IMG/VR virus record: IMGVR_UViG_3300028844_006787
Length of the DNA stretch: 64,000 nucleotides
Reading direction: 5' to 3' (one strand)
Origin: a virus
Lineage: Duplodnaviria > Caudoviricetes
Made by a program: the position numbers and the translations under genes. The notes under the pieces were generated by a model. It saw only the letters and a list, made by a program, of their open reading frames with translations, ran no database searches and was not told the DNA's origin. This document shows, piece after piece, positions 1 through 64,000 of this stretch. Within the stretch, counting starts at the first letter, position 1; each line of letters begins with the position of its first letter.

Positions 1-369
1 CACAAATAAACTACAAGTTACAATTTCATCAATTGAGTTGTTTTTACTAAAATGGTCTTTAAGAAATTTAAATGTATTACCTGTATCGGAAATATCATCA
101 ATCACCAATACACGACCACTTAAATAAGGAGAGCAACTTTGATATAAAACTGCTTTTCCACCTGTACTCATGCCATTTAATTGATACGAATGCACTCCAA
201 CCGTTCTAAGATGCCTTACATTCATATACTCTGCTATTATCGTAGCAGGAACCAATCCACCACGACTTACACCCACAACTGAATCAAAATGCGAACCCTT
301 TAATCTATGTGCCAATACTTCGCAAAATTTATGTATTTCATCGTAAGAATAATATTGCTTGTTGCTCAT
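1..369 (-). CDS. Type I (purine/xanthine-like) phosphoribosyltransferase, 3' end runs off window
   Basis: Not in ORF track. Hand translation from ATG at 369: MSNKQYYSYDEIHKFCEVLAHRLKGSHFDSVVGVSRGGLVPATIIAEYM...RVLVIDDISDTGNTF; has SRGG and the VLVIDDISDTG PRPP-binding motif. Confidence 0.85.
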   Translation of the reverse strand, partial: MSNKQYYSYDEIHKFCEVLAHRLKGSHFDSVVGVSRGGLVPATIIAEYMNVRHLRTVGVHSYQLNGMSTGGKAVLYQSCSPYLSGRVLVIDDISDTGNTFKFLKDHFSKNNSIDEIVTCSLFV

Positions 370-378
370 AATCAAATA

Positions 379-516
379 CTATATCATATTGGTTTCTTTT
401 GATATTTCATACCAAATATTACCTTCCTCAAGAAAATTAATATAATTCAAAGCATCTTCATATGAATACTCTGTGGTATAAATCTTGTTATCATATTTTA
501 TGGATATATAAACCAT
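379..516 (-). CDS. Small hypothetical protein (45 aa)
   Basis: Hand translation MVYISIKYDNKIYTTEYSYEDALNYINFLEEGNIWYEISKETNMI*, directly behind a sigma70-like promoter. Confidence 0.5.
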   Translation of the reverse strand: MVYISIKYDNKIYTTEYSYEDALNYINFLEEGNIWYEISKETNMI

Positions 517-522
517 ACAAGA

Positions 523-551
523 ATGTTATATTCTAATATAATTTAAGTCAA
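523..551 (-). promoter_or_regulatory. sigma70-type promoter
   Basis: TTGACT-N17-TAACAT. Confidence 0.6.
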
Positions 552-733
552 CGTTTTTCAAGTTTTTTTTCAAGATTATCTTGATATTTGTATGCACTCC
601 AACATATAAACGATACAAAAAAATTAAGAATACACAAATAACTTCCGTTGTATGCAGTAACAAATGCAATCACAAGATTCAATACAAAAAAGAAGAAGTT
701 AAGTTTTTTACGTGTTTCCTTTTGCATAATCAA
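548..733 (-). CDS. Small two-TM membrane protein
   Basis: 61 aa, two hydrophobic stretches; overlaps stop of upstream ORF. Confidence 0.55.
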   Translation of the reverse strand: MIMQKETRKKLNFFFFVLNLVIAFVTAYNGSYLCILNFFVSFICWSAYKYQDNLEKKLEKR

Positions 734-969
734 GGCAATACCATACCACCTGAAAATTTTGTTTTTACTTGTTTAATGGTACTCTTTTTAATAGCATCTT
801 CTGCTTCTGATTTGCTATTAAAATAACCCACAAAACATCCAGGACCTCTTCCATTTTTTGAACTAAGCATATACACCGAAAAAGGACAAATATCTTTTGG
901 TGCGTTTCTCCACTCTTCTACACGATATAAACAATCTCCAACTTGCCAATTATAGAAAGTTCGTTTCAT
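730..969 (-). CDS. Hypothetical protein
   Basis: 79 aa ORF tightly packed with neighbours. Confidence 0.6.
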   Translation of the reverse strand: MKRTFYNWQVGDCLYRVEEWRNAPKDICPFSVYMLSSKNGRGPGCFVGYFNSKSEAEDAIKKSTIKQVKTKFSGGMVLP

Positions 970-971
970 GA

Positions 972-1391
972 TTACTCCGCATCGTCGTCTTCAAAAAAAT
1001 CGTCTACATCCTCGTTACTAAGAGTATCATCAAGTTCCAATAATCTTGCTTTAATATCTATTCCGAACGATTTGGCCGCAACACGAATTGCTTCAAGACT
1101 TTCAATCTCGGTTTCTATTTTATCACCAAGTTCTGTACACGCACCTGTTTGCATTTTAATTATACCCTCAATGCGATTTACTTGTTCATCGTTAACATTT
1201 TTTTGATTTTTGGTGTCTGTTAATCGTTTAACTAAACGGTCAAGTACCTTTAATCTTTTACGAATTTGTTGCTTACACCAGTATATAGTAGTTATATTTC
1301 CCTGTGCAAGTTTACATAATTGCAGAATTTGATCTCTGTAATTATCATCACCACCCTCGTAACCATTTTTATTAGGTTTATCGTTCTCCAT
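972..1391 (-). CDS. Hypothetical helical/coiled-coil protein with acidic C-terminus
   Basis: Track starts at 1430 (GTG); ATG at 1391 (MENDKPNK) preferred because an ATATTTA motif lies at 1414-1420. Confidence 0.65.
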   Translation of the reverse strand: MENDKPNKNGYEGGDDNYRDQILQLCKLAQGNITTIYWCKQQIRKRLKVLDRLVKRLTDTKNQKNVNDEQVNRIEGIIKMQTGACTELGDKIETEIESLEAIRVAAKSFGIDIKARLLELDDTLSNEDVDDFFEDDDAE

Positions 1392-1429
1392 CAATAATAG
1401 TATTTCACAATAATAAATATGTGGAAACA

Positions 1430-1861
1430 CTAAAAAGAATTAGAATATCTTCTACGATTTGAAATAAAATCTTGGTAAGCATCGGTGCGTGATAATTCAT
1501 CACGAACATCCGCATCGGTATAAACAAGGTGGTCTGAATCCAAGTCTTGCTTTAACAATGACTTTTCATCAAGAGTTTCTACCTTGGATTTTCTTCCACG
1601 TTTTTTAGGAGGACCAACCATTCCTTTTGGACGACCATCTGAATGCTGATAGAAAGAACTCATATAACGAATATTAGCAATTCGTTCTTCGGAACTACTT
1701 GGATTCGGAAACGGAAGAACTAGTTCTTGTTGTTTGTTCTTGCTACCTTTAGGTCTACCACGACCTCTTTTTATTTTAGTAGTTGTAGCAACTACTTTAG
1801 TTTTTTTGTTTTTACTGCCTTTGGGTCTACCAGGACCACGTTTCTTAATAACATTAGTCAT
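1430..1861 (-). CDS. AT-hook-containing DNA-binding protein
   Basis: KKRGPGRPKGSKNK, KRGRGRPKGSKNK, DGRPKG, KKRGRKSK. Confidence 0.7.
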   Translation of the reverse strand: MTNVIKKRGPGRPKGSKNKKTKVVATTTKIKRGRGRPKGSKNKQQELVLPFPNPSSSEERIANIRYMSSFYQHSDGRPKGMVGPPKKRGRKSKVETLDEKSLLKQDLDSDHLVYTDADVRDELSRTDAYQDFISNRRRYSNSF

Positions 1862-1894
1862 AATTTATGATTTTGGGTTGTTTTTGTGAATATA

Positions 1895-2080
1895 TTAAAG
1901 TCTTGATTTATTTTTATTGGTGTCCGAGATAATTTCCGTTTTAATTACAATAGGAAGATTATAGGTATATGCAAGAGTTGCAAGTTCTAATGCCTTTTTT
2001 TCGGTACAACCAAGTTCGGTAAATCGGTTTACAATATCATTCATTAGTTTGATGTCGTGTGTAAGATTATCCCAATCCAT
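1895..2080 (-). CDS. Hypothetical protein
   Basis: 61 aa ORF in co-oriented array. Confidence 0.5.
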   Translation of the reverse strand: MDWDNLTHDIKLMNDIVNRFTELGCTEKKALELATLAYTYNLPIVIKTEIISDTNKNKSRL

Positions 2081-2118
2081 ATATATTTAAATAGTATATA
2101 GTGTTGTAATTAGTGAAA

Positions 2119-2325
2119 TTAAATTAATGGGGTTTCTACAATAACCAACTCACCTTCATCCACGATGCTATGTGTTCCGATTGTAGGAAACTGAATTTGA
2201 TATGAAATTTGAGTTTCTCCGTTTTCATCCCATCTTGGTGGTGGAACTTCAATCTTGTACATTACGATTCCAACCAAAGGAACTCCGTTTACTCTTTTTA
2301 CTCTATCTCCGTTATTAAAACTCAT
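2119..2325 (-). CDS. Small SH3/KOW-like hypothetical protein
   Basis: F-x-x-G-D-R-V-K start, G-x-V, Y-x-I-x-F and terminal E-L pattern typical of small phage beta-barrels. Confidence 0.55.
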   Translation of the reverse strand: MSFNNGDRVKRVNGVPLVGIVMYKIEVPPPRWDENGETQISYQIQFPTIGTHSIVDEGELVIVETPLI

Positions 2326-2342
2326 TGTAGTATTTGTAATAA

Positions 2343-2765
2343 TTATGCAGTTGCGGTTAAAGGACTAAACTTGTAAGAACCACCTCTACGACTTAAATAA
2401 TCAACTCCATAAGGACCAACACACGAAAGACCAAAGTCATCGGCAAAAACCGAACCTCTTGAATGCTTCGCAGGAGACTTCCAAGTTGCAGGTTTCATAA
2501 TGTCACCCTTTGTGTAAGAACCCATGCTCTTGGTGTTTCCATCGGTAAGAGCAATAAAACAATAAACACTACGATGATTACCATTACGATCAACGGTAGC
2601 AATTCTAAGAAACTTACGACCAGTATCAGCAACAACATATTGATGATCTTCCGCAGTTTCTGAATAACTTGAAGGAAAATTAGTGCGATAGTGATTGTGC
2701 ATATTTTGATTTACTAATTGTAAAAAGTTCTCAATGCGGTTTTCAATTCTCTCGTCAATATTCAT
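2343..2765 (-). CDS. Conserved phage hypothetical protein (early-gene type)
   Basis: GRKFLRI...SVYCFI...GDIMKPATWKSPAKHSRG motif, recalled from a widespread phage family. Start moved to ATG 2765 because the track's TTG at 2831 is a -35 box. Confidence 0.7.
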   Translation of the reverse strand: MNIDERIENRIENFLQLVNQNMHNHYRTNFPSSYSETAEDHQYVVADTGRKFLRIATVDRNGNHRSVYCFIALTDGNTKSMGSYTKGDIMKPATWKSPAKHSRGSVFADDFGLSCVGPYGVDYLSRRGGSYKFSPLTATA

Positions 2766-2802
2766 AATTTTATTTTGGTTATTTCTCATTCTCAATACAA
2801 TA

Positions 2803-2831
2803 AGATTACCAAAATTATTATAAAAAGTCAA
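2803..2831 (-). promoter_or_regulatory. sigma70-type promoter within a ~60 bp repeat (copy 1)
   Basis: TTGACT-N17-TAATCT; near-identical to 40047-40104. Confidence 0.75.
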
Positions 2832-2872
2832 GCACTTTCGATAAAGAATCGCATTTTATTTTAAAATAGTTG

Positions 2873-5800
2873 CTATTCTTTTATTTTTTGCATAGATATT
2901 ATTGCGTTGTCAATCCATGACTTAGGTATAGTATATTTATATGGATCATCTTCATTCTCAACACTACCTCGGGTAATCAACCACACAGTTGCTTTTAGTT
3001 CTTTATTTATTTTTGCATAATCCCCAACTTTGAATTGGTAGTTATCACCCGGTGGTACAGATTTTCGTGTACGTGGTTTTTTAAATTGTATAATACTTCC
3101 AACTTCTGGTGTTCCTGTTGGATCATCTTCATACTCAACGACTGCAACCTTTTCTTCTTCAGATATAGGTTCAATATTATCATCTTCTTCTGCCATTGCC
3201 TGAATTTGTTGTATTTCGTTGGTTTCGTTTACTTGGTCTTGAGTTGAAACGATTTCCCATTTTTTATTTGTACGTTGTCCTTTACCAAAATAACGGTTAA
3301 CATCATCATCACCATCGTACCATACAAATTTATTATTATTTATAATATCAATAATTTTGTAATAAGGAAATTTAGAATATTCTCTTATTATTTTATTAGG
3401 TTTACTGCCATCAACACTCGGTGAAGCAATTTTATCCTTCAATTTGATAATATCTCCAATAACAGGAATTCTATTTGAATTTTCCTTATACTCATCAAGT
3501 TCACCTGTTGTTCTTTGATCATCAGCATCATATATAAAATACTCAAAATCATCAGCAACACTATCATTGTCTGTATCCTTTAGTATTCTTAAAGTTATAC
3601 TTACTTCCTCACTTTCCTGACCAGTTTCACTTGTTGCAATTACTGAAAATTTAATTATTCCTAGTAAATCTTCAGATGGTGTATATTCAAAATTATTTTC
3701 CGATTTTGTAATCGTTGGATCATCTACTACCTCGTCATCTACTTTCAATATAAACGTATCAACATCCAGACTTGTCCAAGAAAATTTTGGTTTTTTATTT
3801 GTGGTAATATTCTTTTCTTCGTTGTGTGATAAATTAGTTGGTGTTTGTGGTATAATTTCTTCCAACGTTCTCGTAACAAATACGAATTTTCCACTAATGA
3901 TATTTCCTCCCGAGTCCACTTTTGCTCCCTGTGTCTCTACATTACCACGCAGTGTATATGGTCCGTATTGCAGATTGATTATATGTGATTTTGTCGGATG
4001 AACCCAAGTTACAATAGCATATGTTGGCATTCGTCCAAAAGTATCCCATCCTCCAGATTCAGGTGTGATTTGTACTTTTAAAGCGTCCGATGGTTTTTCC
4101 GGTGATGGTACAGAAAACTCAGGATTATTATATCCATCATCCCAAACGGAATATTCATATGATTGTGTTACTAATATATATTTTGCCGTTCCTATAAAAC
4201 GTACCAAGTTGCCTACTCTTGGTGCTAATCCAGGATTTGGTATTAAACTTTCAAGGTAGGATACATTATACTTTTTAGTAGGATCTGATTTCCAATAATC
4301 ATAAAAATCCGCAACTTCATCTTTATCAGTATCATGTGGTAAATGATAAGAACCAGAAGAATTAGTAACATTGCTTTCATTTCCGTAACTATCAATAGCA
4401 GTTACTTTAATTCTCCAAAATTTTCCACGTGAAAGAGATTTGGGTGGAGTAAATGAATTTGTTTTAACATTTCTAAGATCTAACAATTCTTCATCTTCTG
4501 ATGGAGGGCTCCATCCTGAACCCGTTTCAATGGTTGGTATATTATATGGTTCAGGCCATTCTTTTCCGTCTGCATCCGTGTATGTTGTGTCTGTAAAATC
4601 AACCGTACTACCATCTGGATCTTTATATGTTCCATCTTCTTGTTTGACCCATAAACTATTATTCGTATGTCCTATATGCAATTCACTTACATCATATTTA
4701 GCATCTGCATATTCAAGATCAATCCTATACTCATATGCATCATCAACTGCACCCCAACTCCATGTTGGTATATCATTGAAAAATTGTTCTACACCAAACG
4801 ATACAGGAAATGTTGGAGTTTCAAATTTTATATTTGTTACAGAATTTGGTGGAGTTAAATCTGTCATACGAATAGTATCATCTGCAGGTTCATCAGATGA
4901 AACACCTTGAAGATTAACCGCAACTACTTCAATTTTATATATGGAATCTAGTTTTACATCATCGAATGCGAATTGAGTTGAATTAACTTCTTCCTTAAGA
5001 ATTTCCACAAATTCACCCTCACCTGTAGGATTACCATTTTGGTCTGTTGTATTTAAATCTACTATATACTCTTTTAATGTAACTTCATAGTGACCATCTT
5101 CTGATGTAAAACCAAATAGATTCCATTTCCACTTTACTTTATCTGCCTCAATTTGGGATACATATTCACCACTATTAGAATATATTTCCACATTGTCTCC
5201 TGGAGTGTATTCATATCCTCCTTGCTCTGTAAGTTCCAAAGAATAAATGTTTGCAGGAGGATCTAAATTTATTGTAAGTTCACGTGACTCGGCAATTGTT
5301 GATTTTCTATTATCTGAATCATTATCCTTATTTTTGAATATAGTTTGAATTGTAAATTTGTATGTTCCATTTTGTAAAGCAATTTGCTTATCAGTAGCAT
5401 CGTTTCCACTTTTGAATAATAATACATCATCTGAATCGGTTACACCCGACACCTCAGACTCCACATTAAGTGTTGATGTGACATCATCCCATCCACCGGA
5501 ATCATTCTTTTTAAGCAAATGCCTTTCATAATAGGTATCTTCTTGAAAATTAATATCATAACCAGGATCGTCTGCGGAAAAAATACCTGGACTTTTATCA
5601 AATGAATACTTCCAAGTTGGATACACATTACTAGAAGAAGTAAAATTATCAATATTATCCACAATAATTTGTGGATGCTTTGGATATCCAGGTTGAATTA
5701 CAATTCTATCAGGATCACTTACCCACCGTGTTGCGTCTACATCATCAGGTAACCTATATAATTTAAAACCTTTACTCTCAGTTGAATAAACTCTGAATAC

Positions 5801-8800
5801 GAATTTTCCTTGAATTTTAAATTTTAATCCAATTATGTCATTTGCTTGCATTGTAATATTATTGTTCAATTCTACAACCTGATTATCATCGTTAATATAA
5901 ATCTCATTTAATGTAGTATTTTCGTTTAATCTAATTAAATCCGTTGGAATCCAATTATCCGTGTATGTTGCATATTCATCTTTATATAATCCCGATGCTT
6001 CCAAAGATTCTTCTGTGGTAATAGGTGCTACAACATCCCACAATCCTGAATTTGCACCAGTACCTGAATCACTTATTTTTATTTTAATTCGTCCGCCTGT
6101 GCCGGCCATCGGACCCCATTTGTATTCAGTATATGCGGAGTCTCTTTGATTTAGATATTCATCAACTACATAACCTGTACCACTGGGTGGGTTAGGTTTT
6201 TTAAATCCATGTCCCCTTTCAGGTGGCCAAAGAGTAGTTTCACACCCCCCATTCAAAAATACATATAATTCGGTTTCTGTGTCAGTTTTGTTTACTCCGT
6301 ATATAACTCCGTATTTTTTGCTAGTATCATGTGAACTAACATCTTGCTTTGAATTTGTTTGAAATTCATGTTCTATATAAAATTTTTGTTTTATTACTTC
6401 AGTAAAATCACCACTATTTACAAGAGTTGATTTAAGATACTTAGATATATCCCCCATCCCCGATGATTTTTGACGAGCACCAATTGCATTCTTTATCTGA
6501 TTATTCCGTGTTGTGTGGGGTGTATTTATGGCAGATTTATATCCGTTGAATAAATTTTTATGATCTATCATATTATCTAAAACACCATTTGTTCTTTCAC
6601 TATAATAAATTGGTGAAGCAATCATTGGATCATCTTCATTTACCCACACACCAGACCCGGTAGTCACTTGCTCGTGTGATCCCACGTGTTCAGGTAACTC
6701 AAATGTATAATCATCATTAAATCTAATAAAATCACCAATTTTGTATTCATATGAATTATCAGTATTAGTTTTATTATATAATTCCAATTCAAATAAACCA
6801 GGATGATGAGTAATATATGCATTTATTCGTTTTGATATTTCATCTTTGCTAACAAATGCAAACGCATACTCGTTATATTTTGCACTTAATAAACCTGTGT
6901 ATTTAGGTATTGTCTTGGGTTCTGTGTAATCATCCTCATCATGTGAACTTAATTGATTAAAATACTTATTTCCAGAACCAACTACAATTCTTGATTGTGC
7001 TTCGGTTGTATTACCGAAATTATCAGTTGATTCAACAAATAAAGTATACACTCCCTGATTTGCAAATTTTCTGGTGATCCTCTGTTTACCGAAGTTATTG
7101 CTCAAACGAGTTATCCATGCGAAGTTGTCAGCATCTCTACCAATTGGTACTATTTTGTATCTATTAGTAATTTGTAGAGGGGTTTTGTTATAGAATGGAT
7201 GCATAATAAAATCTATGTTTACTTTCATTAAATCTTTATCATTAGCATATATTTCATCTTTTAAATTAATTTTAGTTTTAACGTCACCAAACATTAACGA
7301 CTCAGAATATACAGGTTGTGTTATATAACCATCTGAACGAGTTGCTACAATTTCAAGTTCTGTTATGTATCCCCAATGATATTTTGAACTTAAATTTTCT
7401 TTATGCGTTGCAATATTTCTTGGTGTTATTTCATAATTACCTTGAAATAAACGAGTATTTTGGTCTGTTACAATATAAGAATTAATATAATCCGATGGAA
7501 TTTTAAATTCCGTTTCATCACCATCAATTGTATATTCTTTGATTCCAATAAACTTTTTTTCATATTTTGACAATTGTGAAAAATTTGCCTTCTTCAGACT
7601 AGTATCTACTTCTAAACCAGTGGAGCACCAGTAGTCTTCCCAACATTCATCGGTGTAACCGGGATGCTCTTTCATCCATTTATCCTGTTCTGTTGGTTGA
7701 TGTTTACCCCAATATAAGTTATCCCATTTCCCGAGGTTTCCATCAAGAACATTTGCGAACTCATGTGTAATTTTATAGGTTCTTAACTTTATAGTATAAG
7801 ATTGAGCAGCTGCTAAAGCATTCCATGTAAAAGAAAATTCAGCATCAGTTTCAGTGGTGTCAAGTTGATACGGGTCTACACAAGTCCAATTTGGTTTTTC
7901 ATTAGTATTTATCTTAACATAATTCTCTTGACGATAAAGACCTTTCCAATAACTTACAAACAATTTCCATCCATTTTCATAAAATGATTCATTGGCATAT
8001 GTTTGTGTATTATAAAATGCTTCTGTGGCAGATAAATTTATTTTTGAGGTGTATTTTTGTTTTAGATTATTTATTTCAAAACCTTGAGTTTCTACATCGC
8101 AATCAATTGTAATAACAGGTGAAGTTCTACTATAATTATGTATTCCATTATCAAGCAAATAACTTGTAACTTGTATATTGATGAGTCCAAGTTTCAATGA
8201 AAAGTGGTCTTTTAAGTCTATTTCACGTATATTATCAGTAGTCGCATCGTATTCAAAAGTTTTTTCTCCGAGTTTCTCGGTTGTTATATCTTCACCTTCT
8301 CCTGATACATCAAAAAGTTCGACTAAGTTACGATTAGTTTTATTACGATCACTTAGAGAATCAATGCTCCAAGATAATGTTTGATTATCACTATCATATG
8401 TCAATTGCGTAGGTAATATTCCTCTTACACTTTCTTTTGGATATGATGATGCAAGTTCATATGTAAATGATGCAGTAGGACTTTCAGTATAAACATCTAT
8501 TTCAAGGGTGTAATTATGTGCTACGAATGATGTATTAGAAGCATAAGTATCAATATATTCAAATACATCATAATAGTGTGTTTCAGGGGGTGCATCATCA
8601 CTATTATAATGTTGCAACTCCTCAAGTATATGCTCTTCCTCATGTACTACTTCCACACTCTGAGTATTACTACTTAGTGATCTTGATAATCTGAGTTTAT
8701 ATTTTTTGAAAATGGAATGATCTGTCATATCCAATGAGTATGCCCACTTCAATTCTACTTTATTATCCTTAATTTCTATTTGATAGTCCGAAGAATTATC

Positions 8801-11800
8801 AGTATGTTCTACCAACTCCACCGTATTTGAATCTAAATTAATTGTAAATGTACGAGTACCTAGTTTACCCCCAAAGTGGTAGATGTCAATATACACTTCA
8901 ATTGTTGTAACACTTGCATTTATGACTTCTCTAATAAAATTACTAGGTAGAACATATTCATAGTTTAGTAGATCTTGAGCATAGTTGGTTTGTGTATTTA
9001 AACTAGTTGTATAATACGAATTAACTCCCAACGAACCTTGATATTTCTTGGTAATACTTGGTGTTGATAATCCAATTTCAAGTTCATCTTCTTCAAATCT
9101 AACTTTATATGAAAACGGATATAATAAAGAATCAGAACGTGAATCAATACTTGGTTCTAAGTCAGTCCAATCAATTTTTATATCAGAACCCATGAATAAA
9201 TTCACAGAATCACCATCTGCTACGACATCATCATTAACTGTTATCTGAATATCATTTGCCGTGTTAGATGTGTTTTTTAACACCAAACGAGTTACATCGT
9301 AATCTACTACCAACTTATTATTAAATGCTTCATTATATAATTCATTATAATTAGAAACTTGTTGTTTAGTTGACTGATCATAAAAATATGTATTGCTAAG
9401 ATCACCAATTGGATAATCATAAGTTTCTCCGGATGAATTTGCTACTTTTACATGAATTTCGTAAATTCCAGCATCTAAATTACAATTTGGAATTTCTACA
9501 TCAACAAATCTAATTTTATTGGTAAGAGAATATTTGTAATTTTTTTCAGAATCGTAATCGGTTGTAGATACATAATTTAATCCATCGGTGCGTTCACGTC
9601 CATTAAAGTACATAATTCCATCGGTTATATATTCCGAAGCATTATCTCCTGTGGTAAATCCATCATTTAAACCATCATCGGTAATATTATTACCAACTGA
9701 TATTTTACCTAAGAACGAACCATGATATTTGTCTTCTTCAACACCACTTGTATTATCCCCATGTACCACTTTAAATAAACTTACCGATACAATTGAATCA
9801 CTTTCTGTTGTCTGATTTGAAGGTAACCATTCGTCTGCGATCGCCAATGTAACTTTAAAACTTTTTACTTGTTTATCTTTAGCATTAGAAACCGTTGCGT
9901 AATAAATGGGTTTGTGAAAATACCAAGGATGTGGATTTGTTGCATCTGTTGGATGATTTGCAATTATACTACCATTATGCTTTCTTATACTAACTTGGTT
10001 GGAAATTTCGGTATCACTTGTATCTAGTACTTTTAAATTAAAAGGCAAACATGACCTATTATGAGGTATTGCTTGTTCGTTCGTTTTTACCATGAAATAC
10101 ACATAATCTGAGTTTAGTGTGTTGTCGTTTTCATCTATTGCAACAACCCCAACTCCTATTTTGTAGTAACCCATAGGCACTTTGTAGTGCATGGTAAAAT
10201 TATTATCTGTAAAAAGTTGCGACTCAAATACTAGTTCTTCATCGAGGTAAACTTCTTCAGGTTTATATAATACTACACGATAATAAATTGTTTTGTAGTC
10301 ATTAGCAATATTATCAGCAAGTTTATTCCATGTTATATCCAATAGATTACTCGGTGATACATACCAAGTTTCACCGTATGCAGTTATTTCCTCAGGAGAA
10401 TCCGTTCCGAAATATTTTATTCCATCAACAATCAGATTATTTACACCAACTACCTGAATATCATAAGTTACTTGTCCACTTTCATTGCCCACCACATCTT
10501 TTGCAGACAAATATAGTGTATGTTTACCTACATCCAAATAATCAGTTGGAGTAAATTCAAGATCCGTTGTTGTTGTAACACTTGCAGTATCACTATTATC
10601 GTTTAAATAATAATTATATTCCGCACCTTCTTCAAGCAAAGTTTGTACAATATCTGTGTTATTTACTTTTTTATTTACAGGATTCCATTGCCAAGTTGGT
10701 GTTTTATTTGCAGTATAATTTATTAAATTACTTTTAAAAACAGGTTCAAATGGAGGCACATTATCATCATAGTTAGTTATTTCTGCTTCAGGTAAAACCA
10801 ATTCCCATTTATCGACACGATCAGTTCGTTTAACTAAAAACTCTTTTTCGGTTGAACCTTCAACTACGACTTTAATTAAAATAAATAAATGACTTAAATC
10901 TGCGTAATCAACTTCGTAGGTTTCTTCATTAATGGAATAAGATACAAAAGAATCGTCAGTTGTATCAAAATTGCTAACTACACGATAAAATTGATTTTTT
11001 GGCAAAATTTGACTATTATCCCTATCTTTAATAGAAACTACTTCAAGTGGTGCTTTGGTTTTAATAAAATTATTGGGTTTTACAGGAATACCAGGAGCAA
11101 ATCCATAAGTTTCAACCGCAGCCAAATCTATATCATCATAATACCAAACTTTTGTTGGAACATTAGGACCTGTATCACGTGTCGAAGTATTTGAATCTTG
11201 CCATTCTATGACTCCACCTAAATTTAATCCAAGATATGCTTCTATTATATTGAAAATAGAATCCTTTGTATACTTATCCGAAGAATACCCTAATTTTCTC
11301 ATCCGTTGTTTCATGTCTTTGACATATCTATCAAAGTTTTCGGTAATTATATCTTCAAATGCGTTTAAAAATGAACTAAATGGTGTTGGTATTTTTTTAT
11401 ATCGTGATATAGAACTATTATATTCATATATAAAAACACCACCAGAAATATTACATCTACTATTTATCCACAACCTTCTTGCTCCAGGTGCATTTATGGT
11501 GATAGTATTACCATTGGTTGATATAGAAACTTCACTACCGAACAAATACGATTTTCTTTTTATTCCATCTAAATCTGTAAACTCAGATATGGGAGAATAT
11601 ATAGTGCGGTCTGCACTTTCCATTGATATTTCATTTTGTGGATTTAAAATCCACATATCACTTTCTGCATCATAATTAAATACTTTTACACAATCCTTGG
11701 TGGTCAATTTGTTTGCCGATACAACTAATATATTTCCATCACCACTTATATCAAAATCTCCATGTTCATTGCAATCGAGATAACTTATACCCTGACCTTT

Positions 11801-14800
11801 TTGTATATATCCGTCACCGGTGTTTACAAAAACTTTTAAATAAGCAATATCTTCACGATTATATCTTTCAATTATTTCATCTGTATGTATTGAGACCGCA
11901 ACTGTATCACCTGTGTAGTTTGAAACTATTTTTCTTGCACATATTTTTGGTGGTGTTTTTTCTTTACTTGGATGTGTGGTATGTGGTTCGAATACTGCAT
12001 TTGCATCATACGAAGAATCTGTTGTGGTAAAAGAACCCCATGTGATGTTTTTGTAAATATCACTTGTTTTATCGTACACTTTCGCAATTGGAGAATATCC
12101 TAAATCTTTTCTATATTTTATCTGCTCATCACTTAAAGTTAAATTGGGAAATTGACCAGAACAAAATTTTATAATTTTTCTATGATTAAGTGAATAATCA
12201 GTATACTCTTTCACCATTATCATTTCTTGATAAGTAAACTTATTCGGTTTGCGTTTGTTTATGATTTTTATTTTACCAACTTCTGCAAAATCAAATTCCC
12301 ACTTAGATGAATAACTTTTATCTCTAAACGATGGAAATCTTTTAAGTTCAGTTGATTGAATGATTTCCTCAAAACTACCTTCTTTTATTAAATACCACTC
12401 GTCCGTGATTTGCGTTTTTGCATATATTTTATAGTATTTTACAACATCATTGCTATACAATACCCACTCTTTTTTCTCAGCATACCCATTTTCGTTTATA
12501 CTACTAAATGTTGAATCAATTCTACGATTTTGTGGAGTGTCACTATTTTTAGCAAAAGAAGGATTTGTTGTGTATATATCATTCATACTTTGCGAATTAG
12601 CACTTCTAATGAAACTTCTTGCACCAAGTATTACTTTTTCTGCATTACCTGAGAAGTTGACTACCACTCCTAGTTTTTCACCACCTATAAGACTCGAATC
12701 ATATGGAATAGTTTTGTGTTTTGGCCACTTATTTTCTTCTGTTTTATTATATATCGCAAATTTACCTTTAGGTGCACGTTCATCTATAAGAGTTATTACA
12801 ACTGGACGTCCTCCTTGTGTAGCTACACAGATAAAATCCTTATAATTTTTAGAAATTGCATATTTAACTGCACTCCTAAATTTATATCCTGCAAATACAG
12901 GAGAACCCTTACTATTTGGTCTTTCATTATTATACCTTGTAATAACTTCAGAATAAGGAAAGGTTCTTGGCATACCAATCGAAAAATTTGGGTTTGTAAC
13001 TTCCGATGTGTGTGAGTTAGTTTTTCCAAAAACTGTCCAAGTTCGTGTTTGCATTATCGTTTTAGGTTCATCTACATACTCTGCCGTTCCATTTGTATAA
13101 TCATCGTCTTTACCAAACACCTTTTCATGTATTTTTCGAAAACTTCCATCTGCACATGATTCACCAACAACAATATCAAACTCCTGCTTATATGTGTGAG
13201 TGGAAACAATATCGGCTGATATACATACATTAAAATCGTCAAGTTTATTCGGTGATTCGAAATCATATTTTAGAACTTCTTGTCCAAATCCGGAGTTACT
13301 ACCTATATTTAGGCTTTGTTCACCTTCTATATATTCTAGATTACCAGAACTTTTTCTATAATCATGTTTTTCAATCTCGAACAAATATTTTCCTGACTTA
13401 TAACTAGATGGATTTTTTGCATATTTTTTTATTCTAGTAGCATCAAGTGGTTGTAACTTCACAACAAACTTGCTACTAGTTTTACCTACTAAAAGTTTAG
13501 TATTTGGGGAAACTTTTGTTGTTCTCTGCCAACTTGAATTTTTAAATGATTCTGGTTTCTTAGATACACCCCACTTTGGATTGCCTATACTACCGTTAAA
13601 TGTTAGCAATCTATAATATCTTCCGTGAGATTTAAAATTTGAATCATTTTCAACATACGACTTAGTTGGTACTTGATATTCACTCACTGGATTATCCATA
13701 GTAACTAGCATTGTTACATCCTGTGGGGCACTTGACGAATCAGTGACACTTGGGTATTTATGTGTTGTGGGTATTTGAATACTTGGTGGGAAATATCCAT
13801 CTCTAATAACCACGAGTTCTTCGTTCAATCCGTCGTCAGTTAATAGATTTCTTGTTGCAGTTTCAATCTCTAGAAGTTGTTCAGATGTATAATAAACATC
13901 AAAATTAAGCATAGCAGGATCACTTTCTACATTAAGTTGATTAATTGCAATTATGCTTATAGTATATGTGTTATCTGCTTCGAGTATTGGTGCTTCAGAC
14001 GCAGTGGCAAAATCATAAGATAATGTACCTGTCGTGTCTGTATTAAAATTGTCTTTCTCTGATTCAAGTGTAAACGATCCAAGAGAAATTCTATAATGAG
14101 TTACTGGTGTTTCTTCATCAGTATCTTCAGTCCAACTTATACTAGGAATTTTCTCAAATGGAATTTTCCCATTACTTAAAGTATCTACATCTCCATTATC
14201 AGAAGCAGTATACTCTTCAATATCTTGTAGATCTAAACCACTTGGTTGGGCAGGTAATTCAAGTTTAACATTTACCATATGAGATACTTCCGCAGTTTTG
14301 ATACCTGCTTCCAACACTCCTACTACTTTAAATGTATGGTGTCCTGACTCGTCTACTTGCAATGTGTAAGTATTAACTGAGTTTTTCTCAAAATAATCAA
14401 GTTCAACATCTTGATAATTAAAACTACCTAACTTTAAATCTTCAGGATCTGCTCTTCGTATTGTTCTTGTAAGTTTTTCACCATCTAAAAATAATTCATA
14501 ATGTTTTAAACGATTTGAATTATTTACTACATAGTTTCCTTCTTTAAAATGCCATTGGAATTCAAAATCCCCTCCAGTTTCAGATGCAAGGGGTTCTAAT
14601 CCTAAACCTTTTCCAAAAACGACACTTGTATTATGATTATCATCTGATTGAATGTTAAGATTATATGTAAATTCCCGTGACTGAGATTCATTTTCATCGG
14701 TAGCACTTACTTTTATTTCATATTCTCCTACAATATTAGATTTATCTTTTAAATACTCTGATATGTTTAGTTTATTTGAAGATACAATAAATGGGTCATC

Positions 14801-17800
14801 GTCATTAAATTGTATTCTATATTTTAAAATCGGATTAAATGCGGAAAAATTATTTATTTCTTTATTTTTAGGTAATCGTTTATATGTTAATTTAACATCA
14901 TCCCACTCTAAATATAAATCAGTTTCCGTGTTTCCAACTTCACTATAATTAAATGCAGAATAATAATTCGCATCTTCTTTTGCCGTGTTTTTTACTTTAT
15001 GAAATTTAATCTCACTTACATCAACATCAATGTTTAAGACTAAAGTTTCATCAGAAATATACGGATTGCTTGAAGAATATCTAAGTTTTATATACATCGG
15101 TGATAAAGAAGGAATAGTATCAATTGTAAAAACTCCGTCCAAACTCGGAGTAATGCTTTTGTATTCTTCATTATTTACAGAAATGCTGAATTCATTAGTA
15201 CGACTTGTGCCAAGAATTCCATAAAGTGGGTCTGACCACCTTACAAAAGGTGCTTTACTAATATCATGTGGATTTGCATATGAACTTTGATTTCCAACCA
15301 CAAACATAAACGAAGACTCACTTAATTGAATTTCGTATTTATCAGACTCATTATTATATTTCACATTATCAACCACCAAATCAGGTAAAGTTCTGAAATC
15401 GTATGCGATAATACCATCACCGTTATCACCTTCCTCTAATTCTGATTCTATTGCACCGTTCTCACCAAGTTTTAAATAAGAATCCAATATATAATAATAT
15501 ATTTCATTCTGTTTTGCCGTATCGTTGTTTAATAAATATATTTCATTTGTAATAGCAGGAATTTCAAATTCATATGTATGCACACCAATCTCATCGGCCG
15601 CATTTATTCCTTGCTCAGAGAAATAATTTAATAACTCAGTTCGTGAAATAATAACCTTCTCCACATCTATATCTAGTTGCATGGTTTCATAGAAAGATTG
15701 ATAGTTCATTACATCCCAACCCTGTGCATCTCCAACTTTTTCTTTTGAGTTTCCTGTGTTAATAGTTCTAATTGAATATTCAATTGAATGGAACTCATCG
15801 TGCAGTGGTGTTTGTATTTCCAAACTTCCAAACACCTGTTTAGTTGGATCATTTTCAGAAAATCTAAGTTTTGGATTTAATTTTGCAGTTCCCAGTGGAT
15901 TTTTTTGATTGATGTTATTCTCCCATATTTTATCTATTTGAGACTTTGCACTAAGTCTTAGTGTCGATTCTGCCATAAAATCATATTTTGCGGTGGTTAA
16001 ATCATCTGCATTTATTTTATGATTTTCTGAATAAGAATCTGTTGCAGAAATTACAAGTTTATAGTAACCTACTATAAGATCTCGGTGCATCCAATTTATC
16101 TTATATGAATATTCAAGTATACTTTGGTCATATGAATTCAGTTCTTGTTTTATATTTGCCGATTCTACTAGTTCGGTGTGCCTTGGAATTTCTTCGTAGG
16201 TCGTACCATCATCGGTTTGTAAATAAAAATCAAATTTCCACTTTTGTATTTTAAGATGTAAATTTGATAGTTCATATACTTTGTGCGACCAATTTATTTC
16301 AACATCGTTTGCAACTTTATTAACTTCAATACCTGGATATATAAACATACCTGTCAAATTAAAATTGAATTGTTTAAAATTACTTGTTTGTGTACCTTCT
16401 GAATCATCTCCTTGGTATCGTGTAATTGGAGAATAATATAATTTAGAATAAACATCCGTTGGAACAAATTTAACGAACTTAGAATAACGGTCTTTAGTTA
16501 CTCGTCTAACATAAGGAACACACTTTAATTTATAGTCGTCTTCCGCATAAATTTCAGCAGGATGCTCTTTGTTTTCACGTATAATTCTTGGTAACTTGAT
16601 TATTTTATTACGAGTTTTGCTTATTATTGGAGTTCCATTTGCCATCGGCAAATCATCAAATGGACTTCCGTATTCTAAGTTTAGATCTTGGTCAGTTTCT
16701 CCAACCCACACATTATTATCATAGTTCTCAAATGAAGCATCTTTGTGTTTAGTAAGAAATACATATTCATAATAAAGAAAATTAGAATCATCGAGTGGAT
16801 CATCAATATGAAATACTGGATCCCAAGGATTTTGGTCACGATTATCTAATGTTATTTTTATTATTTTTTCAGCATGACCATAAACACTCACAATTGCAGA
16901 ATTGTCAATAGTGAAATCTGTATTCTTAATTGATTCTAAATCAAGACTGAGTTGATCAAGTATATGTGTATCTGATTCTGCTGATTTATAGACCTGCACA
17001 CCTAACAATTTTGTAACACGATTATTTACTTCTCCAAGTTTTTTAGCAGAAATTAAAAAATTATTAGAAATAAATTCGTCTGATGATGCCTGTTTGCTTG
17101 AAAAATTAGATACATCGTCCATTCCTGACATAGCAGTCAATGCAACACTTTGCGATGACGAAATAACAGAGTCTATGACATCTTCACTAACAGATGTTTT
17201 GTCTGCAATAGTTTCTATAACCGTACCCAATCCGTCTGTCACCGAATTTGTAATATTTCCATCTTCCTGCAAACTACTAAATGATTCTGTAAATAATGTT
17301 TTAGCATATCCTGATATAAAATCATCGTGTGTAATTTTATTTGATTCATCAACTTCATCATTGAATAAACTTGTAACAACATTTTTTACCAAATTTAATT
17401 TAAGATTTGCTTTGAGTGCCTTTGGATTTTGTGCATGAATATAATCAGAATTTACTTCGTCTTCGGTCAATCCAAATGCGTTTTCAATGATTCGATTTAT
17501 ATTATCGTTATCCTCAGTAACCCAGCCTTTTGTGCTAAGTTTTACTCCACTTACATTTTCTAATAATTTAGATTTTATCGTAGAAATTGGGGATATATTT
17601 ACATTTTCATTTGAAAGTATTGTGGCATCTGGACCAATATCGAGAGTACCGATACTTGTTAATGTTCCTTTATATTCTTCACCTGTTAATATATCAGTTC
17701 CACCTACAAATTCTATTTTATATGTTGTTGGTATTTCTTCTATTCCTAATGTTATGCTCCATCTTCCTGCGTCATCGGTTGTAAATGTAGTAACTTCGTT

Positions 17801-19099
17801 TGTTTCAAGTGTACCATCGTCTAATTTGTTTCCAGTAAAGGATAATAATTTACCATTGGCATTTGCAATATAACCATCAACAACACGACCTCCTAGTGTT
17901 CCTTGTTCAGCAGGAACTTGATTCATTAAACGCAGTGAAAGTTCTTGTATAATATTATTTTTTAAATTTTCTGTGTATATTACATTGAATCTCCATGAAA
18001 TCGTACCTGTTTCACTATCAACTATATCTGCTAGTCCATTTGTGTATTGATGTTTAAAATATAATAAATGATTTGACCATTCTTCTGCTTCACTTAATGT
18101 AACAATTTTAGATTGTGCTTCGTTTTCAATCCCCTCAATCGGATGACCACCACCAACAACCAATTTAAGTGGAAGTGATGTATCAGACAAATACAAATCA
18201 AGTTGTTCGGATAAATCATACAGATTTCTAATTTCTTCACTTACATTTTCATATTCGGTTCTAAGTATTTTATATCCCTCGGCAGGTAAATTATATAAAT
18301 CTGGATATAATTCTCTGATAACAAATTCATCGATTGGAGCATTTTTAATAAATTCTTCATATAATATATCAGTTTGAAAATTATATGCATAAACCGTGAA
18401 ATTAAATATTCTTGCGTAGTTTATTTTTGAGTTATCATCAACTCCCAATGATTGATCATTTTTTAAAATTTCACCAATTTTTACTAATGCTCGCAATGCA
18501 CCATACCCCGCACCTTCGTGACCACCGTATAATGCAACTTGTCGTTTTTCTCCGTGTATTTCAGGATAATTTTGTAATTCATCAAATATAACATCCGTAA
18601 CAAACTCTTCTAGCATTCTTTCTGTATAATTTTGTGTAGGTTGTTCCTGTTCTTCCACAAGTGTTTTAATGGTATTTGTATACCATCGTGTTTCTTTATC
18701 ACGAATAAACAAAACATCCGTATCAATTTCATTAAAATTCCATTTTTGGATTTGCCCGAGTGCATTATCTTTGAGTTGCTCACCCGATAAAAATCTTGAA
18801 AATGATTGTGAAAAACTTATATTAGTTTCATCTATTGAATCTACATTATATGTTTCAAGTGCATCAACAAACGGTGACTTATCAGGTTCAATATTATCTT
18901 CAAATTTTTCACACGGAGAGAATACAATCAAGAAATTCTTAGAACGAACAATCTCATTAGAATTACTCTTCGGTTTTGCATAATACATTACTGCATCCGC
19001 ATCTAATGGCAAAACACTTGGCTCTACTGAAGTATCACCGTAAAGTGTTCGTTTTAGTTCTGCTAAATTTCCAAAAATTTGTTTTATATCACTCTTCAT
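2873..19099 (-). CDS. Giant 5408-aa multidomain putative virion/surface protein
   Basis: Uninterrupted 16.2 kb ORF. N-terminal hydrolase-like domain; GRVVDGYIANA motif; Ig/FN3-like repeats (TPTWQW, PKFSW, TAIDSYGNES); propeller-like repeats (DISGDGNILVVSA, FGSEVSISTNG); Ca-binding DTDxD motifs. Confidence 0.8.
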   Translation of the reverse strand: MKSDIKQIFGNLAELKRTLYGDTSVEPSVLPLDADAVMYYAKPKSNSNEIVRSKNFLIVFSPCEKFEDNIEPDKSPFVDALETYNVDSIDETNISFSQSFSRFLSGEQLKDNALGQIQKWNFNEIDTDVLFIRDKETRWYTNTIKTLVEEQEQPTQNYTERMLEEFVTDVIFDELQNYPEIHGEKRQVALYGGHEGAGYGALRALVKIGEILKNDQSLGVDDNSKINYARIFNFTVYAYNFQTDILYEEFIKNAPIDEFVIRELYPDLYNLPAEGYKILRTEYENVSEEIRNLYDLSEQLDLYLSDTSLPLKLVVGGGHPIEGIENEAQSKIVTLSEAEEWSNHLLYFKHQYTNGLADIVDSETGTISWRFNVIYTENLKNNIIQELSLRLMNQVPAEQGTLGGRVVDGYIANANGKLLSFTGNKLDDGTLETNEVTTFTTDDAGRWSITLGIEEIPTTYKIEFVGGTDILTGEEYKGTLTSIGTLDIGPDATILSNENVNISPISTIKSKLLENVSGVKLSTKGWVTEDNDNINRIIENAFGLTEDEVNSDYIHAQNPKALKANLKLNLVKNVVTSLFNDEVDESNKITHDDFISGYAKTLFTESFSSLQEDGNITNSVTDGLGTVIETIADKTSVSEDVIDSVISSSQSVALTAMSGMDDVSNFSSKQASSDEFISNNFLISAKKLGEVNNRVTKLLGVQVYKSAESDTHILDQLSLDLESIKNTDFTIDNSAIVSVYGHAEKIIKITLDNRDQNPWDPVFHIDDPLDDSNFLYYEYVFLTKHKDASFENYDNNVWVGETDQDLNLEYGSPFDDLPMANGTPIISKTRNKIIKLPRIIRENKEHPAEIYAEDDYKLKCVPYVRRVTKDRYSKFVKFVPTDVYSKLYYSPITRYQGDDSEGTQTSNFKQFNFNLTGMFIYPGIEVNKVANDVEINWSHKVYELSNLHLKIQKWKFDFYLQTDDGTTYEEIPRHTELVESANIKQELNSYDQSILEYSYKINWMHRDLIVGYYKLVISATDSYSENHKINADDLTTAKYDFMAESTLRLSAKSQIDKIWENNINQKNPLGTAKLNPKLRFSENDPTKQVFGSLEIQTPLHDEFHSIEYSIRTINTGNSKEKVGDAQGWDVMNYQSFYETMQLDIDVEKVIISRTELLNYFSEQGINAADEIGVHTYEFEIPAITNEIYLLNNDTAKQNEIYYYILDSYLKLGENGAIESELEEGDNGDGIIAYDFRTLPDLVVDNVKYNNESDKYEIQLSESSFMFVVGNQSSYANPHDISKAPFVRWSDPLYGILGTSRTNEFSISVNNEEYKSITPSLDGVFTIDTIPSLSPMYIKLRYSSSNPYISDETLVLNIDVDVSEIKFHKVKNTAKEDANYYSAFNYSEVGNTETDLYLEWDDVKLTYKRLPKNKEINNFSAFNPILKYRIQFNDDDPFIVSSNKLNISEYLKDKSNIVGEYEIKVSATDENESQSREFTYNLNIQSDDNHNTSVVFGKGLGLEPLASETGGDFEFQWHFKEGNYVVNNSNRLKHYELFLDGEKLTRTIRRADPEDLKLGSFNYQDVELDYFEKNSVNTYTLQVDESGHHTFKVVGVLEAGIKTAEVSHMVNVKLELPAQPSGLDLQDIEEYTASDNGDVDTLSNGKIPFEKIPSISWTEDTDEETPVTHYRISLGSFTLESEKDNFNTDTTGTLSYDFATASEAPILEADNTYTISIIAINQLNVESDPAMLNFDVYYTSEQLLEIETATRNLLTDDGLNEELVVIRDGYFPPSIQIPTTHKYPSVTDSSSAPQDVTMLVTMDNPVSEYQVPTKSYVENDSNFKSHGRYYRLLTFNGSIGNPKWGVSKKPESFKNSSWQRTTKVSPNTKLLVGKTSSKFVVKLQPLDATRIKKYAKNPSSYKSGKYLFEIEKHDYRKSSGNLEYIEGEQSLNIGSNSGFGQEVLKYDFESPNKLDDFNVCISADIVSTHTYKQEFDIVVGESCADGSFRKIHEKVFGKDDDYTNGTAEYVDEPKTIMQTRTWTVFGKTNSHTSEVTNPNFSIGMPRTFPYSEVITRYNNERPNSKGSPVFAGYKFRSAVKYAISKNYKDFICVATQGGRPVVITLIDERAPKGKFAIYNKTEENKWPKHKTIPYDSSLIGGEKLGVVVNFSGNAEKVILGARSFIRSANSQSMNDIYTTNPSFAKNSDTPQNRRIDSTFSSINENGYAEKKEWVLYSNDVVKYYKIYAKTQITDEWYLIKEGSFEEIIQSTELKRFPSFRDKSYSSKWEFDFAEVGKIKIINKRKPNKFTYQEMIMVKEYTDYSLNHRKIIKFCSGQFPNLTLSDEQIKYRKDLGYSPIAKVYDKTSDIYKNITWGSFTTTDSSYDANAVFEPHTTHPSKEKTPPKICARKIVSNYTGDTVAVSIHTDEIIERYNREDIAYLKVFVNTGDGYIQKGQGISYLDCNEHGDFDISGDGNILVVSANKLTTKDCVKVFNYDAESDMWILNPQNEISMESADRTIYSPISEFTDLDGIKRKSYLFGSEVSISTNGNTITINAPGARRLWINSRCNISGGVFIYEYNSSISRYKKIPTPFSSFLNAFEDIITENFDRYVKDMKQRMRKLGYSSDKYTKDSIFNIIEAYLGLNLGGVIEWQDSNTSTRDTGPNVPTKVWYYDDIDLAAVETYGFAPGIPVKPNNFIKTKAPLEVVSIKDRDNSQILPKNQFYRVVSNFDTTDDSFVSYSINEETYEVDYADLSHLFILIKVVVEGSTEKEFLVKRTDRVDKWELVLPEAEITNYDDNVPPFEPVFKSNLINYTANKTPTWQWNPVNKKVNNTDIVQTLLEEGAEYNYYLNDNSDTASVTTTTDLEFTPTDYLDVGKHTLYLSAKDVVGNESGQVTYDIQVVGVNNLIVDGIKYFGTDSPEEITAYGETWYVSPSNLLDITWNKLADNIANDYKTIYYRVVLYKPEEVYLDEELVFESQLFTDNNFTMHYKVPMGYYKIGVGVVAIDENDNTLNSDYVYFMVKTNEQAIPHNRSCLPFNLKVLDTSDTEISNQVSIRKHNGSIIANHPTDATNPHPWYFHKPIYYATVSNAKDKQVKSFKVTLAIADEWLPSNQTTESDSIVSVSLFKVVHGDNTSGVEEDKYHGSFLGKISVGNNITDDGLNDGFTTGDNASEYITDGIMYFNGRERTDGLNYVSTTDYDSEKNYKYSLTNKIRFVDVEIPNCNLDAGIYEIHVKVANSSGETYDYPIGDLSNTYFYDQSTKQQVSNYNELYNEAFNNKLVVDYDVTRLVLKNTSNTANDIQITVNDDVVADGDSVNLFMGSDIKIDWTDLEPSIDSRSDSLLYPFSYKVRFEEDELEIGLSTPSITKKYQGSLGVNSYYTTSLNTQTNYAQDLLNYEYVLPSNFIREVINASVTTIEVYIDIYHFGGKLGTRTFTINLDSNTVELVEHTDNSSDYQIEIKDNKVELKWAYSLDMTDHSIFKKYKLRLSRSLSSNTQSVEVVHEEEHILEELQHYNSDDAPPETHYYDVFEYIDTYASNTSFVAHNYTLEIDVYTESPTASFTYELASSYPKESVRGILPTQLTYDSDNQTLSWSIDSLSDRNKTNRNLVELFDVSGEGEDITTEKLGEKTFEYDATTDNIREIDLKDHFSLKLGLINIQVTSYLLDNGIHNYSRTSPVITIDCDVETQGFEINNLKQKYTSKINLSATEAFYNTQTYANESFYENGWKLFVSYWKGLYRQENYVKINTNEKPNWTCVDPYQLDTTETDAEFSFTWNALAAAQSYTIKLRTYKITHEFANVLDGNLGKWDNLYWGKHQPTEQDKWMKEHPGYTDECWEDYWCSTGLEVDTSLKKANFSQLSKYEKKFIGIKEYTIDGDETEFKIPSDYINSYIVTDQNTRLFQGNYEITPRNIATHKENLSSKYHWGYITELEIVATRSDGYITQPVYSESLMFGDVKTKINLKDEIYANDKDLMKVNIDFIMHPFYNKTPLQITNRYKIVPIGRDADNFAWITRLSNNFGKQRITRKFANQGVYTLFVESTDNFGNTTEAQSRIVVGSGNKYFNQLSSHDEDDYTEPKTIPKYTGLLSAKYNEYAFAFVSKDEISKRINAYITHHPGLFELELYNKTNTDNSYEYKIGDFIRFNDDYTFELPEHVGSHEQVTTGSGVWVNEDDPMIASPIYYSERTNGVLDNMIDHKNLFNGYKSAINTPHTTRNNQIKNAIGARQKSSGMGDISKYLKSTLVNSGDFTEVIKQKFYIEHEFQTNSKQDVSSHDTSKKYGVIYGVNKTDTETELYVFLNGGCETTLWPPERGHGFKKPNPPSGTGYVVDEYLNQRDSAYTEYKWGPMAGTGGRIKIKISDSGTGANSGLWDVVAPITTEESLEASGLYKDEYATYTDNWIPTDLIRLNENTTLNEIYINDDNQVVELNNNITMQANDIIGLKFKIQGKFVFRVYSTESKGFKLYRLPDDVDATRWVSDPDRIVIQPGYPKHPQIIVDNIDNFTSSSNVYPTWKYSFDKSPGIFSADDPGYDINFQEDTYYERHLLKKNDSGGWDDVTSTLNVESEVSGVTDSDDVLLFKSGNDATDKQIALQNGTYKFTIQTIFKNKDNDSDNRKSTIAESRELTINLDPPANIYSLELTEQGGYEYTPGDNVEIYSNSGEYVSQIEADKVKWKWNLFGFTSEDGHYEVTLKEYIVDLNTTDQNGNPTGEGEFVEILKEEVNSTQFAFDDVKLDSIYKIEVVAVNLQGVSSDEPADDTIRMTDLTPPNSVTNIKFETPTFPVSFGVEQFFNDIPTWSWGAVDDAYEYRIDLEYADAKYDVSELHIGHTNNSLWVKQEDGTYKDPDGSTVDFTDTTYTDADGKEWPEPYNIPTIETGSGWSPPSEDEELLDLRNVKTNSFTPPKSLSRGKFWRIKVTAIDSYGNESNVTNSSGSYHLPHDTDKDEVADFYDYWKSDPTKKYNVSYLESLIPNPGLAPRVGNLVRFIGTAKYILVTQSYEYSVWDDGYNNPEFSVPSPEKPSDALKVQITPESGGWDTFGRMPTYAIVTWVHPTKSHIINLQYGPYTLRGNVETQGAKVDSGGNIISGKFVFVTRTLEEIIPQTPTNLSHNEEKNITTNKKPKFSWTSLDVDTFILKVDDEVVDDPTITKSENNFEYTPSEDLLGIIKFSVIATSETGQESEEVSITLRILKDTDNDSVADDFEYFIYDADDQRTTGELDEYKENSNRIPVIGDIIKLKDKIASPSVDGSKPNKIIREYSKFPYYKIIDIINNNKFVWYDGDDDVNRYFGKGQRTNKKWEIVSTQDQVNETNEIQQIQAMAEEDDNIEPISEEEKVAVVEYEDDPTGTPEVGSIIQFKKPRTRKSVPPGDNYQFKVGDYAKINKELKATVWLITRGSVENEDDPYKYTIPKSWIDNAIISMQKIKE

Positions 19100-19153
19100 G
19101 TTTCCCTAATATGTATTTTAAATAAATATTATTATTGTGTAATTTATTTAGTT

Positions 19154-22100
19154 TTATGTCCTTAATGTTTGGTAAGAAAAAAGTTGTTCACCATTCTCAT
19201 TTAATTCAATATAATAAGATGATTCAGACTCTGATGTAAATAGTCCACTTTTAATTGCCAAGTATTTTTTATCACCTGTTAATGTCAATAATACAATGTT
19301 CGCATATGTACCACTTTCGAATTGTTTTTCATCGTTACCAAGACTTTTTAAACTTATCGTCTGATTAAACTTTATGATATCACCAATAATTGGAACATAG
19401 TCCTCGTCAACCACTTTTTCTTCAAATGCTTCATCATACTTACTTTTAGTTTCAGGATCACTAAGAGATTCATTCAATGTATCTGCTTGTTCCACACGAC
19501 TCAATAAGAACCACTTACGCCCTCGGTCGGAATAATCGACAACAAGATTTTTAATTCCATCATATTGTGTTTCATACCTAAAAATTGCAATTGCATCTGT
19601 TGTTTCTGTAAGTGTAACGTAAACTGGGTTATGTGAACTAGCACTTACCCAATATGAGTGATCGTTTATAGAAGGGAAATTGTAACCACTTTGAATTTTA
19701 ATTAAATCACCCCTCTCTGGGAATTTAATATTATCCTCATACCACTTTGATTGATCTGCAAGATCCTCGTTGGTAAAGATTGTTTCTGCATCGTCTGGAA
19801 ATGCATCATCACTGTCAAGTATTCCATCCCCGTCACTATCTTGATCAATTGTATATTCTGCATCTACAATATGCTCTACACTTAATAAATCATTGCTAAC
19901 ATTTTTAGTAAATATTTTAAATTTATGAGTTCCGAGTGCAAGATCATTAATTAAAGTATAATATACAGTGTCACCGTTGGTTACTTCTGTATAAAGTGTA
20001 AGATTATTTAATTCACTATACGCATTTCTATTCACACTATGTGTTACTACAAATTTACTTTTTAATTGTTCTTGTGTTAAATCATCGTTGTCGTAATTCT
20101 CAATAATAGTTTGATTAGTTTGATCCCAGTCACTTCCATTGAATTTCCACATTAATTTTAAAGTAGCATTTCCACTTTTTTTACGTTCACTATTATATTC
20201 GGATTCATTTAATAACTTAGAATATAAACTTGAGTCGGTGACTCCAACAGGTACCCGTAAAGTTGGACTACCTATAATTTGCCACTTAGATCCTCTACTC
20301 AATAGATCCCCATCATATTCTACACCAAGATAACTAAATCTAAATTTATCGTTACGTTCAAGTGATTTTACAAATGCATAATAAACATGAGTACTATTTG
20401 TTAAACTTGGATTCGGTGAAATTGTGACACTCTTCCAGTTGGTAGGACTAAATACTGCCCAATCACTTAGTATTTCTATAACATCATATTCCTCCAATTC
20501 CTTATGTTCTAATTTTATAGTTTCATTTTTAAGATAACTTTCTTTGAAGGTGAAAGTTTTGTTGTGAGAAAAATATTCGTTTGCATCTAATACTCCGTCT
20601 TTATCAGTATCTTCCACCAAGTAAATCATAGATTCAACTGCACTTGATTCGTTTTCTGCATTGTCCATCGCAACTATTGATACTTTATATAAGTTATTAG
20701 ATTCTAACTGAAAACTTATTCTTTGCGTTCTAACAATCGTTGGAGTTCCTACAACTTCATATTCATCATTGTCATTTGTATTTTCTAGCACAAAGTGATT
20801 TGCAATATGAGAACCCGATGCTTTGATGTTTATTTTTTTACTTAATGTACACCTCCACTTTGAAGCATTTGAAAACCAAGACCATGTATATTCATTGCTA
20901 TTTGCAATGTTCGCAGTTGTAATTGGTGTGTATTCTGCTTGTTGTAATCCTATGTGTGTATTTGCAGTATCATTTTTTATTACCGAAACCACACGATACC
21001 GTGTACTAACATTTGATGTGCTTCCAAGTTGTGATTCGGTCAAAATACTAAATTTTGAACTCGCAAGACCAACAATTGTTCCTATTTCAGGATTCGTGGA
21101 TTCAGTTGCAAATTCAGATATATTCTGCAATTCTATATTCTTATTTATTACAATACCATCTGCATTTTTAGAAAAAATATAACCAAAAATAGTTGTTTCA
21201 TTAACCTCGGTGTTACTTGAAAGTTTAGTATATTTTAAAGACGATGTATCATAATAAATCGTATCATTTTCATTATATTCTTCTAAGTTTTCAATTAACT
21301 CAGAACTTAATACACTTACAAATTCATTTGAGTTTGACTTATAGTGTACACTCTTGCTTTGCCAATTCTCTCCATCTATTTTCAAATCCGTAATACTATT
21401 TGGTGCAGATGTATCTACTATTTTAACTTTTGAGGTTGCAGAATTTCCATACACTCCTTGGGTGTTTTTTGCTTTTACAATTATTTCGTAAGTTTCTCCC
21501 TCAACCGGAGAGTTGACACTAAATATATTATGTTTTAAGTTAAAGAAATTTTCTTGTCTAGTAACATTAGCAATACTTGTAATATTTACGATGACATCAA
21601 ATTTTACATTATTTATTTGATTCCATGTCCAAACTAAAGGTTTTCTATGGTTCTCTTCACCCGAAAAATATTTAGTTACACGTATTAATTCACGTGATCC
21701 GTTTTCAAATGATTCTTCTAGGTATTCAATGTCAATATTTGCATCAAAATTCTTTGGGTCTACTTGAATTATATCTCCGTCAGAATTTATTGTATGTCTA
21801 TTATTCACCACTGAAATAATTGGTGTAGTTGGTGTTGGTACATTTATTTCAAATTCTACATATCTAAAATCAGATTCACGATTCTCTAAAGGTGAATTCA
21901 TTACAAACACTGCTTTTACTCCAAATCTATATTTTCCATTAATTAATGGTCGGTCATCGGCTGTCGTGAAAGTAATAACTGTATCTTGATCTAGAAAATC
22001 ATATTCTCCAGAATCTGATGTTTGTGTTTGATCAACTAACTCACTCTCATAAATATCGTAAGCATCCGGATGTTCATCCCACATACTAGATTGTTCATTA

Positions 22101-23239
22101 TACTCTTGAAATACTCCAACATATTTCCATTCTTTTATCGACCCACTATCTAATTCAGTTGGTGTATTCGCAATTGCAAATTTAAAACTCGGAAATAAAT
22201 TATTTACACCTGATGTTATTCTATTATATGCTATAACAGGCATTAAACTCGGAGTCGATACCATGCTAGGTTCTTTTTGCAAAGCATTAAATTTCGCAGA
22301 TGCTACCACCTCGGTATTTGGATCAACCGTAGTTAAATCAGTCGCAGGTATCTCAACCATTTCGGAAAAACCATACTCTTCGTTAAACACCATTACATAA
22401 AAATTATCATTCTGTTTATTGTAAATTTTATATATTTGGTTAGCATTTAAAGTAACAGATATACCTTCAATTTTGGTATATTTTTTTGCAGAAAAGTTTT
22501 CAATATCGGTATCATCGTCTTCCTCTGCAACAACATTATATGATTCCGTTGAGTTCATTTTAATATACGAACCAATTGGTAATGAATTATAGGTTGCGTA
22601 TCTATCTTCTATCCAAGTATCGACATCCGCAGATTCCTCAATACTATTCTTTTTCAATAAAGTGTATTTTGTTGGTGAAATTGGTTTTTGATTTTCAGGA
22701 TCTATTTTTAATTTAATTGCAAATCCTTTTTTTCCGATAAGTTTACCATAGTTTCCGTTTTTTGGTTTGTCGGTTGCACCTGAATAGTCGTATTTATTTC
22801 CATGATTTACCCAAACATAAATTTCGTTTACCAATCCACTTGTTTCATTTCTATCAACATGAAAAATAATTCCATATTTTTGAATATGTTGTTCATCTAT
22901 CACCAAACTAGGATCAATAGTCTGATTGTGTTTGGCCGCACTTTTTAATTTGTATGTAGTTACTTTTTTTGTTGTTTTTTTATTTGGGTTTGCGTAATTG
23001 AAATCACTTTCACTATAATATTCCCAGTACTTATGTCTTGCCCTATTCTTCACACTTTGTGCTTTAGCATAGTAAGATGCACGGCACGACCAATCCCACC
23101 ATACCGTATGGCATTTTGGTTTTTTTCCGGCATACCAATACCTCATATATGTGTTATATGTATTTACCTGTCGTAGGTAAAGGTTACGTCTCCATCCATG
23201 CCAGTTTCCTCCCCCATGATATAAAATCAATATGCTCAT
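19154..23239 (-). CDS. 1361-aa protein collinear with the C-terminal quarter of the 5408-aa protein
   Basis: Shared blocks in order: KYGIIF/KYGVIY, NGKYRF/NGTYKF, DTSAPNSITDLK/DLTPPNSVTNIK, DTDKDGVLD/DTDKDEVAD; GGAGA upstream of ATG. Confidence 0.8.
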   Translation of the reverse strand: MSILILYHGGGNWHGWRRNLYLRQVNTYNTYMRYWYAGKKPKCHTVWWDWSCRASYYAKAQSVKNRARHKYWEYYSESDFNYANPNKKTTKKVTTYKLKSAAKHNQTIDPSLVIDEQHIQKYGIIFHVDRNETSGLVNEIYVWVNHGNKYDYSGATDKPKNGNYGKLIGKKGFAIKLKIDPENQKPISPTKYTLLKKNSIEESADVDTWIEDRYATYNSLPIGSYIKMNSTESYNVVAEEDDDTDIENFSAKKYTKIEGISVTLNANQIYKIYNKQNDNFYVMVFNEEYGFSEMVEIPATDLTTVDPNTEVVASAKFNALQKEPSMVSTPSLMPVIAYNRITSGVNNLFPSFKFAIANTPTELDSGSIKEWKYVGVFQEYNEQSSMWDEHPDAYDIYESELVDQTQTSDSGEYDFLDQDTVITFTTADDRPLINGKYRFGVKAVFVMNSPLENRESDFRYVEFEINVPTPTTPIISVVNNRHTINSDGDIIQVDPKNFDANIDIEYLEESFENGSRELIRVTKYFSGEENHRKPLVWTWNQINNVKFDVIVNITSIANVTRQENFFNLKHNIFSVNSPVEGETYEIIVKAKNTQGVYGNSATSKVKIVDTSAPNSITDLKIDGENWQSKSVHYKSNSNEFVSVLSSELIENLEEYNENDTIYYDTSSLKYTKLSSNTEVNETTIFGYIFSKNADGIVINKNIELQNISEFATESTNPEIGTIVGLASSKFSILTESQLGSTSNVSTRYRVVSVIKNDTANTHIGLQQAEYTPITTANIANSNEYTWSWFSNASKWRCTLSKKINIKASGSHIANHFVLENTNDNDEYEVVGTPTIVRTQRISFQLESNNLYKVSIVAMDNAENESSAVESMIYLVEDTDKDGVLDANEYFSHNKTFTFKESYLKNETIKLEHKELEEYDVIEILSDWAVFSPTNWKSVTISPNPSLTNSTHVYYAFVKSLERNDKFRFSYLGVEYDGDLLSRGSKWQIIGSPTLRVPVGVTDSSLYSKLLNESEYNSERKKSGNATLKLMWKFNGSDWDQTNQTIIENYDNDDLTQEQLKSKFVVTHSVNRNAYSELNNLTLYTEVTNGDTVYYTLINDLALGTHKFKIFTKNVSNDLLSVEHIVDAEYTIDQDSDGDGILDSDDAFPDDAETIFTNEDLADQSKWYEDNIKFPERGDLIKIQSGYNFPSINDHSYWVSASSHNPVYVTLTETTDAIAIFRYETQYDGIKNLVVDYSDRGRKWFLLSRVEQADTLNESLSDPETKSKYDEAFEEKVVDEDYVPIIGDIIKFNQTISLKSLGNDEKQFESGTYANIVLLTLTGDKKYLAIKSGLFTSESESSYYIELNENGEQLFSYQTLRT

Positions 23240-23256
23240 TTTAATTCATTCTCCAT

Positions 23257-26200
23257 TTATAAATAATACCTTCCCCACGAACGATAATACCCATAAGAAT
23301 AACGCCATCTTCCACGGGAATAAACATAATGATATCTACGCCTCCAAGTCCATGCTCTATTATAATACCAATAACCCCAACGATATCTCCACCATCTATG
23401 GTGAAAATACCAATTATTATATGTATTGGTATTATTTCTTCTACGATTATTTGTTGTGGTTGTTATTGTTTTAGTATTTGTTTCTATATACTTTCTATAA
23501 CCCACAGAATACTCTTCGTAATTTATGTAATTCTGAGTATATGTACCTGATTTGTTTGTTCCTATTGGAGTTTGTGGTATCTTAAACTCAATAATATCTC
23601 CAGGTAAATATGTTACATTTGAATCCTCACTTACCGATGAAAAATAACTTTCTATTTGTTGCTCAGTATAATCATAATCCGCAAATTTATTTAAATACGA
23701 TGCTATTGCATCTTCATCGTGTTCAAATGAATCAAGTGGTAATTCAATCGTAGGTGCTTTTGCATCAGCAATTGGTCTTTGTGATTGTGCAACGGTAATA
23801 TCCTCATATTCACCGACATTAAATTTGGTTGGTAAATCTTTAAAATATCCTTTATTTGGAACTACTTCGTAATTTATTTCTTGCTCAAATTTTGTGTCAA
23901 ATTGACTAGTTGCTACTACTTTTAATGTATATGTTCCAATTAAGTCATGGTTATCTAATTTTAATTCACCGGTTTGAGTGCTTGAATCTATTGTAACGAT
24001 ATGTTCAGTAGGATTTGCACGAGTCGCATCGGTTAAAGTAATCGTGATATTCGAAATAGGATTTATTACATTATCGTTTTTACTATCCTCAAGTTCTATT
24101 GGCAAAAACACAGAATCATTTTTCACCGTAAATACCAAATCTAAATTTTCTTCGTTTGTAATATATTGTTTAATTCCACTTATATCAACTCTTGGTTTAA
24201 ACTCGGAAAACATTATAGGTTCTGATGATTGGGTTTCTCCGTATACATATTCACTGGCATCAAGAGTATATGGTGTTATCAAACAAATATGCATAAATCC
24301 TAGAAAGTGATTTCTTTGAACCAAAGATTTTAACTTTTCATCTGATTCATTGTATATACTATTTAAAATTCCCCAATCACCAACTTTTCTGTTTATATCT
24401 GGACGAGCTGCTTCGGAGGAAGTTACATATTCATCAAGAAAATCCTGCGATAATTCACGTTGATTATCAGATTTGTGCATTATTTCATCTTTATAACTTA
24501 TTTCACGAAGATGTTCATCATCTTCTTCACCAACTTCTTCAACATAATATGATGTGTATTTATATAACAATCCTGGATCACCAGTTGTTTGTTCAACAGG
24601 ATTATTAGTTTGCTCGGTTGCATACCAATCATCGTTTGGATCATTTGGAGTGTCGGTCAACCAAGTTTGAAAAAGTCTAAAAGTTTTTACTTCAGTTTTA
24701 TATCCGTCTGCACCTTGTACAGGATCCCATGTCCAATAAAATGCATCGTTATCCTCATCTACAAAATTTCCTTTATCAGGTATAGGATTTATACAAATAA
24801 ATTCAGGTCTTTCATTCCATACTACTTTTTCAAGTTCTCCATTTGCATTTTGTACCATTGTAGATGACCACATTTCATCTTCTTCTGCATCGTGAAAGAA
24901 ATTATTTTGCGAAGGAATAAACATAGTCGGAGTATTTTTTACTCTTATGTTTCTGACATTTGCTAAATCATCATGAGTTGCATCCCATGAAACGTTATCC
25001 TCGGTTATAGTTTCATCGTAGTATTTTAAGTTTACAATCACATTGTAAGTTATACCACTTGGTACTCCTGATGTAGTAAGTGCATATTCAAGTGTATTAT
25101 CATTTGCCTTATTATCATAAGATATAATCTCTTGGTGTTCCTCGGTTTCACCATTCATTATTTTTACTACAATAGATGTTGTTTTTCTTGCAGTTACATC
25201 TGGTATTGACCATGATAAAATTCCAAGATTATTTAAATTCAGTGTTGGGTTTGTAAAAGTTGGAGCAAATGATTTACCATCTATTAGTCGTGTAGTTCCA
25301 CCAAACTTATCATATGCAGTAATATGAAGTTCAAATGTATAAAAATCGTCGAATGATACTCCATTTAGAGAATATTCAAATTCATCATAAAATTCGTAAG
25401 CATTATTAGGTGAAGATGCAGTTAATGCTTCTACTCCACCATCGGTTGCATTTACAGATCTTGTTATTGTTGTCCCAACCTTGGTTCGTTGAGCAAGTGG
25501 TCCAAGTAAAAGATCACGTGTTTTTAAACGATACAACTCTAACTCGTATTTATCAAATACCAATTCATGTGAAGTATCTTTAACATCAAGATAATATGCC
25601 CACTTCATAGTATCACCAGTTTTGTGTTCTATACCAGAACCACCCTCTTCATACATGAACATATCTAGTTTATTTTCAAATAATGTGAAATTAAATTCTG
25701 CACTATTTAAAGGCATATCATATAAATACGTTGTGAGTGTACCCTTTATATTTGTAGTATTTGTAATAGAATATACATCCGCAGGAATAACATACTGAAA
25801 TAATTGATCAGATTTGCGTGAAATTTTTAGATTAGTTTTATTTTTAACATCGTCTTTATATTTTGATGTCTTGCGTGTATCATTTAAATCATCTGTAAGA
25901 GTTGAATTATTGAAAGTTACTTTGTATATCAATGGTTCGTAACTCGAATCTGTCGTTGGAGATATATCATTCCAATTAATTGTAATTGGTTCACCTATTT
26001 TTACATTTTCTGTACTATCCAAGTATCCACCGGAAATAGATGGTGATAAATCTCCATTTGTATTTACACTAAATTTGTTTAAAACATATAATCTATGATT
26101 ACTTTCATTCCACTCGGTAACATTTGATAACGAATCATCAATCGGTGAATGCATTTTAATTCTGACATTATATTTGTCTGGTAAAAGACCACCGATTGCT

Positions 26201-29200
26201 GATAAATCAATTTCAAATTTTTTCTTTACTAGTTTATATTGCATTACACCACTCGGAGTATTTTCATTTACTAAATTAGTAGCAACAGATACAAGTGAAC
26301 TATGTCCATTGTGTCCATTTGCAAATACATTAAAAGTGTGCCCATTGACAACAAATTCTCCTGTTTTAAAACCAGATATATAATCAGTTTCAAATATTGG
26401 TGTACTTAAGTTTTCACCTTGTGTGTCTGTTTTAAAGATTTCTATTTTTGCAAGAGTTTCATTATCACCTTCGGTTAAATCAGCATAATCAAAATCTATA
26501 CCGAATTTTCCTGAGGAGAACCGACTATCTATTTTTCTGTATGAAGCAATTTCTATTGTAAATTTTTCTAGTTTTTTATTATTCTGATTATCATCTTTGA
26601 GTGGTAAAAAATACCAACTAGAGTTTTCCCACGAGGTTCCTGCCGTATTACTAATAGTTCCATCAAATGGATCATCTCTAGGTTCATCAAGATAATCATA
26701 ATCACTTACTTCTTCATGTATCTCAATATTTTGGTCTTGATCATTCGTTGCACTTGTTATTTTCCAACCTCTTAATATTGGATTATTAATTGTATAACCA
26801 ATATCTTTAAATGTTTTTGTAGTAAAACTATCACTTAGTATATATCTTCTCTTGGTAGTTTCGGGCATAATGCGTTCAGGATCTAAGTAAAAATTAGTTT
26901 CTGTATCTCCTACAACGAATATTCTAATATGATATGTGTTTTTTTCTATTGCAAATGGAAACTTATATGATGTTTCAGATATTTCATCTGAAGTATAAAT
27001 TAATTCGTCCACATCAGTATCTAAACTTTCACTATTAGGATCATTTGCTTTCCATAATTGTAATATATACCCAATGTTACTCCATGTTAATTGATACTCG
27101 TCATTTGCGGTTGCCACCGCATTGTTATATGCATCATCTAACACATCGTTCCAAGAAAATATTGGATTTTCTTGATCATCTATTTCAATTGAAGTTATAT
27201 TGACCTGCGGAGAAACGGCATCTGTGTCTAATTTGTAAAAGCATTTAGCATCACTTGCTTCTGATGTGTTTGTTGAATCATCTTTTGCAGTTATACGAAA
27301 ATGATTCTCGGCATTACTTGAAAAATCACGATATGTCGATTTATCAAAACCATTAATATTTGTTGAAGAAATCCAATGATTACCTATATAAGTAACATCT
27401 GTTGGAAACTCATGCCAAGTAGTTCCGTTTCCACTTTCTCGCATTTCCACTAAATATGCAGGATTTTCTTCGTGTACAACTTTTTCTAAATTTTTACTTG
27501 AAAGTCGTTTATATGCAGTATCCCACTCAAGTGAAAGATAATTCTGAGTTTTATATGCAATTGCATAGTTTTTGGAAGGATAGTTTTTACTTTGATAAAT
27601 TTCGTCTATTTTGTGTGGTGGTAACTCATCAGGAGATGCAAAACCTGGACGAACTAAATTCCATGTATATTCTCCACGTGATTCACGATTTAACAAATAA
27701 GTTCCTGCAACTGAATTATTATCAATTACCTCGATTGCAATGTATCTATCGGATATATCTTTTTTTATTGATTTGTTGTTTTTCTCATCAATGGAATAAC
27801 CTACAAGTGGAACTAAATCAAATGTATTTACAACTTTATATATTTGAAGTTTTGGCAATACAACAGATACACGAAAATCGTTGATATTAAATACTTCAAC
27901 ACTTGAAAAGGTTTTAATAAAATCACCAACAATGATTTCTGTTTCACCTGCAATTGGCCAATTTTTTATTTCCTCGAAAGTTCTTCCGAGTTCATCATCA
28001 TAAAACCAAGAAGTAGATGGACCTTTTGGTCCTGAATTTCTAATACTTACATTTTGTTGAGTATTAAAATTTAAATTTCCTTTTATTTTAAATACATTAG
28101 TTCCAAGATAATGATTGTCTTCACCTCCTGTACTTTTTTCTATAAGTGAGGTTTTTCTTAAACTATATTCACCCTCAAAGTCATAAGCATTTATATCACT
28201 AAATGTTATACCGTATGCTTGTTTATATTTATTTGATATATTTTTAAATATTTTGTCTTGAACTGATTCTTCTAGTGCAGATAATGGTGATACTTGTGGA
28301 ATCCATTCATTATCTCCTGCGTTCTCATACACGATGATTCTTCCAGTTGTTCTTGCATCAGGAATTTCTGAATTGATTCCGTGGGGTGCAGAAACTACAA
28401 TTGAGTTTCCATCATAGGAAAGTTTTATTTCACTTCCATATCCATTATCAGCAATCTCTGCATCTAGTCTTACAAGTTCATGTGTAAACTTATGATTTAT
28501 ATTATCCGATTCAACTAATTTATATTTACTTCTTTTATATGCACTTGAAAAATCTTGGGCATTTACATCTATTGAACGTTCTTTAGTTTTTGTTTCGTCC
28601 CATTTATTCTCTACTTCATTTAATGTAAATATTGTAAAACTTGCATCATCCTCTGTGACTTTTGATAATGCAAGAGTTTTTCCGTCACCTGATAAACTAA
28701 CATCTCCACGTTCATTTACAAATCTATTGTTAATGAATCCTTGACCAAGTTGTACCCAATTGTCGTGATCTAATGTATCTACTTTAAATACTTTTACGAG
28801 CATTATATTTGTATTATCTCGTTTGAGTCCAGGTCTTAATTTAACTGCCATCGTAGATCCATCGTCACTTAAAACGATTTTTTCCGCAGAAAATTCAGCA
28901 GCCGAATTTACCCAAGGACTTCTTCCTGCTGTTTCGGCACTTATATAATCTACATTTTGTGAATCAACTGAGTCTGATTCAACGGATAAATTGTAACTTT
29001 CAAAATCTGGTCTTTTAAAAGAACCTCCTTTTGATGCAGATTCCATATAATCAGATGGATTATATTCGTCTGTAAGATGTCCTCCCCAATTTATATATTT
29101 GTATTCCGTATCAACTGAGTTGGTTGATGTATCTACACCAATTGTTGCAATTATAGGTGTATGTGAAAGTATTTTTTTCTTTGGAGTAATATAGGAATCC

Positions 29201-32200
29201 AATAACACCGCATATACTTTTTCTGAATTACCGTATGCTCCGTATATGTTTGTTTGAGATACTCCGTTTTTATCATAAGCAGTCACACGAATCTGACGAT
29301 TATATCTTATGTCATTTGGATGAAACAATGCGTTCGTGTCTACATCGTCTTCTATTTTTTGTCCTTCTACACGAAAATATATATTTTGATTATAATCGTT
29401 ATATTTTAAACTAAACTCCACATTTGCATTGTATATATTTGCATAAACAGTACTACCATCATCCATTAATTTGTTATATTCACGTTTAGGTTCGTTTAAT
29501 TTTGGTAGAGTGGTTTTAGAATGCCATGTATTTGGATTCTTGGTTAGTTCAGTCTCAGCACTATCACACCAAACAATATCCCAATCAGAATAACAAGTCT
29601 TTTTATACGATACTTCGTAGTACACATATTGATTGTGAGGCCATTGAAATTGTACGTCTGCGATAGGTCTTGTTAAATTTGCCCCACTTGTTAATGAGTA
29701 AGAAGAAGGTGAGTCGTAATGTTTTGTAAGTATAGTATCATTACTTTCACTATAATTTGCAAGTTTTATATCAAATTCAACAAAATCTTCATCAACTTTA
29801 TTTTCCACGTCAGGTGTACTAAGCAATCCAATTGCAACTTTATTGCCACTTCTACTCATTGCAATATTGTTTCCTGCAAATTGCACATTTTTGTCAAATT
29901 CAGGAACATTTATTTCTTGGAACTTATTTGAATACGAAAATAGTTTCCATTCACCACTTGGTTTTTCAAACTTTGAAAACTTTACTGCTATACCAGAATT
30001 TATATTTTCCTTGCCACTATTTGCAGTATCTCTTTCATTACCATCACCACACGGAGGTAGACTTGTAACGATTGTATCACGTTCATATGCATCTAATCTA
30101 AAAGTGCGAGCATAATCTTTTAATATTTTTAAATCATTATTAGAGTTAAATGGTTCGGACTCAGTTTTTAGAATACGTGCATTAGAATTCCACCCTAAAC
30201 CTATATCATTTATTTTAATTGAGTATTTTTGAACACTTGGTAATTTTCCGTTTACACTTGAATCACCAAATGCAATTAAAGAACCATCTTCATTTGAACA
30301 CATAGTAGTATATCCAAGCAATTCAAAATATTTTCCGGTTGGTTTATCGTGATTAAATTGCTTTTGAGTACTACTTTTTTCAAACACTTTAGTAACATTC
30401 TTTTGTGAATCTTCCGTGAAAATATACATTGAATAGCCATCTTCTGCTCTTGGTTTCCAATCTAAATTATCAACTACTAAATTGTAATCGTGTCCATTTT
30501 CATATGAATATCTACTAACTCTGTGTGTAACACCTGCAGGAAACCATTTTTTCACTATCTGTTTTAGCTTTCTACCTTTATAAGTGGTTTTATATCGAAT
30601 TTCGTTCGTATAGTTTCTATCTTGAAATTTAGATGAACTTACAATTACTTTTTGTGAATCTTGAGTGTGAAATAAATTACAATCTGATGGTAGTGGTATT
30701 GGTTGATATGAAGTCCAACCAGAACCACTTTGATTAAATCTAGCAGATAATAAATAATCGTCTCCTGTGTATACATCAGTTCCTTTTATAGAAACTGCCA
30801 TACCTATTTTAACGTTATCTGAATCCAACTCTGATATATCATTTGTTATTTCACTTGGTGGAAGAATAACAGAATTTGAACGCATTACATTACCACGCAT
30901 TCCTGCTGGTCCTAGTGTAGAAATGTATTGAGTAATACTACGGTCTGCTCCTGCATCATCTAATTGAGCATCTGTATACCATATTCCAAATTGTAATTGC
31001 TTTCCTTCTCCAGGAATACCCTCTGTGCTAATTGGAATAACGGATATAACATTAATTTCACCACCTGTCTTCAATCCATCTGTATCTAATGATAAAGTAA
31101 ATGATGCAGAAGATTCCTCATATGAGTTGTCGTCTCTATCAACCTCTAAAATATTAGAACCCCATTTAACTTCATAGTATGCTATTTCTTCTCTATCAGC
31201 AGATTCATCGGTTTCCACAAATTTTATATTTGCGGGTTCATTATATCGTATGATATTTTTTCCAGATACCTCAGTATTTAACAATTCAATACTCTTTGGT
31301 GGTTTTGGAGTTTCAAAATTTACACTAATTGTATGTGTAAACTCTTGTGATTTCTGTCCCGATGCCAATACCGCAGTTACTCCAAGTGTATAATCACCTT
31401 CACTGTCAAATGTTTCCGAGAATATATTTCTAATACCTTTTTCAAAATAATCCAACTCTTTGGTTATTGTAAGTTCACTTTTAAATTTACTTGATGTGTC
31501 TATTCCTGTGATTTCATTTTTTACAGGTTCATCATTTAAGGTTAATTCATAATACCTTATCTTTGGTGAAAGATTATTGTAATTTTCTTCGTCCTTAAAG
31601 TGCCATTCCCATTCAACCAAGGGTAAATTTGTTTTATTTGGAAGTGTATCTCTTACTAAACCACTTGCAAACTCAACCTGTACATCGGTGTTAACAAGTG
31701 ATTTCCAATTAATTTTAAAATCTTCTGATAATGATTCTTGATTTGATTCATCCAGTGCGACTACATTAATCTCCATGGCCTCATCACCACTAATTGTTAT
31801 ACTATTTTCTTTTATATAATCAGATATATCAAAATAATTATTTTCTAAGATAAATGATTCAGCATTTCCGACTTTAACTTTATATTTGTAAGAGAGTCCT
31901 AGTTTTTCTAATCCGTTTACTTGAATTCCACCAAAAAGGTTTGGAAGATTGCTTCCGAAATTTTCCCACTCTAAATATAAATTAGTTTCTTCGGTGTTTA
32001 CTTCAGCAGTATTTGTATCTCGGTCAAACGGATATACATGATTTTTATCTGAATATGTTGCTAGTTTGGTAAATGTTATTTTTTTAAATACAAATCCAAG
32101 TTCGAATTCATATCCATCACTTGGTAATATTGCTGAATTTGAAGAAACCGTTCTTAATGATATTGTTCTTTTTTCAAATGAAATAGGATTTGGATACTGA

Positions 32201-35200
32201 ATTATGCCTTTATTACTTATTTTTACTTTTGCAAAATCTCCTCCATTTACAGACAACTCAAATGAAGTAGTTTGATTTGTAGAAATTCTATTAACAGAAT
32301 CACCAAATATACCATATGGATATGATGGGTTTATATTAGCACTATCATATTCATCTAACCCCCAACCAGAATTATCACCACTCGTTTTAAGTAATGCAGG
32401 AAGATTTCCAAGCTTTAGTGATAATTTACCAGGTGCTTCGTCTAATATATCGTAACTTTCAATAGTAGGTGTTTTTAATTTTCTTAAATCATAAATTAAT
32501 GGTGAACTTACTTCCCATTGTGAATCTTTGGTTTCACCCTCAAGTCTTACCCTTATTCTAAAGTAATGCAATCTTTGATTATTTTCATTATCTGCATTGC
32601 TTCTGAGTTCCTTAATTAGATCCGTAATTGGTTGCGTGTCGAAACTTGTTTCAAGATAACCTATAAAATTAGAATTGGAAGTATCATTAGGATGTTCTCT
32701 TTGTAATTGTTCATACAAATCATCTAAATTTACTATATGTTTTGTTACAGGTATATATTTATTAGATTGATCTGTTGCATTTGTATTTCTCATGTATCCT
32801 GCGGTAATAGTTTTCCAACTTCCATTGTCTGATACTGATTCAATTTCATTTCCATTTAATACATCTATTGAAGTATTTGCATCTAAACTCGATTCCCAAC
32901 GTTTCACGTCAAATACAAAGTTAACTTGACCCATCTCACTTGAAATTGGGTTTGGCCAAGGAAGATGCACAGATGCTTCGGTTTTTTCATTTATATCATT
33001 GTTTCTGAAACTAAATGTAGGTGAAAACCCAACCTCTGATCCAGAATCAAAATTCGACACAAAATTTGTTAATGATACATCAAAGTTTGTTTCTGCTATA
33101 TCCGTGTAAAGTCCTGATTCCACACGTGTATTATACTCTGAGTTTGATTCGAATGGTAATTGATCATCACGCAAAGTGTCAACTGCACCTAACTTAATTT
33201 TATAGTATCCTGCTTTAAAATATTGTTTTAAGTCTAATACAGTTCCGAACTTTTTAAGTGTACTTGTAGACTCGTTTCTTAAAACATTATAATTAAAAAA
33301 GGTTAATTCACGTGTAGGACTTGTGGGATACTCCTCTGCCTCGGTTTGCTTCCAATAAAAATCTAGTTTCCATTTATATATAGGAATATTAAGTTTATCT
33401 GTTTCGGATTGGTTATATTCCCAAGTTATATCAATAGTGTCATTTCCCAAAATAACATAACTTGATTCAGTTGTAAAAGATACATTGGCATAGCCTTTTG
33501 ATGTATCCCTAAATCTATGTGGTGGTGAAAAATATAATTTTGGATGTGATACACACCACTCTGAACGCAATCCATTTTTTAAAACTCTGCGTACATAAAC
33601 ACCAATTACATTAGATTCTCCATCCAACGATGCTAATTTGTAAAACTTTGCTAATGATTCGTTGTGACCATATTGAATCGACATTTGTTGTCCAACGGAA
33701 CGTGGTTCTACTGAAAATATTTTTGCAGGTTTTCTACTTCCACTATTATTTACGTCAGAATCAATACTAAGATCACTTGGAATTTCAGGAGGAGTTACAT
33801 TTTCTGATTCAGTTGATGTTTTATCACAAATCCAAACCATTCTTTGCTCACCAAAATTAAATGTAGAAAACTTGTATTCATATTTATGAAAAACGTCTTG
33901 CTCTTCGTTAGCAACACTTGGATTTACAATTTCAAAAGTAGGTAAATATGGATCATAGTTGTGATCTGTAGATAAAATTATATCACTAGGTTTTGCAGGA
34001 GGTCCAAAAACTAAAGAATAAATTTCTGCACCGGTATCTGTAAAATCATCTTGAATTTCTGCTAATGCATTTTCAATTTCACTCTCTGTATCAGAATCCA
34101 ATGCCCACCAACCTTCAGTCGCATTTGAGGGGTTATCTAAGTCCGTTCTTACAAAAGTTTTGATTAGATAATCTTCAAGTATTTTTTGTATTGATGCAAC
34201 TTTTCCGGCAACCTTTACAAAATCTTTAGATATTTTGTTTGATGCAGATACTTCTCCTGTTCTTGATCCAGTCGCAATATTTGTTAATGTGTTTATATTA
34301 TTGAATATTGGAGTAGCAATTTGTCGTACAATCGTTGCCAACTTAGAAAAGTCAATTTTACTTTTATCTTTATCACCTTCATGATACCAGTACCACACAT
34401 TACTTTTGTCCAAGGTTTTATGATATTTTCGTGTAATATCTCTTGATCTACAACCATTAAATGGATCACCACAAAGTTTATCTGTTGCTAATAAAATGTG
34501 TTCAATAACGTTTTCATCAAGAAGATAATCGTCACCTGTTTTATCGTGAGAAAAGTCTGTTCCAACTGATTGGTAGGAATTGGGCATCTCAGCATAATTT
34601 AAAATAGTTCCTGCAATGCCAAAATATACTTGTAAATCGTCACGAACTGAATAATCATATTCGTCTGTTTTAAGAATACCATTTAAAATATATTTTATTA
34701 TTTCTTTATATGAATTTAATTTTATATTAAATTTCAATAATTCAACATCCTGGTTTGCAATATAATCTACTGATTTAAGTTGCCCATCATTGAGTCCAAA
34801 CTTATGTTTTAATAATTTATTTGCGACTAAATTAGAATTATTATGCCATCGTAGTAGAGCATCGGTTTCTGAACTAAGTGTACCTTCGTCATCATCTAGT
34901 TGTTCCGAAAAAGGATAATAAATATATTCATCCATTAATCTCGATTTTAAAGTTGATAGTGGTGTTACAAATATCTCAGTATCTTTTTCGTCAGATGAAA
35001 GTGGTTTATCTAGGATAATTTCAAACTTATCTGTTTCATCAAGAATTATATTAGATAATTTATCTCTAGTTTCTTTTTTAATATCATTAAGTTCTACACC
35101 CCCACCACTTAATTCAATTTTTAAGACTCTAGGTATATCAGTTTTTAATAATCTAATTGCAAAACTTCCGTCTTCTCCGGTAGATGTTTGTTCACCATAT

Positions 35201-36528
35201 TCATATTTTCCAATTGTGTAGTAATTCTCAAATTCATAAAGCCGCATATCCAATTTCGTTGGTTCAATTTTCGTTCTTTCATCGTAAGCATAAACCTTAA
35301 CATTTGCATTTGCTATATAACCATCAAGTCCTTTTCCATAGAATGTTACATATTCAACAGGAACCGGAGTTTCAAGAGTTTCTGCAATTTCCTTTAGAAT
35401 ATTATTTTTTAGATTATCAATATATTCAACACCACGTAACCATTCAATTTCTCCTGTTGCAGGATCTTGACGACCAAGTCCATTTGTATATTGATTTGAA
35501 TTATACAAAAAATGTAAATTATAGTCTTCAGGTGTCTCAAGATTATTACCACCTACATTTCCAAGACCATCCAATTCTTCAAACAAATGACCACCACCCA
35601 CTTTCATTGTAATTGGTATAGTTGGGTCAGTAAGTATATCTTCAATTTGATTACCTAGATTATATAGATTGACAAGTTCCTCTGATATATTATCATCGGT
35701 ACGGTCTATTTGATTTTCCTCGTTTGGAAGAACCGAGAGATTCGGAAATATATCCTCGGTATATTCACCTGGAATCGGAGTAGATTTTAACAAATCCTGA
35801 AATAATATATCAGTTTGAAAATTATACGCAAAGATTGTAAAACTGAATATACCTGCATAGTCTTTATATAAATTTGGTGAATTCGAATTTGCTTTATCTG
35901 CTTTTAACTTTTTTCCAATATGCACCATAGAACGACACGCACCATATCCACCACCCTCGTGACTTCCAAATAAAAGAAATTGTCGTTTCTCGTCCCCACC
36001 AAGTTCTGTGTAGTGTTCGATTTCTGTGATAATAACTTCTTCTACAAATTGCTCAAGAGTTCTACTTGTATGTGCATATGTTTCGTTGTTTGGTATTGTT
36101 TCAAGATAATTAGTATACCATGCACCCTTGCGGTCTCTAACAAACAAAAAGTCAGTATCATTTACGTTCCACGTTGTTGTGGTATGTATACTATTATCTG
36201 TTAATTGTGATCCATCTATAAAGTCAAAAAACGATTGAGCAAATGAAATATTTGTATGATCACCTTCGGTAACATTATATGTCTCAAGTCCATCTACAAA
36301 CGGACACTTAAGTGGTTCAATATTATCTTCAAATTTTTCACACGGTGAAAAAACAACCATAAAGTTTTTTGCACGAACTATTGCTCCGTCAGCAGCTTTC
36401 GGATTATTATAATACATTACCGCATCTGTATCAATTGGATGTATTAAATCATCAATGCCAACTCCACCATACAACGCTTCTCTGAGTTCCTGTGTATTAC
36501 CGAAAATTTGTTTTATATCTGTTACCAT
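23257..36528 (-). CDS. Giant 4423-aa protein collinear with the N-terminal three-quarters of the 5408-aa protein
   Basis: Shared blocks DIKQIFGN, VFSPCEKFEDNIEP, DGYIANAN, ETxLYLEW, WHFK, ELDYFEK; ends in an R/W/Y-rich tail. Confidence 0.8.
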   Translation of the reverse strand: MVTDIKQIFGNTQELREALYGGVGIDDLIHPIDTDAVMYYNNPKAADGAIVRAKNFMVVFSPCEKFEDNIEPLKCPFVDGLETYNVTEGDHTNISFAQSFFDFIDGSQLTDNSIHTTTTWNVNDTDFLFVRDRKGAWYTNYLETIPNNETYAHTSRTLEQFVEEVIITEIEHYTELGGDEKRQFLLFGSHEGGGYGACRSMVHIGKKLKADKANSNSPNLYKDYAGIFSFTIFAYNFQTDILFQDLLKSTPIPGEYTEDIFPNLSVLPNEENQIDRTDDNISEELVNLYNLGNQIEDILTDPTIPITMKVGGGHLFEELDGLGNVGGNNLETPEDYNLHFLYNSNQYTNGLGRQDPATGEIEWLRGVEYIDNLKNNILKEIAETLETPVPVEYVTFYGKGLDGYIANANVKVYAYDERTKIEPTKLDMRLYEFENYYTIGKYEYGEQTSTGEDGSFAIRLLKTDIPRVLKIELSGGGVELNDIKKETRDKLSNIILDETDKFEIILDKPLSSDEKDTEIFVTPLSTLKSRLMDEYIYYPFSEQLDDDEGTLSSETDALLRWHNNSNLVANKLLKHKFGLNDGQLKSVDYIANQDVELLKFNIKLNSYKEIIKYILNGILKTDEYDYSVRDDLQVYFGIAGTILNYAEMPNSYQSVGTDFSHDKTGDDYLLDENVIEHILLATDKLCGDPFNGCRSRDITRKYHKTLDKSNVWYWYHEGDKDKSKIDFSKLATIVRQIATPIFNNINTLTNIATGSRTGEVSASNKISKDFVKVAGKVASIQKILEDYLIKTFVRTDLDNPSNATEGWWALDSDTESEIENALAEIQDDFTDTGAEIYSLVFGPPAKPSDIILSTDHNYDPYLPTFEIVNPSVANEEQDVFHKYEYKFSTFNFGEQRMVWICDKTSTESENVTPPEIPSDLSIDSDVNNSGSRKPAKIFSVEPRSVGQQMSIQYGHNESLAKFYKLASLDGESNVIGVYVRRVLKNGLRSEWCVSHPKLYFSPPHRFRDTSKGYANVSFTTESSYVILGNDTIDITWEYNQSETDKLNIPIYKWKLDFYWKQTEAEEYPTSPTRELTFFNYNVLRNESTSTLKKFGTVLDLKQYFKAGYYKIKLGAVDTLRDDQLPFESNSEYNTRVESGLYTDIAETNFDVSLTNFVSNFDSGSEVGFSPTFSFRNNDINEKTEASVHLPWPNPISSEMGQVNFVFDVKRWESSLDANTSIDVLNGNEIESVSDNGSWKTITAGYMRNTNATDQSNKYIPVTKHIVNLDDLYEQLQREHPNDTSNSNFIGYLETSFDTQPITDLIKELRSNADNENNQRLHYFRIRVRLEGETKDSQWEVSSPLIYDLRKLKTPTIESYDILDEAPGKLSLKLGNLPALLKTSGDNSGWGLDEYDSANINPSYPYGIFGDSVNRISTNQTTSFELSVNGGDFAKVKISNKGIIQYPNPISFEKRTISLRTVSSNSAILPSDGYEFELGFVFKKITFTKLATYSDKNHVYPFDRDTNTAEVNTEETNLYLEWENFGSNLPNLFGGIQVNGLEKLGLSYKYKVKVGNAESFILENNYFDISDYIKENSITISGDEAMEINVVALDESNQESLSEDFKINWKSLVNTDVQVEFASGLVRDTLPNKTNLPLVEWEWHFKDEENYNNLSPKIRYYELTLNDEPVKNEITGIDTSSKFKSELTITKELDYFEKGIRNIFSETFDSEGDYTLGVTAVLASGQKSQEFTHTISVNFETPKPPKSIELLNTEVSGKNIIRYNEPANIKFVETDESADREEIAYYEVKWGSNILEVDRDDNSYEESSASFTLSLDTDGLKTGGEINVISVIPISTEGIPGEGKQLQFGIWYTDAQLDDAGADRSITQYISTLGPAGMRGNVMRSNSVILPPSEITNDISELDSDNVKIGMAVSIKGTDVYTGDDYLLSARFNQSGSGWTSYQPIPLPSDCNLFHTQDSQKVIVSSSKFQDRNYTNEIRYKTTYKGRKLKQIVKKWFPAGVTHRVSRYSYENGHDYNLVVDNLDWKPRAEDGYSMYIFTEDSQKNVTKVFEKSSTQKQFNHDKPTGKYFELLGYTTMCSNEDGSLIAFGDSSVNGKLPSVQKYSIKINDIGLGWNSNARILKTESEPFNSNNDLKILKDYARTFRLDAYERDTIVTSLPPCGDGNERDTANSGKENINSGIAVKFSKFEKPSGEWKLFSYSNKFQEINVPEFDKNVQFAGNNIAMSRSGNKVAIGLLSTPDVENKVDEDFVEFDIKLANYSESNDTILTKHYDSPSSYSLTSGANLTRPIADVQFQWPHNQYVYYEVSYKKTCYSDWDIVWCDSAETELTKNPNTWHSKTTLPKLNEPKREYNKLMDDGSTVYANIYNANVEFSLKYNDYNQNIYFRVEGQKIEDDVDTNALFHPNDIRYNRQIRVTAYDKNGVSQTNIYGAYGNSEKVYAVLLDSYITPKKKILSHTPIIATIGVDTSTNSVDTEYKYINWGGHLTDEYNPSDYMESASKGGSFKRPDFESYNLSVESDSVDSQNVDYISAETAGRSPWVNSAAEFSAEKIVLSDDGSTMAVKLRPGLKRDNTNIMLVKVFKVDTLDHDNWVQLGQGFINNRFVNERGDVSLSGDGKTLALSKVTEDDASFTIFTLNEVENKWDETKTKERSIDVNAQDFSSAYKRSKYKLVESDNINHKFTHELVRLDAEIADNGYGSEIKLSYDGNSIVVSAPHGINSEIPDARTTGRIIVYENAGDNEWIPQVSPLSALEESVQDKIFKNISNKYKQAYGITFSDINAYDFEGEYSLRKTSLIEKSTGGEDNHYLGTNVFKIKGNLNFNTQQNVSIRNSGPKGPSTSWFYDDELGRTFEEIKNWPIAGETEIIVGDFIKTFSSVEVFNINDFRVSVVLPKLQIYKVVNTFDLVPLVGYSIDEKNNKSIKKDISDRYIAIEVIDNNSVAGTYLLNRESRGEYTWNLVRPGFASPDELPPHKIDEIYQSKNYPSKNYAIAYKTQNYLSLEWDTAYKRLSSKNLEKVVHEENPAYLVEMRESGNGTTWHEFPTDVTYIGNHWISSTNINGFDKSTYRDFSSNAENHFRITAKDDSTNTSEASDAKCFYKLDTDAVSPQVNITSIEIDDQENPIFSWNDVLDDAYNNAVATANDEYQLTWSNIGYILQLWKANDPNSESLDTDVDELIYTSDEISETSYKFPFAIEKNTYHIRIFVVGDTETNFYLDPERIMPETTKRRYILSDSFTTKTFKDIGYTINNPILRGWKITSATNDQDQNIEIHEEVSDYDYLDEPRDDPFDGTISNTAGTSWENSSWYFLPLKDDNQNNKKLEKFTIEIASYRKIDSRFSSGKFGIDFDYADLTEGDNETLAKIEIFKTDTQGENLSTPIFETDYISGFKTGEFVVNGHTFNVFANGHNGHSSLVSVATNLVNENTPSGVMQYKLVKKKFEIDLSAIGGLLPDKYNVRIKMHSPIDDSLSNVTEWNESNHRLYVLNKFSVNTNGDLSPSISGGYLDSTENVKIGEPITINWNDISPTTDSSYEPLIYKVTFNNSTLTDDLNDTRKTSKYKDDVKNKTNLKISRKSDQLFQYVIPADVYSITNTTNIKGTLTTYLYDMPLNSAEFNFTLFENKLDMFMYEEGGSGIEHKTGDTMKWAYYLDVKDTSHELVFDKYELELYRLKTRDLLLGPLAQRTKVGTTITRSVNATDGGVEALTASSPNNAYEFYDEFEYSLNGVSFDDFYTFELHITAYDKFGGTTRLIDGKSFAPTFTNPTLNLNNLGILSWSIPDVTARKTTSIVVKIMNGETEEHQEIISYDNKANDNTLEYALTTSGVPSGITYNVIVNLKYYDETITEDNVSWDATHDDLANVRNIRVKNTPTMFIPSQNNFFHDAEEDEMWSSTMVQNANGELEKVVWNERPEFICINPIPDKGNFVDEDNDAFYWTWDPVQGADGYKTEVKTFRLFQTWLTDTPNDPNDDWYATEQTNNPVEQTTGDPGLLYKYTSYYVEEVGEEDDEHLREISYKDEIMHKSDNQRELSQDFLDEYVTSSEAARPDINRKVGDWGILNSIYNESDEKLKSLVQRNHFLGFMHICLITPYTLDASEYVYGETQSSEPIMFSEFKPRVDISGIKQYITNEENLDLVFTVKNDSVFLPIELEDSKNDNVINPISNITITLTDATRANPTEHIVTIDSSTQTGELKLDNHDLIGTYTLKVVATSQFDTKFEQEINYEVVPNKGYFKDLPTKFNVGEYEDITVAQSQRPIADAKAPTIELPLDSFEHDEDAIASYLNKFADYDYTEQQIESYFSSVSEDSNVTYLPGDIIEFKIPQTPIGTNKSGTYTQNYINYEEYSVGYRKYIETNTKTITTTTNNRRRNNTNTYNNWYFHHRWWRYRWGYWYYNRAWTWRRRYHYVYSRGRWRYSYGYYRSWGRYYL

Positions 36529-36617
36529 AAGTCTTCCAAACTTTAAATATTAAATCATTACAAGAATCCTTTGTATTTTTTTCATTTCAATTGTTTATTT
36601 TATAGATAAGTTTATAT

Positions 36618-36645
36618 AAAAAGAGAACACCGAAGTGTTCTCTTT
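36618..36645 (-). terminator. Rho-independent terminator
   Basis: AAAGAGAACAC-TTCG-GTGTTCTCTTT then T-run; cUUCGg tetraloop. Confidence 0.85.
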
Positions 36646-36697
36646 AAAAAATTTTACTTAATTTTTTATTATTGAATTTTAATTTTCATCTGTACTA

Positions 36698-37849
36698 CTA
36701 AGAACCAGCATTTGTGTTGTCTAAGATTTTGTCTAAAAACATATTTTTTAAATTAGATATAAATGTTACTTTTGAATATGTAATTGTACCATCTTCTGCT
36801 GTATCACCAAAAACATTCATTTGTTCGTTTCGGTATAAACCATAACTATTGTATCCACCTGGTGTGGAATAATCTACTGCGTTGTTGGTGATAGCCTCTT
36901 CGGTATGACCACCACCGATATACATTTTGACCCACTTTACACTATTTCCATCAACATCAGTTTGAGTGGCATCTAGCATCTCAAGTAACTTTGGATATAA
37001 TACATAGTTGGAATGCCAATCATTCTCAAAATCACTTACTCCGTATGGTGCATTTGCATCAGATTTAAATACAATTTCTTCATCAAACAAATTAAATTGT
37101 TCATCAGTTGGATTCCAATTATGTGGTTGTGGATACATATGATCTTTAAGAGTTGTACCGTCACCCGGATCTGATCCCGTATAAGGTTGTTCTGGTACAC
37201 TCATTAAATCCGTTTGGAAGTTATACCCAAAAAGATTCAGATTATAATTCTTGTTGTCACCATCTATTTTATCAAACAATGCACAAGCAAATCTAAATGC
37301 ACCATATCCTGCACCTTCGTGACCACCCACAACACTTATATTTGAATAATTATCATATCCATCGATATAGTCTTCGTAAACATCAGCTGCAAACTCTTCA
37401 AGAGTTTGACGATCTTCACTTGGATTTTCATCGGTTGCATTTTCAACGTTTGTTACAATTCCATTCATATACCACTTCGCAGATTTATCACGAATAAACA
37501 TTATATCTGCATCATTACCAGTCCATGCTTCGGTTTTTTCAGAAACCGTTCCATTATTATAATCTAATAGATTTTGTGTGCCATCTAGATAATCAATTAT
37601 ATTTTGACTAAAATTAGCTCCTCCTGTTGAAATTTGATAGTTTGGAAACTCTTCTACAAACTTAGGTACACTATCTGAGTTTGGTGAAAAAACTATAATC
37701 AACGAAGTTCTCACAGACTCTTGTTGCTTCAGCAGAATAACATCATGCTCATAATTTGCGTCACCGTGTGCGGTTTTGAAACTGCCATATGAGTTATCTC
37801 CGTCACCAGTTACATTTTTTCGAAATTGTTTTATATCACTCCATGCCAT
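36698..37849 (-). CDS. 383-aa standalone homologue of the N-terminal domain of the two giant proteins
   Basis: SDIKQ, IVFSP, FIRDKxxxWY, GGHEGAGYGA, YNFQTD, GGGH, NLKN all shared; GGAGA RBS. Confidence 0.8.
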   Translation of the reverse strand: MAWSDIKQFRKNVTGDGDNSYGSFKTAHGDANYEHDVILLKQQESVRTSLIIVFSPNSDSVPKFVEEFPNYQISTGGANFSQNIIDYLDGTQNLLDYNNGTVSEKTEAWTGNDADIMFIRDKSAKWYMNGIVTNVENATDENPSEDRQTLEEFAADVYEDYIDGYDNYSNISVVGGHEGAGYGAFRFACALFDKIDGDNKNYNLNLFGYNFQTDLMSVPEQPYTGSDPGDGTTLKDHMYPQPHNWNPTDEQFNLFDEEIVFKSDANAPYGVSDFENDWHSNYVLYPKLLEMLDATQTDVDGNSVKWVKMYIGGGHTEEAITNNAVDYSTPGGYNSYGLYRNEQMNVFGDTAEDGTITYSKVTFISNLKNMFLDKILDNTNAGS

Positions 37850-37922
37850 TTTTATATATCTCCAATTGAATTTTTTAAAATTACAATTATAAATATAAAA
37901 ACTTATAAAAAATAATACAAAA

Positions 37923-38339
37923 TCAATCTAGAAATATTATTAAAATGCAGATACTAAACAGAAATAATGCTGGAATATATTTAATGAATTTATCACGAAC
38001 ACGATAATGCATCCAAATTGAACCAAAAAGCAATATAGATAATCCGATTGCTCCAATTTGAGTACAATACGGAAATATTGTTCCAAATAATAAAATCAAC
38101 GCAAATGCAGGTTTTACAAACTTTATGCACTTATAGCAATTATCACTTAATCCGTATTTAACAAATTCTTCTCGTAGATTCTTAGCATTTGAACCACGAA
38201 ATTTACTTGGTTTTTCCGACCTAAATAACCAAACATTCAAAATTACAAACGATACAATTATTTGCAGAAAAATATCGATATTATTGCTTGCAAATGATGT
38301 CGTATTGTAAAATGCAGACATTAAATCATATACATCCAT
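37923..38339 (-). CDS. DoxX-like membrane protein
   Basis: LNVWLFR...EEFxxYGL...GSIWMHYRVRD...PA pattern, 4 TM segments. Confidence 0.7.
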   Translation of the reverse strand: MDVYDLMSAFYNTTSFASNNIDIFLQIIVSFVILNVWLFRSEKPSKFRGSNAKNLREEFVKYGLSDNCYKCIKFVKPAFALILLFGTIFPYCTQIGAIGLSILLFGSIWMHYRVRDKFIKYIPALFLFSICILIIFLD

Positions 38340-38340
38340 A

Positions 38341-38484
38341 TTAACTAAATATAAATCCTAAAAATACAAAAATTAAAATATAAGGTGTTAAATAAAATAT
38401 GCTTTGAGTAATTGCCCACGCATAAAAATCTGAAAATGCTTCGTTAAACTCAGCAACTTCTTTTTGTGATAACTTTTTTTTCAT
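38341..38484 (-). CDS. Small single-TM protein (47 aa)
   Basis: Not in track; MKKKLSQKEVAEFNEAFSDFYAWAITQSIFYLTPYILIFVFLGFIFS* fills the gap between neighbours exactly. Confidence 0.55.
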   Translation of the reverse strand: MKKKLSQKEVAEFNEAFSDFYAWAITQSIFYLTPYILIFVFLGFIFS

Positions 38485-38487
38485 ATA

Positions 38488-38829
38488 TTAACTATGCTTT
38501 GCAACTTTTTTATATGTTTCTTCGTAATCAGGTAACACTAAGTTTGGTTCATCGTCATCGTCCATACATGAACTTAAACTAACCAAAGTTTCTATTAAAT
38601 CTATATTGGTTTTTTCTTGTGAAGTAATTGAAGATTCAGTTGTGTGAATTTTTGATACAACTCCGTTATTAAATTTTCCGTAGTCGTATATTTTAGACTT
38701 TCCGAATTTATTTATTTTATCTTGGTTTAATTCTGAAATCGCATTTTGAATTGTTTGCTTGATTTCTTCTTCACCAAAAAATCCTGAATTGTATGTAACA
38801 TCAATGGTAAATTTGCAATTTTTTGTCAT
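38488..38829 (-). CDS. Hypothetical protein
   Basis: 113 aa ORF behind sigma70-like promoter. Confidence 0.6.
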   Translation of the reverse strand: MTKNCKFTIDVTYNSGFFGEEEIKQTIQNAISELNQDKINKFGKSKIYDYGKFNNGVVSKIHTTESSITSQEKTNIDLIETLVSLSSCMDDDDEPNLVLPDYEETYKKVAKHS

Positions 38830-38837
38830 AGTCTAAT

Positions 38838-38866
38838 AAATTAAACTACAACGATTAAATTGTCAA
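38838..38866 (-). promoter_or_regulatory. sigma70-type promoter
   Basis: TTGACA-N17-TAATTT. Confidence 0.5.
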
Positions 38867-38873
38867 CAAACTT

Positions 38874-39209
38874 TTACGAATTTTCTGATTCGTAAATTTC
38901 AAGTCCTTTATCTGAAATATAATTGCAAGTAAATCTTGCAAGTCCATCGCATCGTATAATTTCTCCATTGGAACTTACTTCAAATACACCTTCATCACGT
39001 ACCATACGATGACCATCTTTGTTTTGACCAGAATAAACCAGTGTTCTTCCGATGATACTTCCATCGTCTCGTTCTTCGTCTATTTCATAGCACATTAGAA
39101 TCGGACCATGATTAAAATCTTCTGATTCTTCAAACTCGTGAAAATACTCAGAAAATGCACGGAGTGTTGCTTTTACGTGTGGAGTCACGATGCGTTGGTT
39201 GGTACACAA
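38874..39209 (-). CDS. Hypothetical protein
   Basis: 111 aa ORF; start uncertain (overlaps upstream ORF). Confidence 0.55.
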   Translation of the reverse strand: MCTNQRIVTPHVKATLRAFSEYFHEFEESEDFNHGPILMCYEIDEERDDGSIIGRTLVYSGQNKDGHRMVRDEGVFEVSSNGEIIRCDGLARFTCNYISDKGLEIYESENS

Positions 39210-39559
39210 TCTGCATAATCTTTTCCGTCCAAGAAAAATCCTTGGTCACTTGCAGAATCATTTTGACCTTGAAAACCAGGTTGATTATTTTCTTCGTAAC
39301 AAGCAGTATGATAAAAAGTTGCTTGATGTTCGTTGTTCAAACAAATACTTTCAGCATTTTCATCTATGTCCCAATTATCTCCATATGCGTGTTCATCGGT
39401 ACGACTATAAATGTCTCCATATCCGTCATATTCTCCTTGAATTACTTCTCCTGTGTTCATAACCATCGTAATTTTGTTCATCCAATCAATTTGCTTGGGT
39501 GAATACGGTGACACGATGCTTTTTCCACAACACTTACAATTCCAACTAAAAAATCCCAT
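39185..39559 (-). CDS. Phage hypothetical protein with possible Zn site
   Basis: MGFFSWNCKCCGKSI...GEYDGYG...HTAC; AGGAGA RBS upstream. Confidence 0.7.
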   Translation of the reverse strand: MGFFSWNCKCCGKSIVSPYSPKQIDWMNKITMVMNTGEVIQGEYDGYGDIYSRTDEHAYGDNWDIDENAESICLNNEHQATFYHTACYEENNQPGFQGQNDSASDQGFFLDGKDYADCVPTNAS

Positions 39560-39577
39560 TTTATTTATCTCTCCTTT

Positions 39578-40018
39578 TTATATTTGTGTTTCGTGATACA
39601 ATTCTTCGTCAATTCTATTAATCTCGGAAGTTGCGTTTGGTTCATAAACTGTGTAATAATCAAACTCCGCACGAAGTTCCTTAAAATAATTTGCGACAAC
39701 ATTTCTGAAAATCAACATTGGATCATCAAGAACCTTGGCACGAAACTCCATATGCTTGCTGATATACTTTGCCATTGCAATAAATGCTTCATCCGAAGAA
39801 TCACGAACGTGACTCCAATCCCAAACCAAATCACGAATTGTATCCATATCGTAATCTCCATCTTGTAAATTACCGAATCCATCGGCATGAATATAACGAG
39901 TATTAGAATCAATAGTCGCATTTATATGTTCTCTGTTTTCACCGGTGTGGTGAAGAAACGACATAACGTAATCGTTTGCTAATCGTGAAACAACAGGGTT
40001 ACTTAATTCTGTGATCAT
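39578..40018 (-). CDS. Hypothetical protein (early-gene type)
   Basis: Start moved to ATG 40018 (MITELS) because the track's TTG at 40102 is a -35 box. Confidence 0.65.
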   Translation of the reverse strand: MITELSNPVVSRLANDYVMSFLHHTGENREHINATIDSNTRYIHADGFGNLQDGDYDMDTIRDLVWDWSHVRDSSDEAFIAMAKYISKHMEFRAKVLDDPMLIFRNVVANYFKELRAEFDYYTVYEPNATSEINRIDEELYHETQI

Positions 40019-40073
40019 ATTCTCTCTTTCGTTTGAATTTTTAATTTGGTTCTTTCTCACTCTCAATACAAGT

Positions 40074-40102
40074 ATACTACCAAAATTATTATAAAAAGTC
40101 AA
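40074..40102 (-). promoter_or_regulatory. sigma70-type promoter within a ~60 bp repeat (copy 2)
   Basis: TTGACT-N17-TAGTAT. Confidence 0.75.
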
Positions 40103-40785
40103 GCCAGAATATCGGATTTTCGTGTTTTACTGATTATATAAGCATATCCGATTCCAAATAATGCACCACCTAGATGAGCAAAATGAGCAATCGGACCGAA
40201 TGGTGAATAAATTCCATTTACAATTTCTATTGCGACATACAATGTAATAATAAACCTAGCATTTAATCGTATAAACAACAAATTTACATAGTGTCGTGGG
40301 TACAATACTGCAAACGCAAGTAATACTCCGAATACTCCACCACTTGCTCCTAAAGTTGTTTTGGCATATATCGTATTTACTTCATAACCATTATCAAGAA
40401 TAAATCTAAGTTGTTCCACAGGATGAATTATAGAACCAACAGGAAACGGAGTTCCACATATACTTGCAACATACATCATATTTGATAGTGTTTGCATTAT
40501 TCCACCACCAATTACTCCAAGAATAAACAATACAAGAAAGTTTCGTGTTCCTAATTTTTCTGCTTCTAAACGATTTCCAAATATCGCAAGAATAAACAAA
40601 TTCACGAAAATATGATAAAAGTCTCCGTGAAGAAATCCATAGGTTACAAACTGATATGAATTAAATATTTCACTTCCGATATACGACAAAGAAAATGTTT
40701 TATCAAACAATGGATAATATAAATGTTGTGCATAATATACAATTACACACAACCATACAATGACTCTTACTCCAGGTGAAAACAT
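40099..40785 (-). CDS. Rhomboid intramembrane serine protease
   Basis: FLHGDFYHIFVN, catalytic GASG, AHFAHLGG; multiple TM segments. Confidence 0.9.
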   Translation of the reverse strand: MFSPGVRVIVWLCVIVYYAQHLYYPLFDKTFSLSYIGSEIFNSYQFVTYGFLHGDFYHIFVNLFILAIFGNRLEAEKLGTRNFLVLFILGVIGGGIMQTLSNMMYVASICGTPFPVGSIIHPVEQLRFILDNGYEVNTIYAKTTLGASGGVFGVLLAFAVLYPRHYVNLLFIRLNARFIITLYVAIEIVNGIYSPFGPIAHFAHLGGALFGIGYAYIISKTRKSDILA

Positions 40786-41036
40786 TAAACAGAGTAGAAC
40801 ATATTAGGTCCTGTAATATTGAATCTAAATTTTTGACTATTATTACCAAATTCTCGTGCTTCGTTTAAATAATTTAAAGCATGAGTTTCATTTTCGCATT
40901 TTTTTCGTAATACAACTTTGTTGGTTTTTTTATCGGTAATTGTAACCAAGTGGGGTTCATTTGCGTAGTTCATGCAGTTATTCATTTCCATAGTATTATT
41001 ATCATTATCACCAAAGTTATTAGTATCAATCCCCAA
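40785..41036 (-). CDS. Hypothetical protein
   Basis: 83 aa ORF, stop overlaps rhomboid ATG; start uncertain. Confidence 0.5.
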   Translation of the reverse strand: MGIDTNNFGDNDNNTMEMNNCMNYANEPHLVTITDKKTNKVVLRKKCENETHALNYLNEAREFGNNSQKFRFNITGPNMFYSV

Positions 41037-41049
41037 TTATTATTTTCAT

Positions 41050-41241
41050 TCATATTATTTTAATGTTAAGTATATGTTTTATTTTTAGTATAAGCAACTC
41101 AATAAGATTGTCTTTCAAAGGAACTTTCTTTGTGGTCATAATCATTGAACTAAAAACAACCGTACCACCCTTGCGATTTACCACACGATATAATCTAGGA
41201 TTTTTTATTTTAGAAATTACGATTATCTTTTTACCATGCAC
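41050..41241 (-). CDS. Small basic hypothetical protein
   Basis: 63 aa, GTG start; weak support. Confidence 0.35.
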   Translation of the reverse strand: MHGKKIIVISKIKNPRLYRVVNRKGGTVVFSSMIMTTKKVPLKDNLIELLILKIKHILNIKII

Positions 41242-41328
41242 AATTTTTTCTTTAGTTAGTAGTTGCTCTCTTGTTATAATATATATACATTTTATTCACA
41301 TTTGCAAGCATTTTCTTTGTGTTTTTAT

Positions 41329-41360
41329 AAAAAAAGAACCACCTCCGAATGAGGTGGTTC
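41329..41360 (-). terminator. Rho-independent terminator
   Basis: GAACCACCTC-ATTCG-GAGGTGGTTC followed by T7. Confidence 0.8.
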
Positions 41361-41402
41361 ATAATCAACTACTAACTTATTGTCTAACTACTTCTACCAA
41401 AT

Positions 41403-41660
41403 TTAATTATCAAACGCATCTTTCATATAACACGATACTGCATTCATATCGTATGTGTTTTCATCGTACTCATCGTAATCACTTTCGTCTTCTTCTTCAA
41501 TTACAGAATCTAATTGCTGATACTCTTCCACTACCTCATCATTTGTTGGGTATGTTTTAACAGATTCCTGTTTTATTGCATCTTCAACATCTTTCTGTAA
41601 TTTAAACTCTTCGTAAATTAATTGGAACTCAGGAGGAAGTTGATTTACTCTACGTTGCAT
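41403..41660 (-). CDS. Acidic hypothetical protein
   Basis: 85 aa, very D/E-rich. Confidence 0.6.
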   Translation of the reverse strand: MQRRVNQLPPEFQLIYEEFKLQKDVEDAIKQESVKTYPTNDEVVEEYQQLDSVIEEEDESDYDEYDENTYDMNAVSCYMKDAFDN

Positions 41661-41665
41661 ATTTC

Positions 41666-42253
41666 TTACTGGTAGTGGTTTGAAGATGAAGCACCACGAA
41701 TTCTATTGAGTTCTTCTTGTGCCCTGCGTTCACGTTCGTTGTAACTTTCAAGTGCTTGACGACGTTGTTCTACAATTCGTTGACGTTCGATTTCACGTTG
41801 CAATTCTTGCTCACGTTGCTCTGCTCGTTGACGAGCAAGCACTAGTTCATCGGTGGGATTTGCTCCACCAAAATTTGTATTATTGGTATGAACAGGAAGA
41901 TTGCTTAAATAACGTTGACGTTTTTGTTCTTGAGCAATACGAACTCTTTCTTGTTCTTTGCGTTGAAGTTCTGCTCTCCATGCTTGCTCTCTACGAATTT
42001 CTTCTTGTCGTTGATGTTCGTATTCTGAATCAGTTCCTTTTCCAATTCGGTTTCCCATAAGTCCACCGAGAATCGTTCCGATAATGATTCCTTCTTTTTG
42101 CTTTCCATGTTGATGTCCAACGACACCACCAAGAGTGCCTCCGAGAATTACACCTTTAACGGTTCCTTTTCCTTGATTTTCTCCCCAACCACCTGCAAAC
42201 GCAGATTGAATAGAGATTAAACTTGCGAGTAATAGTAGGGTTATATTTTTCAT
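41666..42253 (-). CDS. Secreted glycine-zipper (2TM-type) protein with coiled-coil tail
   Basis: Signal peptide (MKNITLLLLASLISIQSAFA), GxxxG repeats, E/Q/R-rich helix. Confidence 0.75.
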   Translation of the reverse strand: MKNITLLLLASLISIQSAFAGGWGENQGKGTVKGVILGGTLGGVVGHQHGKQKEGIIIGTILGGLMGNRIGKGTDSEYEHQRQEEIRREQAWRAELQRKEQERVRIAQEQKRQRYLSNLPVHTNNTNFGGANPTDELVLARQRAEQREQELQREIERQRIVEQRRQALESYNERERRAQEELNRIRGASSSNHYQ

Positions 42254-42299
42254 TTTTTTTAGTATTTTGATTTGTTAGTTTATCTGATTTTGAATTCTT

Positions 42300-42328
42300 A
42301 TAATAAAGTCAATTTTGCAAAAAGTCAA
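42300..42328 (-). promoter_or_regulatory. sigma70-type promoter
   Basis: TTGACT-N17-TATTAT. Confidence 0.6.
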
Positions 42329-42350
42329 GAAAAAATTTAATTTAGTAGAA

Positions 42351-43232
42351 TTATGCAAAACTAATATTAAATAGTTCAGTAAGTTCTTCAAGATTCATTT
42401 GATGTTTGGTTTTAGCAACAAATCCGTTTTTATGAGCAAATAACACGTCTTTGTGACCATCTAACTTGGAAAAGTCTATTTTATCCGAATCGTTCAACCG
42501 ATATAAACACAATCCGTCTCCTCGGTCATCGTTAGTCACGGTAGCAATCGCATCAGGATATTTTTCCGAAACAAAAGTATTTAAAGCATAGCTTGGATCA
42601 TCGATTCCTGATATTCCACGTGATAAAACAATTTGATGGCCATTTATATTCACACACTCTGCTTCGTTTTTTAGAATCTGCCATCGTTCGGTAAACATTT
42701 CAAGATTACGAATTAATAATGCTCCGATTTGTGTCATACTTGAAATCATAAAATTATACGAAGAAGCATCATCGTTATCTAGTTTAGAAAACATAAATAA
42801 TATTGCTTCTTCAATGGGACTGAATGTTAAATCCGAAATGTCACTCCAATTCACATTAATTTCATTTGCAACATAATAGGGTCCCTTGCTATCAAATTTT
42901 TCAGTGGAATCTAACCAACGAAATCCACGAAATGCCTGAGTGTAAATTCCAAAGTCGGTAAGAATAAGTGTAATAGAACACATAGGATCATAATCTCGTT
43001 CAAACTGATGATGATCGAAATTACTATACGAAGGATCATGCACACCACCTATATCAATTACCACAACATTTTTATCTGATAATTCTTCTTGAGTTGGATC
43101 TCTACGTACAACAATCGGTGTGTTATCTGCTTCTGCACACATAGCAAGAACAAAACTTACCGACAAAAAATCATCACGATGGGCTGCTCCACCATGAGTA
43201 ACGATTTTTGTTATATTCTTAAAATCTAGCAT
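42351..43232 (-). CDS. MYG1/UPF0160-family (DHH superfamily) nuclease/phosphoesterase
   Basis: THxxxxHxDD, DIGG, FDHHQ, FAHKNGF motifs. Confidence 0.8.
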   Translation of the reverse strand: MLDFKNITKIVTHGGAAHRDDFLSVSFVLAMCAEADNTPIVVRRDPTQEELSDKNVVVIDIGGVHDPSYSNFDHHQFERDYDPMCSITLILTDFGIYTQAFRGFRWLDSTEKFDSKGPYYVANEINVNWSDISDLTFSPIEEAILFMFSKLDNDDASSYNFMISSMTQIGALLIRNLEMFTERWQILKNEAECVNINGHQIVLSRGISGIDDPSYALNTFVSEKYPDAIATVTNDDRGDGLCLYRLNDSDKIDFSKLDGHKDVLFAHKNGFVAKTKHQMNLEELTELFNISFA

Positions 43233-43468
43233 AAAGCAGTGGTGGACCCGGCAGGATTTGAACCTGCGACCAAAGGATTATGAGTCCCCTGCTCTAACCA
43301 CTGAGCTACGGGTCCCTGAATTGCATCGTTGATTTTAGTTTGCATAATACGATGAAATTCTATTCTACTATGAATATTATTGTCAATAGCATTTTGCAAA
43401 TGCACTTCGTTGTCGTATGCAATAGTCAGAATTTCTTCTGTTGTTAAATTAAGTGTGTGATTGTTCAT
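43226..43468 (-). CDS. Hypothetical protein whose frame runs through the tRNA
   Basis: 80 aa ORF; first ~50 codons look like normal coding sequence, last ~28 are tRNA sequence. Confidence 0.4.
   Translation of the reverse strand: MNNHTLNLTTEEILTIAYDNEVHLQNAIDNNIHSRIEFHRIMQTKINDAIQGPVAQWLEQGTHNPLVAGSNPAGSTTALC
43240..43315 (-). tRNA. tRNA-Ile2 (anticodon CAT, lysidine type), CCA encoded
   Basis: GGACCCG TA GCTCAGTGGTTAGAGC A GGGGA CTCATAA TCCTT TGGTC GCAGG TTCAAAT CCTGC CGGGTCC ACCA; 76 nt; resembles bacterial ileX and lacks initiator features. Confidence 0.9.
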
Positions 43469-43512
43469 GTGTAAATATACGCATTAAAGATTTACCAAAT
43501 CAATAAGGGCTA

Positions 43513-43698
43513 TCATCCTTGTTCTTGGGTTATTGAACAATGCGTGGAAAGATTTTGTGAGTTGTGGATTTTATCCAATTCGTTTTCCAATTCCGTTTGC
43601 TCAAAAGATAAACGAAGAAGTTCTTGGAGTTCAAAATGAGCATCTTCATTTTCTTCAGGTGAAATTTTTGCGAAATCTATAATATCGTTTTCTCTCAT
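43513..43698 (-). CDS. Small acidic hypothetical protein
   Basis: 61 aa; ATG 9 nt downstream of a -10 box. Confidence 0.55.
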   Translation of the reverse strand: MRENDIIDFAKISPEENEDAHFELQELLRLSFEQTELENELDKIHNSQNLSTHCSITQEQG

Positions 43699-43707
43699 TA
43701 TGGTTAT

Positions 43708-43736
43708 ATACTAGCAAATAAATTATAAAAAGTCAA
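43708..43736 (-). promoter_or_regulatory. sigma70-type promoter
   Basis: TTGACT-N17-TAGTAT; spacer resembles those at 2803 and 40074. Confidence 0.7.
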
Positions 43737-43754
43737 CCCCTAAATTCAATTTAT

Positions 43755-43790
43755 AAAAAGAAAGTGAGCAGGAAACTGATTCCTGCTCAC
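43755..43790 (-). terminator. Rho-independent terminator after galE
   Basis: GTGAGCAGGAA-TCAGT-TTCCTGCTCAC then TTTCTTTT. Confidence 0.75.
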
Positions 43791-43828
43791 CCATGTGACC
43801 AATGATCGGCAGCGACCCAATCTAAATT

Positions 43829-44845
43829 CTATTTATTATTATTCTGCTCCCACTTCCATGCAGAGATAACCATTTCTTTTAATCCCAATTCACATTTCCA
43901 ATTCAATTCAGAATAAGCATAATCTGCATTTGCATATGCACTTGTAACGTCTCCACTACGTCTTTCACCAAACTTTACATTTAATATTACATCGTTGTAT
44001 TCTTCAAAAGCATTTAATACTTCTTTAACTGTGTATCCGTTGCCAGTTCCAAGATTAATTGGTTCTGATGTATAATCTTTTTTATTACTTGCTTTTAATG
44101 CACATACGTGTGCTTTTGCAAGATCCACAACATGAATATAATCACGAACGCAAGTTCCATCTTTTGTATCGTAATCTGTTCCGAATACAGTAAGTTGTTC
44201 TCGTTTTCCAATTGCAGTTTGAGTAATATAAGGAATCAAATTATCAGGTATTCCGTTTGGTAGTTCTCCGATTTCTGCTGAACTATGTGATCCGATAGGA
44301 TTAAAGTATCTTAATAATATACTACTAAAATTATATTCCGCATGAAAATCTTTTATCATTTGTTCGCATATCTGCTTGGTACGACCATATACACTTTCCG
44401 CAGGTTTAATAGGTGTTTTCTCGGTAATAGGCAATTCATCTGCTTGACCATACACCGTGCAACTACTACTGAATATTAAATTACCGATATTGTATTTTTT
44501 CATTGCACGAAGCAAATTCAAAGTACCATTAACATTATTATCATAATACTTATCAGGTTTGCTCATGCTTTCACCAACACTTTTGCAGGCCGCAAAATGA
44601 ATTACCGCAGTTGCTGATTCCTGATAATATCCAATTATCTCTTCAAGTGCATCGTAATTACGTATATCAATATTACAAAAATGAATGCCTTTTTTAGTAA
44701 TTGCACGAATTCCATCAATTACACTTTCACTTGAATTAGATAAATTATCAATTACAACAACATCATAATCTTCATTTAATAATTCAACAACTGTGTGACT
44801 TCCTATATAACCAAGTCCACCTGTTACAATAATTGTTTGCTTCAT
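43829..44845 (-). CDS. galE: UDP-glucose 4-epimerase
   Basis: TGGLGYIGSH, HFAA, FSSSCTVYG, YGRTK, LRYFNP, DGTCVRDYIHV. Confidence 0.95.
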   Translation of the reverse strand: MKQTIIVTGGLGYIGSHTVVELLNEDYDVVVIDNLSNSSESVIDGIRAITKKGIHFCNIDIRNYDALEEIIGYYQESATAVIHFAACKSVGESMSKPDKYYDNNVNGTLNLLRAMKKYNIGNLIFSSSCTVYGQADELPITEKTPIKPAESVYGRTKQICEQMIKDFHAEYNFSSILLRYFNPIGSHSSAEIGELPNGIPDNLIPYITQTAIGKREQLTVFGTDYDTKDGTCVRDYIHVVDLAKAHVCALKASNKKDYTSEPINLGTGNGYTVKEVLNAFEEYNDVILNVKFGERRSGDVTSAYANADYAYSELNWKCELGLKEMVISAWKWEQNNNK

Positions 44846-46134
44846 TTAATCATTCCAGCCGCAACCGTTTCGTGCGTTTGTGGATCAATCAAAATAAAAC
44901 TTCCATTTGCACGATTTTCTTCGTATGAATCTACACACATTGGTTTACTTGTTTTTAAACTTATTCTTGCAATATCGTTTAATCCAATACTCATATTTTG
45001 GTCTTCTGCTTTACTAAAAGTATTTACATCAAGTGTATAAATCTTTTTGGTAATCATAGCAGTTACTTCGTTACTATTGTGTTTTAATAAATACTTTTTT
45101 CGTGGAAGCATTTTCTCTTCAGACATCCAACAAATCATTGCATCAGATGTTTGAGTAGTTTTTGGTAAATTATCAACACGAACAATTGTATCACCTCGTC
45201 CTGCATCTATATCATCCTCAAGTTCAAGAACAACACTCGCAGGAGTGCAGGCTTCTTTTAACTCAGTTTTATATAAATGAATTTTCTTTACACGAGTTTC
45301 AAATCCACTTGGTTGAATACTAACTTTTTGACCTACCTCAAAACGACCACTTAATATTTTACCTGCATATCCACGAAAATCATGAAATTTATCACTATGT
45401 GGACGAATTACTGTTTGAATATCAAATCGTGCATCTACTAAATTATTATCACTAAAAATTTCAATATTCTCAAGCATTTGAAGTAAATTACCACCTTTAT
45501 ACCATTTCATTTTTTGTGACTTTGTAGTTACATTATCACCTTTTAATGCTGATATAGGAATAAAACGAATATCACTGCTTCGTAGTTTTACACTGAACTT
45601 CTTTAAATCTTCTTTAATTTTATTAAACTTTGCTTGATCATAATCTATTAAATCCATTTTATTTACCGCATAAATAACATGAGGTATTTTCAATAAACTT
45701 GCAATAAACGAATGTCGTCTAGTTTGTTCAGAAATTCCTTTACGAGCATCCACCAAAATAATAGCAACATTGCTTTTACTTGCTCCTGTTACCATATTAC
45801 GAGTATATTGAATATGTCCAGGTGTATCTGCTATAATAAATTTACGATTTGTGGTATTAAAATAACGATACGCAACATCAATTGTAATTCCTTGCTCTCG
45901 TTCACTTTTAAGACCATCTGTAAGATACGCAAGATTTACATCTTCTTCACCTTTCTTTTTACTTGTCGCACGAATTGCTTCATATTGATCTTTCATAACA
46001 CTTTTTGTATCATAAAGCAAACGACCAATTAATGTACTTTTTCCATCATCAACACTTCCTGCAGTTGATAATCTTAATAGTTCGTTATTTTGAAGTTTAT
46101 CAACATTCTTTTGAGTTTTTTTATCGTCTCCCAT
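44842..46134 (-). CDS. cysN: Sulfate adenylyltransferase subunit 1 (GTPase)
   Basis: GSVDDGKSTLIGRLL, EREQGITIDVAYRYF, IADTPGH, VNKMD, ISAL, GSFILID. Confidence 0.95.
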   Translation of the reverse strand: MGDDKKTQKNVDKLQNNELLRLSTAGSVDDGKSTLIGRLLYDTKSVMKDQYEAIRATSKKKGEEDVNLAYLTDGLKSEREQGITIDVAYRYFNTTNRKFIIADTPGHIQYTRNMVTGASKSNVAIILVDARKGISEQTRRHSFIASLLKIPHVIYAVNKMDLIDYDQAKFNKIKEDLKKFSVKLRSSDIRFIPISALKGDNVTTKSQKMKWYKGGNLLQMLENIEIFSDNNLVDARFDIQTVIRPHSDKFHDFRGYAGKILSGRFEVGQKVSIQPSGFETRVKKIHLYKTELKEACTPASVVLELEDDIDAGRGDTIVRVDNLPKTTQTSDAMICWMSEEKMLPRKKYLLKHNSNEVTAMITKKIYTLDVNTFSKAEDQNMSIGLNDIARISLKTSKPMCVDSYEENRANGSFILIDPQTHETVAAGMIK

Positions 46135-46145
46135 CGTTTTTATCC

Positions 46146-47051
46146 TTAGAAATATCCTTGTTGTTTACGGTCTTCCATGCTTGTTTCTGACTTTTTATCG
46201 TCACCACGTGTTCCTCTTTCGGTGGTTGTTGCACTTGCAACTTCTGCAATAATATCATCAATATTATCTGCGGTACTTTCACAAGCACCTGTGCAAGTAA
46301 CATCACCAACTGAACGAAATCTAACTGTTTTTTCTACAACTTTCTCACCTTTTTTAAGTTGAACATAATCAGCATGAGCATACCAAATTCCATCACGTTG
46401 ATAACATTTTCTTTTATGAGAAAAATACAAGTTTGGTAAAGGAATATTTTCTTGCTTAATATAAGTCCATACATCAAGTTCAGTCCAATTACTAATTGGA
46501 AAAATTCTAAAATGTTCATCTGCGGATTTTTTTCCGTTGTATAAATCCCAAATTTCCGGTCTTTGATTTTTTGGGTCCCATTGACCAAAGTCGTCACGAT
46601 GCGAAAAGAAACGTTCTTTTGCTCTTGCTTTTTCTTCGTCTCGTCTTGCACCACCGATACAACCATCAAATTTGTGTTGCTCAATTGCATCAAGAAGCAC
46701 AGGAATCTGAAGTTCATTCCGTGTAGCACCGATACCAGTTTCATCTTGAACTAATCCTTCTTTAATCGCATCTTCAACTTTGCGATCAAATAACTTAAAT
46801 TTGTATTTTTCCATGACTTCGTCACGGAATTTCATTACCTCGGGAAAATTGTGTCCTGTGTCTACATGAAGTGCCACAAACGGAGAATTTGCAGGATAAA
46901 ATGCCTTCGCAATTAAATGAAGACAAACTAAACTATCTTTACCACCACTAAATAATAAAGCAGTATTTGGCATCTGTGCAAATGCTTCTCGCAATACATA
47001 TATGCTTTCTGCTTCCAGTTGTTCTAAATGAGTTAAATTACATGATTCCAT
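46146..47051 (-). CDS. cysD: Sulfate adenylyltransferase subunit 2
   Basis: LEAESI, FSGGKDS, HVDTG, GGARRDEEKARAKER, WDPKNQRPE, MEDRKQQGYF. Confidence 0.95.
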   Translation of the reverse strand: MESCNLTHLEQLEAESIYVLREAFAQMPNTALLFSGGKDSLVCLHLIAKAFYPANSPFVALHVDTGHNFPEVMKFRDEVMEKYKFKLFDRKVEDAIKEGLVQDETGIGATRNELQIPVLLDAIEQHKFDGCIGGARRDEEKARAKERFFSHRDDFGQWDPKNQRPEIWDLYNGKKSADEHFRIFPISNWTELDVWTYIKQENIPLPNLYFSHKRKCYQRDGIWYAHADYVQLKKGEKVVEKTVRFRSVGDVTCTGACESTADNIDDIIAEVASATTTERGTRGDDKKSETSMEDRKQQGYF

Positions 47052-47080
47052 TGTTATAATAAATATTAAAAAAAGTCAAA

Positions 47081-47650
47081 TTATACGGGTTGATTAAGTA
47101 TAAAATTAAATAAAATGTTTGCAGAGTATTCAATGCTACGATTACTTGTTCGTATTATTAAATCAGGATCACTCGGAGTTTCAAACATACTCAATGATTT
47201 ATTCATTGAATCTTTGTTATTTTGATATAATCCTTTTACGTCTCGTTTTATTACATCTTCTGCGGTTGCATGAATATAAATTAATTTAAATCTATCACCA
47301 ATTATATTTTTTGCATAATTCCGCATATTTTCAGTTGGAGATATAAAACTACCAATCACAGATGTTCCATTCTCAAGAAATAATTTAGCAACTTCAGCAC
47401 TTCTACGAATATTTTCTTTTCTACTTTCCACAGATAAATCTAAATCTGAATTTAATGTGCTTCGTATATTATCTCCGTCTATGCATTTTACCGCAAAGTT
47501 TTCTTTGTATAATAAAGACTCGGTTGCTTTTGCTATTGTGGTTTTTCCACTTCCACTGTTACCAACCAACCAAAAAACATATGCTTTTCTTTTTCTAAGT
47601 TTTTCGTATTCAGTTTGACTTAGAAAATTTGTTGGAAAGATTTTATCCAT
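47081..47650 (-). CDS. cysC: Adenylyl-sulfate (APS) kinase
   Basis: GNSGSGKTT P-loop, DGDNIR, RKENIRR, FISP, RDVKGLY. Confidence 0.92.
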   Translation of the reverse strand: MDKIFPTNFLSQTEYEKLRKRKAYVFWLVGNSGSGKTTIAKATESLLYKENFAVKCIDGDNIRSTLNSDLDLSVESRKENIRRSAEVAKLFLENGTSVIGSFISPTENMRNYAKNIIGDRFKLIYIHATAEDVIKRDVKGLYQNNKDSMNKSLSMFETPSDPDLIIRTSNRSIEYSANILFNFILNQPV

Positions 47651-47655
47651 TGATA

Positions 47656-48261
47656 TTATTTACCTTCCAATTTTTTAATTCGTTCTTCAAGTTCCTTGCA
47701 ACGTTTCTTGATTGCATTTTGTTTTTTCTCTAGTTTTGTTTCAAGTTTTGATAATCTTTTTTCTTTGTTTAAACTTTGTTTATTAAGAGTATCTACACTT
47801 TCTTTCATATCCGAAACTTTTACTGCACTTGCAATTTCACGTGCTTTTCTGAGTTCACCAATATCCTTTGACAGATGTGTTAATTTTAAATCAATTTGAT
47901 TTGTTACATCACTCTCTGAATCAATTGTGTTACTTAATCTTTCTCGTTGATGCGAAACTTTATCTTCCATTAAAGATAACATTTTATTCATTTCCTTGAA
48001 TCGTTTTTGCATTTGCTCATCTGCTTCACTATCAGTCTTTACATAGTTTTTAACATAATCACGTTGCCACTCTACTTGTTCTTTAACAAGTTTTACAACA
48101 TTTTCAAGTTCAGCATATTTTAAATGCAATTCTACACTTACTTTATCTTCTTTTTTTAAGACTTTTTTGATATTATCTTTTTGCCATTGAACTTGGTCAT
48201 CAAGTAAATCAAGTGATTTTTCAAATGCACTTAATCTTTGGTTTACTTCTTTTTCATCCAT
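47656..48261 (-). CDS. Coiled-coil protein with internal ~39-aa repeats
   Basis: DQVQWQKD / EQVEWQRD / DKVSHQRE periodicity; GGAGA RBS. Confidence 0.7.
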   Translation of the reverse strand: MDEKEVNQRLSAFEKSLDLLDDQVQWQKDNIKKVLKKEDKVSVELHLKYAELENVVKLVKEQVEWQRDYVKNYVKTDSEADEQMQKRFKEMNKMLSLMEDKVSHQRERLSNTIDSESDVTNQIDLKLTHLSKDIGELRKAREIASAVKVSDMKESVDTLNKQSLNKEKRLSKLETKLEKKQNAIKKRCKELEERIKKLEGK

Positions 48262-48287
48262 TTTTATATCTCCGTATTTAAATATTA

Positions 48288-49610
48288 TTATTTACTATTT
48301 TTCTCAAGTTCAAATTTTTTATCCCAATCAACCGTTCCATCTTCATTTATATAAGGTGGTTGTGGAACATCTACTTTATTCATGCTAAAATATGCAATCA
48401 CTCCACCGATTAACGCAAGTGCAACAACACCCAAAACAATAAAAAGTGTATTCTTCTTCTTTTTAGGTTTTTCAACTACGGGTGGTTTTTCTTCCACAGG
48501 TTCTTCAACAGGTGGTTTTTCTTCCACAGGTTCTTCAACAGGTGGTTTCTCATCCACAGGTTCTTCAACAGGTGGTTTCTCGTCCACAGGTTCTTCAACA
48601 GGTGGTTCTTCTTTAACTGGTGTAGGAGTAGGAGTTGGTGTAGGAGTTGGTGTTGGTGTTGGAGTTGGAGTTGGCATAGGTAAATCTTTCATTAGTTTCT
48701 CTATATCTACTACCCCGTATCCCCACGACCAATCTCTTCCAACTATTCCTTTATCGTGTGTGTATTTAAGAAGATGCTCACGAATTTGTGCGACTGTTTT
48801 ACAATCATTCATACCCGTTGCTTTTTCTTGTTTACGATGCTTTGCAAGCATCAAACAAATAACACCTGTAATAAATGGACAAGCCATACTTGTTCCACTT
48901 AAACTAGCATATCCTTCGTTAAGATATGTACTATAAATATTTACTCCAGGTGCAGCCCACTCTACTCTTGGTCCTAATGAAGAGAATCTTGCTATTTTTC
49001 CGTTTTTATCATATGCAGCTATTGCAATAGTCTCAGAATAAGCAGCTGGATATCCAACTCCACCAAGTCCACTATTTCCAGCTGCACATACTACAGGAAT
49101 ATTCATTTCGTATAATTTCTTGATACGGTCGTGCATTTGCTTATTTGCAGTTGGTCCACCTAAACTCATGCTTACAACATCAGGTTTCATTTCAATTGCA
49201 TAATCAAGAGCATCGCATAATCCTGCGTAACTACCACTTCCATTTTTTGCAAGTGCTTTTACAGAAATGCATTTTGCTTCAGGTGCAACTCCAACCATTC
49301 CGATTCCGTTGTCTTTCGCACAAATAATTCCTGTGCAGTGAGAGTGATGCCCATTTTCATCTTCTATGGGTTCACCTTTTATGCAGTTTTTACCAGGTAT
49401 CGCATTATCACCAATATCTGGATGCACAGGGTGTCCTGTGTCAATTACCATTGCAGTTATTCCTTCACCTTTTGTGATGCTCCATGTTGCAGGAACATTT
49501 AACTGCTTTAATCCCCAATCAATTCTTTGACTCAATGAACTTAACTCTTCATTAATTTCATATTCTGGTAATGTTGTTTTTACTTTTTCAAATCTGCGTC
49601 TTCTTTTCAT
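48288..49610 (-). CDS. S8 subtilisin-like serine protease with Pro-rich linker and C-terminal TM anchor
   Basis: IDTG, DENGHHSHCTG, AAGN, GTSMACP; (PT)n and PPVEEPV[DE]EK repeats; KKKK then hydrophobic helix. Confidence 0.9.
   Translation of the reverse strand: MKRRRRFEKVKTTLPEYEINEELSSLSQRIDWGLKQLNVPATWSITKGEGITAMVIDTGHPVHPDIGDNAIPGKNCIKGEPIEDENGHHSHCTGIICAKDNGIGMVGVAPEAKCISVKALAKNGSGSYAGLCDALDYAIEMKPDVVSMSLGGPTANKQMHDRIKKLYEMNIPVVCAAGNSGLGGVGYPAAYSETIAIAAYDKNGKIARFSSLGPRVEWAAPGVNIYSTYLNEGYASLSGTSMACPFITGVICLMLAKHRKQEKATGMNDCKTVAQIREHLLKYTHDKGIVGRDWSWGYGVVDIEKLMKDLPMPTPTPTPTPTPTPTPTPTPVKEEPPVEEPVDEKPPVEEPVDEKPPVEEPVEEKPPVEEPVEEKPPVVEKPKKKKNTLFIVLGVVALALIGGVIAYFSMNKVDVPQPPYINEDGTVDWDKKFELEKNSK
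48481..48674. repeat. Coding tandem repeats: 4+ x 30 bp then degenerate 6-bp (Pro-Thr) units
   Basis: ggtggtttYYNNtccacaggttcttcaaca units from 48481; ggWgtW units at ~48618-48674. Confidence 0.9.
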
Positions 49611-49623
49611 TATATTTTTCCGT

Positions 49624-49657
49624 AAATAAAACGGGGAGGATTTCTCCTCCCCGTTTT
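49624..49657 (-). terminator. Rho-independent terminator after tail fibre gene
   Basis: AAAACGGGGAGGA-GAAA-TCCTCCCCGTTTT-ATTT. Confidence 0.85.
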
Positions 49658-49672
49658 ATAATAATACCAACC

Positions 49673-52600
49673 TTAACTATTGTCTTCTTCCAAGCTATTA
49701 AGTCGGATTGTAAGACTTTCAAGTGTCTTTAGAATTTTTTCTTGACTATTTTTGATGTCTGCAATGTCGTTGTGAATTGCTTTTTTCTTCATGTCTTCTT
49801 CAATTTTCTTGAATCTTACATCACGATCAAACTCAGAGTCTTTGACTCGTTTGTTCATTTTACCATCCACATCGTTCATGCGTTTTTTCATTGCATCTTG
49901 TTTCTTTTCAAGTTTTCTTTCAATATCACCGAAACGTTTTTTGCGTAATTTATCAACTTTATCAAGTTTCTCAATCTTCGCATCAAGTTGCTGAATAGAT
50001 TTAATCATCGGAGAAATAAACTCTTCGTAACGAAGACTCATGTGAAGTTCACCTTTACCTTCATCTTCATTATCCAAAGCATGATTTGGATCAACGAATC
50101 CACCGAAGTCTTTTCCACCAAGAACTTCTTGAACATCCTGTGCAATCAATCCGTAGTGAGTTCTTCCATGACTATTTTCAACAATCTTACCTTTTACTTC
50201 TTCTTGATTATCATCTGTATCAAGTCCGTTTGTATTTGCACGTTCTTCAACTAAAACCTTATCAGATTTATATTTGTAACTTACAGGTTTGAGTTTCTTA
50301 ATGAAATCGAGACCGAGATCACTTTTCTCAATTTTAGTTTTCGCACGTCTATCAGAATAAACATCAGGAGCATTACGACACCACAATGTATCAAAACGGT
50401 GTGCCCCGATTGGTGCTCCCAAGTCCATAACACCACTCATTGGAATCAATGCACCACCAATAAGTTTCATACTAACTGCGGAACGTGAATTTCCTTGGAA
50501 GTGTTTTTCACGATAACGATTATATGCATTTGTGTGAGTCGTACTACCATATGTATTATCACCTCTCCATGCAGCGTATTTCTTTGTGGTGTTTCTGAAC
50601 CAATTTGAACTTCCTTTTTCTTCACTTACTACATGGGAAATAACAGGAACTCCGTGTGCCCTGAATATAATACTTCCGTGATTACCAGTTTTAGCATTTT
50701 GATCTACACCTTTGCGAATATTATTTGCTTCAAGAACCAAATCACCATGATTTGCAAGAAGATGCAAAGAGTTTGGTGATGAATCGGTATTCTCACGGTG
50801 AGTTCTAATTGTAGAGTGCAATCCAACGGTAGAACCTTGTTCAGTATCAATCATCAAACGATTATCAAACAAATACTTTTTCCAAGATGCATTTCCACCT
50901 TTATGATAATGTGTATTAAAACGAACAGTACCAAGACCATCCATAATATGCTCACAATACATTTTGTTATCAGAACGATGTACATAAACTCCGTTTCCAC
51001 CCCAAGTTTTTACACCCATTCCATCAATTGTTGTACTTGTCCAATTTGATGTTCCTTTGAATGTTGTGGTTGTACCACTGAAACTTACTGCATTCAATGA
51101 AAACTTATTAACTTCAAGTGCATCTACTACAAGAGTTGCAGCCCCATTGCTTGTGTTTGTGAAGTGGTGTTTACCATTTACCGAACGATAATGCATTTGC
51201 CCACTTGATGCCGAATAAATATCTGCACCACGTGAGAACTCAAGGTGATGAGATTCACCACTTACTCCATTATCAAGTTCAACGGGTCCAGCCATATCAA
51301 GTTTCTTGGTTTGCAACTTAGCAAAATTGAAATCTTGAAGTTCAGCAATATTAGGCATAGGACCTGCAGGACCTGCAGGACCACGATCACCTTTAGCACC
51401 GGCTGCACCAACCGAACCTGCTTGTCCACCCATTCCACCGAGTAGTTGACTTAATGTTGGAGAATCACTACATACTTCATAGAAACCAGGAAGTGTCCAA
51501 TCAAGAGAAGCAGCTGGATTTGTTGAATAATACAAATAAGTTCTATGACGTTGAATACCAGTTGTACCCATTTTATAGTCTGTGTAATTTCTGATTTTCT
51601 TTCCTGTATCTATTCTATATAATCCACCACCATATGAATTTTTGTCAGGATCGTTATTCGCATGAATATATCCCACCGACAAACACCATACATTTTCTGG
51701 TAAGTTATTAATTGTAAAATAACTGAAATATGGATTTGTATTGTGACTATTATTACTCAAATTAAGAGTATCTGCACGACTTCCGTTGTTACTACAACCA
51801 TGATAAAAATAACCACCTGTTGCTTTTCCCACACGTTTAACATACACAACCGACATATAAGCTGCGTTCTTTTTAAGACCTGTAATGTCTTTATTCCAAC
51901 CACCATCTGCATTAGATAATTTGTCGTTGTTTCGTGCTTTCCAAACTTTTGTTCTGCGACCAAATGGACCGATTTCCCATGCAATTGAGTTTTCTGCGGA
52001 AGTTCCATTTACATTAAATACTCCACCTGTGTCTTCATCAAGATACGAACCTTTTCCAGTTGCAACTTCCCATTTACGATTAGACGCAAAATTTACATAA
52101 GATGAAGTACCAGGATCACCTTTGTCACCTTTGTCACCTTTAGCACCTTTAGCACCATCTTTTCCGGTTTGTCCGTCTCGTCCAGGAGAACCAGCAGGTC
52201 CTTTAGGTCCGGCAGGTCCAGGAGCACCTTGTGATCCTTGAGGTCCTGCTAAACCACTTGCACCTCTTGGTCCTTGTGGTCCAACTAATCCTCCACCACC
52301 AACTCCGTTGTATGCAAAGAATACTTCTCCGTCTGTAAGTGGTGTGTCGTAAAAGCGAATATCATCAATCATACCATCAAGAGTATAACGACCACCTTTA
52401 CGAATACTACCAATTTCAATTGGATAAGTTGTATCATTAAACAAGTGCTTTGCAGTTTTATTGCTTGCACCTGAATATATTGCCAAATCATTCAGTTCTA
52501 CTTCTTTACCATTCTTGTATACGGTAAGAATTCCATTTTTAAGGCTATAAGTCATGTGTGTCCAGTTTCTTAACTCTGGATAATTTGCAGTATTTTTAAT

Positions 52601-55510
52601 GGTTTGACCATGTGAATATGCACTATAAAACTGACCACTTGCGTATATAATAAACGAATTATTTGTTCCTTTACCATTTTGAGTGTACCATTTACTCATA
52701 ATACATCCAGGACTATCTTTGTATCGTGTTCCACCTGATGTAGTATTGTAACTATTCAGATATACCCAAAACGACACACTCCAATTTCCTGTTTTAAATA
52801 CATTATCAAGAATATCACCACCACTTGCAAAATCAGTTGTTTTACCAAGTTTAAATACACGACCACGTGAACCATCTGTTACAAATGGACTACCTGTAAT
52901 CGATACATTGTGAGTAAGTGACTTTCTTACAAGATACTTATTTGCTCCATACCATGATTTAATATAAAAGTTATATGAACTAAATGGATCTTTTCCGTTG
53001 TATTTGTGAATAAGTTCATTTGAACGTTTATTTGTTTGCAAATAATAAAAACGGTGACCACCCGAAATCGTTTTATAGTATACCGTGTTTTGACCACGGG
53101 GACTCAACTTACTTGGATCTTTTACAAGAATACCATAAGTTTGTACTCCTGGATTTGCGTCAATTACTTTCTTAAACTCAGACGGATTCTCCATTAAATC
53201 TTCTAGATATACAAGTTCTGCGAATCCTGATTCTTTATTTTGAACTTCCGCACGAAGAGATGCTTCTGTTACGGTTCCCTTTGGTGCATATCCATTTAAT
53301 GTTGGTCCCATACCAAGATTAGACCCCACACCAGTAACAGGTGCCATTACACTACCACTTACATAAGTAGATGGGTCCCAACGAAGAATTGGACTTGTAA
53401 CTGAAACGGGTTGTCCTGAAGCACCTGCATTTCCTTGTGGTCCTGTTGGTCCTGATGGTCCTGCATCACCTGCATCACCCTTGTCACCTTTGTCTCCTTT
53501 ATCACCTTTAGCACCTGCTGGTCCAACTGTTCCAACTGCACCCATAGGAGCAAACGACATAAATTTTGTTTGATTTGCTCCAACTGTATGAAAACTTGAA
53601 TCAAGATGATAAGTTTTTCCTTTTCCTACCGTTACACTTCTTTTGAATGCTCCGTTTAAATAATAAGTGACTTTATCATTATCGTATGTAATTACAAAAA
53701 TATCACCTGCTTTATATGTTCCAAAAGAACCACGACTTGCACCACCTTCATAAATGTATGCTTGTCCACCACTTGTTGGATACCAAGCAAAATCTATGCT
53801 TGTGTAACTTGCATCCTTTGATGGATCTTCATTCAAACCAATCATAATTGGTTTATTTGCTTGATTTACTGCAAAAGTAACAACTGCACCTGAATTAAAT
53901 CCAACGTTAGAATACACATGGGCATTCCAAGAATTACCACCTGTGTTTTTGCTAACTACTTGCTGAGTTTCATCGAGTGTAATATAACTTGAAGTAATTT
54001 GTAAATCAAGATGTACATTAGAACTTCCATTTTTTCCGTTTGTTCCGTCTTTTCCGTCTACACCATCTTTTCCGTTTACACCATCTTTACCGGCAGTTCC
54101 TGTCGCACCCGTTGCACCTGTATCACCTTTTGGTCCCTTGAGATCTGAAGATGTGAATTCTTTACCATTCAATGAAAATCCTTTTGCTTCTACCGTTCCT
54201 GAAAATACCACATTTCCGGTGGATGAACTAACTTTCATATCAACACTATTTCTTTCTTTATTATACACAAGAAAGTCATTGCTGAGATTGTGGTCTGCAC
54301 CAACTAACCAATATTTGTCGTTTGCATTAGGATAATCAAAACGAATGTGATTATCTTTATTATCGTTTGCGGTTAAACGCATTACTGCGTGACCATCGTC
54401 ACCTGTTGGCATATTGATATGCAAACCATGTGATGGTGCGATTGTACCGATGCCGATTCTTCCGTCTTTTGTGAAAACAACACGTGTTGCAGTTTGAACA
54501 TTATTTGCATTTCCGTTGTAAACATTGTTATCAAAGAATCCCAAACCTCCGTCAGGTGTACCACCAACACCAGGACCGATTCTCCAATCACCACTTTGTC
54601 CTGATTTAACTTTTGTTAAACGAAGTGGATCTGCATCGTCTGCTCGGATGTGAATTTTTGCCTGTGGATCAGATGTACCTACACCAAAATTTCTTGAAGT
54701 GTTGATCCATGATGCTTTACTTGAATCACTTGAATCCAAACGAATTTTCTCGGTATTTTCTGTTAATCCTTTTCCTAAACTTAATACTGCTCCATCTGTT
54801 GTATTGGAAATTTTAAAATCCTGTGAGGTTGTGTTATATACTGCCACAGGAATTGTATCATTTCCACCGGAGATGTGAAGTTTATGAAGTGGAGCAGGAG
54901 TTCCTACACCAATATTTCCCGAAGCAGTTATTGTTAATACCTCTGATCCTGGATGAGCAAATACAAAAAACTTGTCGTTGTCATTTACCAATTCAAAGTC
55001 AGCACTACCAGGAGTAGCACCATCTGTAAGACGTACTGTTGGTCTTTTGTTTTTAATATGAAGAGTTACTTCTGGAGCATCAATACCGATACCGACATTA
55101 ACATCACCCATTGCAAGTTTACCATCATTAACGACAAACGCAGAATCACCAGGATCACCTTTTTCACCCTTTTCACCGGTTAATCCAGGTGCACCATCAA
55201 TACCATCCTTTCCGACAATACCATCAGAACCCTTTAGAGTTTTCAAAAAGTCTTCTGTTGTACCTGAGTTACCTGCATCTAACCATAAATCATATGCACT
55301 TTTACCATCAGCACCGTCACCACCTGCAGGACCTTGAGGTCCTTGTGTCCCGATTTCCTTCTTTAAATCAGAAAAGGTAATCTTGCTTGTTTGACCACCT
55401 GTTCCTGCTTCTGCTCCGTTTACGACTTCCTTGTTAACTACGACAAATTCATCATCATCCGTCAAACCTTCAAGTTTAGTCAAATCACTAATTTTTTTTC
55501 CGTCTGCCAT
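49673..55510 (-). CDS. Tail fibre/spike protein with collagen repeats, LamG-like domain and C-terminal intramolecular chaperone (S74)
   Basis: KKISDL N-terminus; five G-X-Y blocks; G[IV]GTxxP repeats; WSVSFWV...WTHMTY...DDIRFYDTPL; SDRRAK...LKPVSY...GLIAQDV; GGAGA RBS. Confidence 0.88.
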   Translation of the reverse strand: MADGKKISDLTKLEGLTDDDEFVVVNKEVVNGAEAGTGGQTSKITFSDLKKEIGTQGPQGPAGGDGADGKSAYDLWLDAGNSGTTEDFLKTLKGSDGIVGKDGIDGAPGLTGEKGEKGDPGDSAFVVNDGKLAMGDVNVGIGIDAPEVTLHIKNKRPTVRLTDGATPGSADFELVNDNDKFFVFAHPGSEVLTITASGNIGVGTPAPLHKLHISGGNDTIPVAVYNTTSQDFKISNTTDGAVLSLGKGLTENTEKIRLDSSDSSKASWINTSRNFGVGTSDPQAKIHIRADDADPLRLTKVKSGQSGDWRIGPGVGGTPDGGLGFFDNNVYNGNANNVQTATRVVFTKDGRIGIGTIAPSHGLHINMPTGDDGHAVMRLTANDNKDNHIRFDYPNANDKYWLVGADHNLSNDFLVYNKERNSVDMKVSSSTGNVVFSGTVEAKGFSLNGKEFTSSDLKGPKGDTGATGATGTAGKDGVNGKDGVDGKDGTNGKNGSSNVHLDLQITSSYITLDETQQVVSKNTGGNSWNAHVYSNVGFNSGAVVTFAVNQANKPIMIGLNEDPSKDASYTSIDFAWYPTSGGQAYIYEGGASRGSFGTYKAGDIFVITYDNDKVTYYLNGAFKRSVTVGKGKTYHLDSSFHTVGANQTKFMSFAPMGAVGTVGPAGAKGDKGDKGDKGDAGDAGPSGPTGPQGNAGASGQPVSVTSPILRWDPSTYVSGSVMAPVTGVGSNLGMGPTLNGYAPKGTVTEASLRAEVQNKESGFAELVYLEDLMENPSEFKKVIDANPGVQTYGILVKDPSKLSPRGQNTVYYKTISGGHRFYYLQTNKRSNELIHKYNGKDPFSSYNFYIKSWYGANKYLVRKSLTHNVSITGSPFVTDGSRGRVFKLGKTTDFASGGDILDNVFKTGNWSVSFWVYLNSYNTTSGGTRYKDSPGCIMSKWYTQNGKGTNNSFIIYASGQFYSAYSHGQTIKNTANYPELRNWTHMTYSLKNGILTVYKNGKEVELNDLAIYSGASNKTAKHLFNDTTYPIEIGSIRKGGRYTLDGMIDDIRFYDTPLTDGEVFFAYNGVGGGGLVGPQGPRGASGLAGPQGSQGAPGPAGPKGPAGSPGRDGQTGKDGAKGAKGDKGDKGDPGTSSYVNFASNRKWEVATGKGSYLDEDTGGVFNVNGTSAENSIAWEIGPFGRRTKVWKARNNDKLSNADGGWNKDITGLKKNAAYMSVVYVKRVGKATGGYFYHGCSNNGSRADTLNLSNNSHNTNPYFSYFTINNLPENVWCLSVGYIHANNDPDKNSYGGGLYRIDTGKKIRNYTDYKMGTTGIQRHRTYLYYSTNPAASLDWTLPGFYEVCSDSPTLSQLLGGMGGQAGSVGAAGAKGDRGPAGPAGPMPNIAELQDFNFAKLQTKKLDMAGPVELDNGVSGESHHLEFSRGADIYSASSGQMHYRSVNGKHHFTNTSNGAATLVVDALEVNKFSLNAVSFSGTTTTFKGTSNWTSTTIDGMGVKTWGGNGVYVHRSDNKMYCEHIMDGLGTVRFNTHYHKGGNASWKKYLFDNRLMIDTEQGSTVGLHSTIRTHRENTDSSPNSLHLLANHGDLVLEANNIRKGVDQNAKTGNHGSIIFRAHGVPVISHVVSEEKGSSNWFRNTTKKYAAWRGDNTYGSTTHTNAYNRYREKHFQGNSRSAVSMKLIGGALIPMSGVMDLGAPIGAHRFDTLWCRNAPDVYSDRRAKTKIEKSDLGLDFIKKLKPVSYKYKSDKVLVEERANTNGLDTDDNQEEVKGKIVENSHGRTHYGLIAQDVQEVLGGKDFGGFVDPNHALDNEDEGKGELHMSLRYEEFISPMIKSIQQLDAKIEKLDKVDKLRKKRFGDIERKLEKKQDAMKKRMNDVDGKMNKRVKDSEFDRDVRFKKIEEDMKKKAIHNDIADIKNSQEKILKTLESLTIRLNSLEEDNS

Positions 55511-55536
55511 TTTTTTACATCTCCAATGTGTTAGTA

Positions 55537-55977
55537 TTAAATTTTTTCTATATATTCAAGAGAATCAAGTTCAACGATGTTTCTTTTGAATAACGAACCT
55601 TTTATGTTTTGCATCAAGTAACTATTTTCAATAACCCGCAACGATTTGTTACGATGCTCAAAAAGCATTTTAAATTTTTGTTGTAATGATTTTATTTGAA
55701 ATAGAATTTCTCTTTGTCCTGCACCACCAATTTTTTCTACTTTATATAAGGTGTTATCTATTTTCTGAGTAGAAATTCCATCCATGTTTATTAAAGTACA
55801 ATCATCTACTTTAATATAAAAAAACATATTTTTATAGAAAACATAAAATTTATCAACGGCACTCCACGTTTTTACATCATCTGACAATGAAGCAGAAGAA
55901 TAGTTTACTACTAATCTATCAGTTTCCACTTGATTATCGAATGCACGAATGCTTTTAAGTTTCCTATTTATCACCAT
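55537..55977 (-). CDS. Hypothetical protein
   Basis: 146 aa ORF. Confidence 0.6.
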   Translation of the reverse strand: MVINRKLKSIRAFDNQVETDRLVVNYSSASLSDDVKTWSAVDKFYVFYKNMFFYIKVDDCTLINMDGISTQKIDNTLYKVEKIGGAGQREILFQIKSLQQKFKMLFEHRNKSLRVIENSYLMQNIKGSLFKRNIVELDSLEYIEKI

Positions 55978-56003
55978 ATCTTTATTATAAATAATATTTT
56001 ATT

Positions 56004-56483
56004 TTATTTTTTTGTAATTTCGTTGTAAAGTTTTCTAACTTCTTCTTTAAGTTTCGTAACGACCTTGTTTTTTACTTTTTCGTCACCTGTTACTGGTTTA
56101 ATGTTCCAAAATTCAATTTTGTCAGCAAAATCTGAGTATTGCTCGTTCATAAATTCTTTTTGTTCTTTTTCACTAATTACTACGATTTTGTCACAGAAAT
56201 CAAAATCTTCACGTGTAATAGCAGAATGAGTTTTAGTATAACAATCGTTTCCGTATAATAAAAAACTTTCACAGACTTGCTTTGAAAACTCATTAATTTC
56301 TAAATCTTCGTTGATTTTTATATTGGTGCTATATGCCGCTGGGTATCTTGAACTTGGGTATCGTCCCATTCCGTGCGTGTTTAACATAAACAAGCATTCA
56401 AGTTTTCCCAAATTATTAAAATATGCCTCTGCGAATTTACTGCGATACATATCACCATTACCAATAAAAATTACTTTCTTCAT
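56004..56483 (-). CDS. LMW protein-tyrosine-phosphatase/ArsC-like protein lacking the catalytic Cys
   Basis: KKVIFIGNGDMYRSKFAEAYF versus canonical VLF-C-x-G-N-x-x-R-S-x-x-AE; D-x-I-V-V and W-x-I motifs. Confidence 0.7.
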   Translation of the reverse strand: MKKVIFIGNGDMYRSKFAEAYFNNLGKLECLFMLNTHGMGRYPSSRYPAAYSTNIKINEDLEINEFSKQVCESFLLYGNDCYTKTHSAITREDFDFCDKIVVISEKEQKEFMNEQYSDFADKIEFWNIKPVTGDEKVKNKVVTKLKEEVRKLYNEITKK

Positions 56484-56523
56484 ATTATAATAATTATAGT
56501 ATATACTAGTTTTTATAATGTTT

Positions 56524-56709
56524 TTATAATAACTTGTATAGAAAATTTAGTAAAAATAATCCTGTGGAAATGTGAAGCAGTGCGTACCCACATAAATACA
56601 CCAATAATGCAATGATCGTATATTTTAATAGTTTCTTAATCACCACTTTGTTTTTTAAGTTTAAGTCGTGCCATATCAACAACCACATTCTTAACACTTT
56701 TAAATTCAT
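56524..56709 (-). CDS. Small membrane protein
   Basis: Hydrophobic C-terminal ~39 aa; true start probably near 56643, overlapping the resolvase stop. Confidence 0.4.
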   Translation of the reverse strand: MNLKVLRMWLLIWHDLNLKNKVVIKKLLKYTIIALLVYLCGYALLHISTGLFLLNFLYKLL

Positions 56710-57181
56710 CGAATGAAATCATCATCCATTTTCGTTTGTATATTAAATGATTTTCAAAGTATGTACTTGGACAAATACCATCATCGGTTTTAATTATTTT
56801 ATAGTCAAATACAACGTAACTTCCTATATAACTAAATTTACACATAATCATAGGAAGTCGTCTTGCAAGAATAGCATCTTTTTCTGCCGATGCAATCCAC
56901 TCATCAAGTAATTTATTTTCTCCGTGCAGTAAATGAGAAAACTTGAAATCTTCATAATGCTTTGCTTCAATAGTAAATGGAAAATCTTTAGGAGTAATAA
57001 TATCACCTGTGAGTATTTCAACTACATCTTGTCGTTCACCTTTTGCATTTTCCGCATTTTCTCCACCGAACATTGCACCTGACCTTGGCACACGACTAAA
57101 CTTTCCTTCGAAATTTTCCTCTAGAAACTTTGCTACTTCAAGTTCCCATGCGTTTCCTTTATCTTTTGATGCAACTCCCAT
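56636..57181 (-). CDS. Hjc-like PD-(D/E)XK Holliday junction resolvase
   Basis: SKxKGxxWExEVA, SGA, GDI, IEAK. Confidence 0.8.
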   Translation of the reverse strand: MGVASKDKGNAWELEVAKFLEENFEGKFSRVPRSGAMFGGENAENAKGERQDVVEILTGDIITPKDFPFTIEAKHYEDFKFSHLLHGENKLLDEWIASAEKDAILARRLPMIMCKFSYIGSYVVFDYKIIKTDDGICPSTYFENHLIYKRKWMMISFDEFKSVKNVVVDMARLKLKKQSGD

Positions 57182-57221
57182 TATTATAATAAATATTTAT
57201 CAAACTAGTTTTTATAATAAA

Positions 57222-57953
57222 TCACAGGTCTCCCCATGAATTTGTAAGATTTGCGATGTATTTTTTATTTTTAATATTTTCCAAACTAGTAACAAAATTA
57301 TTATAGTTGGATTGATATTTCATACTTGAAAATTTTGTATTCTGAATTTCAAGTTTTTCATGTTCTGAATAATTGCACATTCTTTCGTGTTCTGTGTGTT
57401 CTATTTTTCCAAGAAATTTTAATGGAATATTTTTTAATTTACATCTAAGTTTTTTAAGTCGTTCACAGAAATCAATTTCTTCGTATCCCCATCCTTTAAA
57501 CTTTTCATTGTAACCACGCACCATATTAAAGTTTTGTTTGGAACAGACAACACGACCACACATTCCAGCAGTTTCGGAAGAATACTCTACTCTTAAAACT
57601 GAATTCTCGTTTTCACTGAATTCGTTTAATACAAATTCAATGAATCCTTTTTGGGTCCTGTTGTCCGCATCCAACCAACACAATAAATTTCCACTTGAAC
57701 TTTTACCAAGAGTATTTTTTGCGTGGGACATATTAAAATATTTTGGTTTGTTTGTTTTAATGTATTTTAATTCAACATTAACATCTCTGAGTTCATTTTT
57801 CACAAAATCATCTAAATCATCAGTTGAATTATAATTTAGAAGTACAAATTCTACTTCACACTTATTAGTTATGCTATTTTCTATGTTTTTAAGATATGTC
57901 TGTTTTAGATGATGAGTTCTATTCATACAACTCGTTAAAAAAGATATTTTCAT
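57222..57953 (-). CDS. GT2-type glycosyltransferase with GT7-like C-terminus
   Basis: SCMNR, DAD, GYNEKFKGWGYEEIDF. Confidence 0.85.
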   Translation of the reverse strand: MKISFLTSCMNRTHHLKQTYLKNIENSITNKCEVEFVLLNYNSTDDLDDFVKNELRDVNVELKYIKTNKPKYFNMSHAKNTLGKSSSGNLLCWLDADNRTQKGFIEFVLNEFSENENSVLRVEYSSETAGMCGRVVCSKQNFNMVRGYNEKFKGWGYEEIDFCERLKKLRCKLKNIPLKFLGKIEHTEHERMCNYSEHEKLEIQNTKFSSMKYQSNYNNFVTSLENIKNKKYIANLTNSWGDL

Positions 57954-59764
57954 TTTTGTATACTCTGATATATTTCACTTCCAAAAAAACTATTTACAAA
58001 ATTCTCTGCTGAGAATTTATACTTATCTACTTCATTGAGCAAATACAGATGTGCAGCCTCTATTAAAAGAGGATTACTTGCTTTAACATATGCTTCTCCT
58101 AAATCATGAAAGTAAAGTGGATAATCTTCACCGAGATATTCAACCACCGCAGGATGTTTTTTAACTAAAATTGGAGTATTTCTTACAATACATTCTATTA
58201 GTAAATTACTTGCTGATATATCATAGAAATCAAATAATATTATATTACACGATAATAATTCATCGTATTGATTATTTGGTAATTTTGGAATTATTTTTGT
58301 ATTATATTTTTTGCATATGTTAAAGAATTTGCTTTTATTTTTTTCAAAATCACTTTCTTTAAAATTAAACTCATAATTTGGTTCGTTCATTTCATGTTGA
58401 ACACACGCATTAAAAATCTTAGCAATATGAGGAATATTTTTACTTATTTCAAGTTGTATAATTGATTTTTCTAAATGTTCGGGTGTTTCAATTTTTAATA
58501 TTGAAGTTAATTTTCTTAACCAATAACCAATCTGAATTATTCTTTTGTTTGGATTGTTATTGTAACGTTCCATAGTAAAAGTTAATTCGGGAAATTCAGT
58601 TGGATGATACAATACATTTACTTTAACATTCGGTAGAAGTCGTCTCCATGTTTTTGCAAGATGCTCTGATAAAACGAATAATCCTTTACATCGTTTCCAT
58701 ATTAATTTGTATTTAAATTTATTAACATAATAGTTTGGATATTGATTTACTATATCACCGATAAATTGTGGATACTCGGCAGGTGCATGAGCAATTCCGA
58801 TCCAACTTCGTGTAAGCATCTTCTTTACAAGAACTCCATCAAAGTTCCAACCAAAATCTCGTTCAATAAACGATGAAAAAACTACTCCACGTGGATTATT
58901 TCCTCGGGGTTTTAAACTACGCATAACATATTGCCAACCACTTCTATGCTTTCCATAACTTCCATCAAACTGAGTATTAAAATCAAGTGCATTATTCAAT
59001 TCTTGAGATTTTTTGTAGTATTTTTTAATGATTTTTTCTGATGCAGATTTTCTGACTTCATCGTTTCTGCGATTATGCGAGTTGTTTACTACTCTGTATA
59101 TGACAAGTGGTTTTTTAATGTGATAAAAAGAAAATCCATTGTTTGATGTTCGCAACCAAAATTCCCAATCGGCACTTTGATTATACTCTTCTTCATCAAA
59201 GTATCCTATTTTATCGTGTATGCTTTTTTTCCAAACAGGACTACAATGAGGTAAATTTCTTGCTACTATTTTATCATCGTCATACGCAAACATATCTTTT
59301 GCAAAATAATATTCAGCAACATAAGAATCAAACCAAACTTCTTTTGGTAAATTATCAAGAGTTACATTTTGATTTTCACTTGCAACATATACCGCAGTTG
59401 AAACAACTGAAATTGAGTTGTTTCGTTCCATTACCTTTACACATTCTTCAATGTGACTTGGTAATCTTTTATCATCAAGATTGGCATTTGTAATATAAAT
59501 ACCTTTTGATTTTTTGATTGCATAATTCCATACTTCATAGATACCAGGATCTTCTTCAAGTCTTTCGTATTTTATATTATTATATTTTAGAAGATATGGT
59601 TTAATAAAAACTATTTCACCTTCAGGTGAGTTTGCGTCTATTAGTATAAGTTCACATTTATCAAAGTATGTTTGCTTAACAATATTAGCAAGAAAGTCCT
59701 GTATGTATTTTCGTCCTTTATATAACGATGTAATAATACTTACAAGTGGTTCATCTTTCTCCAT
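57950..59764 (-). CDS. Two-domain glycosyltransferase (N-terminal GT2 plus uncharacterised C-terminal domain)
   Basis: PLVSIITSLY, LIDANS, NANLDD, ADWEFWLR; C-terminal half begins GKHRSGW. Confidence 0.8.
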   Translation of the reverse strand: MEKDEPLVSIITSLYKGRKYIQDFLANIVKQTYFDKCELILIDANSPEGEIVFIKPYLLKYNNIKYERLEEDPGIYEVWNYAIKKSKGIYITNANLDDKRLPSHIEECVKVMERNNSISVVSTAVYVASENQNVTLDNLPKEVWFDSYVAEYYFAKDMFAYDDDKIVARNLPHCSPVWKKSIHDKIGYFDEEEYNQSADWEFWLRTSNNGFSFYHIKKPLVIYRVVNNSHNRRNDEVRKSASEKIIKKYYKKSQELNNALDFNTQFDGSYGKHRSGWQYVMRSLKPRGNNPRGVVFSSFIERDFGWNFDGVLVKKMLTRSWIGIAHAPAEYPQFIGDIVNQYPNYYVNKFKYKLIWKRCKGLFVLSEHLAKTWRRLLPNVKVNVLYHPTEFPELTFTMERYNNNPNKRIIQIGYWLRKLTSILKIETPEHLEKSIIQLEISKNIPHIAKIFNACVQHEMNEPNYEFNFKESDFEKNKSKFFNICKKYNTKIIPKLPNNQYDELLSCNIILFDFYDISASNLLIECIVRNTPILVKKHPAVVEYLGEDYPLYFHDLGEAYVKASNPLLIEAAHLYLLNEVDKYKFSAENFVNSFFGSEIYQSIQK

Positions 59765-59792
59765 ATAAGTAAATATAGCAGATTATTATAAT

Positions 59793-60593
59793 TCAAGTTT
59801 TATATGTACATTCCCAAATATTATTATCCCAATATTTAATGTCCCATGAAATCCTCTTGGATGATGGTAACCAAGGAATTTCTTTTGTCATAACTTGATT
59901 TTTTCTTACTGAATTTTCAAGCATCACAATATCTGCTTTTATTTTCTGAACACGTGAAAAGCATGATTGATTTTGAATTCTTTTTCTATGACTTGTTGGT
60001 TGATGATACAAATGCTCTTTGTATAAATACTTATCCGCAATTCCTAACTTTTTTAATCTAAAGTATAAATCATCGTCATCCCAACCATACGACGTTATTC
60101 CTTCGTGGTATCCGTTTACTTTCCAAAAATGATTTGTATAACAATAAAACTGACCATTTAAATGTTGCTCATTACAATTAGTCGCAACCATCCACGAACC
60201 TCTGTAAAATAAATTTCTTTTTAGTTTATACACATCAAAAAAATCTTCACTTACCTGTACATCCGCATCTACTTTTAGCATTTTATTATATTCTACGAAA
60301 TACGCACCTAAATTATACGCATGACTTAATACCCAATCTTTTTGATTCGGAGCAACCACTAATTTAATATTTACTCCATTTGTATCCGTTGGAATACATC
60401 CTGCAATTGATTCGTATGAAGACCAGTCTACAATCACTATTTCGTTGAGTTTTTTTATTTTTACCCAAGACTCAAGAGAGTTTTTAAGATTTTCATTTCT
60501 ATCTTTACAACAAGAAATTAGTGAATATCCACTTTTTCGTTTTGCATTCTTTAAATAATCTGAAGATATGATTTGCTTACCCATGTTTACCAA
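59793..60593 (-). CDS. GT2-type glycosyltransferase with GT7-like C-terminus
   Basis: CCKDR, IVDWSS, VDAD, VNGYHE...YGWDDDDL. Confidence 0.85.
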   Translation of the reverse strand: MVNMGKQIISSDYLKNAKRKSGYSLISCCKDRNENLKNSLESWVKIKKLNEIVIVDWSSYESIAGCIPTDTNGVNIKLVVAPNQKDWVLSHAYNLGAYFVEYNKMLKVDADVQVSEDFFDVYKLKRNLFYRGSWMVATNCNEQHLNGQFYCYTNHFWKVNGYHEGITSYGWDDDDLYFRLKKLGIADKYLYKEHLYHQPTSHRKRIQNQSCFSRVQKIKADIVMLENSVRKNQVMTKEIPWLPSSKRISWDIKYWDNNIWECTYKT

Positions 60594-61513
60594 GTTACTA
60601 TTTCATCAAAACCCTCAATTATTTTGCATGAATTTTTATTATATAAATCACCACCCATGTCTGATGCAAATTTTCCAAAAGAACTCGGACTTGTAGGTAG
60701 CATTTGATTTGTTTTTGAAAGAATATACAATTCAACCATTGCATCAAATTGTCCAAGTTTTTGTTCTCCATAAACACTTTGCTCAAATTTTTTATTGTAG
60801 ATTATCAACTTCTCACCAAGGTTTTTCTTAAACACATTTTTTACATTTTCACAATCTGTGGATAAAAATATATTACCTTTATATGATCTCATATAATCCA
60901 AAATATAATTGTTTAAAGTATCTTGGTGGAATCTTTGCTTCATATTTTTAATACTACAAGCATCACCTCTACGAATATGTACACCGAGTGTATTTTCGGA
61001 AAATTTATTTAATGTTTCACCTGCGGTTTCTAATACATTTTTTGAAACTCTAAGATTTTTTACAATTTGTTTATATTCAAATTTGAAATTTGGAATTTTT
61101 TGGTCTAATATTTTTCCATAACTCCAATTCGGAAGATTACAAGATTTAACAGAAACTTTTTTAAATTTGCCTTCTAAAAAGTTTTTAGCATATATGTTTT
61201 GTAGTTTTATATACTTTTCATTTATTTTTGTTTCAGATACTCCATTAACAAATTTATCAAGTTGTATTGATGACATTCTGTTTCTTAAATATTCAGATTC
61301 GTCTTGAATTTGCGTTACTCCAAGTTGGTCATTTGGATTATCTAATAACTCAAATAATTGTGTATCATCAAATCCAATACCTGATTTCCAATAGCAATAA
61401 TATGGTAGTTCCAACGCATCTGATAATATTTTATATGAAATCAAAACTCTTAAACGATTCGCAAGTCCGTTGATGGGATGTACTAATAAATAAGAGTTCA
61501 TTTTATTCACCAA
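60587..61513 (-). CDS. Fucosyltransferase-like GT-B enzyme (GT11/GT23/O-FucT superfamily)
   Basis: GLANRL, GVHIRRGD, FLSTD, ELYILS, SSFG motifs. Confidence 0.75.
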   Translation of the reverse strand: MVNKMNSYLLVHPINGLANRLRVLISYKILSDALELPYYCYWKSGIGFDDTQLFELLDNPNDQLGVTQIQDESEYLRNRMSSIQLDKFVNGVSETKINEKYIKLQNIYAKNFLEGKFKKVSVKSCNLPNWSYGKILDQKIPNFKFEYKQIVKNLRVSKNVLETAGETLNKFSENTLGVHIRRGDACSIKNMKQRFHQDTLNNYILDYMRSYKGNIFLSTDCENVKNVFKKNLGEKLIIYNKKFEQSVYGEQKLGQFDAMVELYILSKTNQMLPTSPSSFGKFASDMGGDLYNKNSCKIIEGFDEIVTW

Positions 61514-62159
61514 ACTTAAACTTGAATATCTTTATATCCTCGTTATATACACCCGCAACTATATCACGAGTTTTTTTACTATAATATTCATTGTATTTAA
61601 GATGTTTTGTTTTATTCACCACAGGAAGTGTAGTATTTTCAATACCAATCTTTTGACAAATATGATTAAAGCAAGTTTGCATATTTTCTGTTCTACCAAC
61701 ATAATCAACATTTATATTATTATTTTCGTCTGTTAAATATGAGTATTGATTTTTAGGTTTTGGGTGATGTGGATTTGCAATACATTCTGTAATATATTTT
61801 TCAAAAGTTGGTGCTATTTTAAGTTCTTGCTTAAACGAATCAAATATATGTTCACTTTTTTTAGGACACTTTTTGCTCCAAGTTTCCACCATTTTTTTTC
61901 GGTAGAAATATCCAGATACAATACGATCCCATGAGTTTCTTACGAAACCAAATTTAAAATAATTATTCCAGTCCCAACCTTCGTGTTCAAATCTTTTATT
62001 TAATATATCAGACGATGTATGATAATAAAACGATGAATAGTTCGAAGAACTTCCGTGAATATCTGCATAATTGTAAAGTTTTCTTCGTACACTTGTGCTT
62101 CCTGTTTTATGAACAGATACAAATACAAATTTATGTTTGTGAGAAATTAACATATACAT
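61503..62159 (-). CDS. Carbohydrate sulfotransferase (Sulfotransfer_2-like)
   Basis: 5'-PSB FVSVHKTGSTS, 3'-PB FVRNSWDRIVSGY, C-terminal Y-x-x-D-x-x-x-F. Confidence 0.88.
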   Translation of the reverse strand: MYMLISHKHKFVFVSVHKTGSTSVRRKLYNYADIHGSSSNYSSFYYHTSSDILNKRFEHEGWDWNNYFKFGFVRNSWDRIVSGYFYRKKMVETWSKKCPKKSEHIFDSFKQELKIAPTFEKYITECIANPHHPKPKNQYSYLTDENNNINVDYVGRTENMQTCFNHICQKIGIENTTLPVVNKTKHLKYNEYYSKKTRDIVAGVYNEDIKIFKFKFGE

Positions 62160-62165
62160 TCCTTA

Positions 62166-62366
62166 TTAATTTAAAAAATTATCATCACACGTATCATTAT
62201 CAAACCAACACCAATCATAATTCTTTTTTTCTTCAATAGTCTCGTTTATGTATTCTTCTAACAATCCTTCAATATACTTTTCAGTTTCACCTAACGACAC
62301 AAAACCTTTGCTTTTTATCAATGGATGCAACTTACGAAGAATTTCATCTGATATATTTATCTTCAC
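62166..62366 (-). CDS. Small protein, possible ribbon-helix-helix
   Basis: KINISDEILRKL...EKYIEGLL pattern. Confidence 0.45.
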   Translation of the reverse strand: MKINISDEILRKLHPLIKSKGFVSLGETEKYIEGLLEEYINETIEEKKNYDWCWFDNDTCDDNFLN

Positions 62367-62367
62367 A

Positions 62368-62598
62368 TTAAACTTTGTTTATTATAAATTTTGGTTTCGT
62401 TGGAAAAAACCCAATCGGATTCGTATAAATCACCTCGTCACCATCTTCTATTAAGTTTATAAAGTTTTGATCGACTAATCCTGCTTTACTCATTATTTTT
62501 TGCACACAATACAAACGAATTGCATAAAGTGCATCTCCACGTGTTTCGTATTCACCTATCACATGACCACCAAATGTATCAACTACTTGATATTTCAT
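62368..62598 (-). CDS. Hypothetical protein
   Basis: ATG 62598 (MKYQVVDT) preceded by GGGGAGA; track start 62625 less likely. Confidence 0.55.
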   Translation of the reverse strand: MKYQVVDTFGGHVIGEYETRGDALYAIRLYCVQKIMSKAGLVDQNFINLIEDGDEVIYTNPIGFFPTKPKFIINKV

Positions 62599-62666
62599 AA
62601 ATCTCCCCCAAAAATTAAAAATCACCTATTCATATAAATATGAAGATGATTTGTTTTTATAAAAAC

Positions 62667-63758
62667 TTAAAGAGGTGAAAATTTTAAATTATGAGTTTTG
62701 GCAACTGCTTCGCAAATTAATTTACCATCGTGTGTATTCACACCCATTTTCAAAGCATCGTTGTATTTGCTCGGTGAGATACCACTTGCAATTTCAAGAC
62801 CATAACGAAGTGTTTGGTTGTTTAATGCAACGGTACTTGTTTGTGGAACTACACCTGGCATATTTGCTACGCAATAATGAACAATTCCATCAACATCATA
62901 AATTGGTTTATCGTGTGTTGTTGCTTTGCTTGTTTCAAAACATCCACCTTGGTCAATTGCAACATCAACCAATACAGCACCTTTCTTCATGCTTTTTAAA
63001 TGATTTCTACGAACTAATTTTGGTGCAGATGCTCCGTGAACATATACACTTCCAATTACGACATCTGCATCGGCAATCTCAGATTCAATGTTCGCATCGT
63101 TGCTGAATAAAGTTTGTACAGACGAACCAAATACATCATCAAGATAAGCAAGTCGTTCTTGTGATATATCAAGTATGCTTGTGTATGCTCCAATTCCACT
63201 TGCTATTTTGGCCGCATTAAAACCAACTACACCACCACCTAAAATTACCACTTTTCCTCGTTTAACACCAGGTATTCCACCCAGAAGTATACCTGCTCCA
63301 CCGAACGGAGTTTCCAAGTATTTAGCACCTTCTTGTACACTTAAACGACCTGCAATCTCACTCATTGGAGTAAGACATGGATGACTATGATTCGGCAACT
63401 GAATTGTTTCGTATGCGATTGTTGTTAATCCAATGTCTACCAACTCTTCTGTCAATTTTTTATCAGCAGCCAAATGAAGATAGGTATACAAAATGTGGTC
63501 ATCCTTAAATTTACTAAGTTCACAACTTTGTGGTTCTTTTACTTTGATAATCATGTCAGATAAATCAAATACATCATTAGAATCTACTATCGTTGCACCT
63601 GCTTGAATATAATCGTTATCCGAGAATCCTGTTCCTATACCTGCATTTTTTTCTACAAACAAATTATGACCCTCTGCAATGTATTTTTCAACTGCACTTG
63701 GTGTCAATCCTACACGATACTCGTGTTTTTTAATTTCTTTTGGTACACCAATTCTCAT
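62667..63758 (-). CDS. ald: Alanine dehydrogenase
   Basis: IGVPKEIK.HEYRVGLTP, KVKEP, YLHLAA, MSEIAGR, GGGVVG, DVAIDQGGCFETS, HYCVANMPG. Confidence 0.95.
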   Translation of the reverse strand: MRIGVPKEIKKHEYRVGLTPSAVEKYIAEGHNLFVEKNAGIGTGFSDNDYIQAGATIVDSNDVFDLSDMIIKVKEPQSCELSKFKDDHILYTYLHLAADKKLTEELVDIGLTTIAYETIQLPNHSHPCLTPMSEIAGRLSVQEGAKYLETPFGGAGILLGGIPGVKRGKVVILGGGVVGFNAAKIASGIGAYTSILDISQERLAYLDDVFGSSVQTLFSNDANIESEIADADVVIGSVYVHGASAPKLVRRNHLKSMKKGAVLVDVAIDQGGCFETSKATTHDKPIYDVDGIVHYCVANMPGVVPQTSTVALNNQTLRYGLEIASGISPSKYNDALKMGVNTHDGKLICEAVAKTHNLKFSPL

Positions 63759-63779
63759 TATTATATTTGACCTTTAAAG

Positions 63780-63995
63780 TTAGCTGTCATCCGACAATTC
63801 TACTTTCCACCTTTTTCTTTTTAATTGTTGTTCCATTTCCAAATTCTCACGTTCATATTCGAGTTTAAGTAATTCAACTTCACTTTTTAAATCTTCAACA
63901 TTGATGTTGTATTTGTTAAAATTAATAAATTTAAATACTGCGAAGAATATACCAGTCAAAATTGAGATAAATAATAATAAGTTTACTGCTTCCAT
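63780..63995 (-). CDS. Small TM plus coiled-coil protein
   Basis: 71 aa, N-terminal hydrophobic helix. Confidence 0.5.
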   Translation of the reverse strand: MEAVNLLLFISILTGIFFAVFKFINFNKYNINVEDLKSEVELLKLEYERENLEMEQQLKRKRWKVELSDDS

Positions 63996-64000
63996 TACAA

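Follow-up and report, generated by a model that had tools for sequence, protein, structure and literature searches.

A predicted alpha/beta-hydrolase-fold domain shared by a free-standing protein and two giant proteins of an uncultured marine phage

The window considered in the current analysis is a stretch of 64,000 nucleotides from an uncultured marine phage, the genome of which is about 222 kb long. A block of 34,977 nt (2873..37849) occupies 55% of this window, more than half of it as had been stated before, and all its ORFs are encoded on the minus strand. The block begins with S383 (36698..37849), a protein of 383 residues that is a free-standing copy of a domain found also at the N-termini of two giant proteins. 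The first of these, G4423 (23257..36528, 4423 residues), is comprised of an N-terminal head (residues 1 to about 390; 35359..36528) and a non-repetitive body. The second, G5408 (2873..19099, 5408 residues), is unsplit. The initial annotation referred to two giants of more than 5400 residues. This is correct for G5408, but the other is an ORF of 4423 residues that continues in a separate ORF of 1361 residues, M1361 (19154..23239, minus strand), the two together amounting to 5784 residues. The giants account for about 16% of the phage genome, and the whole block for 35 kb.

The assignment of M1361 as the continuation of a split giant is based on its collinearity with the last 1150 or so residues of G5408 (about 4260-5364). 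BLASTP aligns its residues 120-622, 845-904 and 1131-1315 with residues 4261-4760, 4889-4950 and 5172-5364 of G5408, respectively. The split is conserved in a related phage, L012 (4412 and 1348 residues), and the only relatives of M1361 that were found are 1348 and 1370 residues long. The ESM Atlas provided nothing usable for M1361.

A terminator-like hairpin (36620..36645, minus strand) with an 11-bp stem, a UUCG loop and a U-rich tail is located 53 nt past the stop codon of S383. Its fold energy is -14.5 kcal/mol (z -5.2), a value equalled in none of 200 shuffles, and it is absent from the output of a consensus terminator scan. Because of its resemblance to a terminator, S383 may constitute a transcription unit of its own, provided that the hairpin does act in termination. 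The late-promoter check with TATAAATA revealed no enrichment in the window (11 found, 13.4 expected) and hence no expression timing is claimed.

S383 and the first 390 or so residues of G5408 and G4423 are paralogues with sequence identities of 27-34%. BLASTP searches with S383 against the giants give E-values of 3e-24 and 4e-19, and the giants match each other over residues 1-632/1-594 with 40% identity (E-value 9e-120). The homology that had been noticed from the sequence is hence recovered by BLASTP and by alignment alike, and the motifs listed at that time (DIKQ, VFSP, F[IV]RD, WY, HEG[AG]GYGA, YNFQTD, GGGH and NLKN) are all found in the same order. The motif described as following the domain in the giants is also present, with DGYIANA located at residue 402 of G4423 and residue 408 of G5408. 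A beta-sandwich starting at this DGYIANAN motif is predicted from AF2 secondary structure for residues 399-485 of G5408 (17645..17905, minus strand), with a block-mean pLDDT of about 60-79.

An alignment of 16 sequences of the domain has 38 invariant columns, 18 of which are polar. The invariant residues include (G5408 numbering) Ser61, Arg133-Asp134, Asn240-Phe-Gln242-x-Asp244, Gly316-x-Gly-His319-x-x-Glu322 and Lys380-Asn381. The segment of the head around residues 51-100 is conserved in the fused copies only, with an identity of 76-80% between giant paralogues as against 27-43% between short alleles. This shows that the free and the fused copies are under different surface constraints. Gene conversion was considered as the origin of the fused-specific segment and has been rejected, since the synonymous differences there (pS 0.43) are not reduced in comparison with several other windows (0.44-0.51).

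The fold of the head has been assessed using two AF2 models and an ESM Atlas model, all of which match alpha/beta hydrolases. The confidence of the AF2 models is modest (pLDDT 54 and 63), the G5408 model having a pLDDT of about 70 over residues 1-400. In a VIA search with the better model all the 50 top rows are alpha/beta hydrolases (Z 12.0-9.3, residues 9-398), as are nearly all top rows with the first model (Z 9.9-8.2). The matches to solved members of this fold, which is defined by a central and mostly parallel beta-sheet with helices on its sides, thus extend over the domain. The ESM Atlas model matches members of this fold with TM-scores by row of 0.75 and 0.69, and Foldseek matched antigen 85C to the G5408 head model at a probability of 1.0. 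As judged from these models, the shared unit of about 390 residues (in G5408 residues 1-392; 17924..19099, minus strand) is a very divergent alpha/beta-hydrolase-fold domain. Searches of the head against Pfam, PHROGs, NCBIfam and PDB profiles gave no relevant match (in Pfam none at E <= 1), and a sequence-profile match to PF00756 was not found. The initial annotation proposed a docking or polymerising role that was to be given up if the domain belonged to a characterised family with a known role. By fold it belongs to an already known superfamily; by sequence no characterised family matches it.

The nucleophile elbow is recognised in the better model as a strand (184-192), the turn G-G-H-E-G-A-G and a helix (197-217), and the same arrangement is seen in the first model. 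The elbow residue is a glutamate, Glu195 in G5408 and Glu178 in S383 (codon 37316..37318, minus strand), and the corresponding motif of G4423 is GSHEGGGYGA. This Glu is invariant in all 16 sequences and occupies the position at which catalytic alpha/beta hydrolases have Ser, Cys or Asp. Ser, Asp and Cys are given as nucleophiles for the fold, along with variants that have His or Ala (PMC11878206, PMC3531081). The invariant polar columns gather directly after strands 55-62, 127-134, 184-192, 232-239, 311-316 and 373-376 of the AF2 model and, judged from these strand ends only, would form one pocket. The two strands beyond the elbow helix are followed by Asp244 and His319, both of them invariant. 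By spacing, His319 appears to follow beta7 and not beta8, so that a canonical triad is doubtful.

The best structural neighbours of the head include proteins of the esterase D, antigen 85 and feruloyl esterase types (PF00756 and neighbours), which have the same fold. The VIA Z-scores of the better model are 11.5 for Ag85A (1sfr), 11.4 for a feruloyl esterase (7xrt), 11.1 for MPT51 (1r88) and 10.9 for FrmB (7l0a). The elbow of the head reads G-H-E-G-A-G-Y-G-A and that of E. coli FrmB G-H-S-M-G-G-L-G-A. The sole local profile alignment pairs the elbow Glu with Ser145 of FrmB, but this hhalign comparison with FrmB/YeiG covers 16 columns at the elbow only and is not significant (probability 0.6%). 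Unlike these enzymes the head has no detectable sequence homology to the family, a Glu in place of the nucleophile Ser, an insertion of about 60 residues between core strands, about 60 residues between the invariant His and the C-terminal helix, and a fusion to arms of several thousand residues.

These features raise the possibility, which we regard as real though clearly tentative, that the domain is catalytically active through a non-canonical site made up of the Glu at the nucleophile position and the His, Asp and Glu that are invariant in its vicinity. S383 would then act as a soluble enzyme, and in the giants the same activity would be tethered at length, with a host envelope polymer or the glycan of the phage itself as the possible substrate. 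The model places invariant polar residues at the classical catalytic loops, carbohydrate esterases and CsaC, a capsule O-acetyltransferase, are found among the structural neighbours, a putative large glycan-synthesis cluster adjoins the block, and the pocket residues persist in the fast-changing free copy. A carboxylate nucleophile also has a precedent in Asp, an established alternative in this fold (PMC11878206). However, Glu is not among the nucleophiles given for it (PMC3531081, PMC11878206), the position of the His after a beta7-like strand makes a triad doubtful, and conserved His residues are often found in members without catalytic function and do not indicate activity (PMC3531081). A whole-gene dN/dS of 0.8, as in S383, is moreover very high for an enzyme. 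Many invariant polar residues are equally typical of a working enzyme and of a binding site. Were the head catalytic, its elbow Glu would add to a very well-studied fold a residue not listed among its nucleophiles.

Neuroligins have Gly at the nucleophile position. [quoted passage not shown] Like the head these proteins have the hydrolase fold without a canonical nucleophile, and they use it for the binding of partners; DPP10 and thyroglobulin occur among the structural matches of the head in Foldseek and VIA. They are, however, eukaryotic and unrelated in sequence, whereas the head has an invariant Glu and many invariant polar residues on the active-site face. An unlikely but more far-reaching variant is that the domain represents a functional type not seen before in the fold. 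The elbow Glu would either act as a carboxylate nucleophile in a new catalytic arrangement or would lock the arms of 5400-5800 residues, or other cargo, on the particle by a link that is covalent or mediated by a metal. The free paralogue would serve as the exposed and fast-evolving partner in this old system of two components.

The evolutionary rates differ sharply along the block. Within the giants, dN/dS is lowest in the head (0.22-0.24), intermediate in the body (0.45) and highest in M1361 (0.57). S383 is the fastest-evolving gene of the region with a dN/dS of 0.82-0.89 (CI 0.56-1.42), and the free copy of a third lineage, described below, has a value of 0.73 (0.56-1.00), as against 0.07-0.08 for neighbouring and backbone genes. 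Between phages with flanking genes that are 96-100% identical, S383 retains an identity of 45-73%. In comparison with L012 the nucleotide identity is 94-98% outside and falls to about 60% exactly across the S383 gene. The substitutions are spread along the full length of the gene, and the pocket residues are retained in the free copy despite the fast change elsewhere. Contrasting rates for free (about 0.8) and fused (about 0.2) copies in two lineages provide a natural experiment on fusion and domain constraint.

Two other origins of this divergence have been considered. Pure cassette replacement is insufficient, as dS is 2-10 times that of the flanks and dN about 25 times higher. A role of S383 as the target of a diversity-generating retroelement (DGR) is rejected, since the repeat search revealed no template-like repeat and no direct repeat involving its coding sequence; the only repeat near it is a weak intergenic AT-rich match at 36636-36685.

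The rates bear directly on the initial suggestion that the short protein is an abundant subunit, in a capsid decoration or an appendage, with the giants as minor subunits at equivalent sites. The occurrence of one domain in the short and the giant proteins, the age and constant adjacency of the pair, and the hairpin, which could allow S383 to be expressed separately and strongly, are in keeping with it. A dN/dS of 0.73-0.89 in the short copies beside 0.07-0.08 in neighbouring genes, an identity of 45-73% between near-identical genomes and the absence from the short copies of the segment that the fused heads conserve speak against a conserved abundant subunit, and we consider a lattice or appendage of this kind improbable. 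The idea of a shared socket contained in it is retained in the explanation preferred here.

The third lineage, L005, encodes a free copy of 421 residues directly upstream of a head-fused protein of 1284 residues, which is made up of the head, a Peptidase_M10/M8 domain and an FG-GAP-like region. The free and fused genes are adjacent wherever the pair has been found. In the tree, the short and the fused copies fall on opposite sides of one branch with a support of 100/99, which indicates that the pair is old.

The bodies of the giants are acidic and Cys-poor, and have neither a signal peptide nor a secretion signal. The Ig/FN3-like and Ca-binding modules that were noticed initially are recovered weakly. 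A Big_13 bacterial Ig-like domain at residues 5093-5172 of G5408 (3584..3823, minus strand) is the only Pfam match in the giants above the curated cut-off; Cadherin, fn3 and PKD matches are sub-threshold, and two DxDxDGxxD motifs of the Ca-binding type occur in M1361 only. No internal sequence repeats were found in the giants. A search with the head and about 5000 residues of giant body by tblastn against 50,697 GenBank phages gave no match, and the giants thus stand out both for the lack of internal repeats and for the lack of a relative among these cultured phages. In their acidic and Cys-poor nature, weak Ig-like matches and Ca-binding-type motifs the giants are similar to T4 Hoc-type proteins and giant bacterial Ig-like adhesins, and differ from them in having no tandem repeats and no signal peptide or secretion signal.

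The C-terminal domain of G5408 (residues 5172-5364; 3008..3586, minus strand) is shared with M1361 (residues 1131-1315; 19295-19849) and could be a common anchor. The Ig-like array of T4 Hoc is attached by its C-terminus. By analogy, this domain might fix the giants to the particle and the head would be the distal tip, which binds or modifies a conserved ligand, with the free copy as its soluble form. The conservation in the giants has the opposite polarity to that in Hoc-like proteins, which have a conserved C-terminal capsid-binding domain and variable Ig-like domains distal to it. The C-terminal domain of G5408 is its most variable part between relatives: identity to P0011, a relative of 5392 residues, is 80-90% N-terminally and 34% in the 200-residue bin from residue 5201, and dN/dS is 0.57 in M1361, the C-terminal ORF of the split giant, as against 0.23 in the heads. 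A protein that is anchored to a conserved site of the virion normally has its conserved end there. The fused protein of the third lineage, furthermore, keeps the head and has no such C-terminal domain. An attachment by the C-terminus is therefore quite doubtful.

We prefer, with a probability of roughly 40%, an explanation in which the head is a constant mounting module, a socket derived from a hydrolase, on variable adhesin-like arms. Phage fibres are mounted by the N-terminus and meet the host with the C-terminus. The conserved head and the variable C-terminus of the giants have this polarity, which suggests that the arms are most likely attached through the head to one shared and conserved target, probably located on the virion. 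The domain exists as an old set of two genes, one for the free protein and one in which it forms the unchanging N-terminal head in front of variable cargo. In the present phage this cargo is an acidic, non-repetitive and probably Ig-like-rich arm of about 5400-5800 residues, which would serve as a long adhesin-like fibre, and in the other lineage it is a Zn-metalloprotease with a propeller. The former active-site face may have been kept for binding or for an unusual chemistry, with the rest of the surface free to vary. The free copy would be under near-neutral or diversifying selection outside the pocket, like an exposed protein that is lightly constrained or engaged in an arms race, and would not be a conserved lattice subunit. 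What is left of the docking module proposed initially is the constant N-terminal head, the slowest part of the giants and joined to different cargo in the third lineage; the conserved abundant short subunit is not upheld. Phage fibres are usually trimers, and no sign of trimerisation is seen in the giants, which counts against the fibre role.

In other phages it is established that distal domains are exchanged behind an N-terminal anchor that is conserved, and truncated proteins consisting of the anchor only occur there too (PMC6872550). As in the present case, the module of such receptor-binding proteins is common to several proteins of one phage, with the N-terminus conserved and the C-terminus variable. 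The anchor-only proteins found beside full-length ones in those systems differ from S383, which is an old, separately evolving gene and no truncation. Known anchors are of 30-300 residues and belong to trimeric fibres with non-enzyme folds, whereas the head is a hydrolase fold of about 390 residues with arms 10-20 times longer. The head has no match to a known structural or anchor family in Pfam or PHROG, and no homology to the N-terminus of T7 gp17, T4 gp10-like proteins or tail-fibre families in these databases and by tblastn in GenBank phages. Should the head indeed serve as a mounting socket, it would be a plug-in module for arms of more than 5000 residues or for a protease and would represent a novel type of anchor in the surface display of phages. 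It could also explain the unusually long appendages of a large marine phage.

The genes around the block encode small membrane proteins and accessory proteins, with no recognisable structural module. The block is situated between early-type small genes and auxiliary metabolic genes and is flanked on both sides by a 66-nt repeat. In such an accessory setting the proteins might have no place in the virion at all and act instead within the cell or upon lysis, in host takeover or anti-defence or as released adhesins, the head being a partner-binding or targeting module. The repeat bracketing the block, the very fast change of the free copy, similar to that of counter-defence genes, and the position of the third-lineage pair among a DNA ligase gene and small ORFs are consistent with this. 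We find it rather unlikely, as 35 kb of acidic, Cys-poor and weakly Ig-like proteins without signal peptide would suit external arms better, and PADLOC gave no match.

The domain family is rare as well as old in its short-plus-fused arrangement. No relative of the head was found in IMG/VR, and a shared-word search aimed at longer fused forms revealed none. The family is represented by 6 clusters among 1.84 billion representatives, and the JGI metagenomes contribute only 3 further loci, all of which belong to the lineages already described.

Every large ORF in the window lies on the minus strand, and the GC content is mostly 31-33%. A 383-aa ORF (S383; 36698-37849, minus strand) is homologous over its full length to the first ~390 residues, or head, of two giant proteins encoded on the same strand, G4423 (23257-36528, 4423 aa) and G5408 (2873-19099, 5408 aa), with 27-34% identity (BLASTP E-values 3e-24 and 4e-19). 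The paralogy proposed in the initial annotation is thus borne out, and all the motifs it listed are found in the claimed order in the alignment of S383 with the giants. G4423 and G5408 share 40% identity across the N-terminal ~600-630 residues (E-value 9e-120), carry DGYIANA after the head at residues 402 and 408, and remain collinear paralogues beyond this region. A repeat search of both has revealed no internal sequence repeats, except for a short C-terminal repeat.

The initial annotation had described two giants of more than 5400 aa. This is true of G5408 and does not hold for G4423, which has 4423 aa and is continued, after a gap of 17 nt (window 23239-23259), in a 1361-aa ORF (M1361; 19154-23239, minus strand). 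M1361 runs collinear with the final ~1150 residues of G5408, so the second giant is a 5784-aa protein encoded as two ORFs. The related locus L012 keeps the split (4412 + 1348 aa), and a search of 5.8 billion clusters has identified only two relatives of M1361, of 1348 and 1370 aa. Since relatives retain the split giant at 52-75% identity, a sequencing error and a recent pseudogene are both ruled out.

Sequence searches of Pfam, PHROG, NCBIfam and PADLOC gave no match to the shared domain, and PDB profiles gave no relevant one. Its structural matches are alpha/beta hydrolases for all three models considered, two from AF2 and one from the ESM Atlas, the models being of modest confidence. The AF2 model of residues 1-640 of G5408 (pLDDT 63, ~70 across the first 400) is better than that of S383 (pLDDT 54, pTM 0.63). 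The best Foldseek matches of the domain models are antigen 85C/A/B (probability 1.0). An exhaustive VIA search with the G5408 model gave Z-scores of 12.0-9.3 over residues 9-398; the best 50 matches are all alpha/beta hydrolases and include Ag85A, the non-catalytic MPT51, S-formylglutathione hydrolase FrmB, feruloyl esterases and the capsule O-acetyltransferase CsaC. The S383 model gave Z-scores of 9.9-8.2. Past the head, the G5408 model has a beta-sandwich at residues 399-485, beginning at DGYIANAN, and then a helical region of low confidence.

The alignment of 16 sequences has 38 invariant columns, 18 of them polar, which in the model are grouped right after successive core strands (Ser61; Arg133-Asp134; Glu195; Asn240/Gln242/Asp244; His319/Glu322; Lys380-Asn381), on the face where active sites of this fold are situated (PMC11878206). 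The invariant Glu (E178 in S383, E195 in G5408) is modelled at the nucleophile elbow, the tight turn that joins strand 184-192 to helix 197-217. In a profile-profile comparison with E. coli FrmB the sole alignable stretch, which is not significant, puts this Glu on Ser145. The invariant His, which might form a triad with the Glu and an Asp, would by its spacing come after beta7, not beta8. A serious rival, if an unlikely one, takes the head with its conserved polar face as an enzyme that is active through unusual Glu chemistry. The nucleophiles named in reviews of this fold are Ser, Cys and Asp, with rare His or Ala variants, Glu not being listed, and the reviews do not regard a conserved His as proving activity (PMC3531081, PMC11878206).

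The family is tiny, with six clusters recovered when 1.84 billion representatives were searched with a HMMER profile. JGI metagenomes added three further loci of lineages already known, and no relatives of the domain were found in IMG/VR or among GenBank phages. Three lineages are represented. The window type includes L001 and L015. The L012/L008 type shares its gene order with the window, namely rhomboid, small ORFs, DoxX, short copy, 4412-aa giant, 1348-aa ORF and second giant. The distant locus L005 encodes a 421-aa free copy directly upstream of a 1284-aa fused protein (L005 6283-10137), comprised of a head, two HExxH metalloprotease-like regions (Peptidase_M10, 30.6 bits, above the Pfam cut-off; M8, 21.9 bits) and a FG-GAP-like C-terminus. 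Neighbours of this fused protein include DNA ligase, polyprenyl synthetase and peptidyl-prolyl isomerase. L005 shares no content with the window besides the free/fused pair. One branch of the maximum-likelihood tree separates all free copies from all fused heads (support 100/99), so the free/fused duplication is older than the three lineages, and the pair has stayed together since.

Flanking proteins (rhomboid, 113-aa ORF, DoxX) are 96-100% identical between the window and its relatives, and the giants 67-86%. S383 is 73% identical to its L001 counterpart and 45% to that of L012, and nucleotide identity to L012 falls from 94-98% to ~60% exactly over S383. Values of dN/dS (Nei-Gojobori, with bootstrap 95% CI) are 0.82-0.89 (0.56-1.42) for S383 in the window lineage, 0.73 (0.56-1.00) for the free copy in the L005 lineage, 0.22-0.24 (0.15-0.35) for fused heads, 0.45 (0.37-0.54) for the giant body, 0.57 (0.48-0.69) for M1361 and 0.07-0.08 (0.02-0.20) for backbone genes. 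The replacement excess in S383 is distributed along the entire gene. The free copy is functional, because over the long distance between S383 and its L012 copy dN/dS is 0.40. A terminator-like hairpin past S383 (-14.5 kcal/mol, z -5.2) suggests its separate transcription.

The initial annotation had envisaged a docking or polymerising domain with the short protein as an abundant subunit and the giants as minor arm-bearing subunits. The data do not support a conserved subunit of this kind: in each of two independent lineages the short gene evolves faster than any other in the region, retaining little besides the fold and pocket residues. A lattice of this kind is very improbable and less likely than an active enzyme. 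Head residues ~51-100 are 76-80% identical between the giant paralogues; for the free copy, window-type and L012-type alleles share only 27-43% there. The longest DNA-level match between the giant genes (36272-36381 and 18843-18952; 110 nt, 83% identical) spans this segment conserved in fused copies only. Synonymous differences in it are not unusually low, so gene conversion is rejected and the conservation is due to purifying selection. Its role may be that of a docking surface, or of a contact with downstream domains absent from the free copy.

G5408 and its 5392-aa relative are 90% identical at the N-terminus and 34% near the C-terminus. This polarity supports the earlier idea of a constant module bearing variable arms, and resembles that of phage fibres, which are mounted by a conserved N-terminus and vary at the C-terminus (PMC6872550). 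On this likeness we favour, at a probability of roughly 0.4, a hydrolase-fold head that would mount or bind and carry long adhesin-like arms, the constant module being a socket that conserves what was once an active-site face. The opposite polarity runs against the same gradient and is a slim prospect, below that of an active enzyme. A role outside the virion is improbable and likewise less likely than an active enzyme. The arms of the favoured mounting or binding head are Cys-poor and acidic, with net charges of -254 and -314, and have weak Ig-like Pfam matches, only one of which, Big_13, is above the cut-off. They could be well over 100 nm long if made up mostly of ~100-aa beta-sandwich modules.

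A 1945-aa protein (49673-55510) with collagen triple-helix repeats, Laminin_G_3 and a Peptidase_S74 chaperone domain is a conventional phage fibre, and lacks the hydrolase-fold head. A subtilase comes next after its gene and contains a 30-nt tandem repeat that is Pro-rich (48471-48620). The window also carries glycosyltransferases, CysD/CysN-type genes and PHROG matches.

Upstream of the block is a run of small membrane-protein genes (37923-42253), 96-100% identical in relatives, which encode a DoxX_2-like protein of 138 aa, a 228-aa rhomboid protease and a 195-aa protein with a glycine zipper. Identity to L012 also dips locally a second time (39650-39950; 61-62% nucleotide identity against 89-99% around it), within a 174-aa ORF (39578-40102) whose product shares 68% identity with the L012 counterpart and 98% with that of L001. 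A 66-nt direct repeat, 89% identical (2768-2833 and 40039-40104), flanks the entire 37-kb block, which extends from this ORF through the whole 5408-aa gene, and could drive deletion or exchange of the block. Read on the coding strand, both copies contain a promoter-like TTGACT...TAATCT stretch together with the beginning of a small ORF (162 aa, DUF7717; 174 aa).

Follow-up and report, generated by a model that had tools for sequence, protein, structure and literature searches.

In the 64,000-nt stretch of phage DNA analysed here (the window), a giant gene is divided into two adjacent open reading frames, A (positions 23257 to 36528, minus strand; 4423 aa; acidic, pI 4.7) as its upstream half and B (19154 to 23239, minus strand; 1361 aa) as its downstream half. 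We consider it highly probable that the junction between them is the anciently fixed boundary of two separately translated genes, which jointly correspond, in collinear order, to the single-chain paralogue C (2873 to 19099, minus strand; 5408 aa), and that neither frameshifting, read-through, bypass nor protein splicing takes place there. Ribosomes would terminate A at its TAA, and, 17 nt further on, B would be initiated afresh at an ATG with a GGAGA of its own, either through fresh binding of a 30S subunit or through coupling of termination and reinitiation on the same mRNA. A and B would otherwise be giant, very acidic proteins with Ig-like repeats, encoded by a large uncultured phage, and an insert specific to A and B would supply a strongly cationic, Arg/Trp/Tyr-rich segment to both new termini. 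The two chains presumably still work together, and the split may allow the amount of B to be set separately, without dependence on the finishing of a 4423-codon message.

Junction anatomy and the start of B

On the minus strand, the junction reads TAT TAT TTA TAA, followed by AT, GGAGA (23254 to 23250), ATGAATTAAA and ATG, with 17 nt separating A from B. The frame of A ends at the TAA (23257 to 23259, minus strand), the frame of B is closed upstream by a TGA (23248 to 23246), and the third frame ends at a TAA (23243 to 23241). Since all three frames are closed inside 23241 to 23259, as the sequence-only reading of the window had pointed out, no single indel can join A and B; the lengths given in that reading for the three open reading frames (4423, 1361 and 5408 aa) were confirmed as well. 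The ATG of B (23237 to 23239, minus strand) is the earliest start codon past the TGA that closes its frame, and it lies 10 nt downstream of the Shine-Dalgarno (SD) sequence GGAGA (23250 to 23254, minus strand).

This arrangement had been regarded as an apparently genuine restart signal, with an SD similar to those before the starts at 37849, 48261 and 55510. Both points were borne out: GGAGA with an A-rich spacer of 7-10 nt precedes the starts at 55510, 48261 and 37849, and also that at 39559, while GGAG(A) is found 8-11 nt 5' of the ATG of B in all four lineages that were compared, despite the divergence of the remaining spacer. The claim that TATTATTTATAA is shared with another gene start holds insofar as a second copy, at 55996, lies ahead of the gene start at 55977, but the motif is absent from the junctions of the relatives. 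Because of this absence, and because neither TATAAATA nor TATTTATA is over-represented within the window, the occurrence of TATTATTTATAA upstream of two starts is probably due to chance. An internal promoter for B, for which TATTTATA was the candidate, was rejected, as the motif is neither conserved in relatives nor enriched.

Retention of the split in diverged lineages

The comparison comprised the lineage of the window as well as L001, L002 and L011, two of these four lineages being close to each other. A 451-nt junction segment is base-identical between the window, a JGI assembly (L008) and two Logan runs (L009 and L010), and a further ENA sample shows the same gene layout as the window. 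In the L002 lineage, six runs agree on an identical junction. Beyond the lineage of the window, the same split was found in three diverged lineages, with identities of 75%, 52% and 51% for B. Their homologues of B (1348, 1370 and 1372 aa) each follow a homologue of A of approximately 4400 aa (A orthologues of 4412 and 4474 aa), with spacers of 19, 24 and 31 nt. Even between L002 and L011, whose B proteins are 90.6% identical, the spacers differ by a 7-nt expansion of the SD repeat. SD, ATG and split are retained in four of the four lineages found. Furthermore, dN/dS was lowest in the annotated frames for tail, head and body, with values of 0.45-0.62 in the bodies of A and B, while the discrimination of frames in the tail of A was weak (0.66 versus 0.70 and 1.18).

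A fused orthologue was found neither among candidates of 2432-7741 aa or 2383-5000 aa nor when 1.84 billion representatives were searched with a profile, so that the orthologue comparison suggested by the sequence-only reading shows the gene as split in every lineage and fused in none. That reading had also argued against a lone sequencing error, in agreement with the identity of the junction across assemblies and the persistence of the split in four lineages. On the evidence of these sequences, A and B are an old, maintained two-gene arrangement, which is neither an error nor a rare lesion.

Outside these lineages, relatives of A or B were found neither in GTDB species genomes nor among INPHARED phages (tblastn), nor in IMG/VR with B and the N-terminal domain as queries. 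JGI metagenome contigs contained no B and a single 2.6-kb fragment with the N-terminal domain (L012), which stops short of the junction, and the profile search of 1.84 billion representatives returned nothing beyond the family's own members and two weak repeat hits. No Pfam or PHROGs family was assigned to A or B, and the ESM Atlas gave no usable match. With three giants devoid of a recognisable family, any functional clue would open up an orphan group of phage proteins.

Alternative accounts of the junction

Giant repetitive genes are prone to errors in metagenome assemblies, and the first reading was based on one sequence, which would speak for a gene that is continuous in truth, interrupted here by an error of sequencing or assembly or by a recently acquired inactivating lesion. 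However, four assemblies of the lineage of the window share an identical junction, as do six of another, the split occurs in each of the four lineages even at 51% identity, one indel cannot repair three closed frames, and B retains an open frame of 1361 codons in DNA of 32% GC with dN/dS below 1, which leaves an error or lesion barely conceivable. The adjacency of A and B and their collinearity with a fused paralogue would also fit programmed frameshifting or stop-codon read-through that yields a fused A-B protein, and there are known cases of recoding in phage structural genes. Yet the frame relation between A and B varies by lineage (-1, +1, 0 and +1), every path contains one to three stops, including three in-frame TAA codons in L002, and the frames have no open overlap and no slippery site associated with structure. 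The predicted folding of the junction RNA does not exceed that of shuffled sequences (z from -0.34 to +1.45), and no conserved hairpin was detected. The combination of varying frames, in-frame stops and a constant GGAG(A) rules out a conserved frameshift or read-through and supports the independent initiation of B. The recoding site that had been offered as an alternative to fission fails on the varying frame, the varying spacer and the lack of a stimulatory RNA structure, and we regard the production of a fused protein by recoding as extremely improbable.

Another alternative is a bypass of the gene 60 type, with the peptidyl-tRNA taking off from the final sense codon of A and landing on an identical codon near the start of B. 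In every lineage, one of the first 7 codons of B is an in-frame repeat of the last codon of A (TTA at codon 6, TAT at codon 7 and, in two lineages, TAT at codon 3). In addition, the nascent peptide has a strongly basic character, and the genome has been described as T4-related. The characteristics of bypass cassettes have been listed (Manning & Atkins 2022, bioRxiv 10.1101/2022.08.31.505936). The T4 topoisomerase genes 39/60 with the gene 60 cassette (same source; PMC2988022) represent a myophage gene that, likewise split at a fixed place, shares with A and B a stop right after the upstream part, i.e., after the take-off codon, and an SD flanked by AU-rich sequence in the gap. Nevertheless, a codon match of this kind would arise by chance at approximately 1-5% and was seen post hoc, no stem-loop begins at the take-off codon, and there is neither MobA nor similarity to the MobA cassette context. 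Moreover, 16-25 nt separate the SD from the candidate landing codon instead of the 5-7 nt of the T4 cassette, while the distance of the SD from the ATG is that of normal initiation, and a bypass is thus very unlikely. The extra sequence at both new termini could, in turn, be taken for the halves of a split intein, with tail and head ligating A and B post-translationally, and fractured genes with split inteins have been described in environmental phage DNA (PMC2677866). But no Hint/intein family was detected by Pfam in A, B or the isolated tails at E-values up to 10, and, in the alignments, the insert has neither Cys/Ser at its start nor a terminal His-Asn followed by Cys/Ser/Thr. The Arg/Trp/Tyr composition is unlike that of inteins and both halves are basic, so that protein splicing almost certainly plays no part.

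Two separately translated genes, the reading that we prefer, would place A and B beside ordinary coupled prokaryotic gene pairs derived from fission or fusion, which are likewise adjacent and co-oriented with a spacer below 35 nt, an SD in or just past the end of the upstream gene and a collinear single-chain homologue. Unlike such pairs, A and B comprise approximately 5800 codons in total, have the fused paralogue C next door and carry compositionally extreme termini that have persisted through deep divergence. In the split nrdA of Aeromonas phage Aeh1 (NrdA-a/NrdA-b; Crona et al. 2010, PMC3045599), a gene of a T4-related phage is likewise broken into two adjacent genes, with a novel tail on each new terminus and an unsplit homologue without tails. 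There, function is restored without RNA splicing, protein splicing or recoding, and the tails at the split site are essential for it (PMC3045599). Whereas the mobE endonuclease gene is still located between the halves in Aeh1, A and B are separated by 17-31 nt, with no mobile endonuclease gene between them in the four lineages; their tails are long (approximately 70-110 aa) and Arg/Trp/Tyr-rich and belong to a giant protein. For annotation, the locus is settled as two real genes, rather than a frameshifted pseudogene or a recoding site. A and B would represent a clean natural case of a very large protein long kept as two chains, for which the unsplit C provides a built-in control.

Relation to C and the basic-aromatic termini

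The proposed collinearity of A plus B with C is clear for A, which matches C in four ordered segments reaching A3952/C3777 (blastp), while B is ordered but weak. Against the whole of C, B gave zero matches at 1e-5; against the C-terminal 1700 aa of C, B120-622 aligned with C4261-4760 (E = 3e-6), B845-904 with C4889-4951 (weak, but in order) and B1094-1315 with C5139-5364 (E = 2e-5). As judged from these alignments, the collinearity is real, with the part of B resting on approximately 22-27% identity. The break between A and B falls within a fast-evolving insert that C lacks. The region of C matching the junction (6299 to 6736, minus strand; approximately residues 4122-4267, from GDFIRF to KYGVIY) is unbroken, and the sequence between these two motifs is unrelated to the tails and neither basic nor basic-aromatic.

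The sequence-only reading had proposed an evolved fission. An evolved split with a restart signal is upheld, while fission itself is unproven, as a fusion that gave rise to C from a split ancestor is equally parsimonious. In the latter case, A and B would never have undergone fission. Both the split and the continuous C are older than the four lineages (in L011, C is continuous for at least 4370 aa by gene call), and one event is needed either way; furthermore, gene fusions outnumber fissions in comparisons of prokaryotic genomes. The position of the break inside an insert missing from C fits an insertion that brought a stop and a start, but the same absence also fits a deletion in C. An outgroup for A and B versus C was found in none of the searches of GTDB, IMG/VR, INPHARED, JGI and the 1.84 billion representatives. 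We consider the origin of C by fusion a serious contender, if somewhat short of an even chance.

The C-terminal tail of A (23260 to 23475, minus strand; 72 aa) consists of a Thr-rich stalk followed by an Arg/Trp/Tyr-rich segment, with a net charge of +16 and no Asp/Glu, and the N-terminal head of B (22946 to 23239, minus strand; 98 aa; net charge +14) is basic and Tyr/Trp/Arg-rich and precedes a conserved KSAAKHNQTIDP block. Within the window, this basic-aromatic composition is unique to these termini. In the annotated frame, the composition of the tail of A is retained in all four lineages; the net charge ranges from +12 to +16 for the tail of A and from +9 to +17 for the head of B, compared to a pI of 4.7 for the whole proteins. 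Across their length of approximately 70-110 aa, the character of the tails is conserved and their sequence is not. AlphaFold2 predictions from 4-row alignments yielded low confidence for the C-terminus of A (mean pLDDT 43) and moderate confidence at best for the N-terminus of B (mean pLDDT 55), with predicted helices at residues 13-36 and 56-70 of the head of B (pLDDT about 67-86), and a Foldseek search against the PDB gave no meaningful match. The +1 frame through the tail of A is open and Ile/Gly/Val-rich in the window and L001. It was rejected as the true frame, being an expected by-product of TGG/AGA/CGT/TAT codons, without similarity in L002 or L011 and with the highest dN/dS of the three frames. 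A group I intron or other RNA element over this odd region was rejected as well, since Rfam gives the tRNA only and translation is indicated by open frames that are long in every lineage.

By analogy, the cationic-aromatic termini may aid association or docking on an acidic or polyanionic partner, and the tails may help the A and B chains to act as a pair, in the way described for the split NrdA of Aeh1. They are, therefore, a candidate means of holding split giant proteins together and, should they bind to one another or to some defined partner, might find use as small association tags. Simple electrostatic pairing of the tail of A with the head of B is unlikely because both are positively charged. 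More speculatively, and with rather low confidence, we suggest that the two cationic termini could form a dedicated terminal docking module, either a non-covalent cation-pi/aromatic clasp or a polyanion-binding knob that depends on free ends, and that the gene is kept split because its free termini are functional; if true, giant phage fibres would have an assembly element of a new kind. A sulfated glycan, which the phage appears able to make, may be suggested as the polyanion for such a knob.

Elsewhere in the giants, a Big_13 Ig-like domain was identified in C near residues 5093-5172. Directly 5' of A, a free-standing gene of 383 aa (36698 to 37849, minus strand) is, according to the sequence-only reading, a candidate paralogue of the N-terminal domain of the giants, and a gene of 378 aa occupies the same position upstream of A in L011.

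Junction anatomy and conservation of the split

On the minus strand of the window, the last codons of the upstream giant ORF A (36528 to 23257; 4423 aa) are TAT TAT TTA TAA, and the downstream ORF B (23239 to 19154; 1361 aa) starts with ATG. Between them, the stop codon of A is followed by AT, the Shine-Dalgarno (SD) sequence GGAGA (23254-23250), and a 10-nt spacer, ATGAATTAAA, that leads to the ATG of B. The same SD type precedes the starts at 55510, 48261, 37849, and 39559, which bears out the resemblance to other start sites noted in the sequence-only reading. All 3 frames are closed at the junction (A at 23259-57, B by an upstream TGA at 23248-46, and the third by a TAA at 23243-41), and joining the ORFs by a single indel is thereby excluded, as that reading had argued.

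The SD of B is perfect, while no clear GGAG-type SD is found upstream of A (36529-36560) or upstream (19100-19153) of the unsplit paralogue C (19099 to 2873, minus strand; 5408 aa), which lies directly downstream of B; this suggests that B may be translated more efficiently than the 2 flanking giants. The minus-strand sequence TATTTATA (coding-strand motif TATTTATAA) occurs upstream of 3 starts, including that of B (23258-23265, 37888-37895, and 55986-55993). Motifs of this type are not enriched in the window, where TATTTAT shows no strand bias (24 vs 24), and the motif is not conserved at the junctions of relatives.

The split is not an assembly artefact: the exact B protein was found on contigs of a JGI metagenome, an ENA assembly, and 2 Logan runs, with A ending 17 nt ahead in each, and the 451-nt junction segment was identical to the window in 3 of 3 contigs compared. 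B homologues were also found in diverged relatives, with 1348 aa (75% identity) in lineage L001 and 1370 aa (52% identity) in lineage L002-L007, where the junction is identical across 6 runs. In a fourth lineage, L011, the genes after A (4474 aa) are B (1372 aa; 51% identical to that of the window) and one resembling C, with 4370 aa or more. When the C-terminal 824 residues of A were searched against proteins of 2432-7741 aa, only A-sized proteins (4423, 4412, and 4474 aa) were matched, and a fused form of about 5800 aa was absent. The comparison of fused and split orthologues thus returned the split form in all 4 lineages, which, together with the identical junctions, makes the split more than a lone sequencing error, as had been proposed; the collections searched held no relatives beyond these lineages. 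Ahead of A, the window (36698-37849) and the distant L011 (1842-2978) both carry a free-standing gene of some 380 aa, indicating a conserved arrangement of small gene, A, B, and C, in that order.

Translational restart versus recoding

A recoding site, which had been offered as an alternative to fission, was not borne out. Measured from the first stop to the ATG, the spacer is 17 nt with one TAA in the window (B in frame -1 relative to A), 19 nt with TAA TAA in L001 (frame +1), 24 nt with 3 in-frame TAA in L002 (frame 0), and 31 nt in L011 (frame +1). In L011 (16546-16576), an expanded GGAGAA-type repeat, GAAGGAGAAGGAGGAGAA, adds 7 nt compared to L002 (9977-10000) and shifts the relative frame, although the B proteins of the two are 90.6% identical. 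Such changes in spacer and frame would have destroyed any signal for frameshifting or read-through. GGAG(A) 8-11 nt ahead of the ATG is kept in all 4 lineages, and the remaining spacer diverges. Moreover, in no lineage is the predicted fold of the junction RNA more stable than those of shuffled sequences (z of -0.34, +1.45, +0.67, and +1.13), which fits an open initiation region and reveals no stimulatory hairpin or pseudoknot. Programmed frameshifting or read-through was therefore rejected.

A bypass of the gene-60 type, from the last codon of A to the same codon early in B, has a matched codon as its first requirement (Manning and Atkins, bioRxiv 10.1101/2022.08.31.505936), and in all 4 lineages the last sense codon of A (TTA, TAT, TAT, and TAT) does recur in frame within the first 7 codons of B. 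However, such recurrence is expected by chance at roughly 1-5%, a take-off stem-loop is absent at the junction, and the distance between the SD and the candidate landing codon is 16-25 nt as opposed to the 5-7 nt criterion (bioRxiv 10.1101/2022.08.31.505936), so that bypass appears only remotely conceivable. A split intein was likewise rejected, as no Hint/intein model was found for A, B, or the isolated termini up to an E value of 10 and the boundary residues are wrong.

The junction thus comprises 2 genes with a stop and then a conserved SD and ATG, in one mRNA context, since 17 nt leave no room for a terminator. B would be translated on its own, either by fresh initiation or through reinitiation by ribosomes finishing A. 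Ribosome drop-off accumulates with length, and a B output independent of finishing translation of the 4423-codon A would therefore be a plausible further benefit.

Collinearity with C and the basic-aromatic termini

A aligns with C in 4 ordered segments reaching A3952/C3777, with 40% identity across the first 630 residues and 22-27% further on. B gave nothing at 1e-5 against the whole of C and 3 ordered weak matches against its last 1700 residues (B120/C4261 to B1315/C5364; E 3e-6 to 2e-5). By alignment, A plus B is the collinear equivalent of C, as first read from the sequence, with the B portion based on weak similarity. All 3 proteins are very acidic (pI 4.7-4.85). C carries one bacterial Ig-like domain (Big_13), A and B have no match to Pfam or PHROG families, and the A|B case concerns giant phage proteins of an orphan family. 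Asp-rich DxDxDG-like stretches in B (19157-23239) at residues ~877-890 and ~1132-1148 (DTDKDGVLD and DQDSDGDGILD) are invariant in a three-lineage alignment and resemble calcium-binding thrombospondin-type-3-like repeats.

The conserved body of A ends ...EYSVGYRKYIETNTK, and that of B starts ...KSAAKHNQTIDP...KYGIIFHV. Between the corresponding blocks, C has 140 ordinary residues unrelated to the A/B insert, which spans about 170-210 residues, holds the split, and is compositionally extreme. The C-terminal tail of A has a net charge of +12 to +16, with Arg, Trp, Tyr, Phe, or His making up as much as 60% in the window, and the N-terminal head of B one of +9 to +17; no comparable segment was found in other ORFs of the 64-kb window or in C. 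Sequence change in the insert is 3-4 times as fast as in the bodies (pN 0.27-0.36 vs 0.06-0.11, window vs L001), and of the 3 frames the annotated one shows the lowest dN/dS (A tail 0.66, B head 0.37, A body 0.45, and B body 0.62). In this frame, the basic-aromatic character is kept in the lineages with 51-52% identity. A +1 frame across the A tail (~70 codons, rich in Ile, Gly, and Val) is open in the window (23244-23462, minus strand) and L001 (9787-9990); it was rejected as a gene, having the highest dN/dS of the 3 frames, and the Trp, Arg, and Tyr codons, without T at codon position 2, make it look like a by-product of codon composition. AlphaFold2 with a 4-row alignment predicted helices at 13-36 and 56-70 of the B head (pLDDT about 67-86) and gave no reliable prediction for the A tail; Foldseek against the PDB returned no meaningful match.

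Adjacency, co-orientation, and collinearity with C in every lineage suggest that the A and B proteins still act jointly, and the cationic aromatic termini may contribute through contacts with each other, with the acidic bodies, or with a polyanion. The most fitting precedent comes from phage Aeh1, whose split NrdA has novel C- and N-terminal tails, created at the site of the split, that the assembled enzyme cannot do without (PMC3045599); novel tails mark the split site in both cases, with the role being shown for Aeh1 and inferred for A/B. In Aeh1 and T4 39/60, a mobile endonuclease lies between the halves, whereas none does between A and B, and an old hit-and-run insertion is a possible origin of the split. 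A|B belongs among the known split genes with translational restart and novel tails, like Aeh1 nrdA, and its conserved Arg/Trp/Tyr termini are the sole feature that could prove beyond the ordinary.

Direction of the event and phage setting

Both the split A|B and the unsplit C are older than the divergence of the 4 lineages, and the collections searched contained no outgroup for A, B, and C. We lean towards fission as the origin of A|B; about equally parsimonious would be a fusion that gave rise to C by losing the insert. Of the evolved fission initially proposed, what holds is that the split has evolved, is maintained, and carries a genuine restart signal (4 lineages, with SD and ATG conserved), while fission itself is a candidate origin.

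The window has 32% G+C, with genes almost all on the minus strand. It encodes a 1945-aa protein with collagen repeats, a lectin-like domain, and an endosialidase-chaperone domain, the last being typical of tail fibres, as well as a RusA-like resolvase, several PHROG families of unknown function, one small protein common to large myophages and jumbo phages, and a single tRNA-Met (CAT; 43240-43315, minus strand) directly upstream of a MYG1-like gene. Together with parent contigs of 205-222 kb, this content fits derivation from a large phage, and an initial reading of bacterial origin, prompted by cysD/cysN, an epimerase, and an alanine dehydrogenase, was dropped. The cysD, cysN, and epimerase genes and several glycosyltransferase genes (43829-47051 and 57222-62159) flank the collagen/S74-chaperone tail-fibre-like gene and a subtilase, and this set would fit a sulfated-glycan toolkit.

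What the first reader, a model, noticed from the sequence alone, without database searches (positions are those of the whole stretch)
43829..62159. Candidate phage-encoded pathway for a sulfated (possibly fucosylated) glycan
Seen: a co-oriented cysC-cysD-cysN-galE block closed by a terminator, and a sulfotransferase / FucT-like / GT2 / GT2 / GT2 block with mostly overlapping genes. The two blocks flank a tail fibre and a Pro-Thr-rich protease. Known: CysDN plus CysC make PAPS, the donor for sulfotransferases, and GalE supplies UDP-Gal/GalNAc. No PAPS/APS reductase lies in the window, so PAPS seems destined for sulfotransfer rather than assimilation. Inference: the phage builds a sulfated glycan on its virion, the host surface or DNA. 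It could act as a shield, or as a mimic of algal sulfated polysaccharides that baits a host which eats them. Single cys genes are known phage auxiliary genes; donor synthesis plus transferases together is what is unusual.
Basis: partly seen in the sequence, partly recalled or inferred. Interest (0 to 1): 0.9.

Follow-up and report, generated by a model that had tools for sequence, protein, structure and literature searches.

The report
Phage-encoded PAPS and sulfated-glycan factory
A large uncultured aquatic phage encodes the full route from sulfate to the activated donor PAPS, at least nine sulfotransferases and ten or more sugar transferases, all packed around its giant fibre genes. It most likely builds a sulfated sugar coat, a capacity so far only proposed for a few giant viruses of amoebae.

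Summary

**Genes in the window.** cysC, cysD, cysN and galE pass NCBIfam cut-offs with intact motifs. cysN overlaps galE by 4 nt, and a 13-bp hairpin terminator follows galE. The second block holds a Sulfotransfer_2 enzyme, a fucosyltransferase-fold GT and three GT-A enzymes.

**Wider context.** The window is 100% identical to part of a 205-kb metagenome contig. Across 130 kb of it I verified 9 sulfotransferases with intact PAPS-binding motifs, 10 confident GTs (about 16 candidates), RmlB, NeuB-/PseF-like genes and MetK. I found no PAPS reductase and no glycan-export genes.

**Conservation.** A diverged relative keeps the S8 protease, cysCDN, gmd, fcl and galE together with sulfotransferases.

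**Viral contigs at large.**
- 0 of 46 sulfotransferase-bearing records carry cysD or cysH.
- 16 of 45 cysC-bearing records carry a sulfotransferase; 3 carry a PAPS_reduct domain.
- 0 of 43 metK-bearing control records carry one (two of the three families searched).

**Reading.** The phage makes PAPS for its own sulfotransferases. The acceptor, most likely its giant or collagen-like fibres, is inferred. gmd/fcl are absent from the stretch examined here.

**Precedent.** Moumouvirus and Cotonvirus fibril clusters (PMC10117803).

Other notes from this scan cover overlapping windows of this same genome. I saw none on other DNA.

The parts
61503..62159 (-). Sulfotransferase (compact Sulfotransfer_2 type, 218 aa). 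One of nine in the contig.
   Evidence: Pfam PF03567 E 3.5e-13, 50.7 bits against a 22 cut-off. K18, R74, N75 and S82 are invariant in 47 homologs. AF2 pLDDT 92; best matches HS 2-OST Z 10.6 and HS 6-OST Z 10.4.
60587..61513 (-). Fucosyltransferase-superfamily GT-B enzyme (NodZ/POFUT/FUT8-like).
   Evidence: Pfam NodZ 20.4 bits, below the 28.3 cut-off. Carries the HIRRGD motif. AF2 pLDDT 94.9. Foldseek NodZ E 5e-9; every description row listed (29 entries to rank 50) is a fucosyltransferase.
59793..60593 (-). GT-A glycosyltransferase with a Glyco_transf_7C segment.
   Evidence: PF02709 E 1.3e-6, 28.4 bits against a 23 cut-off. Paralogous to 57222-57953.
57950..59764 (-). GT2 glycosyltransferase, 604 aa, soluble.
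   Evidence: PF00535 E 3.1e-15. No hydrophobic segment.
57222..57953 (-). GT2/GT7C glycosyltransferase, 243 aa.
   Evidence: PF02709 E 4.9e-13 and PF10111 E 7e-10. Overlaps the upstream gene by 4 nt.
56636..57181 (-). Phage PDDEXK_15 nuclease. An intervening gene, not part of the pathway.
   Evidence: PF24608 E 1e-28. Homologs in 287 GenBank phage records.
49673..55510 (-). Collagen-like tail fibre, 1945 aa. A candidate glycan acceptor.
   Evidence: Collagen, Laminin_G_3 and Peptidase_S74 domains. Six G-X-Y runs totalling 225 residues, with Lys in 13 Y positions.
48288..49610 (-). S8 subtilase with PT and EEPV repeats and a C-terminal membrane helix.
   Evidence: PF00082 E 1.7e-43; sequence features. 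Lies directly upstream of cysC in relatives.
47656..48261 (-). Coiled-coil protein, 201 aa, resembling the fibre C-terminus.
   Evidence: BLASTP match to fibre residues 1826-1887; sequence.
47081..47650 (-). APS kinase CysC.
   Evidence: TIGR00455 150.7 bits against 138.7. P-loop, DGD and FISP motifs present; dN/dS 0.15-0.19.
46146..47051 (-). Sulfate adenylyltransferase small subunit CysD.
   Evidence: NF003587 432 bits against 195. SGGKDS PP-loop present; dN/dS 0.12. Belongs to a clade of metagenome-only (presumed phage) copies at 73-89% identity; the nearest cellular homologs are Bacteroidota at 62-67%.
44842..46134 (-). Sulfate adenylyltransferase GTPase subunit CysN, without a fused kinase.
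   Evidence: TIGR02034 540 bits against 336. G1, G3 and G4 motifs present; dN/dS 0.10-0.12.
43829..44845 (-). UDP-glucose 4-epimerase GalE, overlapping cysN by 4 nt.
   Evidence: TIGR01179 equivalog 405 bits against 262; overlap.
43762..43792 (-). Intrinsic-terminator-like hairpin closing the cys-galE operon.
   Evidence: 13-bp stem, 6 GC pairs, T-run.
43240..43315 (-). tRNA-Met (CAT).
   Evidence: ARAGORN.
42351..43232 (-). MYG1/DHH-like hydrolase. It keeps this position in a relative. A role as PAP hydrolase is speculative.
   Evidence: PF03690 E 1.3e-13. Matches PDB MYG1 exonuclease at E 1e-5. 58% identical in L087.
2873..37849 (-). Giant ORFs of 5408, 1361 and 4423 aa plus a 383-aa paralog of their N-terminal domain. 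Candidate virion fibres and glycan acceptors.
   Evidence: ORF list. The shared N-terminal domain shows 27-40% identity. No Pfam family for the 4423- and 1361-aa proteins.
62667..63758 (-). Alanine dehydrogenase. A neighbouring metabolic gene, not part of the pathway.
   Evidence: TIGR00518 474 bits against 392. Metagenome-only (presumed phage) clade at 78-97% identity.

Best explanation
The window is part of a phage genome of about 205 kb or more that carries its own sulfation system.

Proposed steps:
1. CysD/CysN, the GTP-driven ATP sulfurylase, and CysC, the APS kinase, turn sulfate and ATP into PAPS.
2. At least nine soluble phage sulfotransferases consume the PAPS. Eight are compact Sulfotransfer_2-type paralogs with a carbohydrate-sulfotransferase-like fold, and one is Sulfotransfer_1-type.
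3. They decorate glycans assembled in the cytoplasm by ten or more phage glycosyltransferases. These include four fucosyltransferase-superfamily enzymes, GT61, GT25, GT2 and GT7C-like enzymes.
4. The sugar donors are partly phage-made: GalE, RmlA/RmlB/RmlD-like, and NeuB/PseF-like enzymes. Relatives add Gmd/Fcl.
5. Methylation is possible, given MetK and methyltransferase-like genes.
6. The most likely acceptors are the phage's own giant and collagen-like fibre proteins, which would give the virion a sulfated glycan coat.

Shown here: gene identities, intact motifs, folds, operon coupling, conservation in relatives and co-occurrence statistics.

Inferred: that PAPS goes to the sulfotransferases (my estimate about 0.8), that the acceptors are glycans (about 0.7) and that they sit on virion proteins (about 0.45).
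For: Gene identities and selection:
- The identities pass curated cut-offs and the motifs are intact.
- dN/dS is 0.10-0.19 against two relatives.
- Nine sulfotransferases were found. All seven that I aligned keep the 5'-PSB lysine and the RNPxDRxxS-type 3'-PB motif.
- The model for the window copy has pLDDT 92, and its top 22 structural matches are all sulfotransferases, led by HS 2-OST and HS 6-OST.

Operon coupling:
- cysN overlaps galE by 4 nt here.
- In relatives cysN is coupled to gmd, fcl, galE and then GTs.

Conservation:
- The relative MIZU16-1 scaffold_19 (cysD 85% identical) keeps two sulfotransferases, GT2, GT1, GT25 and GT7C upstream of S8-cysCDN-gmd-fcl-galE.

Absences:
- No PAPS_reduct domain other than cysD appears in about 130 kb (precomputed Pfam; my scans).
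- No Wzx, Wzy, Wza, ABC-exporter or priming-transferase families appear in the same tables.
- No transmembrane segment occurs in any GT or sulfotransferase among the 86 ORFs checked.

Viral contigs at large:
- 16 of 45 cysC-bearing IMG/VR records have a sulfotransferase family over its cut-off, while 3 of 45 have PAPS_reduct.
- 0 of 43 metK-bearing control records have one, for the two families searched there. Fisher p = 6e-6.
- The GenBank huge phage LR756500 carries both cysC and a sulfotransferase.

Layout: the transferase genes are interleaved with ORFs of 1945, 5408, 4423 and 1361 aa.
Against: - No product, transcript or virion data exist.
- About 75 kb of the 205-kb contig was not readable here, so cysH, cysQ or export genes could lie there.
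- Peripheral GTs without membrane segments also build lipid-linked O-antigens, so a host-surface target is not excluded.
- gmd/fcl are missing from the stretch examined here, although four fucosyltransferase-like GTs are present.
- The giant proteins are not Ser/Thr-rich (15-17%).
- The co-occurrence counts include near-duplicate records. The metK control comes largely from another biome and from smaller genomes, and Sulfotransfer_1 was not searched in it.
- Most sulfotransferase-bearing phages manage without cysD, cysN or cysC. The donor genes are therefore an addition, not a requirement.
- I did not verify capsid, portal or terminase genes myself.
Confidence: 0.6

Rival explanations
1. The chemistry is the same but the target differs. 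The sulfated glycan is built on the infected host's envelope or released as a polysaccharide (capsule, LPS or EPS), using the host's priming and export machinery. Possible purposes are blocking superinfection, changing aggregation or masking receptors.
For: - The island holds genes typical of capsule or O-antigen loci: RmlB, RmlD-like, NeuB-like, PseF-like and two TviD_N-like genes.
- Peripheral soluble GTs are normal in such pathways.
- A weak LMW phosphatase-like hit lies at 56004-56483.
Against: - No flippase, polymerase, exporter, chain-length or priming transferase family appears in about 130 kb.
- The genes are interleaved with fibre genes.
- cysCDN always follows the fibre or collagen genes and the S8 protease in relatives.
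Confidence: 0.25
2. cysC, cysD and cysN are ordinary auxiliary metabolic genes. They boost the host's assimilatory sulfate reduction for cysteine and methionine during infection, and the sulfotransferases are unrelated passengers.
For: - This is the standard reading of phage cysC, cysD, cysN and cysH (PMC10914622; bioRxiv 10.1101/2021.01.05.425418).
- MetK lies nearby.
- The host's CysH could use the extra PAPS.
Against: - No cysH, cysI or cysJ in 130 kb.
- cysN is translationally coupled to galE, or to gmd-fcl in relatives.
- Nine sulfotransferases accompany the cys genes here, and at least two do so in the relative.
- cysC-bearing viral contigs carry sulfotransferases five times more often than PAPS_reduct domains (16 against 3 of 45).
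Confidence: 0.1
3. The sulfotransferases act on something other than glycans: protein tyrosines, small molecules, lipids or phage DNA.
For: - Z-scores for glycosaminoglycan, cytosolic and tyrosylprotein sulfotransferases differ by less than 3, so the fold does not fix the acceptor.
- A relative carries QueF, a gene of the 7-deazaguanine pathway that some phages use to modify their DNA (my own knowledge).
Against: - The sulfotransferases are interleaved and translationally coupled with GTs. For example, the window copy overlaps the fucosyltransferase-like gene by 11 nt.
- The best Pfam family is the carbohydrate Sulfotransfer_2 family.
- Nine sulfotransferases and about 16 GT candidates are far more than known DNA hypermodification systems use.
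Confidence: 0.07
4. The contig is cellular or a chimeric assembly, so the 'phage pathway' is an artefact.
For: - I did not see capsid, portal or terminase genes myself.
- One 88%-identical AlaDH copy is binned in a Flavobacteriaceae MAG.
Against: - The same order is recovered at 100% identity in a JGI 205-kb contig and in Logan contigs from three runs. An ENA 155-kb contig (no DNA held) shows the same called genes and exact protein matches. A separate JGI metagenome gives 95% identity.
- About 97 co-oriented ORFs span 101 kb with no housekeeping genes.
- Phage-type genes are present: a Peptidase_S74 fibre, PDDEXK_15, T4-type dNMP kinase, a tRNA and PHROG-only families.
- Other agents' follow-ups on the same genome report T4-like replication genes (not tested here).
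Confidence: 0.02

Closest known systems
Fibril-glycosylation gene clusters of Megavirinae giant viruses (Moumouvirus australiensis ma457 SAT/APS kinase plus ma461 sulfotransferase; Cotonvirus japonicus ORF 725/724), PMC10117803
   Same: A virus encodes its own PAPS synthesis and a sulfotransferase. These sit inside a cluster of nucleotide-sugar enzymes and GTs thought to decorate virion fibrils. A protease gene sits in the cluster, and sulfation is predicted but unproven.
   Different: The host domain differs: a bacteriophage here, a virus of amoebae there. The donor enzymes here are the bacterial split type (CysD, the CysN GTPase and a separate CysC), whereas the giant viruses have one fused SAT/APS kinase. 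Nine sulfotransferases here compare with one there. The island spans about 100 kb or more, against 12-21 genes.
Rhizobial NodP/NodQ plus NodH (own knowledge, not tested here)
   Same: A dedicated second copy of CysD/CysN-CysC-type enzymes supplies PAPS to a carbohydrate sulfotransferase. Both are encoded with glycan-building and fucosylating (NodZ) genes.
   Different: That system is cellular and plasmid-borne, with one sulfotransferase, a small lipo-chitooligosaccharide product and a fused CysN-CysC (NodQ). The window's sulfotransferases are Sulfotransfer_2-type; I did not look up NodH's Pfam family.
Phage cysC/cysH 'assimilatory sulfate reduction' auxiliary genes (PMC10914622; bioRxiv 10.1101/2021.01.05.425418)
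   Same: cysC, and rarely cysD and cysN, occur on phage genomes, mostly aquatic and large ones, and are under purifying selection.
   Different: Here all three donor genes are present, without cysH. They are operon-coupled to sugar genes and accompanied by nine sulfotransferases. Those papers do not mention sulfotransferases.
Mycobacteriophage virion glycosylation (Freeman et al. 2023, as cited in PMC12619734; not read here)
   Same: Phage-encoded GTs glycosylate the phage's own structural proteins in the cytoplasm.
   Different: That system has one or two GTs, no sulfation, no donor synthesis and an actinobacterial host.
Animal heparan sulfate 2-O and 6-O sulfotransferases (PDB 3f5f, 5t03)
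   Same: They are the best structural matches to the window's sulfotransferase: Z 10.6 with 179 residues aligned at rmsd 3.8, and Z 10.4 with 188 residues at rmsd 5.3. The 5'-PSB and 3'-PB motifs are shared.
   Different: Only 14-17% identity. The phage enzymes are about 190-225 aa, soluble and lack a Golgi anchor. Z-scores are tied within 1 with bacterial and N- and 3-O-sulfotransferases, so the acceptor is not fixed.

Membership tests
PAPS-dependent sulfotransferase (Pfam Sulfotransfer_2, PF03567) | Profile match above the curated cut-off | tested here: met
   The window copy scores 50.7 bits against a 22 cut-off. I scored two outside copies at 34.9 and 23.5 bits. Four more have unmarked precomputed PF03567 hits. 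The eighth (221 aa) has no Pfam hit on record and was placed by paralogy and my family HMM.
PAPS-dependent sulfotransferase (Pfam Sulfotransfer_2, PF03567) | 5'-phosphosulfate-binding loop with a conserved Lys, and a 3'-phosphate-binding Arg...Ser motif | tested here: met
   K18, R74, N75 and S82 are invariant across six paralogs and 47 homologs. The Sulfotransfer_1 copy also keeps them.
PAPS-dependent sulfotransferase (Pfam Sulfotransfer_2, PF03567) | Sulfotransferase fold | tested here: met
   AF2 pLDDT 92. The top 22 VIA matches are all sulfotransferases, Z 7.1-10.6.
PAPS-dependent sulfotransferase (Pfam Sulfotransfer_2, PF03567) | PAPS-dependent transfer to a carbohydrate acceptor | not testable with these tools
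   Needs an enzyme assay. The fold ranking does not separate carbohydrate from other acceptors.
Heterodimeric ATP sulfurylase CysD/CysN | CysD profile and PP-loop; CysN profile and GTPase motifs; adjacent genes | tested here: met
   NF003587 432 bits against 195 and TIGR02034 540 against 336. SGGKDS, GSVDDGKS, DTPGH and NKMD are present. The gap is 11 nt.
APS kinase CysC | Equivalog-domain profile; P-loop, DGD and FISP motifs | tested here: met
   TIGR00455 150.7 bits against 138.7; motifs.
UDP-glucose 4-epimerase GalE | Equivalog profile; GxxGxxG and YxxxK | tested here: met
   TIGR01179 405 bits against 262; motifs.
GDP-fucose-dependent fucosyltransferase superfamily (GT23/GT11/GT37/GT65/GT68) | Family profile above the cut-off | tested here: not met
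   NodZ 20.4 bits against a 28.3 cut-off. It is therefore not filed as a NodZ family member.
GDP-fucose-dependent fucosyltransferase superfamily (GT23/GT11/GT37/GT65/GT68) | Motif I HxRRGD and the GT-B fucosyltransferase fold | tested here: met
   HIRRGD at about residue 179, plus three more genes with H[IV]RxG[DN]. H179, R181 and D184 are invariant in 49 homologs. Foldseek: NodZ E 5e-9, then POFUT1, FUT1, FUT8 and POFUT2.
GDP-fucose-dependent fucosyltransferase superfamily (GT23/GT11/GT37/GT65/GT68) | A GDP-fucose supply (gmd, fcl) encoded alongside | tested here: not met
   No gmd or fcl ortholog in 101 kb here. They are present between cysN and galE in relatives L087 and L089.
Assimilatory sulfate reduction module | PAPS/APS reductase (cysH) and sulfite reductase next to or with cysDNC | tested here: inconclusive
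   None in about 130 kb. About 75 kb of the contig could not be read.
Virus-encoded fibril or virion glycosylation cluster (Megavirinae type) | Viral PAPS synthesis, sulfotransferase, nucleotide-sugar enzymes and GTs clustered | tested here: met
   The published clusters are described.
Virus-encoded fibril or virion glycosylation cluster (Megavirinae type) | Glycosylated virion fibrils | not testable with these tools
   Needs purified virions.
T4-like phage (Straboviridae-like) | gp23-type capsid, gp20 portal, T4-type replisome | not tested
   The rest of the contig is not held. Other agents' follow-ups report a T4-like polymerase and clamp. Only a T4-type dNMP kinase family (precomputed) was seen here. 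Of five sulfotransferase-bearing IMG/VR relatives, only one has Gp23.

The most novel reading that the evidence does not exclude
The phage covers its giant and collagen-like fibres with a sulfated glycan containing deoxyhexose or fucose and nonulosonate. This coat imitates algal sulfated polysaccharides (fucoidan- or ulvan-like). The surface glycan-capture systems of a polysaccharide-foraging Bacteroidota or PVC host would then bind the virion as if it were food. It would be a bait mode of adsorption built with phage-made PAPS.
Probability: 0.1. Interest if true: 0.95.

Novelty: new variant of a known kind. Interest (0 to 1): 0.75.

Why it matters

This locus and the co-occurrence counts link the two. 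At least some aquatic phages appear to make PAPS in order to sulfate their own glycans. If that is confirmed, three things follow:
- It would be the first bacteriophage known to me with a self-sufficient sulfation system.
- Virus-made sulfated glycans would extend from giant viruses to phages.
- The way viral "sulfur-cycle" genes are scored in metagenome surveys would change.
- The work would also yield a set of nine compact soluble carbohydrate-type sulfotransferases for glycan chemistry.

It also raises a testable question about what a sulfated coat does for a virion in water: shielding, adhesion to particles or mucus, or host baiting.

Tried and rejected
- **Whole-genome access.** No genome is held for the window, and the JGI record is not searchable by handle. 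I walked it with all 12 exact-protein look-ups and reached record positions 73.7-203.5 kb only.
- **Megablast of the 18-kb region against GenBank phages.** No match.
- **CysD in GenBank phages.** Five hits, all at 45-47% identity: draft-assembly contigs labelled 'Acinetobacter phage', a Salmonella contig and two 4-5 kb unannotated 'Bacteriophage sp.' fragments, which I take to be cellular DNA. None belongs to the 73-89% clade.
- **Metagenome scan with the CysD alignment.** It was therefore useless for counting synteny.
- **Apparent APS_kinase hits in 15 of 46 sulfotransferase-bearing viral records.** These are 275-310 aa fusions. They consist of a P-loop kinase (profile positions 5-90 only) and a CTP_transf_like domain with a GRYQPFHKGH motif. 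They are more like a permuted NadR/NMNAT NAD-salvage enzyme, so I did not count them as cysC.
- **T4 late promoter TATAAATA.** Not enriched upstream of genes: 7 sense against 19 antisense occurrences.
- **Mucin-like acceptor idea.** The giant proteins have only 15-17% Ser+Thr.
- **Processive membrane synthase idea for the 604-aa GT2.** It has no hydrophobic segment.
- **Host assignment.** This is unresolved. CysD points to Bacteroidota. AlaDH points to a mix of Lentisphaerales, Planctomycetes, Verrucomicrobiota and Bacteroidales.
- **Membership in the published 'moraphage' lineage (PMC12619734).** It could not be tested.
- **DNA as the acceptor.** Considered and judged unlikely, given the number and kinds of transferases.

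Full report
**What is there**

All ORFs of the region lie on the minus strand of a 32% GC window.

The donor block is secure:
- cysC (47081-47650), cysD (46146-47051), cysN (44842-46134) and galE (43829-44845) each exceed a curated NCBIfam cut-off (Pfam).
- Their catalytic motifs are kept: the cysC P-loop, DGD and FISP; the cysD SGGKDS; the cysN G1, G3 and G4; and the galE GxxGxxG and YxxxK.
- The genes are 29 and 11 nt apart, and cysN overlaps galE by 4 nt.
- A 13-bp GC-rich hairpin with a T-run follows galE at 43792-43762, then a tRNA-Met.

The transferase block holds five enzymes:
- A Sulfotransfer_2 protein (61503-62159, E 3.5e-13).
- A NodZ-like protein, below the Pfam cut-off.
- A Glyco_transf_7C-type GT, a 604-aa GT2 and a GT2/GT7C protein. 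Three of the four junctions overlap.

Between the blocks lie:
- A PDDEXK_15 phage nuclease and two small ORFs.
- A 1945-aa fibre with collagen repeats, Laminin_G_3 and a Peptidase_S74 chaperone domain.
- An S8 subtilase. It has no signal peptide, a (PT)11 tract, EEPV repeats and a C-terminal membrane helix.
- A coiled-coil protein.

**Where the window comes from**

Exact-protein look-ups place it on a 155,455-bp ENA contig and a 205,483-bp JGI contig, Ga0309783_1000079.

- The fetched JGI stretches are 100% identical to the window, which is positions 111,088-175,087 of that record.
- Logan contigs from three other runs are 100% identical.
- A contig from another JGI metagenome is 95% identical across fibre-S8-cysC-cysD-cysN.

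The arrangement is therefore not an assembly chimera.

Several features point to a phage:
- About 97 co-oriented ORFs fill 101 kb without housekeeping genes.
- The stretch carries an S74 fibre, PDDEXK_15 (homologs in 287 GenBank phage records), a T4-type dNMP kinase family, a tRNA and many PHROG-only or orphan genes.

I could not reach capsid, portal or terminase genes. Follow-up reports by other agents on the same genome call it T4-like; I did not test that.

**The system is much larger than the finding**

I walked the contig from 73.7 to 203.5 kb. I combined paralog BLAST, a family HMM and Pfam.

This verified nine sulfotransferases:
- Eight are compact Sulfotransfer_2 paralogs, 22-45% identical to each other.
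- One is Sulfotransfer_1 type.
- All seven that I aligned keep the 5'-PSB lysine and the RNPxDRxxS-type 3'-PB motif, while the central segment varies and carries indels.
- K18, R74, N75 and S82 stay invariant in 47 homologs.
- The AF2 model of the window copy (pLDDT 92) matches only sulfotransferases in its top 22 hits. Heparan sulfate 2-O (Z 10.6) and 6-O (Z 10.4) enzymes lead, tied within 1 Z with others.

Glycosyltransferases:
- Ten are confident: three GT61, GT25, GT2 (311 aa), GT2 (604 aa), GT2/7C, GT7C, DUF6734-GT2 and one of the two Nucleotid_trans genes.
- There are about 16 candidates in all.
- Four genes carry the fucosyltransferase motif H[IV]RxG[DN].
- The window's NodZ-like protein folds (pLDDT 94.9) like NodZ, POFUT1, plant FUT1, FUT8 and POFUT2. 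Foldseek gives E 5e-9 and below, and all listed hits are fucosyltransferases.

Upstream lie further sugar genes:
- An RmlA-like gene and an RmlB equivalog (445 bits against a 365 cut-off).
- RmlD-like, NeuB-like, PseF-like and two TviD_N-like genes.
- MetK and a methyltransferase-like gene.

**Is PAPS for sulfotransfer or for assimilation?**

- No PAPS_reduct domain other than cysD occurs in the 130 kb.
- cysN is translationally coupled to galE here.
- In two relatives (cysD 85% identical) the operon reads S8-cysC-cysD-cysN-gmd-fcl-galE, with cysN overlapping gmd in one. In one of them GTs follow directly.
- The 190-kb relative also keeps two sulfotransferases, GT2, GT1, GT25 and GT2/7C a few kb upstream.
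- The phage copies evolve under purifying selection (dN/dS 0.10-0.19).
- CysD forms a clade of metagenome-only, presumably phage, copies at 73-89% identity. A gap then separates it from Bacteroidota proteins at 62-67%.

**Wider pattern**

- The compact sulfotransferase family is common in viral contigs. In IMG/VR, 348 loci matched. In the metagenome protein collection, 4602 clusters matched, almost none carrying an organism name.
- Of 46 such viral records, none has a PAPS_reduct domain and only one has a full-length cysC. Only four IMG/VR contigs matched CysD at all.
- Conversely, 16 of 45 cysC-bearing IMG/VR records carry a sulfotransferase family over its cut-off. That rises to 18 at E<=1e-3, and to 7 of the 12 records of at least 100 kb. 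Only 3 carry PAPS_reduct.
- As a control, 0 of 43 metK-bearing viral records of 30-250 kb carry Sulfotransfer_2 or Sulfotransfer_3. Sulfotransfer_1 was not searched in the control set.
- Fisher p is 6e-6. It is optimistic, because some records are near-duplicates and the control comes mostly from another biome.
- In GenBank the only phage record with both genes is the 462-kb uncultured phage LR756500.
- The literature reads phage cysC and cysH as assimilation genes and does not mention sulfotransferases. Another paper states that their role in phages is unclear.

**Acceptor**

This part is inference.
- None of the GTs or sulfotransferases among the 86 ORFs checked has a membrane segment.
- No flippase, polymerase, exporter or priming-transferase family appears in the gene tables.
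- The enzymes are interleaved with a collagen-like fibre and ORFs of 5408, 4423 and 1361 aa, which share domains. In relatives cysCDN follows collagen or fibre genes.

I therefore favour cytoplasmic glycosylation and sulfation of virion fibres. A host-surface target that uses host export machinery remains a serious rival. gmd/fcl are absent from the stretch examined here, so fucosylation would need host GDP-fucose or genes I could not see.

**Comparison with what is known**

The closest published case is in giant viruses. Moumouvirus australiensis and Cotonvirus japonicus place a fused SAT/APS kinase and a sulfotransferase inside their fibril-glycosylation clusters, and their authors proposed, without proof, that the sugars are sulfated (PMC10117803).

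The phage system works alike but differs in several ways. It uses bacterial split enzymes, has nine sulfotransferases and sits in a bacteriophage. Rhizobial NodPQ/NodH is the cellular analogue (my own knowledge).

I therefore rate it a new variant of a known kind, with high but not top interest.

**Earlier notes from this scan**

They concern overlapping windows of this same genome. I verified the upstream rml/neu genes, the four fucosyltransferase motifs and two further downstream sulfotransferases. I did not verify the T4-like or PVC-host claims.

Noticed in passing
window 2873-37849 and upstream of many genes across the 101-kb stretch (for example before cysD at about 47065, and before 57181, 55977, 37849, 23239 and 19099): A TAYTTAT motif starts 7-29 nt before 22 of 97 start codons, against 2% of random 40-nt windows. 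It often abuts the ATG, too close to be a -10 element for that gene. SD-like motifs precede only 20% of genes (10.5% at random).
   Followed up: partly
L100:1483-2355 (+), L102:934-1761 (-) and 13 other IMG/VR records: Many sulfotransferase-bearing phages encode a 275-310 aa fusion. It joins an APS-kinase-like P-loop domain to a CTP_transf_like domain with an NMNAT-type GRYQPFHKGH motif. It is probably a permuted NadR-like NAD-salvage enzyme, but a minimal PAPS-related enzyme is not excluded.
   Followed up: partly
window 48288-49610 (-): The S8 subtilase has no signal peptide, a (PT)11 tract, five EEPV[DE]EKPPV repeats and a C-terminal membrane helix. It always sits directly upstream of cysC in relatives. 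Giant-virus sulfation clusters also contain proteases (papain-like).
   Followed up: partly
window 42351-43232 (-): A MYG1/DHH-like hydrolase sits downstream of galE and tRNA-Met, here and in relative L087 (58% identity). It could remove PAP, the sulfotransferase by-product. This was not tested.
   Followed up: no
window 2873-19099, 23257-36528 and 36698-37849 (-): Two giant ORFs (5408 and 4423 aa) share an N-terminal region (40% identity over about 640 aa). Its first roughly 380 aa also exist as a stand-alone 383-aa protein (27-28% identity). The 1361-aa ORF shares a C-terminal segment with the 5408-aa one.
   Followed up: partly
L006:11493-11957 to 14757-15155, just below window position 1: A tandem array of small paralogous ORFs (about 80-150 aa) lies between the giant ORFs and the next GT2-sulfotransferase-kinase-GT25 group.
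   Followed up: no
L235:5892-6509 and 10327-11523: A ClpP-like protease (PHROG head-maturation protease, E 4e-51) and an AAA+ ATPase lie about 4 kb apart, with a 3keto-disac_hyd family gene directly after ClpP and a 766-aa orphan between.
   Followed up: no
window 62667-63758 (-) and L003:17274-18470: Alanine dehydrogenase and MetK are phage-clade genes. AlaDH has about 70 clusters at 78-97% identity, and MetK is 91% identical in the 190-kb relative. One AlaDH copy is binned in 'Flavobacteriaceae bacterium TMED42'.
   Followed up: partly
L105:2625-3071: The 190-kb relative carries QueF next to MetK, which hints at 7-deazaguanine metabolism in that phage.
   Followed up: no
window 56004-56483 (-): A weak match to low-molecular-weight phosphotyrosine phosphatase (E 0.0014, below the cut-off). 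Such enzymes accompany capsule loci in bacteria.
   Followed up: no
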